DNA of 55,557 nucleotides from Actinomycetota bacterium (GCA_005888295.1 VAWP01000110.1:1-55557); one strand, 5' to 3'; shown: positions 1 through 55,557, counted from the first letter of the stretch. The notes: generated by a model from the sequence alone, not told the origin. A program made the numbers and translations.

Positions 1-1344
1 CGCCGCGCCCCCGTGGGCCCGGCCGGCGGCCTTCCGCACCGCGATCTGGCCCGGCTCCACCCGGTTCTGCTGGCCGGCGCCGACACCGACGGCCTGCCCC
101 CCGGCGACGAGCACGATGGCGTTGGACGAGGTGAAGGCGCAGATCCGCCAGGCCAGCTCCAGGTCACCCCACTGGGCCTCGGTGGGGGCGACCTTCGTCA
201 CGACCCGCCAGGCGTCCCGGCCGGCGGGAAAGTGGTCCGCCTCCTGCACCAGGTACCCCCCGTCGAGCCGGCGCAGCTCCCTGACGTGGGGTCCCGGCGG
301 TGGCGCCTCCAACACCCGCATGTTCTTGCGCTTGGCCACGAAGAGCTCGAGGGCGGCAGAGGTGTAGCCGGGCGCCACCATGACGTCGGCCATCGGGTTG
401 GCCACGATCTCGGCCGCCAGCTCCTCGCCGACGGGACGGTTCAGCGCCACGATCCCCCCGAAGGCCGACATCGGGTCGCACTCGAAGGCCCGCCGGTAGG
501 CGCCGGCGATGTCCTCCGCCACGGCCGCTCCGCAGGGGTTGGCGTGCTTCATGATGGCGACGGCGGGCGTGCCTCCCAGCTGGTGCACCAGCTGCCAGGC
601 GGCCTCGGCGTCGAACAGGTTGAGGTAGGAGAGCATCTTCCCGCTGTGCTGGACGGCGGCGTCCCACCACCCTCGGCCGCCGACGTCGCGGTAGCGCGCC
701 CCCTCCTGGTGCGGGTTCTCCCCGTAGCGGAGATCCTGCACGCGCTCCAGGGCCAGGTGGAGAGTCGGCGGCAGCTTGTGGGCAGGACCGCCGGCGCCTC
801 CGTCGTCGAGCCACCCGACGATGGCGGCGTCGTAGGCAGCAGTGTGGGCAAAGGCGGCGCGGGCAAGGCGACGACGCGTGTCGTCCGACAAGGCGCCGTC
901 CCGGCGGAGCTCGTCGAGCACGGGTCCGTAGTCGGCGGGGTCCACGATCACGCCCACGTGGTCGTGGTTCTTGGCCGCGGCGCGGACCATGCTCGGTCCA
1001 CCGATGTCGATCGTCTCGATCCCGGGGCGGGAGCGGAACGGGTAGAGGTTGCACACCACCAGGTCGACGGGCGTGATGCCCCGCCGGTCCAGGTCGGCGA
1101 CGTGGGCGGGGTTGCGTCGGTCGGCCAGGATGGCGCCGTGGATGCCCGGGTGCAGGGTCTTCACCCGCCCGTCGAGCATCTCCGGAGCACCGGTCACCGC
1201 CTCCACCGGCGTGGCGGGGATGCCCAGGTCGTCCAGGGCGGAGGCGGTGCCCCCACTCGCCACGAGCTCCCATCCCAGCTCGGACAGGCCACGCGCGAAC
1301 GCCGTCAGACCGGTCTTGTCGTACACCGACAGCAGGGCCCTCAT
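1..1344 (-). CDS. purH: Bifunctional AICAR transformylase / IMP cyclohydrolase PurH, 3' end cut by window edge
   Basis: Absent from the ORF track because it runs off nt 1. Hand translation from ATG 1344 stays open for 448 codons: MRALLSVYDKTGLTAFARGL..KTLHPGIHGAILA..IDIGGPSMVRAAAKNH..RYGENPHQ..MKHANPCG. ATGA overlap with the purN stop. Confidence 0.9.
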   Translation of the reverse strand, partial: MRALLSVYDKTGLTAFARGLSELGWELVASGGTASALDDLGIPATPVEAVTGAPEMLDGRVKTLHPGIHGAILADRRNPAHVADLDRRGITPVDLVVCNLYPFRSRPGIETIDIGGPSMVRAAAKNHDHVGVIVDPADYGPVLDELRRDGALSDDTRRRLARAAFAHTAAYDAAIVGWLDDGGAGGPAHKLPPTLHLALERVQDLRYGENPHQEGARYRDVGGRGWWDAAVQHSGKMLSYLNLFDAEAAWQLVHQLGGTPAVAIMKHANPCGAAVAEDIAGAYRRAFECDPMSAFGGIVALNRPVGEELAAEIVANPMADVMVAPGYTSAALELFVAKRKNMRVLEAPPPGPHVRELRRLDGGYLVQEADHFPAGRDAWRVVTKVAPTEAQWGDLELAWRICAFTSSNAIVLVAGGQAVGVGAGQQNRVEPGQIAVRKAAGRAHGGAA

Positions 1345-1919
1345 GTGGTCGGAATCCCCTTCGTCGCGATCACCTCGGCGATGGTGGCGGGGTAGAGCCG
1401 GCGCTCGACGTCCTTGATCCGCTCGTGCAGAGAGTCCACGGTGTCTCCGGGCAGCACGGGCACGGCCTCCTGGGCGAGGATCGGCCCGTCGTCGACCTCG
1501 AGCGTGGCCACGTGCACCGTGCACCCGGTGACCTTGACCCCGGCGGCGAGGGCCTCCTCGACCGCGTGCCACCCGCGGAAGGCGGGCAACAGGGCCGGGT
1601 GGGTGTTGAGGATCTGGCCGGGGTAGGCGTCGTGCACCGGCTTGTCCAGGATGGTGCCGAATCCCGCCATCACGACCAGCTCGACGCCATGGGCGCGCAG
1701 CACGTCGACGACCTGCTCGGTGTAGGCGACGCGGTCGAAGTCCTTGCCGAAGCTGGTGCGCTCGACGAGCTGGGCCGGCACCCCGGCGTTCGTCGCCACC
1801 TCGAGGGCCCGGCACGGCCGGTCCACCACGACCACGGCCACGGGCACGTCCGCCTCGAGGATGGCCTCGAGGTTGGTCCCGCTCCCCGACGCCAGCACCC
1901 CGACTCGCACCCCTCGCAC
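1341..1919 (-). CDS. purN: Phosphoribosylglycinamide formyltransferase
   Basis: 192-aa ORF MRGVRVGVLASGSGTNLEAIL.. with formyltransferase block NTHPALLPAFRG. Lies directly upstream of purH. Confidence 0.9.
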   Translation of the reverse strand: MRGVRVGVLASGSGTNLEAILEADVPVAVVVVDRPCRALEVATNAGVPAQLVERTSFGKDFDRVAYTEQVVDVLRAHGVELVVMAGFGTILDKPVHDAYPGQILNTHPALLPAFRGWHAVEEALAAGVKVTGCTVHVATLEVDDGPILAQEAVPVLPGDTVDSLHERIKDVERRLYPATIAEVIATKGIPTT

Positions 1920-1992
1920 GCTACCAGCGCGGCCCGTTCCGGCCGGTCATTGGCTCAACCCGGCCGGCCCGCGCGGGTGATCCGGCTCGGCG

Positions 1993-2880
1993 TCAGGCGA
2001 GCTTGTGCACCACCTCGACCATGAGCTCGCCGGCCTCGGTGGGGTTCTGGGCCACGATCGCTCCGGCCGCATCGAGGGCGTCCATCTTGGCCCTGGCCGT
2101 ACCCGACGAGCCGGAGATGATCGCACCCGCGTGTCCCATGCGCTTGCCCGACGGGGCCGTGACGCCGGCGATATAGGCGACGACCGGCTTGCTCATGTCC
2201 TTGGCCATGAACTCGGCCGCCCGCTCCTCCTCGGTGCCGCCGATCTCGCCGATCATCATCACCGCACGGGTCTCCGGATCGGCTTCGAACGCGGCAAGGC
2301 AGTCGATGAACCCGGTGCCGGGTACGGGATCCCCGCCGATACCCACGCAGGTGGTCTGGCCGACGCCCTGCAGGGACAGCTCGTTGAGCGCCTGGTAGGT
2401 GAGCGTCCCCGACCGGCTGACGATCCCGACCGGCCCGCCGGGCAGGGCGATGTCGCCCGACGTGATGCCGATGTTGCACTTCCCGGGCGAGATGATGCCG
2501 GGGCAGTTGGGTCCGAGCAGCCGGGACGCGGGGTGGTCCCGCCGCAGCTGGTTGTAGAGCAGCGCCTCGTCCTGGGCGGGGATGAACTCGGTGATGCAGA
2601 CGATGAAGGGAATGCCTGCGGCCGCCGCCTCGAGCGTCGCCGCGGGCGCGGCTCTGGGCGGCACCGAGACGAAGGAGGCGTTGGCCCCGGTCGCCGCCAC
2701 CGCCTCGGCCACGGTGTCGAAGACCGGTATGCCCTCGACGTCCTGGCCGCCCTTGCCCGGGGTGACACCGGCGACCACCTTGGTGCCGTAGTCGCGGTTG
2801 CGCAGCCCGTGGAAGCGGCCCTGGCCGCCGGTCAGTCCTTGGATGGCGACCTTGGTGTGCTCGTCGACGAAGATGCTCAC
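1993..2880 (-). CDS. sucD: Succinyl-CoA ligase alpha subunit
   Basis: 295 aa from GTG 2880 (GTGA overlap with the sucC stop): [43 protein letters not shown]. The ORF-track N-terminus up to 3771 is out-of-gene readthrough. Confidence 0.92.
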
Positions 2881-4034
2881 CTCGTCCCCCCCGCGCCCCC
2901 GGCCAGCTCCACTGCCTTGCGGGCGGCCTCCAGCATGGTCGGCAACGAGATCAGGCGATCGGACTGGTGATCGGCGAGCAGGGCCCGGCCCTCGGCGACG
3001 TTGGTGCCGTCGAGACGCATGGCGATCGGCGCCCGCAGCTTCACCCGGCCCAGGGCCTCGACGATGCCCTTGGCCACCTCGTCGACGCGGGTGATACCGC
3101 CGAAGATGTTGACGAGGATGGAGCGGACGTTGTCGTCGGTGTTGATGACCTCCAGGGCGTTGGCCATGACATCGGCGTTCGCACCGCCGCCGACGTCCAG
3201 GAAGTTGGCGGCCGACCCGCCGACCTGGTTCACCACGTCGAGCGTGCTCATGGCCAGCCCGGCGCCGTTGGCGATGATGCCCACTGTGCCTGACAGCCCG
3301 ATGTAGTTGAGCCCCTTCTCTCGAGCCAGACGTTCCCGGTCGTCGAGGTCCTGGAAGTTGGTGAGCTCGGCCCACTCCGGATGGCGGAAGGCTGCGCTCT
3401 CGTCGAGGGTCACCTTGGCGTCCAGAGCGTGGACCCGGCCGTCGGGGGTGAGGATCATCGGGTTGACCTCCACCAGCTCCGCATCGCCCTCGACGAAGCA
3501 GCGGTAGAGCTTGACCAACAGCTCGATGGCGCCCTCTCTCGCCTCCTTGTCCAGCCCGGCCCGGCCAACCAGGCTGGCCGCAGCCTCGGCCGTGAGCCCT
3601 TCGACGGGATCGATGTGGTGCCGGGCGATCGCGTCCGGCTCCTCGGCCGCCACCTGCTCGATGTCGACCCCACCCCGGCTCGACACCATGCCAAGGTGCA
3701 GCTTCGCCGAACGATCGAGCGTGAAGCTGGCGTAGTACTCCCTGGCGATGTCCGACGCGTGCTCGATCCACAGCCGGCGCACGACGTGGCCCTTGATGTC
3801 CATCCCGAGGATGGCCTCGGCGTGGCGCCGGACCTCGGCGGCGTCGCCCGCCAGCTTGATGCCGCCGGCCTTGCCTCGACCGCCCACCTGGACCTGCGCC
3901 TTCACCACGACGGGGTAGCCGGCCCGGTCGGCCTCGGCGACGGCCTCGTCGGCCGTGTCGGCCACGCCACCCGGTGACACCGGGATCCCGTAGCGGGCGA
4001 AGTACTGCTTGCCCTGGTACTCGAACAGGTCCAC
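2877..4034 (-). CDS. sucC: Succinyl-CoA ligase beta subunit
   Basis: 385 aa from GTG 4034, with purine-rich GAGAGAGG upstream: VDLFEYQGKQYFARYGIPV..VVKAQVQVGGRGKAGGIK..NIFGGITR. Confidence 0.92.
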   Translation of the reverse strand: MDLFEYQGKQYFARYGIPVSPGGVADTADEAVAEADRAGYPVVVKAQVQVGGRGKAGGIKLAGDAAEVRRHAEAILGMDIKGHVVRRLWIEHASDIAREYYASFTLDRSAKLHLGMVSSRGGVDIEQVAAEEPDAIARHHIDPVEGLTAEAAASLVGRAGLDKEAREGAIELLVKLYRCFVEGDAELVEVNPMILTPDGRVHALDAKVTLDESAAFRHPEWAELTNFQDLDDRERLAREKGLNYIGLSGTVGIIANGAGLAMSTLDVVNQVGGSAANFLDVGGGANADVMANALEVINTDDNVRSILVNIFGGITRVDEVAKGIVEALGRVKLRAPIAMRLDGTNVAEGRALLADHQSDRLISLPTMLEAARKAVELAGGAGGTR

Positions 4035-4056
4035 CTGGCTGCCTCTCTCGTCTGGT

Positions 4057-4482
4057 CTAGGTCTGGCTGCTCTCGGCTGCGGCCTCCCGCCGGTCGAGCT
4101 CGCCGGCCAGCCACTCGGAGATGGCAGGCAGCGGCGCACCGGGGGTGAAGACCTGGGCCACGCCGATCTCCTTCAGCTTGGGGATGTCGGCCTCGGGGAT
4201 GATCCCCCCGCACACCACGAGCACGTCGTCGGCACCGTGGGACCTGAGGGCCTCCATGATCTTGGGCACGAGGGTCAGGTGGGCGCCCGAGAGCAGGGAG
4301 AGCCCGACGGCGTCGGCGTCCTCCTGGATCACGGCCTGGACGACCTGGTCCGGCGTCTGGTGCAGGCCGGTGTAGATGACCTCGAACCCGGCGTCGCGCA
4401 GCGCACGAGCGATCACCTTGGCCCCCCGGTCGTGCCCGTCGAGGCCAGGCTTGGCCACGATGACGCGGTAGGGCCTGTTCAT
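4057..4482 (-). CDS. Stand-alone cobalamin-binding domain protein of the methylmalonyl-CoA mutase small-subunit type
   Basis: 141 aa; [34 protein letters not shown] carries the DxHxxG B12-binding signature. No catalytic mutase subunit is present in the window. Confidence 0.8.
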
Positions 4483-4525
4483 CGGAGGGAATACTACGGC
4501 AGGCCGGTGCGGGGGCTGAGAAGCG

Positions 4526-6769
4526 TCAGGCCCGCTTGAGCGGGGCCCAGGCCAGCAGCAGCTGCTTCTCGCCGATGCCCGGGAACCGGATCGTGGCCTC
4601 CGACTTGTCTCCGGTGCCGCGCAGCTCGAGGACGACGCCCTCTCCCCACTTGCCGTGCACGACGTCGTCGCCGACCTTCAGGCCCAGCCGCTCGGCGCCC
4701 GTCGTCCGCGCCGGGCTGGTACGCCCCGCCCGGCGGGCCTCCTCGACGAGGGCGTCGCGGCCCCTGGTGCCCGAACGGCCGGCGCCGTTGCTCGAGCTCG
4801 TCGGGGCGCCGTTCCCCGCCGCCCGGAGCAGCATCTCGGGGACCTCCTTGAGGAAGCGGCTGGGCGGGTTCCACTGGACCGAGCCCCACAGTCCCCGGCA
4901 GGTGGCGTGGGACAGGTGGAGGTACTCGCGGGCCCGGGTCATGCCGACGTAGCACAGCCGGCGTTCTTCCTCGAGCTCGTCCGGCTCGCCCAGGGCCCGC
5001 ATGTGCGGGAACACGCCCTCCTCCATGCCGACCATGAACACCGCCGGGAACTCGAGGCCCTTGGCCGTGTGCAGGGTCATCAGGGCGACCCGCGAGTCGT
5101 CGTCGTCAAGATCGTCGGCGTCGTTGACCAGCGCCACGGCCTCGAGGAAGGCGGCGAGCTCCTCGTGCTCGCTGGCCACGCCGACCAGCTCGGCCAGGTT
5201 CTCGAGCCTCCCGGTCGCTTCGAGGCTGTGCTCGGCCTCCAGGTCGGCCCGGTAGCCGGTGAGCTCCAGCACGGCCTCGAGCACGACAGCCGGGTTGGTG
5301 CTGGAGACGTCACCATCGGCCCCGCTGCGCAAGCGCTCGAGCAGCTGGAGCAGGCTGCGGACCCCGGCGGCCGCCTTCCCCGCGACACCGGCCCGGTCGG
5401 CCTCGGCGAGGGCGGCGCCAAAGGTCGTTCCGTGGGCCGAGGCCCACGCCTCGATGCGCCGGACGCTCGTGTCCCCCACCCCGCGGCGGGGGACGTTGAC
5501 GATGCGCCGGAAGGAGACCTCGTCGTCGGGGTTCACCAGGACGCGCAGGTAGGCGAGCACGTCCTTGACCTCGCGCCGGTCGTAGAAGCGTGGCCCGCCG
5601 ACGACGACGTAGGGGACGTTCCGGCGGACGAGCTCCTCCTCGACCACCCGGCTCTGGGCGTTGGTGCGGTAGAACACGGCGACGTCGCCCCACCGGCACC
5701 GCCCGCTGCGGTGCAGACGCGCCATCTCCTCGGCCACCCAGAAGGCTTCGTCCCGCTCGTCCTCGGCCTGGTAGTAGGAGATCCGCTCGCCGCCCAGCCG
5801 CTCAGTCCGCAGGACCTTGGGCTTGCGCATCATGTTGTTGGAGATGACGGCGTTGGCCGCGTCGAGAATGGTCTGTGTGGAGCGGTAGTTCTCCTCCAGC
5901 AGCACGACCGTGGCGTCCGGGAAGGCCTTCTCGAACTCCAGGATGTTGCGGATGTCCGCCCCCCGGAAGCGGTAGATGCTCTGGTCGGTGTCCCCCACCA
6001 CGAAGACGTTGCCGTGGCCCTGGCCCAACAGCAGGATCAGCTCGTTCTGGGCGCGGTTGATGTCCTGGTACTCGTCCACGAGGATGTGGGCGAACCGGCG
6101 CTGGTACTCCTCGATCACCTCGGGGTGGCTCTGGAACAGGTTGACCGTGACCATGAGCAGATCGTCGAAGTCCATGGCGCTGGCGGCCAGGAGCCGCTGC
6201 TGATAGTCGCGGTAGACCTCGGCGATCCGCTCTTCCTTGACGTTCATCGCCCGGGCCGAGTAGGTCTCGAAGTCGACCAGCTCGTTCTTGGCGTTGCTGA
6301 TGGCGGCGTGCACGGCTCGCGGAGGAAAGCGCTTGGGGTCGAGGTCGAGGTCGCGCAGCACGTAGCCGGTGAGCCGCACGGCGTCCGCCTCGTCATAGAT
6401 CGTGAACGACGACCGGTAGCCGAGCTTGTCGGCGTGGCGGCGCAGGATCCGCACGCACGCCGAGTGGAACGTCGACACCCACATCCGCTCGGCCACGGGG
6501 CCGACGAGGGCGGCGACCCGCTGGCGCATCTCGTCGGCCGCCTTGTTGGTGAAGGTGATGGCGAGCAACCGGAACGGCGACACGTCGCGCGCCGCGATCA
6601 GGTGGGCGATGCGTCGGGTGAGCACCCGGGTCTTGCCCGAGCCGGCGCCGGCGACCACCAGCAACGGACCGTCGCCGTGCAGCACGGCGCGACGCTGGGC
6701 CGGGTTGAGCCCGGCCAGCAGCTCGTCCTCCCCCGGCCGATCCGCCCCGGCCCTGGCCGACTCGCTCAT
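4526..6769 (-). CDS. pcrA: ATP-dependent DNA helicase PcrA/UvrD family
   Basis: SF1 helicase motifs [58 protein letters not shown]. Start placed at the internal Met (MSESARAG..). Confidence 0.9.
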
Positions 6770-6791
6770 CTCGTGGCCACCATACCGGTGG

Positions 6792-8354
6792 TCACTCCCA
6801 CTCGATGGTGCCGGGAGGCTTGGACGTGACGTCGAAGGCCACCCGGTTGACCCCGGCGACCTCACCGATGATGCGGCTCGAGAGCCGCTCGAGGAGGTCG
6901 TAGGGCAGCCGGGCCCAGTCCGCGGTCATGGCGTCATCCGAGGTGACGGCGCGGATGACCACCGGGTAGGCGTAGGTCCGCTCGTCGCCCATCACACCGA
7001 CCGTGTGGACGGCCGGCAGCACGGCGAAGCTCTGCCACAGGCTGCGGTACAGGCCGGCCCGTTTCACCTCCTCGAGGACGATGGCGTCGGCGGCCCGCAG
7101 CAGCTCGAGGCGCTCGGGGGTCACGGCGCCGACGATCCGCACCGCCAGCCCCGGACCGGGGAAGGGCTGACGCCACACGATCTCCTCGGGCAGCCCGAGC
7201 TCCTCGCCCACGGCCCGCACCTCGTCCTTGAACAGGGAGCGAAGGGGTTCGATCAGCTCGAGGTTCATCTCGGCGGGAAGGCCGCCCACGTTGTGATGCG
7301 ACTTGATCCTCGCCGCGTCCTCGGTCCCGGACTCGATGACGTCGGGGTACAGCGTTCCCTGGACGAGGAAGCGGGCGTTGTCGACGTCGGCGGCCACCTC
7401 CTCGAAGACCCTGATGAACGTGGCCCCGATGGCCTTGCGCTTCTCCTCGGGCTCCACGACCTCGTGCAGCGCCTCGAGGAACCGGTCGCCCGCCTTGGCC
7501 CGCACCAGGTCGATCTGGAACTGGCCCCGGAACGTGTCCTCCACCTGCTCAGCCTCGCCCGCCCGCATGAGGCCGGTGTCGACGTACACACAGGTCAGCT
7601 GGGAGCCGATGGCCTTGTGGACCAGGGCGGCGGCGACGCTCGAGTCCACCCCTCCCGAGAGGGCGCACAGCACGCGGTCGGACCCGACCTGGGCCTGGAT
7701 GGCCTGCACCGAGGCCTCGATGATCGACGTGCGGGTCCAGTTGGGACGGCAGCCGCAGACGTCGTACAGGAACCGCTTGAGGATCTCCTGACCCCGAGCG
7801 GTGTGGACGACCTCGGGGTGGAACTGGACGCCGTAGAGCCGGCGGCCCCGATGCTCGAAAGCAGCCACGGGGGCATCGGGAGCGCGCGCCGTGGCGACGA
7901 AGCCGTCCGGCGTGGTCGCTATGGCATCGAAGTGGCTCATCCACACGTCCTGGGTGTCGGGCTGATCGGCGAAGAGCAGCGACGACGCCAGCAACGTCAG
8001 AGGCGTGCGCCCGTACTCGCCCCGGCCCGTTCGGGCGACCGAGCCCCCGAGCTGGTGGGCCAGCAGCTGGGCGCCGTAGCAGATCCCGAGGACCGGTACC
8101 CCGGAGTCGTAGACCTCGGGATCGATGGCCGGCGCGGATTCGACGTGCACGGACTTGGGACCGCCCGAGAGGATGATGGCCTTCGGTCGGCGGGCCAGCA
8201 TCTCCGCCACGGGCATGGTGTGGGGAACGATCTCCGAGTAGACGTGGGCCTCGCGCACGCGGCGGGCGATGAGCTGGGCGTACTGGGCCCCGAAGTCGAC
8301 GACCAGGACCGTGTCGAAAGCCGGGTCACCCGCGAGGGGACCCGTCGAGCTCAA
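6792..8354 (-). CDS. guaA: GMP synthase (glutamine-hydrolysing)
   Basis: 520 aa: GICYGAQLL (GATase), SGGVDSSV (PP-loop), C-terminal KPPGTIEWE. Only plausible start is TTG 8354, overlapping the guaB3 stop (TTGA). The ORF-track extension to 9275 is readthrough. Confidence 0.9.
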
Positions 8355-9517
8355 GGGTGCCCCATGCCGACGCCCTGGGACCGCTGGGCCGCCTTGCCCT
8401 CGGTCTGCAGCGCCGGTGCCACCATGACCTCGGCCTTCTGGAACTCCTTGACCGTCTCGTAGCCGGTGGTCGCCATCGAGGTGCGCAGGGCGCCGAAGAG
8501 GTTGAAGCGGCCGTCGTTCTCGTGCGCGGGCCCCTGGAGGATCTCGCTCAGCGTCCCACGCACGCCGGTGCGGATCCGGGCACCCCGCGGCAAGGAGGGG
8601 TGGAACGTGGCCATGCCCCAGTGGTAGCCGCGGCCGGGCGCCTCGTTGGCGGCGGCGAGGGGCGAGCCGAGCATCACGGCGTCGGCCCCGCAGGCGATCG
8701 CCTTGGCCACGTCGCCGCCGCGGCTCATGCCGCCGTCGGCGATGACGTGGCAGTACACGCCGGTCTCGTCGAGGTGGCGGATGCGCGCCCCGGCACCGTC
8801 GGCGATGGCCGTGGCCTGAGGGACGCCCACGCCCAGCACGCCGCGACTGGTGCAGGCGTTGCCCGGCCCCACACCCACCAGGATCCCCACGGCGCCGGTG
8901 CGCATCAGGTGCAGGGCCGCCTGGTAGGACGCACAGCCCCCGACGATCACGGGGATCTCGAACTCGCGGATGAAGCGCTTGAGGTTGAGCGGCTCGGTGG
9001 TCTTGGACACGTGCTCGGCCGACACGACCGTCCCCTGGATCACGAGCAGGTCGAGCTCGGCCTCCAGGATGGCCGGCGCCAGGCTCCGCGTCCGCTGCGG
9101 GGTCACCGCCGCGCAGGAGACGACCCCGGCGCTCTTGATCTCCCGGATGCGCTCGGTGACCAGCTCGGGCTTGATGGGCTCGGTGTAGATCTGCTGCATG
9201 CGGGCCGTGGCCTTGTCGTCGTCGAGGCGGGAGATCTCCTCGAACAGCGGCTCGGGGTCCTCGTAGCGGGTCCACAGGCCCTCGAGGTTGAGCACGCCGG
9301 TCCCGCCCAGCTGGCCCACCTGGACGGCGATGGCCGGGCTCGTGACGCCGTCCATTGCCGCGGCCATCAGGGGGAGCTCGAACCGGTAGGCGTCGATCTC
9401 CCAGGAGATGTCCACGTCCTCGGGGTCGCGGGTCCGCCGGCTGGGGACGATGGCGATGTCGTCGAACCCGTACGCCCGCCGACCCGACTTGCCGATGCCG
9501 ATCTCGACCTCAGCCAT
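8351..9517 (-). CDS. guaB3: IMP dehydrogenase-related protein, GuaB3 type
   Basis: 388 aa: [32 protein letters not shown].., TIM-barrel IMPDH-like blocks GVGPG..C.SR and IADGGM, no CBS pair. Sits adjacent to guaA, as in actinobacteria. Confidence 0.8.
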
Positions 9518-9625
9518 CTGCGCTCCTCACGACTCAGGGAAGCCTCAAGATTACAGCGGTGAAGTCCCGACCAGGCGGCTCCGCACGCCGATCTTCCCGG
9601 GCGGCTCGGCCGGGCCTGCCCGGCC

Positions 9626-10303
9626 TCAGGCCGCGCCGACCACCAGCTCCAGGAGCTCCATGAGGATGCGGGCCGTGGCGCCCCACACCGTCTCGTCGGC
9701 GAGCTCGAAGAAGTGCATGGGCCGGTCCTCGAGCCCGGGCAGGTCCCAGCGCTCCTCGCGGTACACGCCGTCGGAGACCAGCTCGGCCAGGCTGACGTCG
9801 AAGATGCGGGCCACCTCGGCGGGGTTGGGGGCGAGGGGGGGTCGCCGCCCGAGCGCCCCGACGAAGGGGGTGATCCTCGATCCGCTCGACACGGTCTGCA
9901 GCGGGGCGAGCGACCCGAGGATCTCCACCTCGGCGGGATCGAGCCCGACCTCCTCGTGGGCCTCCCGGAGCGCACCGGCGACGGGCTCCTCTCCCGGCTC
10001 CAGCCGCCCACCCGGGAAGGCGACCTCGCCGGTGTGCGACCGGAGGTGGGCGGCGCGCCGGGTGAGGACGACCCGCGCCTCACGCGCCTCCTCGAACAGC
10101 GGCACCAGGACCCCGGCCTCCCTGGCCGACGCCACCTCCAGCCCCGTGACGGGCTCGGACGTGGCCGGACCCTGGAGCTCGAGCGACGCCCGCACCCGCT
10201 CCATGGTGACGCCCCTGGTGGCATCAGGGCCGAGGTCCGCCCACGGCGGCGGCGCGCCCGGGCGGGCTCCGGCGGGACGGGGAATCAGCTGCTGGCCGGG
10301 CAC
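9626..10303 (-). CDS. Nudix hydrolase, CoA pyrophosphatase type
   Basis: Nudix box GEVAFPGGRLEPGEEPVAGALREAHEEVGL, preceded by LTRRAAHLRSH. The true start may be the internal Met at 10204. Confidence 0.75.
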   Translation of the reverse strand: MPGQQLIPRPAGARPGAPPPWADLGPDATRGVTMERVRASLELQGPATSEPVTGLEVASAREAGVLVPLFEEAREARVVLTRRAAHLRSHTGEVAFPGGRLEPGEEPVAGALREAHEEVGLDPAEVEILGSLAPLQTVSSGSRITPFVGALGRRPPLAPNPAEVARIFDVSLAELVSDGVYREERWDLPGLEDRPMHFFELADETVWGATARILMELLELVVGAA

Positions 10304-10310
10304 CCTTCGG

Positions 10311-10496
10311 CTAGCTCGCCACCGGGCGGCCCTCGACCAGCGCCTCCAGCAGCTCGCGCAGGCCCCCGGTCTTGAGGTTGCTCATGACCCGGCCCGGCGG
10401 TGTCTCGGCCCGCTCCCACTCCATCCAGAAGCCCAGGAGCTTGGCGGGATCGGGCGGCGGCCGGGGGTCCATGTCGGCAGAATCTAGCGGTGGCAT
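10311..10496 (-). CDS. Small hypothetical protein (61 aa)
   Basis: An ORF only; it is co-directional and tightly packed between groEL and the Nudix gene. I recognise no motif. Confidence 0.3.
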   Translation of the reverse strand: MPPLDSADMDPRPPPDPAKLLGFWMEWERAETPPGRVMSNLKTGGLRELLEALVEGRPVAS

Positions 10497-10499
10497 GCA

Positions 10500-10527
10500 G
10501 ACGGCCGGGCCCTCGGGCCCGGCCGTC
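10500..10527 (-). terminator. Perfect 12-bp-stem hairpin downstream of groEL
   Basis: GACGGCCGGGCC-CTCG-GGCCCGGCCGTC, 23 nt after the groEL stop. No U-tract follows. Confidence 0.45.
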
Positions 10528-10549
10528 GGCTACGCGGGTACCGCAGGGG

Positions 10550-12476
<1,927 letters not shown>

Positions 12477-12520
12477 CTCCGCAGGCCTCCCTTTGGCACG
12501 GGTGTTGGCTTCCGTGCTGC

Positions 12521-12547
12521 TTAGCACTCTCAGATGTCGAGTGCTAA
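12521..12547 (-). promoter_or_regulatory. CIRCE operator (HrcA binding site)
   Basis: Perfect TTAGCACTC-N9-GAGTGCTAA (TTAGCACTCTCAGATGTCGAGTGCTAA), 45 nt upstream of the groES ATG. Confidence 0.85.
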
Positions 12548-12575
12548 CCCTAGCGACGGGCCCGTCGGCACGCAA
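12547..12575 (-). promoter_or_regulatory. Putative groES promoter
   Basis: On the minus strand: TTGCGT, 17-nt spacer, TAGGGT, with the -10 abutting the CIRCE element. Confidence 0.45.
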
Positions 12576-12608
12576 CCCCGCACCTCCGCCCGCGGGGCCG
12601 GCGGCGGC

Positions 12609-13643
12609 TCAGCGGGCCCCGGCCAGGCGCAGGCCAGGATCGGCCCCGGTGTCGAGGGGGCTGGGGCCGTCGCTGCGCAGCCGCCACCACCCGGCGGCCG
12701 CGACCATGGCCGCGTTGTCGGTGCACATCGACCGGCTGGGGACGAAGGCCCGGAGGCCGTCGGCGGCACAGGCGTCGAGGATCCGCTCCCGGAGGACCGA
12801 GTTGGCCGCCACCCCACCGGCCAGGCACAGCCCCCGGGCGCCGACGGCGGTCGCCGCCCGCCGGGCCTTGGAGACGAGCACGTCCACCACGGCCTCCTGG
12901 AAGGAGGCGGCGACGTCGGCGATCGAAACCTCGGGGTGCTTGCGCACGTGGGTGATCACCGCCGTCTTGAGCCCGCTGAACGAAAAGTCCAGGCCCTCGT
13001 CGGACAGCGCACGTGGGAAGGCGATGGCGTCACCGCGCCCGTCGGACGCCTGCCGGTCGATGGCGGGACCACCCGGGTAGCCCAGGCCGAGGAAGCGCGC
13101 CACCTTGTCGAAGGCCTCCCCGGCGGCGTCGTCGATGGTCTGACCCAGCAGCCGGTAGCGGCCGTGATCCTCCATGGCGACCAGGAGCGTGTGGCCCCCG
13201 GAGACCAGCAGCACGACCAGGGGCAGCTCCAGGTCGGGCTCCTCCAGGAAGGCCCCGTACAGGTGGGCCTCGAGGTGGTTCACGGCCACGAAGGGCACGT
13301 CCCACACCAGCGCCAGCGACTTGGCCGCGCTCACCCCGACGAGGAGCGAGCCGATCAGGCCGGGGCCGACCGTGGCCGCCACGGCGGCCACTCCGGGGGC
13401 ACCGTCACCGTCTGCGCCCCGTGCGTCGAGGCCGGCCTCGACCAGGGCCTCGGCGACCACCGGCGTCAGGAGGTCGACGTGGGCCCGCCCGGCGATCTCC
13501 GGCACGACGCCGCCGTAGCGGGCGTGGATGTCCACCTGGCTGCTGACCACCGACGAGAGCACCCGGTTGCCCTCGACGACCACCGCTGCCGCCGTCTCGT
13601 CGCAGGAGGTCTCGATGCCGAGGATGCGGCCCGGCCCGTTCAT
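12609..13643 (-). CDS. tsaD: tRNA N6-adenosine threonylcarbamoyltransferase TsaD
   Basis: 344 aa from ATG 13643: MNGPGRILGIETSCDETAAAVV..VAVNHLEAHL..LLVSGGHT..GGVAAN. The ORF-track extension to 14393 is readthrough. Confidence 0.92.
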   Translation of the reverse strand: MNGPGRILGIETSCDETAAAVVVEGNRVLSSVVSSQVDIHARYGGVVPEIAGRAHVDLLTPVVAEALVEAGLDARGADGDGAPGVAAVAATVGPGLIGSLLVGVSAAKSLALVWDVPFVAVNHLEAHLYGAFLEEPDLELPLVVLLVSGGHTLLVAMEDHGRYRLLGQTIDDAAGEAFDKVARFLGLGYPGGPAIDRQASDGRGDAIAFPRALSDEGLDFSFSGLKTAVITHVRKHPEVSIADVAASFQEAVVDVLVSKARRAATAVGARGLCLAGGVAANSVLRERILDACAADGLRAFVPSRSMCTDNAAMVAAAGWWRLRSDGPSPLDTGADPGLRLAGAR

Positions 13644-13647
13644 CGGG

Positions 13648-14191
13648 TCACCGGCGCCGGTCGCGGCCCACCGTCGACTCCAGCCGCGCCTCCAGGGCGT
13701 CGAGCCGAGCGGCGTAGTCGTCGGTGTCGATGTCGTCGACCCACATGACCAGGGCGTCCTCGTTGGTCTCGGTGTAGTAGTTCTTGCGGATGCCAGCGGG
13801 CTGGAACCCGAACCGGTAGTAGAGCACCTCGACGCCGGGCCAGCCAGGCCATGTTGAGCATGAGCCGGGTGCCGACCTTGTGCCGCTGCCAGGCGGGGTC
13901 GACGGCGATGGTGGTCACGTGGGCGTCGGCGCCGCTGAACATCAGGCCCGAGTAGCCGACCACCGTGCCCTGGGCCCGGGCGACGTGGTAGGCGCGGGTC
14001 GACCGCAGGGCGAGCTCGCTCATGAACAGGCTGAGCGACCAGGGCCGTGGATAGACCTGGGCCTCGATGCGCAGCACCGAGCGGAGATGCCGGCGGCGCA
14101 TGGCCAGGATCTGCACCTCGGGCACCCCGCCGCGACGTGGCGAGACGAGCGTCCGCGGGGCGTCTTCTTCGGGTACGCGAGCAGCGGCCAC
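13648..14191 (-). pseudogene. rimI: Ribosomal-protein-alanine N-acetyltransferase RimI with frame change (possibly a sequence artefact)
   Basis: The N-part, ..ILAMRRRHLRSVLRIEAQVYPRPWSLSLF..AHVTTIAVDPAWQRHKVGTRLMLNMAWLA, is in one frame. The C-part, VEVLYYRFGFQPAGIRKNYYTETNEDALVMWVDD..GRDRRR-stop, is in another. Positioned between tsaB and tsaD. Confidence 0.7.
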
Positions 14192-14193
14192 GG

Positions 14194-14922
14194 TCAGCCT
14201 CGCCCCCCGACAGGGGCCCCGTCGCCTGCGGCCCGGCGCTGGTCCCAGTTGATCTCGGCGTCGGACTTGCGAAGGTAGAGCACCTGCAGATCGCGCGGCT
14301 GGACGAACTCCTCGCGGAGGGCTCGCGGCTGCGACAGCTCGACCAGTGCCGACGCCAGCGGGTAGGCGTAGCCGAGCCCTCCCAGCTCGACACGGCTGTC
14401 GGCCGCCAGCACGTCGGCGTAGCGGACCGCCCCGTCGCCCACGACGAGGCACTCGTCGCCGCTGGCTTCGAGCTCGCAGGCCAGCTCGGCGGGCGGCTGG
14501 AGCCGGTAGTCGGACAGGCGCTGCACCCCGCCCTGGACCTGGCGGTACAGGGCGCTGTAGACCTCGCCCCGGCGAGCGTCGATGACGGCGGCGATGAGCC
14601 GGCGGGTGTGCCGCAGCGGGAAGGCGAGCAGGTCGAGGCTGGACAGCCCGATCATCGGCAGCCGGAGGGCCTGGGCCGTCGCCTTGGCCGCCGCCACGCC
14701 CACCCGCAGGCCGGTGAAGAGGCCGGGCCCGATGTCGACGGCCACGATGCCCACCTCGCCCATGTCCACCTGGGCCTGGCGGCAGACGAAGTCGATGGCG
14801 GGGGCGAGCGTCTCGGCGTGCCGGCGCCCACGGGCCACCCCGAAGGACGCGATCACACCCTCCTGGCCCCCCAGGGCGACCCCGACGTGCTGCGTGGCGG
14901 TCTCGATGCCGAGGATGATCAC
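14194..14922 (-). CDS. tsaB: tRNA threonylcarbamoyladenosine biosynthesis protein TsaB
   Basis: 242 aa: MIILGIETATQHVGVALG..VAVDIGPGLFTGLRVGVAAAKA.. Synteny tsaE-tsaB-rimI-tsaD. Confidence 0.85.
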   Translation of the reverse strand: MIILGIETATQHVGVALGGQEGVIASFGVARGRRHAETLAPAIDFVCRQAQVDMGEVGIVAVDIGPGLFTGLRVGVAAAKATAQALRLPMIGLSSLDLLAFPLRHTRRLIAAVIDARRGEVYSALYRQVQGGVQRLSDYRLQPPAELACELEASGDECLVVGDGAVRYADVLAADSRVELGGLGYAYPLASALVELSQPRALREEFVQPRDLQVLYLRKSDAEINWDQRRAAGDGAPVGGRG

Positions 14923-15384
14923 CGCAGGTCCCCCGGGCTCGCTTCGGGGTCCGGTCCCCGGTCGACCAGCCAGCGGTCGACGGCCACGGCCAGGGAACGG
15001 AGCCGCGCCGACCAGCGACCACCCACCGCTCGCAGCGTGAGCGTCCGATCATCGTCGCCCGCTCCCAGCTCCAGGCACACCTCGAGGAAGTCGGGGGCCA
15101 GAGCGGCGGCGGCGACGTCGCCCCACTCGACCAGCGCCACGGCGCCCTCGTCGAGCAGCTCGGGCAGAGCCAGGTCGACGACCTCCTGCAGATGGTCGAG
15201 GCGGTACACGTCGGCGTGGACCAGGGTGAGCCGCCCCTCGTAGGTCGAAGCCTTGCGCGAACGCGGTCTTGCCGGCACCGAGCTCACCGGCAAGAAGCAC
15301 CACGTCGCCCGGACAGGCGAGCTCGGCGATCGCGGCAGCGACGGAACGCGTCCCTTCGACGGAGTCGGTCCGCAGCGAGTACAT
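14919..15384 (-). pseudogene. tsaE: tRNA t6A ATPase TsaE with frame change (possibly a sequence artefact)
   Basis: N-part [46 protein letters not shown] and C-part TYEGRLTLVHADVYRLD..VALVEWGD are in different frames. The 466-nt span is not a multiple of 3. The expected ..VTSPTF.. block is absent. Confidence 0.75.
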
Positions 15385-15956
15385 CACGCGGGGACGCCCG
15401 CCGCCGCCAGCGCCCGCTTGGCCCGCACGAGGTCGGCGCGCATCTCGGCCAGGACCTCGCCGCCCCCGCCCCGCAACGCGGCAGCCGGATGGTAGGTGGG
15501 CACGAGGCTCCGCTCGCCGAAGCGGTACGTCCGTCCCCGCAGTCGACGGATGCCTTCGGACGTGTCGAGCAGCAGGCGGCTGGCGAAGTTGCCCAGGGTC
15601 ACCAGGACGTCGGGTCCCACCATGCCGATCTGGGCCTCGAGGTACGGACGGCACGACGCGATCTCCTCCGGCCGGGGATCGCGATTGCCCGGCGGCCGGC
15701 ACTTGACGACGTTGGCGATGTAGACCTGCCGTCGCTCCAGGCCGACCTCCTGGCGCAGCAGGCGGTCGAGGAGCTGGCCCGACCGCCCCACGAACGGCTC
15801 TCCTGCGAGGTCCTCGTCCCGGCCTGGCCCCTCGCCGACGAGCATGAGCGAGGCGTTGGGATCACCCACGCCGAAGACCACGTTCGTGCGGCCTGCCGAC
15901 AGCGGGCAGCGGACGCAGACGTGTGCTTCCCGCTCGAGCTCGACGAGCGTCGCCAC
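15384..15956 (-). CDS. Family 4 uracil-DNA glycosylase
   Basis: 190 aa: C.RCPL.., [48 protein letters not shown]. Confidence 0.85.
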
Positions 15957-16007
15957 ACCAGCATGGTAATCGCAGGGGTGGCCGAAAGCGCTGGGCAGCT
16001 CGACCGG

Positions 16008-16904
16008 TCACGACCCGGTGGCCGGCGGCCCAGCCGTCGAGCGCACGGCCTCGGCGACCGCCCGCGCCGCGAGGAAGCGCACGAGATCGACCGGCGCCTC
16101 CACCTCCCCCAGGGCGGCGGCCACGATGGCGTCGCCGTCCACGGTCGTGTGGGCCGGCTCGATGGCGCGGGCCAGGCCGTCGTGCCCCGACTGGGCCACG
16201 AGGAAGCAACCCGCCTTGGTCAGGGCGGCGTTGGTCACCACCATCCCGATGGTGGTGCTCTCCAAGGCTCCGAACGTCGCCCCGGCTTCGGGCCAGCGGG
16301 CGTCCGGTCCGGGCGCCGGGCGCGGGCGCCCGCCGGCGCCGGACGCCTCGACCACGTCACCGAAGGCATTGACGGCCATGAGCGCCGAGACGATCAACCC
16401 GTCCTGCCGCTCGCTGGCCGTGCCGATCCCCGCCGGCTGGGCGGCGTCAGCGCCCCTCCACTTGCCGACCGTCGCACCGGTGCCTGCTCCCACCGTCCCG
16501 ATCGCCACGGCACCGCCCGTCGCGGCGTCGGCCGCGGCGTAGCCGGCCTCGGGGCCCGGCCGGACGGACGGATCACCGACACCGAGATCGAAGAGGACCG
16601 CGCCCACCACGATGGGCACGCAGCCGGCGGGCGTCTCCAGGCCGATGCCCCGCTCCTCACACCACCTCGCCACGCCGTCGCAGGCGGCAAGGCCGAAGGC
16701 CGACCCACCGCTCAGCACCACGGCGTCGACGTGGGGCGCCATCCGCTCCGGGGCCAGCAGATCCCATTCCCTGGTTCCGGGCGCACCGCCGCGGACCTCT
16801 CCCGAGGCCACCGTCCGGCGGGGAAGGAGGACGACGGTGCAGCCCGTTCGGGCCGCCGGATCGGTCCAGTGGCCGACCCGCACACCGGGCAGCTCGGTGA
16901 TCAC
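16008..16904 (-). CDS. P1/S58 (DmpA-like) family peptidase
   Basis: 298 aa: GVRVGHWTD..TGCTVVL, VRGGAPGTRE, LSGGSAFGL, TTIGMVVTNA, HDGLARAIEPAHTTVDGD. Confidence 0.7.
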   Translation of the reverse strand: MITELPGVRVGHWTDPAARTGCTVVLLPRRTVASGEVRGGAPGTREWDLLAPERMAPHVDAVVLSGGSAFGLAACDGVARWCEERGIGLETPAGCVPIVVGAVLFDLGVGDPSVRPGPEAGYAAADAATGGAVAIGTVGAGTGATVGKWRGADAAQPAGIGTASERQDGLIVSALMAVNAFGDVVEASGAGGRPRPAPGPDARWPEAGATFGALESTTIGMVVTNAALTKAGCFLVAQSGHDGLARAIEPAHTTVDGDAIVAAALGEVEAPVDLVRFLAARAVAEAVRSTAGPPATGS

Positions 16905-16908
16905 GGCC

Positions 16909-17904
16909 TCATGCGCTCGTGGCCTCCCGCCGCAGGGTCGGGCCAGCGAACCGCTCGAGGGCGGCGGCGAGCTCGCCCGGTCGCTCCAGCATGACCATGT
17001 GCCCGCACCCCGGCAGGACGAGCAGCTCGGCGCTGGGCAGCGCGGCGGCCAGCCCCCGGGCGTGCCAGGGCGGGGTCAGCCGGTCCTTCGAGCCGACGAC
17101 GACCAGGGCCGGCAGGTCGGCGGCGCCGAGGCGGCCGGACAGGTCCACCGTCATCACGTCGCCCAGGAGCTCGGCCACGACCGCCACCGAGGTGTCGTCG
17201 ATGATGGATCTGGTCAGCTCGACGTCGGCCGGCCGCGGGGCGGCTCCGAACGAGCGCCGGGCGATCAGGTAGGCCAGATCACCGGGCGGCAGCAGCCCCC
17301 GCCCGACCCCGTCCAACCGGTGCAGCCGCAGGGCGACGAGGCGGGCCAGCGTCCGGGCCAGGAGCTCCCAGTACGGCAGCTTCGAGAGCGGGCCGCCCGA
17401 GGTGGCCACCAGGCCCAGCCCGACCACCCGCTCGGCGAGGGCATCCGGGCGATCGGCCAGCAGGCGCAGCACGACCATGCCCCCCATCGAGTGGCCGACC
17501 AGGACGGCGTCGTGGACGTCCAGGGCCTCGAGGACGGCGAGGAGATCGGTCCCCAGGCGGGCGAGGTCCGCCGGCTCCCGTCCCGGCCGGGAGCGGCCGT
17601 GGCCGCGCTGGTCGATGGCGATCACCCGATGCGTCGCCGCCAGGTCGCGCAACTGGTTGCCCCAGATGGCGGCAGCCAGGGTGATCCCGTGCAACAGCAC
17701 GATCGTCGGTCCCTCGCCCCGCTCGACGACGTGGATGGCGGCACCGTCGTCGGTCTCGATCGTCCGCTCGGTCACCGGGGGGACGAAATCGCCCTCGCCT
17801 CCCGGCTCGATCCGCGCCCGCTCTCGTCGGACGAGCTGGCGCTGGACGACGGACCCGACACCGACGGCGGCGCCGACCCCCAGGGCGACCCACCGCGCCT
17901 TCAT
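16909..17904 (-). CDS. Alpha/beta-fold hydrolase with N-terminal hydrophobic segment
   Basis: 331 aa from ATG 17904: MKARWVALGVGAAVGVGSVV.., LLHG, nucleophile elbow GHSMGG, C-terminal GCGHM. The ORF-track N-terminus to 18669 is readthrough. Confidence 0.7.
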   Translation of the reverse strand: MKARWVALGVGAAVGVGSVVQRQLVRRERARIEPGGEGDFVPPVTERTIETDDGAAIHVVERGEGPTIVLLHGITLAAAIWGNQLRDLAATHRVIAIDQRGHGRSRPGREPADLARLGTDLLAVLEALDVHDAVLVGHSMGGMVVLRLLADRPDALAERVVGLGLVATSGGPLSKLPYWELLARTLARLVALRLHRLDGVGRGLLPPGDLAYLIARRSFGAAPRPADVELTRSIIDDTSVAVVAELLGDVMTVDLSGRLGAADLPALVVVGSKDRLTPPWHARGLAAALPSAELLVLPGCGHMVMLERPGELAAALERFAGPTLRREATSA

Positions 17905-19274
17905 CGGGCCATCACCCCGGACAGCCAGCGCGGTAGGAGCCCGACCAGGTCCCCGGCGAGCAGACCCTCGGGCAACCCGAGCCCTGCGGCTCGACCGTGG
18001 GCGTGGGCGCCGAGGGCGGCTGCCTCCATGGGGTGCAAGCCACGCGCCAGGAAGGCACCGATGACCCCGGAGAGGACGTCGCCCGTCCCGGCGGTCGCCA
18101 GTCGCTGCGAGCCCGAGCTCGACAGGAGCGACCGGCCGTCGGGCGCGGCCACGACGGTCGTCGAGCCCTTGAGGAGGACGACGGCGCCGGACCGCCGGGC
18201 CAGGTCGCGGGCCGACGCCAGCCGGTCGGGGCCGGGAGCGGAGCCCGCCAGGCGGGCGAACTCGCCGTCGTGCGGGGTGAGGACCACCGGCGTCGACCGG
18301 CGGGCGGTGAGCTGGGCGACCTCCCGTGCCTCGCCGAGGACGTTGAGACCGTCGGCGTCGACGAGGACGGGCACCGGGCACTCTGCGACCAGCCGGCGCA
18401 CGACGGCCGCAGCGGCGTCCGAGCGTCCGAGGCCCGGCCCCAGGACGAGGGCGCGGCAGCGTCCGACGACACCGAGCACATCGATGTCCCACCGCTCCGC
18501 AGGCAGCCCGTGGGCGACGACCTCGCTGCTGGGGAGGTCGCGGGGGCCGGCTCCGGGCACGCCCAGCTGCACCATCCCCGCCCCCGCCCGCATCGCTGCC
18601 AACGAGCAGAAGGTGGCCGATCCCATCATCCCGGGCGAACCGGCGGCCACGTAGACCGCGGTCTCCCACTTGTGGGTGTCCCGAGGGCGCCTGGGCAGCA
18701 GGTCGGTGACGTCGGCATCCTCCACCAGATGGGCGCCGGCGCCGCTGACGTCGAGCCCGATGTCGACGACCTCGACCGATCCGGAGCGAAGGGGCCCCTC
18801 AGCGAACAGCAGTCCGGGCTTGAGGGCGGCGAAGGTCACGGTGACATCGGCGCGCACCGCCCCGGTGGCCGCTTCGCCGGTGTCGCCGTTGACGCCCGAC
18901 GGAATGTCGATCGCCACGACGCGGGCGTGCTCCGGGACCTCCGGCTCCCGGTACTCGCCTCGAAAGCCCGTGCCATAGGCGGCATCCACGACGATGTCGC
19001 AGGCCGGCAGCCGCTCGTCGGCTGCCGCCGCGTCGACGACGCTGACTCCGACGCCGCGACGCCGGAGCCGGGACGCCGCCACCCTGCCGTCGTCGCCGTT
19101 GTGGCCCTTGCCGGCCACCACCACGACCCGACGCCCGTAGGCGCCGCCCAACTGGCGGAGCACGGACCGGGCCACCGCCGCTCCTGCCCGGGCGACGAGC
19201 GCGTCCAGGCTCACGTGCTGCTGGGCCTCGGCGTCGACGACCTTCATCTCCTCGACGGTGACGACGGGCCTCAT
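17901..19274 (-). CDS. nnr: Bifunctional NAD(P)H-hydrate repair enzyme (epimerase/dehydratase)
   Basis: 457 aa from ATG 19274: a YjeF_N part (VVVAGKGHNGDDG, VDAAYGTGF) plus a carbohydrate-kinase part (HKW, LVDADGLN, GTGDVLSG). Confidence 0.85.
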   Translation of the reverse strand: MRPVVTVEEMKVVDAEAQQHVSLDALVARAGAAVARSVLRQLGGAYGRRVVVVAGKGHNGDDGRVAASRLRRRGVGVSVVDAAAADERLPACDIVVDAAYGTGFRGEYREPEVPEHARVVAIDIPSGVNGDTGEAATGAVRADVTVTFAALKPGLLFAEGPLRSGSVEVVDIGLDVSGAGAHLVEDADVTDLLPRRPRDTHKWETAVYVAAGSPGMMGSATFCSLAAMRAGAGMVQLGVPGAGPRDLPSSEVVAHGLPAERWDIDVLGVVGRCRALVLGPGLGRSDAAAAVVRRLVAECPVPVLVDADGLNVLGEAREVAQLTARRSTPVVLTPHDGEFARLAGSAPGPDRLASARDLARRSGAVVLLKGSTTVVAAPDGRSLLSSSGSQRLATAGTGDVLSGVIGAFLARGLHPMEAAALGAHAHGRAAGLGLPEGLLAGDLVGLLPRWLSGVMAR

Positions 19275-19666
19275 CGTCTGCCCCCGAGAGCCAGCACGAC
19301 GGCCTCGGCCATCAGGTCGGTGTGGGTGATCGACACCCGCCAGTCCGTCACGTCCAGTCGCCCCGCCAGCTCCGACGCCCGGCCGCCGACGGAGAGACCC
19401 GGCGCCCCCCCGGGTTGGCGCACGACCTCGACGTCGTGGAAGCGGAAGGCACCGAGTCCCACGCCGAGGGACTTCATGGTCGCTTCCTTGACCGCGAAGC
19501 GCGCCGCCAACCTCGGGGCCGGGTCGGCGAAACGGGCCGCGTAGGCGAGCTCGCCGCCGGTGAACAGGCGCTCCCGTAGACCGGGCCGACGGGCGAGCAC
19601 CCGACGGAACCTCGGCACCTCGACGGCGTCGATGCCGATCCCCACACCATCGATCGCCGCCGTCAC
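19271..19666 (-). CDS. acpS: Holo-[acyl-carrier-protein] synthase
   Basis: 131 aa: GIGIDAVEVPRF.., FAVKEATMKSLG, SITHT. ATGA overlaps on both sides. Confidence 0.85.
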   Translation of the reverse strand: MTAAIDGVGIGIDAVEVPRFRRVLARRPGLRERLFTGGELAYAARFADPAPRLAARFAVKEATMKSLGVGLGAFRFHDVEVVRQPGGAPGLSVGGRASELAGRLDVTDWRVSITHTDLMAEAVVLALGGRR

Positions 19667-21513
19667 TCGACGGTGACGGTCTTGGCCAGGTTGCGTGGAC
19701 GGTCGACGTCGTTGCCCCGCGCGATGGCCAGGGCGTAGGCGAACAGCTGGAGGGGCACCACGTCGACCACCGGCTGGAACAGCTCGTGACCCGCGTCCGG
19801 AACCGACAGCACGTGGTCCGAGAGCGCTCGCACGTGGGCGTCGTCGGCGTCCTCGTCGTCGACCAGTGCGACGACGACCGCGCCTCGGGCCTTGACCTCC
19901 TGCATGTTGGCCAGCAGCTTGTCCCGCAGCCGGCTGCGGGTGGCGATCGCCACCACCACCACGCCGGGTTCGATGAGAGCGATCGGGCCGTGCTTGAGCT
20001 CACCGGCCGGATAGCCCTCGGCCCGGAGGTAGCTGATCTCCTTGAGCTTGAGCGCACCCTCCAAGGCCATGGCGTTGCCGACGCCCCGCCCGATGAAGAA
20101 GAAGTCGCGGGCCCCTTCGACCCGCCGGGCCACCTCGGTCACGGCCGGGGCGGTGTCGATGGCAGCTTGGACGCGGTCGGGGAGGCGCTGCAGGCACGCC
20201 AGCTGGTGGGCCACCTCCTCGGGGTAGTACTTGCCGCGCACCTGGGCCAGGTACAGGGCCAGGACGTGCATGGCCACCAGCTGGGCGACGTGGCACTTGG
20301 TCGACGCCACCGCGACCTCCGGCCCCGCCCGGGTGTAGAGCGTGGCGTCGGCGTCCCGACCGAGCGAGGAGTCGACCACGATGGTGACCGCCAGCACCCG
20401 GGCCTTGCTCATGGCCTTGGTGTGGGCCACCGCTTCCATCGTGTCCAGCGTCTCGCCCGACTGGCTGATGGCCACGACGAGGCTGGAGGAATCGAGCACG
20501 GGGTCGCGGTAGCGGAACTCGCTGGCGATCTCGAGCTCGGTGGGCAGCTGGGCGAAGTGCTCGATGGACAGCCGGCCCACCATCCCGGCGTGGTAGCTCG
20601 AGCCGGTCGCAACGACGAAGACCTTGTCGACCTGACGCACGTCGTCGTCCGACAGCCGCATCTGGTCGAGCACCAGCCGCCCGGCCACGATGCGGCCCAG
20701 CAGCGTGTCGCGCACGGCGGCCGGCTGCTCGTGGATCTCCTTGAGCATGAAGTCCGGGTATCCACCCTTCTCGGCCGCCTCGAGGTCCCAGCCGACCTCC
20801 CGCCCGACCAGCTCCACCTCGCGGCCCGACAGGTCGGTGATGCGGACGCTGCCGGGTCGCACCTCCACGACCCTGTCGTTGTCGATCACGAAGAACTGGT
20901 CGGCCCGGCCGTGGATGGCGGGGATGTCGGAGGCGAGCAGCCCGGTGCCGTCGGCCTGGCCGGCGATGAGCGGCGAGCCCCGGCGGGCACCGACGATGAG
21001 CCCGGGCTCGTCGGCGTGGACGACGGCGAGGGCGAACTTGCCCTGGACCTCGGCCAGGGCGGCCCGCACGGCGTCGGCCAGGCCCAGCCCGTGGTGCATG
21101 CGGGCGGCGACCAGGTGGGCCAGCACCTCGGTGTCGGTGTCGCTGGTGACCTCGTCGCCGCCCTGGGGCAGGGTCCGGGCCAGCTCCCGGTAGTTCTCGA
21201 TGATCCCGTTGTGGGCGAGAGCCAGACGACCGGTGGCGTCGGTGTGGGGGTGGGCGTTGGGCTCGGTCGGGGCGCCATGGGTCGCCCACCGCGAGTGGCC
21301 GATGCCCGTCGTCGCGGGCGGAGCGTCGCCCACCGCCTCGGTCAGCTCGGCCACGCTCTTGTTGCCGCCCGCCCGTCGGCGTCGCCACACACCGTCGTCG
21401 GCCAGGAGGGCGACACCGGCCGAGTCGTAGCCCCGGTACTCGAGGCGGGCCAGCCCCTCGAGGAGGACAGGGAGGACAGGCTCCGAGCCGGTGGCGCCGA
21501 TGATCCCGCACAT
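19663..21513 (-). CDS. glmS: Glutamine--fructose-6-phosphate aminotransferase
   Basis: 616 aa starting MCGIIGATG (Cys nucleophile after the initiator Met) and ending ..RPRNLAKTVTVE. The upstream Met at 21540 was rejected. Confidence 0.93.
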   Translation of the reverse strand: MCGIIGATGSEPVLPVLLEGLARLEYRGYDSAGVALLADDGVWRRRRAGGNKSVAELTEAVGDAPPATTGIGHSRWATHGAPTEPNAHPHTDATGRLALAHNGIIENYRELARTLPQGGDEVTSDTDTEVLAHLVAARMHHGLGLADAVRAALAEVQGKFALAVVHADEPGLIVGARRGSPLIAGQADGTGLLASDIPAIHGRADQFFVIDNDRVVEVRPGSVRITDLSGREVELVGREVGWDLEAAEKGGYPDFMLKEIHEQPAAVRDTLLGRIVAGRLVLDQMRLSDDDVRQVDKVFVVATGSSYHAGMVGRLSIEHFAQLPTELEIASEFRYRDPVLDSSSLVVAISQSGETLDTMEAVAHTKAMSKARVLAVTIVVDSSLGRDADATLYTRAGPEVAVASTKCHVAQLVAMHVLALYLAQVRGKYYPEEVAHQLACLQRLPDRVQAAIDTAPAVTEVARRVEGARDFFFIGRGVGNAMALEGALKLKEISYLRAEGYPAGELKHGPIALIEPGVVVVAIATRSRLRDKLLANMQEVKARGAVVVALVDDEDADDAHVRALSDHVLSVPDAGHELFQPVVDVVPLQLFAYALAIARGNDVDRPRNLAKTVTVE

Positions 21514-21600
21514 GGCCCCAAGGCTACGGCGTCCCGTCACCCGTCGTGGGCAGCGGAGGCGACTCGCCGGCGGCGCCCTCGCCTACTGCTTCTGTTCCGC

Positions 21601-21701
21601 ATTGCGTCGAAAGCGGCGACGCCAGGCTCGGTGAGGGAGCGGCACCCGTCGCTGGCCGCCAGTTCTTACGAAATGGCGGCCGGCCGAGATGTCGCTCCCT
21701 C
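21601..21701. repeat. Palindromic repeat family 1, copy A (inverted relative to copies B-E)
   Basis: The reverse complement reads GAGGGAGCGACATCTCGGCCGGCCGCCATTTCGTAAGAACTGGCGGCCAGCGACGGGTGCCGCTCCCTC plus the tail ACCGAGCCTGGCGTCGCCGCTTTCGAC. It has the same terminal arms, GAGGGAGCG/CGCTCCCTC, and the same TTTCGT.AGAAC loop as the other copies. Confidence 0.8.
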
Positions 21702-21736
21702 TGGCCCCGTACGGGGTGAGGCCGGAGACTTGCTCG

Positions 21737-21806
21737 GTTCCACATCTTGTCGAAAGGGGGCGCCGCGCCTGCAGCCGCCTCGCCCACTTTCGACCAGATG
21801 TGGAAC
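21737..21806. repeat. Long hairpin with 20-nt arms
   Basis: GTTCCACATCTTGTCGAAAG ..30 nt.. CTTTCGACCAGATGTGGAAC, with one mismatch, in the glmM-glmS spacer. Confidence 0.75.
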
Positions 21807-21875
21807 AGGGGTAGTTCCCCACGCGGCCCGGCCGGGGGCGAAAGTCCCGGCACGAAACGGCCAATGCCACAAGCT

Positions 21876-21935
21876 GATCCGGTCGGCGTGTCGGCCCGGA
21901 TTTCGACGAACCGGGCCGAGACGCCGGGCCGGATC
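21876..21935. repeat. Palindromic repeat family 2, copy 1 (candidate glmM terminator)
   Basis: GATCCGGTCGGCGTGTCGGCCCGG-ATTTCGACGAA-CCGGGCCGAGACGCCGGGCCGGATC, 19 nt after the glmM stop. Closely matches the reverse complement of 42356..42415. Confidence 0.75.
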
Positions 21936-21953
21936 GCCTGCGTGCCCCCCGCC

Positions 21954-23333
21954 TCAGCCGTCTCCGAGGTGGCGGCGAACGGCGGTGCACAGGCGGTCGG
22001 CGGCGGCGCGCGCCGCCTCGAGGCTCTGGGCCTCGACCATGACCCGCACGACGGGCCCGGTGCCGCTGGCCCGGAGCAGCACCCGGCCGGAGCGGCCCAG
22101 CTCGGCCTCGACGGCCGCCACCTCGTCCCAGACGGCGCCGGCCGTCTCCAGCCGGCCGGGGTCGGGGACGGCCAGGCTGACGAGCTCCTGCGGCAGGCGG
22201 GTCATCGCCTCGGCCGCCAGTGCAGCAAGCGGCCGGGCGCGACGGCGAAGCAGGTCGAGGAGCTGGAGCCCCGTCAGTATCCCGTCGCCGGTGGTGGCGA
22301 GACGACGGAAGATGATGTGCCCCGACTGCTCGCCACCGAGAACGAACCCACCCTCCTCGATGGCCTCCAGCACGTGGCGGTCGCCCACCTTGGTCTGACG
22401 CACCTGGATACCTTTTGCTTGGAGGGCTTGCAGCATCCCGAGGTTGGTCATCACGGTCACCACCACGGTGTCCGAGGCGAGCAGACCGCGTTCGTGGAGA
22501 TCAGTGGCGAACATGGCCATGAGGTGGTCACCGTCGACCAGGGCTCCGGTGTGGTCGACGGCGAGCATGCGATCGGCGTCGCCATCGAAGGCCAACCCCA
22601 CGTCGGCGCCCGCCTCGACCACGGCGCGCTGCAACCCCTCGGGGTGGGTCGAGCCGCAGCCGTCGTTGATGTTGGTGCCGTCGGGCGCGGCGGCCATCAC
22701 CTGCACGACGGCGCCCAGCCGCTCGAGGACCGACGGAGCGACATGGCTCGCTGCGCCGCTGGCGCAGTCCAGCACGCAGCGGATGCCGTCGAGCCGCCGG
22801 CCCTCCAGGCAGGTGACGAGGTGGTCGCCGTACGCGTCGATCGCAGCTGGGTCCGAGTAGATGCTGCCCACCGAGCCTCCCACGACCGGCTTGACGCCGG
22901 CCGCCGACTGGGACGCGGCGATCGCCGACCCGACGCCCTCGCCGACGAGACGACCGAGCTCAGCCTCCAGGGCCCGTTCGACCGGGTCGGACAGCTTGAC
23001 CCCGCCCGCGGCGAAGAGCTTGATGCCGTTGTCGGGAAACGGATTGTGCGAGGCCGAGATCACGGCCGCCGGGGTGTCTCTCGTCGCCGAGAGCCACGCC
23101 ACGCCGGGGGTGGGGATGACACCGGCGTCGGCCACGCTCACACCCTCACTGGCGAGCCCGGCAGCCAGCGCCGCCTGCAGGAGGGGGCCCGATACGCGCG
23201 TGTCCCGACCCACCACGAACTCCCGGCCAGGGACGACGCGAGCCGCCGCCCGTCCGAGAGCGAGGACGAGCTCGGGGCTGAGCTCGTCGTTGGCGACGCC
23301 CCGGAGCCCGTCGGTGCCGAACTTGAGGCTCAA
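21954..23333 (-). CDS. glmM: Phosphoglucosamine mutase
   Basis: 459 aa: MSLKFGTDGLRGVAN.., active-site ISASHNPFPDNGIK, FDGDADR, GGEQSGH. Confidence 0.92.
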   Translation of the reverse strand: MSLKFGTDGLRGVANDELSPELVLALGRAAARVVPGREFVVGRDTRVSGPLLQAALAAGLASEGVSVADAGVIPTPGVAWLSATRDTPAAVISASHNPFPDNGIKLFAAGGVKLSDPVERALEAELGRLVGEGVGSAIAASQSAAGVKPVVGGSVGSIYSDPAAIDAYGDHLVTCLEGRRLDGIRCVLDCASGAASHVAPSVLERLGAVVQVMAAAPDGTNINDGCGSTHPEGLQRAVVEAGADVGLAFDGDADRMLAVDHTGALVDGDHLMAMFATDLHERGLLASDTVVVTVMTNLGMLQALQAKGIQVRQTKVGDRHVLEAIEEGGFVLGGEQSGHIIFRRLATTGDGILTGLQLLDLLRRRARPLAALAAEAMTRLPQELVSLAVPDPGRLETAGAVWDEVAAVEAELGRSGRVLLRASGTGPVVRVMVEAQSLEAARAAADRLCTAVRRHLGDG

Positions 23334-23339
23334 GCGGCG

Positions 23340-23732
23340 CTACCGCTTCGAGTACTGGGGCGCCTTGCGGGCCTTCTTGAGGCCGTACTTCTTGCTCTCC
23401 TTCTCCCTCGCGTCGCGGGTCAAGAACCCCGCCCGCTTGAGGGGGACACGCAGGTCACTGTCCAGCTCCGCCAGGCCTCGGGCGATCCCGAGGCGGAGGG
23501 CCCCGGCCTGGCCCGACGTACCTCCGCCGCCGATGGTCGCCTCGATGTCGTAGGAGTCCACGGCGGTCGCCAGTCGCAGCGGCTCGGTGGCGATCATCCG
23601 ATGGGTCGCCGACGGGAAGTACTCCTCGATGGGACGCCGGTTGATCGTGATGGTGCCGCCGCCGGAACGGAAACGAACCCGCGCCACCGCCGCTTTGCGG
23701 CGACCTGTGGTCTTGATGAGGGGTTGGGGCAT
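23340..23732 (-). CDS. rpsI: 30S ribosomal protein S9
   Basis: 130 aa: ..[48 protein letters not shown]. Confidence 0.95.
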
Positions 23733-23743
23733 GCTGGCGCTCC

Positions 23744-24196
23744 TCAGGCCGGGTGGGACCGCGCATCCTCCAGCGGCAGGGGCTGGGGGTCCTGGGCGGT
23801 GTGCGGATGTTCGGGGCCGGCGTAGACCTTGAGCTTCTTCAGCGTGCGTCGGCCGAGGGGACCCTTGGGCAGCATCCCCCGCACCGCCCGGCGAACGGTC
23901 TCCTCGGGCCGGGTGGCCAACAGCTCCGCGTAGGTACGGCTCGTCAGGCTCCCCGGGTAGCCGCTGTGGCGGTAGTAGAGCTTCTTGTCGGCCTTGTCGG
24001 CGGTCATCACGACCTTGGCCGCGTTGACGACGACCACGTGGTCACCCATGTCGACGTGCGGCGCGAAGACGGGCTTGTGCTTGCCCCGCAGGACCCGCGC
24101 CACCTCGGAGCACATGCGCCCGAGCACGAGGCCGTCCGCATCGACCACGTACCAGGCGCGGTCGACGTCGCTGGGCTTTGGAGAGAACGTACGCAC
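23744..24196 (-). CDS. rplM: 50S ribosomal protein L13
   Basis: 150 aa from GTG 24196: [43 protein letters not shown]. Confidence 0.93.
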
Positions 24197-24318
24197 AGAG
24201 AGCTCTTTCAGGGACACAGGCCGCGCCAATCCGGCGCCCGGGCCGACCTAGAAGGATAGATCGCCGGTCCGGGACCGGCAAACGGGGGTTCGACGACGAG
24301 CAGTAGGCTGACGCCGGC

Positions 24319-25446
24319 GTGATCGACCTCCGCGACATCGAGGACGCCCGGGCGACGATCGGGCCGGTCCTGCGGGTGACGCCGGTGACCCATTCCCATT
24401 CGCTCTCGGGGCTGGCCGGACGCGACGTCCTGCTCAAGGGCGAGCAGCTCCAGAGGACCGGCTCGTTCAAGATCCGTGGGGCCCGCAACTTCGTGGCCCA
24501 CCTGGAGGAAGCGGGCTCGGGGAGACCGGAGGTGGTTGCGGCCTCGGCCGGGAACCACGCCCAGGGCGTGGCCCTGGCGGCCCGTCTGTCCGGCCTACCG
24601 GCCACCATCTTCATGCCCGCCAACGCCGCCCTGCCCAAGGTCGAGGCGACACGGTCCTACGGCGCGACCGTACTGCTCGAGGGCGCCGTCGTCGACGACG
24701 CCATGGCCGCCGCTCGCGATCACGCCGACCGGACCGGTGCCGTGCTGGTGCCACCGTTCGACGACCCACTGGTCGTGGCCGGGCAGGGCACCGTCGGCCT
24801 CGAGCTGGCCGAGCAGGCGCCACGGGCCACGGCGGTGGCCGTACCCGTGGGCGGCGGCGGGCTGCTCGCCGGCGTGGCCACGGCCCTGGCCACCACCCGG
24901 CCCGAGGTGAAGGTCGTCGGCGTCGAGGCCGCGGGGGCGGCGGCCATGCGGGCATCGCTCGACGCCGGGCGGTGCGTGACGCTCGACAGCGTGGCGACGA
25001 TGGCGGACGGCATCGCCGTGCGCTGTGTGTCCGATCTGACGCTCGCCCACGCCCAGGCCTACGTGCACGACGTGGTCACGGTGACCGAAGAAGAGATCAG
25101 TCAGGCCCTGCTGCTGCTGGCGGAACGGGCCAAGGTCGTTGTCGAGCCGGCCGGGGCGGTGGGCCTGGCGGCCATCCTCGCCGGTCGGGTGCCTGGTACG
25201 GGCCCCGCCCTGGCGGTGCTGTCGGGAGGCAATGTCGACCCGCCGGGCGCCCTGGCCGCCCTCACCGACGCAGTGGCCAAGATGCGGCTCAACGTGCTGT
25301 CGGTCGAGCATCACAGGGCCGGCCTCGAGCTCGGCGTGGACGAGGTCGAGGTCCTGCTGACCGTGGAAACGCGCGATCCGTCCCACCGCCACGAGGTGGT
25401 TCGCACCCTGCGGGATCAGGGGTTCAACGTCGAGCTAGCGCGGTGA
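24319..25446 (+). CDS. Threonine ammonia-lyase (PLP fold type II with a short ACT-like tail), lacking an internal block
   Basis: 375 aa: PLP lysine in GSFKIRGA, ASAGNHAQGVA, GGGGLLAG. After LSGGNVDP the sequence jumps straight to PGALAAL.., so about 27-28 residues of the ACT-like domain are absent. Confidence 0.8.
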   Translation: MIDLRDIEDARATIGPVLRVTPVTHSHSLSGLAGRDVLLKGEQLQRTGSFKIRGARNFVAHLEEAGSGRPEVVAASAGNHAQGVALAARLSGLPATIFMPANAALPKVEATRSYGATVLLEGAVVDDAMAAARDHADRTGAVLVPPFDDPLVVAGQGTVGLELAEQAPRATAVAVPVGGGGLLAGVATALATTRPEVKVVGVEAAGAAAMRASLDAGRCVTLDSVATMADGIAVRCVSDLTLAHAQAYVHDVVTVTEEEISQALLLLAERAKVVVEPAGAVGLAAILAGRVPGTGPALAVLSGGNVDPPGALAALTDAVAKMRLNVLSVEHHRAGLELGVDEVEVLLTVETRDPSHRHEVVRTLRDQGFNVELAR

Positions 25447-26274
25447 CGCGCCGTCTTCCGGATAGGTGACCGCCCACAGGCACAGGCCGTGCGGGGGTGC
25501 CGGAGATCCGGCCAGGGCGCGATCACCCGACCGCAGCACCCAGGACAGGTCGCCGGCCCGCTTGCGGCCACGTCCCACCTCGACCAGCGTGCCGACGACA
25601 GAGCGGACCATCTGGTGGCAGAACGCGGTGGCCGCCATCTCGAAGCGCAGCACGTCGCCCTCGCCCAGGCCGCCGTGGCCTCGGGTCCAGCGGGCGTCGA
25701 CGACGCGCCGCACCAGCGAGCCGCCGTCGGGAGGGCGACGGCAGAAGGTCGAGAAGGCGTGCTCTCCGAGCAGGGGATCGCTGGCCTGCTCCATGGCCCG
25801 AAGGTCGAGGGGGTCCTCGACGTGCCAGGCCGTGGTGGCGAGGAAGGGATCCGGTGTCGGCGAGTTGAGCACGCTGTAGCGATAGCGGCGCGAGACGGCC
25901 GAGCGGCGGGCGTCGAAGCCAACCGGAGCCACCGCCGCCTCCCGGACGACGATGGCCGGGGCCAGCATGGCGTTGCACGATCGCACGAGGGCCTCGAGGT
26001 CGAGCCTCCCGCGCGCCGGCGCCAGGTCGGCGTGGACCACCTGGCCCCACGCGTGGACCCCCGAGTCGGTCCGTCCGGCGCAGGTCAGGCTGACCGCGTG
26101 GCCCACCACCTTCTCGATGGCCTCCGCCAGGGTCCCGCCCACGGTGGTCTGGCCGGGCTGGGCGGCGAAGCCGTGGAAGCCGGTGCCGTCGTAGGCGACG
26201 GTGAGGCGGACCCGCACACGTCCCCCCGGCTCCGAGGGCCCGGTGGTCGGTTCGTCGGGCCCGAAGAGTGTCAA
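25435..26274 (-). CDS. truA: tRNA pseudouridine(38-40) synthase
   Basis: 279 aa: [13 protein letters not shown], catalytic [17 protein letters not shown]. Its 3' end overlaps the convergent dehydratase gene by 12 nt. Confidence 0.9.
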
Positions 26275-26624
26275 ACGAGCTCGATACGGGCCATGGGGGC
26301 GTTGTCCCCATGGCGCGGCCCGAGCTTGAGGATGCGGGTGTAGCCCCCAGGGCGGTCGGAGTAGCGGGGCGCGATCTCCTCGAACAGCTTGTTGGCCATG
26401 TCCTTGTCCCTGATGAGGGCCACGACCTGACGCTGGTTGTGGACGCCCCCCTTGCGGGCCTTGGTGATGACCTTCTCGACCACGGGTCGCATGGCCTTGG
26501 CCTTGGACTCGGTGGTCACCAGCGCCTCGGCGGCCACCAGCGACGCCACGAGGTTGCCCAGCATGGCCTTCTGGTGGGCGGCGTCGCCACCGAGCCGTCG
26601 ACCCTTGGTCGGGGTGCCCTGCAC
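26271..26624 (-). CDS. rplQ: 50S ribosomal protein L17
   Basis: 117 aa from GTG 26624 (AAGGAGGAG upstream): [45 protein letters not shown]. Confidence 0.93.
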
Positions 26625-26625
26625 C

Positions 26626-27567
26626 TCACTCCTCCTTGGTGCGCAGCGACAGGCCCCGCTCGTCGAGACGCTGGATGACCTCGTCGAGGGACTTCTGGCC
26701 GAAGTTGGTGATGGCGAGCAGGTCGTCATGCGTGCGCTCGACGAGCTCGCCGATGCTGTTGACCTGCGCCCGCTTCAGGCAGTTGCGGGGCCGCTCGGAC
26801 AGATCGAGGTCCTCGATGGGAAGGTCGAGGTCGGGCGAGCCGCTCGTCATCGTGCTGACGTCGCCGAGCTCGAGACCCTGGGGATGGTCGCTCATGTCCG
26901 CCACCAGGCCGACCAGGGACCGTAGGGTCTCACCGGCCGAGGCCAGGGCGTCCCGTGGCGAAATCGAACCGTCGGTCTCGACGTCGAGGACGAGCAGGTC
27001 GAAGTTGGTCGACTGCTCGACGCGGGTGGGCTCGATCGTGAACGCGACCCGCCGGACGGGCGAGAAGATCGAGTCCACCGGGATGATGCCGATGGTCGAG
27101 GTGCGCTTGTTGAGCTCGGCCGAGACGTAGCCGCGGCCACGCTCGACGGTCACGTCCATGGCCAGCCGACCCTTGGGATCCAACGTGGCCAGCGTCAGCT
27201 CGGGGTTCAGCACCTCGACGTCGGCCGGGGTCTGCAGGTCTCCCGCGGTGACCGGGGCCGGACCGCGCACGTCCAGACGGAGCGTGACGGGCTCGTCCGA
27301 CTCGACCCGGAGGACGATGTCCTTCAGGTTGAGGATGATGTCGGTCACGTCCTCCTTGACGCCGGGAAGCGTGGTGAACTCGTGGAGGGCGTCATCGAAG
27401 CGAACCTGGGTGACCGCCGCTCCCGGGATCGACGAGAGCAGGGTCCGCCGCAGCGTATTGCCCATGGTGTGGCCGAACCCCGGCTCGAGGGGTCCGATGG
27501 CGAAGCGCTGGCGACCGTTCTCCTCCTCGCCGAGCGGCTCCACGGTGGGGCGTTGGATGATGAGCAT
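26626..27567 (-). CDS. rpoA: DNA-directed RNA polymerase alpha subunit
   Basis: 313 aa: [35 protein letters not shown]..; C-terminal domain [17 protein letters not shown]. Confidence 0.95.
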
Positions 27568-27597
27568 GGCGACACTGGCTCCTTGACGCTGGTGCTG

Positions 27598-28224
27598 CTA
27601 CTTGGAGTACAGCTCGATGATGAGCTGCTCTCGCACGGGCACGTCGATGTGCTCCCTCTCGGGCAGGCTCCGCACGGTGACCTGGAGGCCGCCAGCCTCG
27701 GCCTCCAGCCAGGGTGGGACCTGCCGGTCCAGGGTGTCGACGTTGTGACGGATGATGATGAGCTGGCGGGACTTCTCGACCAGGGCCACGACATCGCCCT
27801 GGCGCACCCGGTAGCTGGGGATGGTGACCCGCTTGCCGTTGACCTGCACGTGCCCGTGGCGGACGAGCTGGCGGGCCTGGGACCTGCTGGCGCCCCAGCC
27901 GGCGCGGTAGGCGACGTTGTCGAGGCGCAGCTCGAGCATGCGCAGGAGGTTCTCGCCGGTGATGCCCGACTGGTGCGTCGCCTGCTCGTAGAGGTTGACG
28001 AACTGCTTCTCGAGCACGCCGTAGATGCGGCGGGCCTTCTGCTTCTCACGCAGCTGGGCCAGGTACTCGGAGCCCTGGCGGACGCGATCACGCCCGTGCT
28101 CGCCAGGGGGGTAGGGCCGTCGCTCGATGGGGCACTTCATCGAGTCGCACTTGGCGCCCTTCAGGAACAACTTCATCTTCTCCCGGCGGCACAGACGGCA
28201 GACGGGGCCGGTGTATCGGGCCAT
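27598..28224 (-). CDS. rpsD: 30S ribosomal protein S4
   Basis: 208 aa: MARYTGPVCRLCRREKMKLFLKG.KC... Confidence 0.95.
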   Translation of the reverse strand: MARYTGPVCRLCRREKMKLFLKGAKCDSMKCPIERRPYPPGEHGRDRVRQGSEYLAQLREKQKARRIYGVLEKQFVNLYEQATHQSGITGENLLRMLELRLDNVAYRAGWGASRSQARQLVRHGHVQVNGKRVTIPSYRVRQGDVVALVEKSRQLIIIRHNVDTLDRQVPPWLEAEAGGLQVTVRSLPEREHIDVPVREQLIIELYSK

Positions 28225-28278
28225 GGGGTGCGGTGCTCTCCTCCTACCTCTGTCCGTTCCTGTCGACCTCGGCGCGGG

Positions 28279-28677
28279 TCACACCCGCCGCCGCTTCTTG
28301 GGTCGGCAGCCGTTGTGGGGGATCGGGGTGACGTCCTTGATCCCGGACACCTCGATGCCGGTGTTGGTGAGGGACCGGATGGCGGTCTCCCGCCCCGACC
28401 CCGGGCCCTTCACCAGCACGTCGACCTTGCGCACTCCGTGCTCCATGGCCCGGCGGGCGCAGGCCTCGGCGGCCAGCTGGGCCGCGAAGGGCGTCGACTT
28501 GCGGGATCCCTTGAAGCCGACGTTGCCCGCCGACGCCCAGGCCAGGACGTTGCCTTCGGGATCGGTGATCGACACGATCGTATTGTTGAACGAGCTCTTG
28601 ATGTGGGCCACGCCGTAGGCGATGTTCTTGCGCTCGCGGCGGCGGGGGCGCCGCCCTCCTGGCTTGGGCTTGGGCAT
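28279..28677 (-). CDS. rpsK: 30S ribosomal protein S11
   Basis: 132 aa from the internal Met: [52 protein letters not shown]. Confidence 0.95.
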
Positions 28678-28678
28678 G

Positions 28679-29059
28679 TCAGTGCTTGCGAACCTTCTTC
28701 TTTCCGGCGACGGTCTTCTTGGGTCCCTTGCGGGTGCGGGCGTTGGTATGGGTGCGCTGGCCGTTGACCGGCAGCCCGCGGCGGTGACGGACGCCCTGGT
28801 AGGAGCCGATCTCCATCTTGCGCTTGATGTCCTGGGCGACATCTCGGCGCAGGTCGCCCTCCACCTTGAGGTTGGAGTCCACCCACGACCGCAGGCGACC
28901 GACCTCCTCGTCGGTGAGGTCCCGGACCCGGGTGTCGCTGGCGATCCCGGTGGCCTCGCAGACGTTGTGGGCGGCGGTCCGGCCCATGCCGTAGATGTAG
29001 GTGAGGGAGACCTCCAGCCGCTTCTCCCTGGGGATGTCCACTCCGGCGATGCGCGCCAT
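28679..29059 (-). CDS. rpsM: 30S ribosomal protein S13
   Basis: 126 aa: [26 protein letters not shown]... Confidence 0.95.
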
Positions 29060-29061
29060 CG

Positions 29062-29175
29062 CTAGCCCTGCCTCTGCTTGTGTCGGGGGTTGGTGCAGAT
29101 GACCATCACCCGCCGGTGGCGGCGGATGACCTTGCACTTCTCACAGATGGGTTTGACGCTCGGTCGTACCTTCAT
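29062..29175 (-). CDS. rpmJ: 50S ribosomal protein L36
   Basis: 37 aa: [37 protein letters not shown]. Embedded at the end of a longer track ORF. Confidence 0.93.
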
Positions 29176-29182
29176 TTCCTGC

Positions 29183-29407
29183 TCATTTGTAGCGGTAGGT
29201 GATCCTGCCCCTCGACAGATCGTAGGGCGTGATCTCCACCTGGACACGGTCTCCGGGCAGGATACGGATGCGATGCATTCGCATCTTTCCCGAGCTGTGG
29301 GCGAGCACCTTGTGCCCGTTCTCGAGCTCGACTCGGAACATGGCGTTGGGGAGCGGCTCGACAACCGTCCCCTCGAGCACGATCGCGTCCTCTTTGGGCT
29401 TCGGCAG
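29183..29407 (-). CDS. infA: Translation initiation factor IF-1, probable CTG start
   Basis: The family-conserved N-terminus (L/M)[36 protein letters not shown].. is in frame upstream of the track start. TAG lies 3 codons further up. AGGAGG lies 5 nt before CTG 29407, and there is no in-frame ATG or GTG before 29380. Confidence 0.8.
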
Positions 29408-29590
29408 ATGATCCTCCTACGGATGCGGCAATGGTCGGATGCTGCTAGAGAGAGGCGGCCGGCGGGCAGCCGCCTGGGGTCGGACGGTGGATGGTCGGAC
29501 GAGGTGGTACGAACCCCGGAGACCCGTACCCCCGCCCGAGACCGCGGGCCCGGAGGGCTCCGAGCCCGGCCAAACTGACATCTTAGCAAG

Positions 29591-30340
29591 TCAGGGCACT
29601 GTGAGCACCTCCGGGCCGTCCTCGGTCACGGCGATCGTGTGCTCGAAATGGGCCGACCGGCGGCCGTCAGCGGTGACCACGCTCCAGCCGTCGCCCAGCA
29701 GCCGGGTGCCGGCGCCACCGGCGTTGACCATGGGTTCGACGGCGAAGACGTTGCCCGACTTGAGCTTGGGACCCGGGCTGCCCGGCCAGTAGTTGGGGAC
29801 CTGGGGCTCCTCGTGCATGGCCGTGCCGATGGCGTGGCCGACGTACTCCCGCACCACCGAGAACCCGGCCTTCTCCACCACCGCTTGCACGGCCCTGCCG
29901 ATGTCGTTGAGCCGGTTGCCGTCCCGCATCTGGTCGATCCCGGCCCACAGGCTCTGCTCGGTGACCTGCATGAGGGCCTCGTCCTCGGCCGTCACGTCCC
30001 CGATGCCCATGGTGAAGGCGGCGTCGGCGTGGTACCCCTCCACGATCGCCCCGCAGTCGATGGACAGGATGTCGCCCTCGGCCAGCCGGTACCCGCCGGG
30101 GATGCCGTGGACGATCATGTCGTTGGGCGAGGTGCAGATGACGGCGGGGAAGCCGTGGTAGTTGAGGAAGTTCGAGCGGGCGTGGCGGCGGGCCAGCACC
30201 TCAACGGCCACGGCGTCCAGGTCGGCGGTCGTCGCCCCCGGGCGGGCTGCCGCCCGGGTGCGCTCGTGCATCTCGGCCACGATGCGCCCAGCCCGGCGCA
30301 TCTTGGCGATCTCGTCGGCGCTGCGCCTCACGTCCTCCAC
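29591..30340 (-). CDS. map: Type I methionine aminopeptidase
   Basis: 249 aa: metal ligands in [30 protein letters not shown]. Confidence 0.92.
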
Positions 30341-30350
30341 CCCCGCGGTC

Positions 30351-31031
30351 TCATACCCGGCGCCCCAGGCTGTGCTCGCGTCGTTGGTCGACCACCCTCA
30401 CCAGGCCGCCGGTGATCTCGTCAGGGTCGCCCACTCCCTCCACCTCCGCCAACAGGTCGCGCTCGGCGTACCAGTCGACCAGCGGCCGGGTCTCCCGCTC
30501 GTACAGATCGAGGCGGCGACGGATGGCCGCCTCGGTGTCGTCCTGACGCTGGACGACCTCGCCGCCGCAGATGTCACAGGTCCAGTTCAGCCGCGGTGGG
30601 CTGTCCACGCTGTAGTTCGCCCCGCAGTCGACGCACACCCGCCGGCCGGCCAGACGGCGCAGGACGACCTCGGTCGGGACCTCGAGGTTGACCACGAGGT
30701 CGATCTCGTCGGGCGCCAGCAGCTCGGCCAGACCCTTGGCCTGATGCACGGTCCTCGGGAAGCCATCCAGCACGAAACCCCGCGCCTTGGTGTCGTCGAG
30801 CCCGAGCCGCTCGGCCACCAGGCCCATCACCACCTCGTCGGGTACCAGCTCGCCGGTGTCCATATACTCCTTGGCCTTCGCACCCAGCTCCGAGCGGGAC
30901 TTCACCGCCGCCCGGAACATGTCACCGGTGGAGATGTGGGGCACGACGTAGTGGCGCGACAACCGAACGCACTGTGTCCCCTTCCCCGCGCCCTGCTTGC
31001 CGAGAATGATCAAGCGGGCGCCTGGTACCAC
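30351..31031 (-). CDS. adk: Adenylate kinase (zinc-lid type)
   Basis: 226 aa: P-loop LGKQGAGKGTQ; lid C.DCG...CDICGG. Confidence 0.92.
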   Translation of the reverse strand: MVPGARLIILGKQGAGKGTQCVRLSRHYVVPHISTGDMFRAAVKSRSELGAKAKEYMDTGELVPDEVVMGLVAERLGLDDTKARGFVLDGFPRTVHQAKGLAELLAPDEIDLVVNLEVPTEVVLRRLAGRRVCVDCGANYSVDSPPRLNWTCDICGGEVVQRQDDTEAAIRRRLDLYERETRPLVDWYAERDLLAEVEGVGDPDEITGGLVRVVDQRREHSLGRRV

Positions 31032-31059
31032 CGGTGCTCCTGGGCACGTAAGCAGGCCA

Positions 31060-32355
31060 CTATTTGAGGAAGCCCTCGTAGTTCCGCATCATGAGCTGGC
31101 TGTCGATCTGTTTCATCGTCTCCAGGGCCACGCCGACCGCGATGAGCAGGGTCGTGCCGGCGAAGGGGAACCGGGTGATGCCCCAGACGGCCAGGGCGAT
31201 CGACGGAAGCAGGGCCACGAAGGCCAGGAACAGCGAGCCGGGCAGCGTGATGCGGTTGAGGATGCCGGCGAGGTAACGCTCGGTCGGGTAGCCGGGCCGG
31301 ATGCCGGGGATGTAGCCGCCCTGTTTCCGGATGACGTCGGCCTGCTGGTGCGGATCGAACGTGATGGTGACGTAGAAGTACGTGAACAGGATGATGAGCA
31401 CCCCGTACAGGCCGATGTAATAGCCGCTCGTCGGCTGCACCAGGTGGTTGTTGATGAAGTTGCGCAGCGATCCCGACGGGATGACGTTCGTCAGGAGCAC
31501 GGGGAAGTAGAGCACCGAGCTGGCGAAGATGATCGGTATGACCCCGGCCTGGTTGACCTTGAGCGGGATGTAGGTGCTCTGGCCGCCGTACATCCGCCGG
31601 CCGGTGACCCGTTTTGCGAAGGTGACGGGGATGCGCCGCTGACCCTGCTCGACGAAGACGATCGCCACCAGCAGGAAGAGGGCGAGGGCCAGGACGATCC
31701 CGAACTTGAACCGGCCCCCCTCGGCCAGGATCACCGCTCCGCCCGCAGGGATGCTGGCCACCACGTTGGCGAAGATGAGGATCGACATGCCCTGACCGAT
31801 CCCCCGCTGGGTGATGAGCTCGGCCAGCCACATGACGAAGGCCGTGCCGGCGGTGAGGGTCAGCACGATGAACAGCACCCTCGGGACGGTGAACTTCGGG
31901 ATGAGGTCGATGTTCTGCCCGTTGCCGAGCAGGCCCCCACCCCCGCCGTGGAACACGAAGGCGAGCCCGGTGGACTGCATGAGGGCCAGGGCCACGGTCA
32001 GGTAGCGGGTGACCTGGGTCAGCTTGCGCTGGCCGACGGCCCCTTGCTCCCGCCACTCCTCCAGCTTGGGAATCACGGTCACGAGCAGCTGGATGATGAT
32101 CGAGCTGGTGATGTAGGGCATGATCCCCAGCCCGAACACGGCGAACCGGGTCAGGGCGCCCCCGGAGAACAGGTTGAGGAAGCCCAGGACGCCGCCCGCT
32201 TTGGCCTGCTGCTCCAGCTGGCGTACGGCGTTGAAGTCGATGCCCGGCACCGGCACGTTCGCCCCGAACTGGTAGAGCGAGATGATGAGCAGGGTGAAGA
32301 GGACCTTGTTCCGCAGGTCCGGGACCTTGAACATGTTCTTGAGGCTGGAGAGCAT
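31060..32355 (-). CDS. secY: Preprotein translocase subunit SecY
   Basis: 431 aa, multi-pass hydrophobic: ..GIMPYITSSIIIQLL.., C-terminal ETMKQIDSQLMMRNYEGFLK. Confidence 0.95.
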   Translation of the reverse strand: MLSSLKNMFKVPDLRNKVLFTLLIISLYQFGANVPVPGIDFNAVRQLEQQAKAGGVLGFLNLFSGGALTRFAVFGLGIMPYITSSIIIQLLVTVIPKLEEWREQGAVGQRKLTQVTRYLTVALALMQSTGLAFVFHGGGGGLLGNGQNIDLIPKFTVPRVLFIVLTLTAGTAFVMWLAELITQRGIGQGMSILIFANVVASIPAGGAVILAEGGRFKFGIVLALALFLLVAIVFVEQGQRRIPVTFAKRVTGRRMYGGQSTYIPLKVNQAGVIPIIFASSVLYFPVLLTNVIPSGSLRNFINNHLVQPTSGYYIGLYGVLIILFTYFYVTITFDPHQQADVIRKQGGYIPGIRPGYPTERYLAGILNRITLPGSLFLAFVALLPSIALAVWGITRFPFAGTTLLIAVGVALETMKQIDSQLMMRNYEGFLK

Positions 32356-32380
32356 GGAGGCTCCTCGTCCTGCGAACTGC

Positions 32381-32869
32381 TCAGCGGTTGGTCAAGGCGT
32401 TGCCCTTCGCCGGCGGACGACCGCCGCCGAAGGGGGGCGGGATGACCCTCACGGTACCGCCTGCTGCGGTGATGGCCGCCTCGGCCGAGGCCGAGAAGGC
32501 GTGCGCCTCGACGCGCAGGGCCCGGTGGATCTCGCCACCGCCCAGAACCTTCACCAGGCCTCGCTTGTGGACCAACCCGGCCGCACGGAGCGTCTCGGGG
32601 TTGACCTCGTCGCCCTCGGCGGCGTTCAGCGCATCGAGGTTGACGACGTTGTACTCCACCCGGAAGGGGTTCTTGAACCCCTTGAGCTTGGGGATCCGCT
32701 GGGTCAGCGGCAGCTGGCCACCCTCGAAGCCCGGCTTCACCGTGTCCCGCGCCCGCTGGCCCTTCATGCCCCGGCCGGCGGTCTTGCCGCCCTTGCCGGC
32801 GATGCCCCGGCCGACGCGCCGGCGGGGCCGGGTGGCACCCGGCGGCGGCTTGAGGTCGTGCAGCTTCAT
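32381..32869 (-). CDS. rplO: 50S ribosomal protein L15
   Basis: 162 aa: MKLHDLKPPPGATRPRRRVGRGIAGKGGKTAGRGMKGQ... Confidence 0.94.
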   Translation of the reverse strand: MKLHDLKPPPGATRPRRRVGRGIAGKGGKTAGRGMKGQRARDTVKPGFEGGQLPLTQRIPKLKGFKNPFRVEYNVVNLDALNAAEGDEVNPETLRAAGLVHKRGLVKVLGGGEIHRALRVEAHAFSASAEAAITAAGGTVRVIPPPFGGGRPPAKGNALTNR

Positions 32870-33132
32870 CGCCCGCCTCCTTGGTCTGCCGCACCGTCGC
32901 CCGGCGCGGGCGAGACCGACACCAGGTGGGGCACCCGGGCGATCATCCCCCGGATCTCGGGCCGGTCGGGGAGCACCGAGCGGTGCCCGATGCGGCGCAG
33001 GCCCAGGGCCCGCAGGGTGCCGCGGTGCTTGGGCTTGCTCCCGATGGCCGACCGCACCTGGGTGACGACCAGCTGGGTCGGTGGGTCGGCTGGCTTCGTG
33101 CGGGAGCGGGGTGCTCTGTCTCCCGGAGCCAT
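32866..33132 (-). CDS. rpmD: 50S ribosomal protein L30 with short terminal extensions
   Basis: Core LVVTQVRSAIGSKPKHRGTLRALGLRRIGHRSVLPDRPEIRGMIARVPHLVSV. ATGA overlap with the rplO start. Confidence 0.88.
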   Translation of the reverse strand: MAPGDRAPRSRTKPADPPTQLVVTQVRSAIGSKPKHRGTLRALGLRRIGHRSVLPDRPEIRGMIARVPHLVSVSPAPGDGAADQGGGR

Positions 33133-33135
33133 GGG

Positions 33136-33684
33136 CTAGGCCACCTCCGTGGGCACGTGGGCGCCGCGCTGGCGCTCCTGGTAGGCCCTGAGCACACCGG
33201 CGGGGCAGACCTCCTGGGGCGACAGGCCCCGCAGCCGGGCGACCTCGTCGGGTCGCTTCAGCGACTTCAGCCCGGCGATCGTGGCGTGGGCCACGTTGAT
33301 CCCGTTCGACGAGCCCAGCGACTTGGCCAGGATGTCGTGGATGCCGGCCATCTCGAGGATGGCCCGGGCTGCGCCTCCGGCGATCACGCCGGTCCCGGGG
33401 GCCGCCGGCTTGAGGAGCACGCGGCCCGCCCCGCTCTCGCCGATGACGGGATGGGTGATGGTGGACCCCGCCAGGGCCACGTCGAAGAGGTTCTTGCGCG
33501 CCTCGTCGATGCCCTTCTGCACGGCCAGACCGGCCTCCTTGGCCTTGCCGTACCCCAGGCCCACCTTGCCGTTGCCGTCACCGATGACCATGAGGGCGGT
33601 GAAGGAGAACCGCCGGCCCCCCTTCACCACCTTGGCCACACGGTTCACCTTGATGGTCCGCTCTTCGTACTGTGACTCGGGCAT
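33136..33684 (-). CDS. rpsE: 30S ribosomal protein S5
   Basis: 182 aa from the internal Met: [48 protein letters not shown]... Confidence 0.94.
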
Positions 33685-33688
33685 CTCG

Positions 33689-34054
33689 CTACAGCTCCAA
33701 TCCGGTCTGGCGGGCGGCTTCGGCGACGGCGGCCACCCGTCCGTGGTACAGAAAGCCACCCCGGTCGAAGACCACCCGGGTCACCCCCGAGGCGCGGGCC
33801 CTGCTCCCGAGCAGCTGACCCACCGCCGTGGCGGCGGCCACGTTGGCGGTGGACTGGCCGCGCAGCTCGGGCTCGAGGGTCGAGGCGGCAGCCAGGGTGC
33901 GCCCGTGGAGATCGTCGATGACCTGGGCGGAGATGTGCCGGTTCGACCGGAACACGGCCAGCCGGGGTCGCTCGGGTGTGCCGAACACCTTCTTGCGGAC
34001 CCGTCGGTGCCGGCGCTGTCGCAGGTCCTCTCGGTAGCCGGTGCCGTCCATCAC
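33689..34054 (-). CDS. rplR: 50S ribosomal protein L18
   Basis: 121 aa: ..[47 protein letters not shown]. Confidence 0.94.
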
Positions 34055-34590
34055 TTCGCCGCCTTCCCGGCCTTGCGGACGACCCGTTCGCCGCGGTAGC
34101 GCACGCCCTTGCCCTTGTAGGGTTCGGGCTTGCGGATCATACGGATGGTGGCCGCAACCTGACCGACGAGCTCCTTGTCGATGCCCCGCACGGTGATGCG
34201 GGTCGGGGCCGGCACCTCGAACGAGATCCCCGCGGGCGCGTCCACCCGCACGGGGTGGCTGAACCCGAGGGCCAGCTCCAGCTGGTCCGAGCCCCTGGCG
34301 TTGGCCCGGTAGCCGACGCCGACGATCTCGAGGTCCTTGGCGAAGCCGGTGGTCACGCCGGCGACCATGTTGTTGACCAGCGAGCGGGTGAGGCCGTGCA
34401 GGGCCCTGCTGTGGCGCTGGTCGTCCGGGCGCTCCACCAGAAGGGTCGAGTCCTCCTGACGGAGCGTGATGTCACCGGGCAGGGTGCGCGACAGCTCACC
34501 CTGGGGGCCGGTGACCCTCACCTCGCGACCACGAACGGTCACCTCGACGCCGGCGGGGACGGGAATCGGGGCCCGTCCGACTCTCGACAT
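34051..34590 (-). CDS. rplF: 50S ribosomal protein L6
   Basis: 179 aa: [36 protein letters not shown]. Confidence 0.94.
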
Positions 34591-34623
34591 CAGCCCACCC
34601 CCGTCCTCTCGGCGCTCATCCGG

Positions 34624-35028
34624 TCACCACACATAGCAGAGCACCTCGCCACCGACACGGCGCTTGCGCGCCTCGCGGTCGGTCATGAGACCGTGGCTGG
34701 TCGACAGCACGGCCACGCCGAGACCGCCGAGCACCCTCGGCAGCTTGTCGGCCCGGGTGTACACGCGCAGGCCCGGCTTCGACACCCGCTTGAGGCCCGA
34801 GATCGTCCGGTCCCGTTCCGGCGTGTACTTCATCTTGATCTCGAGGACGCGCCCCGGACGCGTGGGATTGTCCCCCGACTCGTAGCCGGCGATGTAGCCC
34901 TCCCGCTGGAGGATGTCGGCGAGCGATTCCTTGAGCTTCGAGCCCGGCATCATCACCGTGTCGTGCATGGCCACGTTGGCGTTTCGGATACGGGTCAGCA
35001 TGTCGGCGATGGGGTCCACCATGGTCAC
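34624..35028 (-). CDS. rpsH: 30S ribosomal protein S8
   Basis: 134 aa: [27 protein letters not shown]. Confidence 0.95.
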
Positions 35029-35044
35029 GGTTGCCGTCCTCCTC

Positions 35045-35197
35045 TCACCAGCTCGCCTTGGTCACGCCGGGGATCCGGCACAGCCCGAACTTGCGGAGCA
35101 CGGCCTTGGGCCTGCCGCACCGCCGACAGCGGGTGTAGGCCCGGACCTTGAACTTCGGCTTGTGCTGCTGCTTCTCGATGAGTGCCTTCTTGGCCAT
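35045..35197 (-). CDS. rpsN: 30S ribosomal protein S14 type Z, 11 residues shorter than the family norm
   Basis: 50 aa: [50 protein letters not shown]. The usual ..GLCRICLRE.A..GELPGV.K.SW block, including the 4th zinc Cys, is missing. Confidence 0.85.
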
Positions 35198-35205
35198 GAT
35201 GTGCG

Positions 35206-35793
35206 CTACTGCCCCTCGCGTCTGAACGGAAAGCCGAAGGCCGCCAGCAGGGCGAGCCCCTCGGCATCGGTACGGGCCGTGGTGACGATGGTGATGTCCA
35301 TCCCTCTCGTTGTGTCGATGCTGTCGTAGTCGATCTCGGGGAAGATGAGCTGCTCGGTGACGCCGAAGGTGTAGTTGCCCCGCCCGTCGAAGGACTGGGT
35401 CGACAGCCCCCGGAAGTCCCTGACCCTCGGGATGGCCAGGCTCACCAGCCGGTCGAAGAACTCCCACATACGGTCGCCGCGCAGAGTGACCTTGCAGCCG
35501 ATGGGGTTGCCCTCCCGCAGCTTGAAACCGGCGATCGAACGTCGGGCCCTGGTCACCAGGGGCTTCTGTCCGCTGATCGTGGTCAGGTCCCGCACCGCCC
35601 CCTCGAGCAGCGAGGCCTGCTGGGTGGCGCGACCGACGCCCATGTTGAGGACGATCTTGGACAGCCTCGGCACCTCCATGACGTTGGACAGGCCGAGGGA
35701 CTCCTTGAGCTGATCGCGGATCTCCGTCGCGTACTGCTGTCGCAGGCGGGGCCGCTCGCGGGTGGGCGCCGTGGTCGTGCTCTGGTCCGTCAC
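35206..35793 (-). CDS. rplE: 50S ribosomal protein L5
   Basis: 195 aa: ..[41 protein letters not shown]. Confidence 0.94.
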
Positions 35794-36098
35794 AGGTCAC
35801 CCCCGCACTTGCGGCACACGCGCACCTTGCCGCCCTGGTCGTCGAACCGGAACCCGACGCGGCTCGGTCCGCACTGCGGGCAGACGATGGCGACCGAAGA
35901 GACCGGCATCGGCATGTTCTTGTCGATGATCCCGGCCTGGCGCGCCGCTCTCGTGGGGCGGGTGTGGCGCTTGACCACGTTGACGCCCTCCACGATCACC
36001 TTGCCCTCGGCCGGGATGGCCCTCATGATCTCGCCTTCCTTGCCGCGGTCCTTGCCGGAGAGGACACGGACCCGGTCACCCTTCTTGAGCTTCATCAC
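35790..36098 (-). CDS. rplX: 50S ribosomal protein L24
   Basis: 102 aa: [34 protein letters not shown]. Confidence 0.94.
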
Positions 36099-36463
36099 AG
36101 GACCTCCGGAGCCAGGGAGACGATCCGCATGAACCGCTTGTCCCGGAGCTCACGCCCGACGGGCCCGAAGATGCGGGTCCCCCGGGGCTGCTGGGTCTCG
36201 TTGACGAGGACGGCGGCGTTCTCGTCGAAGCGGATGTAGCTCCCGTCGGGCCGGCGCTTCTCCTTCTTGGTACGCACGACGACGCACTTGACGACCTCGC
36301 CCTTCTTCACCGCCGCACCCGGTATGGCGTCCTTGACGGTGGCGACGAACATGTCGCCGATGCTGGCGTAGCGGCGCTTGGACCCGCCCAGCACCTTGAT
36401 GCAGAGCACCTCCTTGGCCCCCGAGTTGTCGGCCACCCGAAGCCGGGACTCCTGCTGGATCAC
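36095..36463 (-). CDS. rplN: 50S ribosomal protein L14
   Basis: 122 aa from GTG 36463: [41 protein letters not shown]...[12 protein letters not shown]. Confidence 0.95.
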
Positions 36464-36741
36464 CGGGCACGCTCCGTGACCTCGACCACCCGCCACCGCT
36501 TGAGCTTGGAGAACGGCCGCGTCTCGGCGACGCGCACGCGGTCGCCGACCCTCACGTCGTTGGCGGCGTCGTGGGCGTACAGCCGCTTGGTCCGCTGGAC
36601 CGTCTTGGCGTAGCGGGGGTGGCGCACGCGCTCCACCACCGACACCACGGCGGTCTTGTCCATGGCATTGGACACGACCCTGCCCTCACGGGTCTTTCGC
36701 CGGTTGGGGCGGGCGGTGGGGTTCGAAGAGGATTGGCTCAT
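36460..36741 (-). CDS. rpsQ: 30S ribosomal protein S17
   Basis: 93 aa: ..[41 protein letters not shown]. Confidence 0.94.
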
Positions 36742-37007
36742 GACTCTTCCTCTGCCGTGGCGGACGCAGCCGACGTGGTCGGCACGGTCGCAGCCGCCTC
36801 GATGGCCTCGGCGGCGGCGATCTCCTGCTCGCGCAGGATGGTCTTGATCCGGGCCACGTCCCGCCGGACCTGGCGAATACGGCTCACGTTGTCGAGCTGT
36901 CCGGTCACGACCTGGAAGCGCAGGTTGAACAGCTCGCGCTTGGCCTCCGCCAGGCGGGACTCCAGCTCGTCGACGTCGAGCTCGCGCAGCTCGGTGGGAG
37001 TCGCCAT
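36738..37007 (-). CDS. rpmC: 50S ribosomal protein L29 with Ala-rich tail
   Basis: 89 aa: [56 protein letters not shown]. Confidence 0.92.
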
Positions 37008-37441
37008 CACAGCTCGCCCCCGCTCGTATCCAGTCCCGACCGCAGCACGAAGCGGGCCTTGATGGGCAGCTTCTGGATGGCCCGCTCCATGGCCGCCTTG
37101 CCCAGGTCCTCGTTCACACCGGCGAGCTCGAAGAGGATGCGGCCGGGCTTGACGACGGCCACCCAGTGCTCGGGGTTCCCCTTCCCCGAGCCCATGCGGG
37201 TCTCGGCGGGCTTCTGGCTCACCGGCTTGTCCGGGAAGATGCGGATCCACACCTTGCCGCCACGGCGGACGTGACGGGTCATGGCGATCCGGGCCGCCTC
37301 GATCTGGCGGGCGGTGATCCATCCGGGCTCGAGGGCCTGGATCCCGTAGTCGCCGAAACGCACCACGGTGCCACCCTTGGCGACGCCGGTGAGCCGACCG
37401 CGCTGCTGCTTGCGGTGCTTGACCTTGCGAGGCATGAGCAT
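37007..37441 (-). CDS. rplP: 50S ribosomal protein L16
   Basis: 144 aa: [25 protein letters not shown]... Confidence 0.95.
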
Positions 37442-37443
37442 GC

Positions 37444-38433
37444 TCAGTCCGACTCCTTGCGGAAGTGCGGCGCCTCGTGATGCTGCTCGCGGGTGCGGCG
37501 CTCGATCTCCTCTTCCTCGGCCAGCAGTCGCTCGAGGTCGTCGTCCACGGGGGGCTCCGTCACTGTCGGCTCGGCCGCCGCCTGACCGTCCACCGCGCCG
37601 TCCGCCTCGGCACCGGCCTCGGCGGCCTCGACCGCTTCGGCCGCCTCAGCGGCCTCGCCATCGGCGGCCGTGCCCGGCTCGCCGAGCTCGGGACGACGCC
37701 GTCCTCCGCCGGCCGAGATGACCCGGCGGGGACGCCCCTGCCCCGACGTCTCGCCGACGGCCATGGCGGCTTCCCTGCTGATCTTCTCCTCGAGGGAGGT
37801 GCGGTAGGGCAGGATGTCGCCCTTGTAGATCCAGACCTTGACGCCGATGCGACCAAAGGTGGTGCGCGCCTCCCGGAAGCCGTAGTCGATGTCCGCTCGC
37901 AGCGTGTGCAGCGGCACCCGTCCCTCGCGGTAGTGCTCCTTGCGAGCCATCTCCGACCCACCCAGCCGTCCGGTGCACTGGACCCGGATGCCCTGGCCGC
38001 CGGCCTTCTGCACCGTCTGGAGGGCGCGCTTCATGGCCCGGCGAAAGCTGATCCGCCGAGCCAGCTGGTCGGCGATGCCCTGGGCGATCAGGGCGGCGTC
38101 GAGCTCCGGCTGCTTGATCTCCTGGATGTTGAGCTGGACCTTCGGGTTGTGCGTGATCTTGGCCAGGTCGCTGCGCAGACGGTCGGCCTCCGCTCCTCGC
38201 CGGCCGATGACGATCCCAGGCCGGGCCGTGTGGAGGTCGATGCGCAACCGATCGCGGGTGCGCTCGACCTCGATGCGGCTCACCGCCGCCGCCTCGAGCT
38301 GGGTCATCAGGTAGTCACGGATCTTCCAGTCCTCCACCACCGAGTCCTGGTAGTGCCGATCGTCGAACCACCGCGACTTCCAGTCCGTGGTGACCCCCAG
38401 CCGGAACCCGTACGGGTTGACCTTCTGGCCCAT
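37444..38433 (-). CDS. rpsC: 30S ribosomal protein S3 with long acidic/Ala-rich C-terminal tail
   Basis: 329 aa: [23 protein letters not shown].. (KH domain), followed by a tail of about 100 aa, ..[21 protein letters not shown]... Confidence 0.93.
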
Positions 38434-39210
38434 CTAGTCCCTCTTCTCTTTCCTGGCCCGCGTCCGCCGCTTCGGCGTGGGCTCCTCGTGTTGTTGTTCG
38501 TCTGTTTCCGCCTCTGCTGCCTCGGCCTCAGCGGCCTCGTGAGCCTCCGCAGCCGGTTCCGCGTCAGCACCACCCTCAGCTTCTTCTTCCTCCGACTCGG
38601 GGGTGGGCTCAGAGGGAGCGGCATCGCCGCTGGCGCCCGTTTCGTCAGAACGGGGGCCAGTGACGGGTGCCGCTTCCTCACCCACGTCCGGCGCGCCAGC
38701 TTTCTCAGCCGCTTCCGGCACGGCAGCCGCCGCTTCTTCCGCCGCCTGAGAGGCCGCGACCCGTTGTCGACGGGCACCGGCCACCCGGCGGGCGCGGCGG
38801 GCGCCGGCGTCGCCGGTGTCCCTGGCCCGGCGGCGAGCGAGACGCTCGTCCGGCAGGCGGGTCACCACCACGGTGATGTGGGACGTGCGCTTGCGGATGC
38901 GGGTCGCCCGGCCCCGGGCTCGTGGCCGCCAGCGCTTCATGGTGGTGGCCTCGTCGGCGTAGCAGGCCGACACGTACAGCTCGTCGGCAGACTGGGCGTC
39001 GTTGTTCTCGGCGTTGGCCACGGCCGATGCCAGCAGCTTGGAGACCACCCGCGCCGCGTCGCGCTCGGAGAAGCGCAGGATGTCTTGGGCGTCCTCGAGG
39101 TCGCGACCGCGGATGAGGTCGAGCACGGGGCGGACCTTGAACGCCGACATGCGGCAGTAGCGGAGGACGGCGCGGGTCCCGAGCGCCTCGTCCATCCGGG
39201 TGGCGGCCAT
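38434..39210 (-). CDS. rplV: 50S ribosomal protein L22 with a C-terminal extension of about 130 aa
   Basis: 258 aa: an L22 core (..RMSAFKVRPVLDLIRGRDLEDA..RPRARGRATRIRKRTSHITVVV) followed by a basic then acidic tail. The tail contains repeat copy B read in frame (..[18 protein letters not shown]..). Confidence 0.9.
   Translation of the reverse strand: MAATRMDEALGTRAVLRYCRMSAFKVRPVLDLIRGRDLEDAQDILRFSERDAARVVSKLLASAVANAENNDAQSADELYVSACYADEATTMKRWRPRARGRATRIRKRTSHITVVVTRLPDERLARRRARDTGDAGARRARRVAGARRQRVAASQAAEEAAAAVPEAAEKAGAPDVGEEAAPVTGPRSDETGASGDAAPSEPTPESEEEEAEGGADAEPAAEAHEAAEAEAAEAETDEQQHEEPTPKRRTRARKEKRD
38612..38703. repeat. Palindromic repeat family 1, copy B (inside the rplV coding tail)
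   Basis: GAGGGAGCGGCATCGCCGCTGGCGCCCGTTTCGTCAGAACGGGGGCCAGTGACGGGTGCCGCTTCCTC plus tail ACCCACGTCCGGCGCGCCAGCTTTC. Confidence 0.8.
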
Positions 39211-39212
39211 GG

Positions 39213-39491
39213 CTAGCGTCTCCCCGCCCGTTCCTGTCCGGCGTGGTACCGGAAGGTGCGTGTCGGGGCGAACTCCCCGAGCTTGTGACCGACCATCGAC
39301 TCGGTGATGTACACGGGCACGTGCTTGCGCCCGTCGTGGACGGCGATGGTGTGTCCGACCATGTCGGGAATGATCGTGGACCGGCGCGACCAGGTCTTGA
39401 TCACCCGCTTCTCGTTGCGGCTGTTCAGCGCGTCGACCCTGCGGAGCAGGTGGTCGTCCACGAACGGACCCTTCTTCAGGCTGCGGGGCAC
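39213..39491 (-). CDS. rpsS: 30S ribosomal protein S19
   Basis: 92 aa: [42 protein letters not shown]. Confidence 0.95.
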
Positions 39492-39507
39492 GTCGGGCCC
39501 TCCTGCC

Positions 39508-40344
39508 TCAGCGCCGGGCGCCGCGCTTGCGGCGCCGGCGGACGATCAGTTTGTCGGATTCCTTGTGACGGGCCCGAGTGCGGCCCTCCTTCTTCCCCCA
39601 CGGCGACACCGGATGCCGCCCACCGCTGGCCTTGCCCTCGCCGCCGCCGAGCGGGTGGTCGACCGGGTTCATGGCCACGCCACGGGTCTGGGGGCGGACG
39701 CCCTTCCACCGGTTGCGACCTGCCTTGCCCCCCGACACCAGCTCGGCCTCGAAGTTGCCGACCTGGCCGAGGGTTCCCCGGCAGTCGATCGGCACCCGCC
39801 GCATCTCGGTCGAGGGCAGCCTGAGGGTGGCGAAGGACCCCTCCTTGGCCACCAGCTGCACGCTCATCCCGGCACCGCGCGCGAGCTTGCCCCCCGCACC
39901 CGGCCGCAGCTCGACGTTGTGCACGACCGAGCCCACCGGGATGTACCGCAGCGGCAGGGCGTTGCCGGGACGGATCTCGGCTCCCTGGCCGCTCTGGAGC
40001 AGGTCCCCGACCTCGACGCGGGCGGGCGCCAGGATGTAGCGCTTCTCGCCGTCGAGATAGTGGAGCAGGGCGATGCGGGCGTTGCGGTTGGGGTCGTACT
40101 CGATCGCCGCCACCTTGGCCGGCACCCGGTCCTTGTCCCGCTTGAAGTCGATGACCCGGTAGCGCTGCTTGTGCCCACCGCCGCGGTGGCGAGCCGTCTT
40201 GCGTCCGTAGGTGTTGCGTCCGCCGGTGCCGGGCTTGGGCACCACGAGGGACCGCTCGGGACGGTCGCGTGTGATCTCGGCGAAGTCCGAGACGGTCTGG
40301 AACCTGCGGCCGGGGCTGGTCGGCTTGCGTTTGCGGAGTGGCAT
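39508..40344 (-). CDS. rplB: 50S ribosomal protein L2
   Basis: 278 aa from ATG 40344: [38 protein letters not shown]. The ORF-track extension to 40788 is readthrough. Confidence 0.95.
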
Positions 40345-40352
40345 CGTCGTCC

Positions 40353-40643
40353 CTAGCTCTCGAACAGGTCGATCTTGTCGCCGGCCGCCAGGGTCACCAC
40401 GGCTCGCTTGGTGTCGATGCGCTGTCCGTAGGCCCCGGTGCGCCGGTTGCGCTTGCGCTTGCCCTTGCGGTTGAGGGTGTTCACCTTGCTGACACGTACG
40501 CCGAAGACGGACTCGACGGCCTTGCGGATCTCCACCTTCGTGGCCCTGGGGTCGACGACGAACGTGTACACGTTCGAGTCCAGCAGCGCGTACGACTTCT
40601 CCGACACCACGGGCTTGATGATCACGTCCCTGACGTCCTTCAT
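40353..40643 (-). CDS. rplW: 50S ribosomal protein L23
   Basis: 96 aa: [39 protein letters not shown]. Confidence 0.94.
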
Positions 40644-41407
40644 CAGCCCTCACCCCCGTCGCCAGCTTCCCCGGCGTCGGTCCCGCTGGAGGTCCCAGAG
40701 GGAGCGTCACCTCGACTGGCGCCCGTTTCGTCAGAACGGGTGCCAGTCGAGGGTGCAGCTCCCTCACCGCCCCCTGAGACGCGAGCATTGCCGGGGAGGG
40801 TGGCGTCGGTGAACACCACCCAGTCGTTGCGCAGCACGTCGTAGGTGTTGAGCTCGCCGTCCGACACCAGCTGCACCTGGGGCAGGTTGGCGAAGCTGCG
40901 GGCGGCCACCTCGTCGTCGTCGGCGAGCACCACGAGGACCTTGCCCTCCAGGCCGAGTGCGTCCAGGGCGCTCACGGCGTCCTTGGTGCGGGGCGTGGCG
41001 AAGGGCCACTCCGGCACCACCGCCACCCGGCCCTGGGCGGCCCGGTCGGAAAGGGCCGAGCGCAGGGCCAGCCGCAGCATCTTCTTCGGGGTTCGCTGGC
41101 TGTAGTCGCGCGGCTTGGGCCCGAGAGCCTTTCCGCCGCCGACCCAGTGCGGGGACCTGGTGGAACCGGTGCGAGCCCGGCCCGTCCCCTTCTGGCGATA
41201 GGGCTTGCCCCCACCCCCCCGAGCCTCGGCCCTGGTCAGCGTGCTGTGGGTGCCCGCCCTGGCCTTGGCCAGCTGGGCGGTCACGACCTGGTGCATCACC
41301 GCCACGTTGGGCTCGACGCCGAACACGGCGGGATCGAGCTCCACCGTGCCCTCCTCGTCGCCGTCGGCATTGCGCCTGGCCACGGTGAGGCCCTCGACGA
41401 CGCTCAT
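40643..41407 (-). CDS. rplD: 50S ribosomal protein L4 with a C-terminal extension of about 45 aa
   Basis: 254 aa: an L4 core (..[29 protein letters not shown]..) followed by the tail ..[31 protein letters not shown], which contains repeat copy C in frame. Its stop overlaps the rplW ATG (ATGA). Confidence 0.9.
40698..40792. repeat. Palindromic repeat family 1, copy C (inside the rplD coding tail)
   Basis: GAGGGAGCGTCACCTCGACTGGCGCCCGTTTCGTCAGAACGGGTGCCAGTCGAGGGTGCAGCTCCCTC plus tail ACCGCCCCCTGAGACGCGAGCATTGCC. The 25-nt core CTGGCGCCCGTTTCGTCAGAACGGG is identical to copy B. Confidence 0.8.
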
Positions 41408-42081
41408 GACGCCTGGCCCGCCTGCTCGGTCTGTCGGCCTCCCAGGCCGCCCTTCACCGCCTGGCGGATCAGCACCAGCCCACCCCGGGGGCCCGGCACC
41501 GCTCCCCTGACCATCACCAGCTCGCGCTCGGCATCGGCCTGGACCACCTCGAGGTTGAGCGTCGTCACCCGTTCGGCCCCGAGCTGGCCCGCCATCTTCG
41601 TCCCCTTGAAGACCCGGGCCGGGGTGGCGCAGGCGCCGATCGCTCCGGGCGACCGATGCTTCTTGTGGTTGCCGTGGGACGCGCCCTGACCCTTGAAGTT
41701 GTGACGAGCCATGGCCCCGGCGAAGCCCTTGCCCTTGCTCACCGCCGTCACGTCGACCTTCTCGCCGGCGGCGAGGATGCCGGCGTCGATCTCCTGACCG
41801 ACCGTGTACGCGTTCGAGTCGTCCACCCGCAGCTCGACCAGGCGGCGGCCGGGCTCGACGCCCGCGCTGGAGAAATGGCCTCCCTCGGGCTTGTTGAGGG
41901 TCTTCGCCCGGCGCAGTCCGTAGGTGACCTGGACGGCCGCGTAGCCGTCACGCTCGGGCGTCTTGACCTGCACGACCCGCATGGGGGCGACCTTGACCAG
42001 GGTCACGGGAACGGCGCGGTTGCGCTCGTCCCAGACCTGGGTCATGCCGACCTTCTCGCCGACGATCGCCTTGGATGCCAT
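41404..42081 (-). CDS. rplC: 50S ribosomal protein L3
   Basis: 225 aa from ATG 42081: [37 protein letters not shown]. The ORF-track extension to 42297 is readthrough. Confidence 0.95.
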
Positions 42082-42355
42082 CTGTGGGCCTGCTGCCTCT
42101 CTGTGCCGTGAAGTACGGTCCGAACCTCTGGTGTGGAGCGGGGCGACCGGTCGACCGCCCTGCACGCGGACGCTCCGCCTGGGCGGACCCGGGCGGAGCG
42201 CTGTCTGAGTTGTGCCGTGGGGTCCCCTCCAGCGATCGGGCTCCCACGGACCTATCGATGTGCGTACCCACCGGGCCGGACGACCCGGGCCAACCACTAT
42301 ATCCCAGCCGCAGGCCTCGGATTTTCTGGTCTTTCGCCCTCAGATCGCAGCGGGC

Positions 42356-42415
42356 GATCCGGCTCGGCGCATCGTCCCGGTTCTTCGAAATCCGGGCCGA
42401 TGCACCGACCGGATC
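42356..42415. repeat. Palindromic repeat family 2, copy 2 (inverted relative to 21876..21935)
   Basis: GATCCGGCTCGGCGCATCGTCCCGG-TTCTTCGAAAT-CCGGGCCGATGCACCGACCGGATC. Its reverse complement aligns along its whole length with 21876..21935. Confidence 0.75.
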
Positions 42416-42532
42416 ACCTCGTGCCTTCAGGCGCCTCTGCTGGAGCCTCGACCTCGCCCGCTCGCTGGCGGAGAGAAAGAGAGGAGGTGGCTGCTGGCTC
42501 CTGCTGTTCGCTCGCCCTCGCTGGTGGGCTCG

Positions 42533-42626
42533 GAGGGAGCGGCACCGCCGGTGGTCGCCCTTGCGTCAGAAGGGCGGCCAGCGGCGAGTGCCGCTCCCTC
42601 CCCGCCCGACGGCGCGCCAGCTTGCC
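42533..42626. repeat. Palindromic repeat family 1, copy D (intergenic)
   Basis: GAGGGAGCGGCACCGCCGGTGGTCGCCCTTGCGTCAGAAGGGCGGCCAGCGGCGAGTGCCGCTCCCTC plus tail CCCGCCCGACGGCGCGCCAGCTTGCC. Confidence 0.8.
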
Positions 42627-42655
42627 GCACGGTCGTTCAGACTCCGCAGGATCGG

Positions 42656-43312
42656 TCATCGACGCGTGAAGGTCAGGTGGGTGACGCCGCTCGGTGACGA
42701 GACCGCCTCGATGTCGTAGCGCTCCTCGATGCCTTCGAGGCCGTCCCACAGGCGAACGCCGCGGCCGAGCAGGATCGGCACCTGCACCACGTGGAGCGTG
42801 TCGATCAGTTCGGCGGCCAGGAAGTCGCGGACCATCGTCGGGCCGCCGCCGATGCGCACGTCGAGGTCGCCAGCTGCGTCCCGGGCGAGGTCGAGCGCCG
42901 CCTGCGGGCTGGCGTCGACGAAGTGGAACACCGTGCCGCCCTCCATCTCGATCGACGGGCGGGGGTGGTGCGTGAGCACGAACACCGGCGTGTGGAACGG
43001 CGGGTTCGGCCCCCACCAGCCGCGCCACTCGTCGTCGGTCCCGACATCGGTCCACGGGCCGGTCTGCGCGCTGAACTTGCCGCGGCCCATGATCTCGGCA
43101 CCGAAGCCATGGCCATGGCGCTCGGCGAACGAGTGGTCGACCCCCGACGTCCCACCGGTACCGCCGAACATCGAGCGCCCGAACCGGGTGGCGAACATCC
43201 ACTCGTGGAGACGATGGCCGGCGTGACCGAACGGCGCCTCGAACGTGATGCCGTCGCCGGTCCCGAACCCGTCGAGAGAGATCGAGAAGTTGTGGACACG
43301 AACCTGGGACAT
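42656..43312 (-). CDS. Dihydrofolate reductase-like (RibD C-terminal domain) family protein
   Basis: 218 aa from ATG 43312 (GGAGG 5 nt upstream): MSQVRVHNFSISLDGFGTG..VRIGGGPTMVRDFLAAELIDTLHVVQVPILLGRGVRLWD. Divergent from hxlR. Confidence 0.8.
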   Translation of the reverse strand: MSQVRVHNFSISLDGFGTGDGITFEAPFGHAGHRLHEWMFATRFGRSMFGGTGGTSGVDHSFAERHGHGFGAEIMGRGKFSAQTGPWTDVGTDDEWRGWWGPNPPFHTPVFVLTHHPRPSIEMEGGTVFHFVDASPQAALDLARDAAGDLDVRIGGGPTMVRDFLAAELIDTLHVVQVPILLGRGVRLWDGLEGIEERYDIEAVSSPSGVTHLTFTRR

Positions 43313-43335
43313 GGCTGCCTCCGAGCTAGGGGTGG

Positions 43336-43348
43336 TTGCGATGTGCAA
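43336..43348. promoter_or_regulatory. Candidate operator palindrome TTGC-N5-GCAA (site 1)
   Basis: TTGCGATGTGCAA, in the 93-bp divergent spacer between the reductase gene and hxlR. Confidence 0.35.
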
Positions 43349-43375
43349 CTGGTTGCGTTAATGTAGCCAAGGCAG

Positions 43376-43388
43376 TTGCTGATTGCAA
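43376..43388. promoter_or_regulatory. Candidate operator palindrome TTGC-N5-GCAA (site 2)
   Basis: TTGCTGATTGCAA, 40 bp from site 1 and 18 nt upstream of the hxlR ATG. Confidence 0.35.
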
Positions 43389-43405
43389 GCACTTTGGAGG
43401 AACGC

Positions 43406-43909
43406 ATGGACACCGCCCCCCGCTCGGGATGCGCGATCAACGCGGCCGTCGAGGTGCTCGGCGACCCGTGGGCCATGCTCGTGCTGCGCGACATCATGTT
43501 CGGCAACCGCCGCCATTTCCGCGAGCTGGTCGCCGGCTCCGAGGAGGGCATCGCCACCAACATCCTCGCCAGCCGCCTCAAGCAGCTCGTGGCCGCAGGG
43601 CTGTTGACTCGCGACGACGCCGGCCGTGGGCAACGGGCGGCCTACTCGCTCACCGAGGCGGGCATCCAGGTGCTCCCGGTCATGGTCGCCCTCGGGAACT
43701 GGGGCCTCGCCCACCGCCAAGGCGAGCGCCGACTACGGGTGCGCGCCGAACTGCTCCGCGACGGGGGCCCCGAGCTCGTGGCCGCGATGATCGACGAGCT
43801 GCGCGAGCTCCACCTCGGCGTGCCGCGCCCCGACCCGGGCGCACCGCGTGCGAGCGATCAGCTACGTGCCGCCTACGAGGCCGCGCTGCTCGACAACGCG
43901 AGCAGATGA
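43406..43909 (+). CDS. HxlR-family winged-helix transcriptional regulator
   Basis: MDTAPRSGCAINAAVEVLGDPWAMLVLRDIMFGNRRHFRELV..GIATNILASRLKQLV.AGLL. GGAGGA lies 5 nt before ATG 43406. The track start at 43376 lies inside the palindrome. Confidence 0.8.
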   Translation: MDTAPRSGCAINAAVEVLGDPWAMLVLRDIMFGNRRHFRELVAGSEEGIATNILASRLKQLVAAGLLTRDDAGRGQRAAYSLTEAGIQVLPVMVALGNWGLAHRQGERRLRVRAELLRDGGPELVAAMIDELRELHLGVPRPDPGAPRASDQLRAAYEAALLDNASR

Positions 43910-44083
43910 GGTCCGCTTCGGATGCCAACTCGACCCAGCTCCTCATCAAGGGCGCTGAGTGCCTCCAAGAGGTCGTCTCGGTTGAGAAGAGGCATCAGGC
44001 GTAGGTCAGCGCATCCTCAGCCCTCGCGCGGGAGCGCCGAACGCCGACTGGCATGACTCGGTTCGTGACGGTGTGCTGAGTCC

Positions 44084-44641
44084 TCAACGGAGGACTCGGT
44101 AGTGAAGGTGGGTGACGCCGCCATCGCCTTCGAGAACTCTGGTCCGCTCCAGCTCGCGGAGTTCGATGCCGAGGCGCTCGAACAACCGCCGGCCCTCGCC
44201 GAACAGGACCGGGACCAGGGCCCCGTGGACGAGCACGTTCTTGTCGCCCGACGCGTACCTGGCGTCCCGGACTGCCGCGCCGAGGTTGCTGACGTAGTGG
44301 ACGGCGGGCCAATTGGCCGCCCAGTCCGGTGCTGGGTTGCGGCTGAGGATGTAGATGGGCACACCGTCGTGGTGGTCACCACCCCAGCCGCCGGCGCCTT
44401 CGAAGGTCCCCCGTCCGGCGATGACTGCGCCTGTCGACATGATCTCGTCGTAGATCTGGCGGTTCACAGTGCCGCCCCCTAGCTGATGGGCTGCGGCCTT
44501 GTGATGCTGCTCGGTGGTGACAGGAAAGAGCCACTCGTGCAGCCGCTGCCCTCCGTCGCCGAGCGGGTTGTCGAGGCTCGCGTTGGGTCCGGTGATGAGG
44601 CCGTCGAGGGACATCGACATGTACAGCACAGTCGAGGACAT
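44084..44641 (-). CDS. Dihydrofolate reductase-like (RibD C-terminal domain) family protein, internally shortened
   Basis: 185 aa: MSSTVLYMSMSLDGLITGPN... Compared with the paralog at 42656..43312, about 19 residues are missing between NVLVHGA and LVPVLFGEGRRLF. The GAGTCCTC-AACG-GAGGACTC hairpin (44078..44097) spans the stop codon. Confidence 0.75.
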   Translation of the reverse strand: MSSTVLYMSMSLDGLITGPNASLDNPLGDGGQRLHEWLFPVTTEQHHKAAAHQLGGGTVNRQIYDEIMSTGAVIAGRGTFEGAGGWGGDHHDGVPIYILSRNPAPDWAANWPAVHYVSNLGAAVRDARYASGDKNVLVHGALVPVLFGEGRRLFERLGIELRELERTRVLEGDGGVTHLHYRVLR

Positions 44642-44927
44642 CGCTTTCGCTCCTGGTGCTGATTCGACTCGCTGATTCGACTCGCAGGGGGTAGACGGAC
44701 GGGCAGCACTGAATTCATCGCCGAGGTCCCCGGTGACACGCGCTCTCTTCAGGGCGTGCTCGTGGCGCGTGTGACGGACAGGCGTACGGCACGAACCGCC
44801 GGCTGTCCAGCACCCCTCATCCGCCAGGGTGATGTCACGGATTGACCGTCAGGACGGCCTTCGGGTGGGAGCGCCCAACGCCGACATGGCGTGATATGTG
44901 CTGCCGGAGCCCCGCTCGTAGGGCCAA

Positions 44928-45021
44928 GAGGGAGCGTCGCCTCGGCTAGCCCCCCATTTCGTAGAACTGGGGGCTAGCCGAGAGTGACGCTCCCTCCCGC
45001 CCTACGGCGCGCCAGCTTGGC
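44928..45021. repeat. Palindromic repeat family 1, copy E (immediately after the rpsJ stop)
   Basis: GAGGGAGCGTCGCCTCGGCTAGCCCCCCATTTCGTAGAACTGGGGGCTAGCCGAGAGTGACGCTCCCTC plus tail CCGCCCTACGGCGCGCCAGCTTGGCG. Confidence 0.8.
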
Positions 45022-45022
45022 G

Positions 45023-45349
45023 TTACGCAGTCTGGATCTTGATCTCGACGTCGACGCCGGCAGGGAGGTCGAGGCGCTGAAGGGAGTCGACGGTCTTGGG
45101 GCTGTGCTCGACGATGTCCAGGAGCCGCTTGTGGATCCGCATCTCGAAGTGCTCGCAGCTGTCCTTGTACTTGTGGGGAGAGCGGATCACCGTGTAGCGG
45201 TGCTTCTCGGTGGGCAGCGGCACCGGGCCACGCAGGGTGGCCTGGGTGCGCAGCACCGTCTCGACGATCTTCTTCGTCGACTGGTCGATCACCTCGTGGT
45301 CGTAGGCCTTGAGGCGAATGCGGATCTTCTGGCGGGGACCGTCCGGCAC
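45023..45349 (-). CDS. rpsJ: 30S ribosomal protein S10
   Basis: 108 aa: ..[58 protein letters not shown]. Confidence 0.95.
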
Positions 45350-45359
45350 CGAGATCCTC

Positions 45360-46547
45360 CTACTTCAGGATCTTGGTGACGCGCCCGGCTCCCACCGTGC
45401 GCCCACCCTCACGGATGGCGAAGCGGAGCCCCTCGTCCATGGCGATGGGCTTGCCGAGCTCGACGGTCATGGTCGTGTTGTCGCCCGGCATGACCATCTC
45501 CGTGCCCTCGGGCAGCGCGATGGTCCCGGTCACATCCGTGGTGCGGAAGTAGAACTGCGGCCGGTAGTTGTTGAAGAAGGGCTTGTGGCGGCCGCCCTCC
45601 TCCTTGGTCAGCACGTAGACCTGGGCCTCGAAGTTGGTGTGCGGAGTGATCGACCCGGGCTTGCACAGCACCTGGCCCCGCTCCACCTCCTCCTTCTTGG
45701 TCCCGCGGAGCAGAGCGCCGATGTTGTCGCCCGCCCGTCCCTCGTCGAGGAGCTTGCGGAACATCTCGACGCCGGTGCACACGGTCTTCTGCGTGGGCCG
45801 CAGGCCCACGATCTCCACCTCGTCGCCAACCTTGATGATCCCCTGCTCCACCCGGCCGGTCACGACGGTGCCCCGCCCGGTGATGCTGAACACGTCCTCG
45901 ACCGACATGAGGAAGGGCTTGTCGACGATGCGCTCGGGTTCGGGCACGTAGGTGTCGACCGCTTCCATCAGCTCGAGCACCTTCGCCTCGGCGTCCTTGT
46001 CGCCCTCGAGGGCCTTGAGTGCGCTGACCCGGATCACCGGGGTGTCGTCGCCGGGGAACTCGTACTCGTTCAGCAGCTCCCGCACCTCGAGCTCGACCAG
46101 GTCGAGGAGCTCCTCGTCCTCGACCATGTCGGCCTTGTTGAGGGCGACCACGATGTAGGGAACCCCCACCTGGCGGGCGAGCAGGACGTGCTCGCGGGTC
46201 TGGGGCATCGGACCGTCGGCGGCGGACACCACGAGGATGGCGCCGTCGACCTGCGCAGCCCCGGTGATCATGTTCTTGATGTAGTCGGCATGACCGGGCA
46301 TATCGACGTGCGCGTAGTGCCGGTTCTCGGTCTCGTACTCGACGTGGGCGATCGAGATGGTGATGCCCCGCGCCTTCTCCTCGGGAGCCTTGTCGATCTG
46401 CTCGAACGGGGTGTAGGTGACGTTGGGGTTGCCTTCGGCAAGGATCTTGGTGATGGCCGCCGTGAGCGTTGTCTTGCCGTGGTCGATGTGCCCCATCGTG
46501 CCCACGTTGAGATGGGGCTTCGAGCGCTCGAACTTCTTCTTGGCCAT
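45360..46547 (-). CDS. tuf: Elongation factor Tu
   Basis: 395 aa from ATG 46547: [52 protein letters not shown]. The ORF-track extension to 46772 is readthrough. Confidence 0.96.
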
Positions 46548-46608
46548 GGGACGGTACGGCTCCGTGTTCTCTGGGCGGCGGGTCGACTGCCGCCTGGGTA
46601 AAAGTGCT

Positions 46609-48690
<2,082 letters not shown>

Positions 48691-48767
48691 GAAAGGAACT
48701 CCGCGGGCGCCACGCGAGACCGGCGCCGTCAAAGAAGATATGTTTCCGTTGTGTCGTGCTTCGCCGG

Positions 48768-49247
<480 letters not shown>

Positions 49248-49619
49248 CTATTTCGGGCGCTTGGCGCCGTATTTCGAACGGCGCTGGCGGCGGTCTTTGA
49301 CACCCTGGGTATCAAGCGTGCCGCGGATGATGTGATACCGCACACCCGGAAGGTCTTTGACCCGGCCGCCCCGGATCAGGACAACCGAATGCTCCTGAAG
49401 ATTATGGCCCTCCCCGGGAATGTAGCTCGTGACCTCGAACCCGTTCGTCAGACGCACGCGCGCCACCTTGCGCAACGCGGAATTCGGCTTTTTCGGCGTG
49501 GTCGTGTAGACGCGCGTGCACACCCCGCGCTTCTGCGGGCAGGCTTCCATTGCCGGAACCTTGTTGCGTGCCACCTCCGGCCTCCGCGGATTGCGGATCA
49601 GCTGGTTTATCGTCGGCAT
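49248..49619 (-). CDS. rpsL: 30S ribosomal protein S12 (alphaproteobacterial type)
   Basis: 123 aa from the internal Met: [69 protein letters not shown]. Confidence 0.95.
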
Positions 49620-49835
49620 CGTCACAACCTCGTCAAACACGACAAACGCCAAACACAACAAACGCCGAGGGCGATTACGCCGCCGGGTCGATGAGCCTTC
49701 GTACCTAAGTTCTTGCGCGCCCCCTCACAGGGGCACCGAGCCATGAGCTGAGATAGGGCTGCGTCTAGGTGGCTTCCTACGGCCAGCCCCGGAAAGGGCA
49801 AATATTAGTAGTGATCCAAACCAACCCGGTCAAGT

Positions 49836-49873
49836 CCCTCTGCCATGGAACGCATTGCGCACCATGGCAGGGG
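49836..49873 (-). terminator. Hairpin downstream of rpoC
   Basis: CCCTCTGCCATGG ..13 nt.. CCATGGCAGGGG (9-bp perfect core plus a GGG/CCC clamp), 15 nt after the rpoC stop. A T-rich TTGGTTTGG follows on the minus strand. Confidence 0.55.
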
Positions 49874-49887
49874 ACGCCGGGAAGGTC

Positions 49888-55557
<5,670 letters not shown>

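Follow-up and report, generated by a model that had tools for sequence, protein, structure and literature searches.

A genus-specific palindromic repeat of Acidimicrobiales with a strand-specific fold, mosaic spacers and in-frame copies in ribosomal protein genes

Palindromic repeats at glmM–glmS and in the S10 operon

The window (the whole 55,557-nucleotide stretch of DNA analysed here) contains five copies, A to E, of a palindromic repeat that we call F1, together with two accompanying elements, H3 and P2 (Table 1). All five copies given in the original prediction were found, against an expected chance count of 0, with nhmmer E-values of 7.5e-25 to 7.3e-21. The F1 arms are GAGGGAGCG ... CGCTCCCTC, and searching for the exact pattern GAGGGAGCG-N50-80-CGCTCCCTC returned 3 matches, compared to 0.00 expected from 100 shuffles. 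The gene contexts agree with the Pfam assignments, A lying at glmM–glmS, E after rpsJ, D before rplC, C in rplD and B in rplV. A unit of about 95 bp had been proposed; the repeat stands but its length does not, since the covariance-model limits of copies A to E give ~109 nt, and copy A lies a few bases from where it had been placed. Copies B and C share the identical 25-nt core claimed for them (CTGGCGCCCGTTTCGTCAGAACGGG), and an 18-copy alignment bears out both the loop form (TTTCG-NNA-GAA) and the one-sided tail (...CCGCCC..GGCGCGCCAGC). Rfam gave 0 matches at gathering score over the whole window, in line with the view that the element belongs to no named family, and between 21550 and 22000 returned nothing at E<=1 but miRNA-hairpin noise (E 0.09–0.9).

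Table 1. Repeat elements and genes discussed in the text, by position in the window
Feature	Position	Strand	Source
P2-type terminal arm, isolated, GTTCCGCATTGCGTCGAAAG; abuts tail of F1 copy A	21594..21612	+	TIR scan
F1 copy A; between glmM stop (21954) and glmS start	21609..21718	- (consensus strand)	
P2 palindrome GTTCCACATCTTGTCGAAAG...CTTTCGACCAGATGTGGAAC; between F1 copy A and H3	21759..21832	no strand	
H3 hairpin; partner of F1 copy A, just 3' of glmM stop	21868..21941	+	
rplV (L22)	39210-38434	-	Pfam
F1 copy B; in frame in rplV C-terminal extension, residues ~171-205 of 258	38595..38703	+	
rplD (L4)	41407-40643	-	Pfam
F1 copy C; in rplD C-terminal tail, residues ~208-242 of 254, frame as copy B	40681..40789	+	
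H3 hairpin; partner of F1 copy D/E; ~270 nt upstream of rplC ATG (42081)	42353..42418	-	
F1 copy D, stem haplotype II; upstream of rplC; 33 nt past RibD_C reductase gene stop	42516..42624	+	
Cassette, 2.3 kb, lineage-specific; between F1 copies D and E	42625..44910	no strand	
RibD_C reductase gene in cassette	43348-42656	-	Pfam
HxlR gene in cassette	43376-43909	+	Pfam
RibD_C-like ORF in cassette, weak match	44641-44084	-	Pfam
F1 copy E, the resident rpsJ–rplC copy; tail begins 4 nt past rpsJ stop (45023)	44911..45019	+	

The host is a 3.72-Mb Acidimicrobiales MAG from a genus of uncultured, free-living soil actinobacteria. By nhmmer and covariance-model search it holds 19 strong F1 copies dispersed over 12 contigs, and the 14 outside the window are all on other contigs, so that the family recurs genome-wide as had been anticipated. 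F1 is genus-specific: it is present in 8/8 genomes of the genus, at 3–19 copies each, and in 0/33 other families of the order; viral contigs gave no match to the F1 pattern. Most copies are orthologous between the species of the genus (the rplV copy, for example, has orthologous copies in 5 other genomes), which suggests that activity is rare or old.

F1 as one end of a larger mosaic

Sixteen of the 19 copies are intergenic or merely clip a stop codon, in both orientations. The tail typically lies 0–35 nt past a stop codon, and F1 is also found between convergent genes. Contact with ribosomal protein genes (rpsJ, rplC, rplD, rplV, rplJ and rplI) is seen for six of the 19.

In most cases F1 forms one end of a larger mosaic, H3-(P2)-F1, which occupies spacers from the stop codon through to the next gene. 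The outer ends of the mosaic do not form an inverted repeat. H3 is a shorter, inverted hairpin homologous to F1, with 14 copies in the MAG, 12 of them near an F1 copy or remnant, 100–250 nt away and always on the same side. The H3 at 21868..21941 shows 85% complementarity to 42350-42423, and reverse-complementing the H3 loop GTTCTTCGAAAT gives ATTTCGAAGAAC, the F1 loop found in copies C102 and C35b. The P2 palindrome is present in ~56 copies and is located between H3 and F1 in 5/10 mosaics.

Gain, loss and a 2.3-kb cassette

Within the genus there have been at least two gains of the mosaic. The glmM–glmS spacer is empty, at 25 nt, in G002, G003 and G007, contains P2 alone in G004 and G005, and carries F1, P2 and H3 in the host MAG. 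The recA–miaB spacer is empty in four species, holds H3 and F1 in G005, and in G000 holds a left-truncated F1 lacking H3. Both gains are gene-free. No target-site duplication is visible at either site, where the spacers are remodelled and the borders blurred, and both events could be allele replacements by recombination rather than transpositions. Loss by internal deletion is evident from truncated remnants (at C65, C31 and the rplD tail of G002).

At rpsJ–rplC, the 2.3-kb cassette, which brings its own F1 (copy D), has gone in precisely at the outer border of the F1 already resident there (copy E). The same interval in G005 and G002 has a single F1 and no cassette. The insert, cassette plus D, may be flanked by a 3–5-nt CCC(C) repeat.

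Searches for a source of mobility were negative. The MAG has no parent IS, in that no F1/H3 pair is more than ~250 nt apart, nor was a long P2-ended unit with a clear transposase found, nearly all P2 arm pairs being 50–220 nt apart. The Y1/RAYT transposase profile (PF01797) gave 0 matches in the host MAG and none above cut-off in the 8 genus genomes (best 20.9 bits against a cut-off of 23); it matched in 6/14 control genomes.

One strand of F1 is kept foldable

F1 forms a long imperfect hairpin: a core stem of ~30 bp is capped by an apical UUC-GNNA-GAA, and both the bulge and the tail are conserved and one-sided. An extra G in the right arm is also conserved, and most apical loops are of the form G-N-N-A (GUAA, GUGA, GCAA, GUCA). 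The window copies fold far better than their shuffles (z = -4.2 to -10.3; matched by 0/200 shuffles for each). The changes between stems had been taken as compensatory, and this is borne out by covariation above both controls: 93.6% of stem cells are paired, against 86.3% after shuffling and 37–49% with the partner slid. Double changes are found at 15 pairs, a value reached by 0/500 shuffles. Compensated pairs also separate orthologous copies, with 2–4 in every ortholog set having three or more species. Two or three stem haplotypes, which switch between orthologous sites, account for much of the covariation, a pattern indicative of gene conversion rather than of numerous separate events.

Base pairing in F1 is therefore maintained, and the structural constraint is strand-specific. 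On the consensus strand G·T cells number 100 and A·C cells only 13, and G·T occurs at 19/25 pair positions, whereas in unpaired columns the same transition classes differ just 1.7-fold; this asymmetry indicates that one particular strand folds. In 46/54 copies the consensus strand gives the more stable fold of the F1 core, with a mean gain of 5.8 kcal/mol, although with the full 109-nt flanks this holds for only 2/5 window copies. H3 favours the opposite strand in 13/14 copies. F1 thus offers an unusually clean sign that one defined strand of a repeat has been kept foldable over speciation. Such long-term upkeep exceeds what would be predicted for a purely selfish, decaying repeat.

In-frame copies in ribosomal protein tails

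F1 is translated inside rplD and rplV and in a third ribosomal protein gene, rplJ, and the reading frame is the same for L4, L22 and L10 in all species examined. The F1-bearing tails are acidic. Tail length varies across the order, where L4 (213–352 aa) and L22 (mostly 220–270 aa) have long variable tails without F1, and homology between the rplV and rplJ tails ends at the F1 borders. The stop codon of rplD overlaps with the start of rplW (TGATG), and that of rplV lies directly against the rpsC ATG. Repeats of this type make L4, L22 and L10 seem longer than they otherwise would.

Relation to known repeat families

In the BIME/REP elements of enterobacteria and the RIME elements of rhizobia, related palindromic units alternate, are joined by short motifs, lie in spacers after stop codons or between convergent genes, and are restricted to a species or genus. 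We liken the F1 mosaic to these by its architecture, since inverted related units and short motifs share one spacer. Classical REP units are palindromes of ~20–40 nt that bear a conserved GTAG head at the 5' end, occur exclusively outside genes and are present in tens to hundreds of copies. F1 differs in its far longer stems (~30 bp core, ~109 nt in total), in lacking the GTAG head, in its 3–19 copies per genome and in having three copies in ORFs, and the genus has no RAYT gene. Membership of the REP/RAYT (REPtron) system is not supported, given the ~109-nt length, the 19 copies, the ORF copies and the absence of a RAYT above cut-off.

The actinobacterial MIRU repeats lie in operons, where reading frames run through them and coupling to the flanking cistrons is kept. 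F1 resembles MIRU, by description, in the frame that runs through it and in the stop/start coupling at rplD–rplW and rplV–rpsC, but it is a long hairpin whereas MIRU are tandem direct repeats.

For the coding copies the closest parallel that we discuss is the Rickettsia palindromic elements (RPEs), which are ~100–150 bp long and lie either in intergenic DNA or inside ORFs, where they are in frame and contribute a peptide segment whose frame is consistent (PMC10969869). F1 is likewise a palindromic repeat found in frame, and consistently so, in rplD, rplV and rplJ. The host phylum is however different and no sequence relation is known, only 3/19 F1 copies are intragenic, and each of these falls in the low-complexity C-terminal tail of a ribosomal protein, not in the body of a metabolic enzyme as for RPEs. 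In F1, moreover, it is the nucleic-acid fold that is conserved, not the peptide. A free-living bacterium can evidently harbour hairpin repeats in frame within essential ribosomal protein genes, much as Rickettsia harbours RPEs.

Like MITEs and ERIC/IRU elements, F1 is short, non-coding, dispersed, able to form a long hairpin, and polymorphic for presence or absence among related genomes. It departs from MITEs in that no same-ended parent IS was found, no target-site duplication is visible at the blurred borders of the two gain sites, and the mobile unit is apparently a mosaic of two hairpins that lacks inverted repeats at its outer ends. The earlier reading as a REP/MITE-like element or structured module is supported as regards repetition and structure; MITE status in the strict sense is not demonstrated, as neither target-site duplication nor transposase was found.

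Interpretation

The explanation that we favour, at a probability of about 0.68, is that F1 is a genus-specific interspersed palindromic repeat with BIME/RIME-like architecture and RPE-like in-frame copies, which spreads as non-autonomous DNA and in which the fold of one strand is selected. F1 would spread at a low rate, through a trans-acting enzyme, through recombination and gene conversion among copies, or through both. In coupled ribosomal operons, presumably only those insertions survive that leave the frame and the stop/start coupling intact. Purifying selection probably acts on the fold of one defined strand, because a putative protein or process would recognise the folded strand as ssDNA or RNA, and the loop common to F1 and H3 is a likely candidate for the recognition site. 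Through its strand signature, F1 offers a way of testing in which form, DNA or RNA, 'selfish' palindromes are recognised.

We also considered that F1, with H3, might primarily be a cis-acting RNA structure of the host, its repetition being secondary; it could act as an intercistronic or 3'-end hairpin in mRNA processing or stability, or as a terminator or insulator against opposing transcription. The fold is kept across species even in coding sequence whose peptide changes, wobble asymmetry is a classical sign of a folded RNA strand, and most copies have G-N-N-A apical loops. The position of F1 directly past stop codons and between convergent genes, and its enrichment in ribosomal protein operons (6/19), would also fit. 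Since F1 and H3 lie in inverted orientation and prefer opposite strands, a transcript from either direction would always contain one hairpin in its preferred orientation. However, the strand that F1 prefers runs antisense to the gene immediately upstream at ~9/12 co-directional sites, including the three coding copies, so that the ribosomal protein mRNAs carry the weaker version. The asymmetry is equal whatever the direction of the neighbouring gene, which makes it a property of the element rather than of the host transcript. No T/U tract lies 3' of F1: a scan of 37000-46000 for intrinsic terminators gave 5 sites (3.2 expected), none at F1, and no T tract on either strand. Besides the lack of an Rfam match, the module is missing at the same loci in all other families of the order, implying that no conserved host function depends on it. 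On balance we regard a primary role in host RNA as unlikely.

It is far less likely that F1 is a folded single-strand recombination site, by analogy with attC, at which a putative recombinase moves gene cassettes. The resemblance lies in an imperfect palindrome of attC-like length directly 3' of an ORF, preferential folding of what is, in most cases, the bottom (antisense) strand of this ORF, a conserved one-sided, extrahelical bulge, and a cassette with its own F1 (D) at the edge of the resident one (E) where sister species have one F1 and no cassette. Yet F1 has no RYYYAAC/GTTRRRY core boxes (R''/R'), and no integron integrase was found, TIGR02249 staying below cut-off in 8/8 genus genomes (best 68 bits against 265, these matches looking like ordinary XerC/D-type recombinases). 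The copies are also single, mostly orthologous and beside housekeeping genes rather than in cassette arrays, just one cassette-like event is seen, and two clean gains brought no gene. We would attach equally little weight to a broader version, in which F1 and H3 are the folded sites of an undescribed Acidimicrobiales recombination or transposition system, attC-like but lacking IntI, that moves mosaics and cassettes. If that were true, the RibD_C/HxlR cassette in the S10 operon would be one of its products, and the strand-specific wobble and conserved bulge would mark the recombinogenic strand.

Finally, that the conserved object is a peptide module of ribosomal protein tails (..GEEAAPxxGxxSDExxAxxxAAPSGP..) and the DNA palindrome incidental, as the single frame in L4, L22 and L10 of all species examined might suggest, is effectively refuted by the intergenic copies in both orientations, and also by residues that vary precisely at the covarying stems while those conserved are encoded by the conserved arms, and by the halt of rplV/rplJ tail homology at the F1 borders.

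Spread of F1 as an interspersed, non-autonomous repeat thus remains our preferred reading. Our literature search returned no paper pairing Acidimicrobiales with REP elements, and the F1 mosaic appears to be the first interspersed palindromic mosaic described for this order. We note that the long-term, strand-specific upkeep of the fold and the contacts of 6/19 copies with ribosomal protein genes sit less easily with this reading, and that these contacts hint at a role at the level of the host or at a bias towards highly transcribed DNA. F1 repeats also flag hot spots for insertion within the S10 operon, and assemblies are likely to break at them.

F1 is a repeat of about 109 nt found throughout one genus

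All five copies named in the original prediction were found in the sequence and were recovered by a five-copy profile with E values from 7.5e-25 to 7.3e-21. The arm pattern GAGGGAGCG-N50-80-CGCTCCCTC has three exact matches in the window and none in 100 shuffles. The unit had been put at about 95 nt; the repeat itself stood but its length did not, since the limits set by a covariance model (see table) give a hairpin repeat, here termed F1, of about 109 nt. Iterated nhmmer on the whole assembly (3.72 Mb in 198 contigs, 69.8% G+C) identified 19 strong copies, spread over 12 contigs, and a further one to three that are weak or partial. Using the covariance model, we find F1 in all eight genomes of the genus, at about 3–19 copies each, and in none of 33 other families of the order; among 80 loci encoding L4 relatives, only the four closest carry it. 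Two contigs of genome G002 (C11 and C21, loci L116 and L117) have identical F1 loci with identical flank matches, which suggests that this bin, for which contamination is given as 8%, holds a duplicated contig.

As had been proposed, the family could not be assigned to a named one: Rfam gave no match at the gathering score anywhere in the window, and over 21550-22000 nothing at E≤1 beyond miRNA-hairpin noise; a full-text literature search found no repeats of such kind in actinobacteria or Acidimicrobiia. F1 is a newly described repeat within a known class, the bacterial palindromic repeats.

Positions in the window of F1, of the further palindromes H3 and P2, and of the genes adjoining the F1 copies
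Feature	Position	Strand	Basis
F1 copy A	21609-21718	- (consensus)	covariance model
F1 copy B	38595-38703		covariance model
F1 copy C	40681-40789		covariance model
F1 copy D	42516-42624		covariance model
F1 copy E	44911-45019		covariance model
H3 beside copy A	21868-21941
H3 beside copy D	42353-42418
P2	21759-21832
P2, lone arm	21594-21612
rpsJ	45349-45023	-	Pfam
rplC	ATG at 42081, through 41404	-	Pfam
rplD	41407-40643	-	Pfam
rplV	39210-38434	-	Pfam
rpsC	38433-37444	-	Pfam
glmM	23333-21954	-	Pfam
glmS	21540-19663	-	Pfam

F1 copies lie after stop codons and within ribosomal protein genes

Copy E starts 4 nt past the rpsJ stop codon. Copy D is upstream of rplC, 33 nt beyond the stop codon that ends a RibD_C reductase gene, and copy A is flanked by glmM and glmS. 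Two copies fall within reading frames, C at residues 208-242 of the 254 of rplD and B at residues 171-205 of the 258 of rplV, and encode, in one shared frame, the peptide ..G(P/T)RSDETGAS..; neither frame is interrupted before the stop/start coupling with the following cistron. Away from the window, the genome has F1 in a third ribosomal protein gene too, rplJ (L10), again in this frame; similarity between the tails of rplJ and rplV ends at the F1 borders. Among the coding copies the peptide differs at positions where the stems covary. The in-frame habit is like that of the Rickettsia palindromic elements, palindromic repeats that also occur in frame (PMC10969869).

One more copy immediately follows rplI, and each of the others is placed after the stop codon of a housekeeping or metabolic gene, or runs a few bases into it; several lie between convergent genes. 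Altogether 6 of the 19 copies touch ribosomal protein genes, which by rough arithmetic greatly exceeds the expectation from the ~1.5% share of such genes. Across the order, L4 proteins lacking F1 have 213-352 aa and L22 proteins lacking it mostly 220-270 aa, with long and variable tails. Since such tails exist without F1, we conclude that the tails did not arise from the coding copies but received them as tolerated insertions.

The C-terminal extensions of L22 and L4 are also acidic, and they are highly variable order-wide independently of F1 (loci L001-L080). Downstream of rplI (locus L087), dnaB (genome G000, contig C143, 13521-15671, - strand) has an apparent intein-like insertion, a long non-helicase segment that starts ..ESGCMPASTRLL...

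F1 is part of a mosaic with H3 and P2

Judged by its alignment (GGCGCCTCGGCCCGG-ATTTCGAAGAAC-CCGGGCCGAGGCGC against GGCGCCTCGGCTGGCCCCC-ATTTCGTAAGAAC-TGGGGGCCAGCCGAGGGTGCC in F1), the hairpin H3 is a shorter relative of F1. The two H3 hairpins of the window are 85% complementary to one another. Of the 14 H3 copies in the genome, 12 have an F1 copy or an F1 remnant no more than ~250 nt away, and these 12 are without exception inverted and to the left of F1. A further palindrome, P2 (GTTCCACATCTnGTCGAAAG...), has about 56 copies genome-wide and separates H3 from F1 in 5 of 10 mosaics, an architecture like that of BIME/RIME-type elements. We found no RAYT, no parent IS for P2 and no match to the F1 pattern in viral contigs.

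P2 is a repeat in its own right, a palindrome of ~70 nt in which 19-nt arms GTTCCACATCTnGTCGAAA enclose a variable centre. Some arm pairs are ~185-220 nt apart. Of the three families P2 has the most copies, with dozens per genome throughout the genus, and it is often within ~40 nt of F1. The mosaics at rplC and rplI, which lack P2, have a purine-rich motif, GAAAGAGAGAGGAG, at ~45-50 nt to the left of F1 (window 42419-42515; L087 about 2420-2510), and this motif is conserved in genomes G005 and G002.

One strand of the hairpin is kept foldable

Each window copy folds far better than its own shuffles (z = -4.2 to -10.3). Pairing was scored on an alignment of 55 rows from the genus, comprising 53 distinct copies and two reverse-strand duplicate matches. 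Standard pairs fill 93.6% of the pair cells, compared to 86.3% in shuffles and 37-49% when the partner is slid, and both sides have changed at 15 of the 25 pairs, a value reached in none of 500 shuffles. The compensatory stem changes noted at the outset recur among orthologs, with 2-4 compensated pairs in each set that has three or more species. Two or three stem haplotypes switch between orthologous sites and account for much of the covariation; we read this switching as exchange between copies, so that the counts overstate the number of compensatory events. A candidate outer helix, GCTGGCG in the left flank with CGCCAGC in the tail, lacks support (54.6% paired against 53.2% in shuffles, in the model-fitted alignment); when folded singly, copies B, D and E do have a longer stem.

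More telling than the covariation counts is the asymmetry between G·T and A·C. The consensus strand has 100 G·T but 13 A·C cells, with G·T at 19 of the 25 pair positions. Mutation bias was rejected as the source of this excess, because in unpaired columns these transition classes are only 1.7-fold apart, compared to 7.7-fold in the stems. In 46 of 54 copies the consensus strand gives the more stable core fold, with a mean advantage of 5.8 kcal/mol; for the five window copies with full flanks the preference is mixed. H3 favours the opposite strand in 13 of its 14 copies, as expected of an inverted homologue. One defined strand of each hairpin is kept foldable, from which we infer recognition of a folded single strand, DNA or RNA, by a putative factor, probably through the loop common to F1 and H3.

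Alternatively, F1 could be chiefly a host RNA element, which we regard as unlikely. The asymmetry is unchanged by the direction of neighbouring genes, and no T tract follows the F1 hairpin. Of 12 co-directional sites, about 9, all three coding copies included, have the preferred strand antisense to the gene; we take this bias of orientation with respect to transcription (about 9 to 3) as a trend and not as a finding.

Gain, loss and the cassette between copies D and E

Most F1 sites are orthologous throughout the genus. Gain is seen in two spacers. The glmM-glmS spacer has 25 nt and is empty in G002, G003 and G007, holds P2 alone in G004 and G005, and contains F1, P2 and H3 in the studied genome. 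At recA-miaB, four species have a short, empty spacer, G005 has H3 and F1, and G000 carries a left-truncated F1 without H3. Loss is seen at three sites where only truncated remnants are left (sites C65 and C31 of G000, and the rplD tail of G002, where the rplD ORF is still open).

Between rpsJ and rplC, G005 and G002 each carry just one F1, whose core is that of copy E. The studied genome has an inserted 2.3-kb cassette of two RibD_C-like genes, an HxlR regulator and its own F1, copy D, whose stem haplotype differs from that of copy E; the insertion point coincides exactly with copy E's left edge. Only a RibD_C gene of the cassette has relatives elsewhere (70-73%, in G001/G005), with no F1 beside them; the rest is unique, and none of 80 other Acidimicrobiales loci has the cassette. 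Neither the gain sites (glmM-glmS and recA-miaB) nor the loss sites nor the cassette show an evident target-site duplication. This single cassette event is the basis for viewing F1 as an attC-like recombination site, which is a long shot, as no integron integrase was found and F1 contains no attC boxes.

F1, H3 and P2 are a genus-specific mosaic of palindromic repeats, which would spread rarely while deletion erodes its copies. Overall this supports the first interpretation of the repeat as REP/MITE-like or as a structured module. We consider noteworthy the presence of F1 in frame in three ribosomal protein genes, the fixed two-hairpin mosaic and the strand-specific conservation of structure.

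In most Acidimicrobiales loci (L001-L080) the rpsJ-rplC spacer has the unusual length of ~220-430 nt, and in about 10 of about 70 loci it holds inserts of 0.7-3.4 kb with differing cargo, so that it resembles a recurrent insertion hot spot in the S10 operon. The spacers of two outgroup loci, L077 and L080, are short (-10 and 47 nt).
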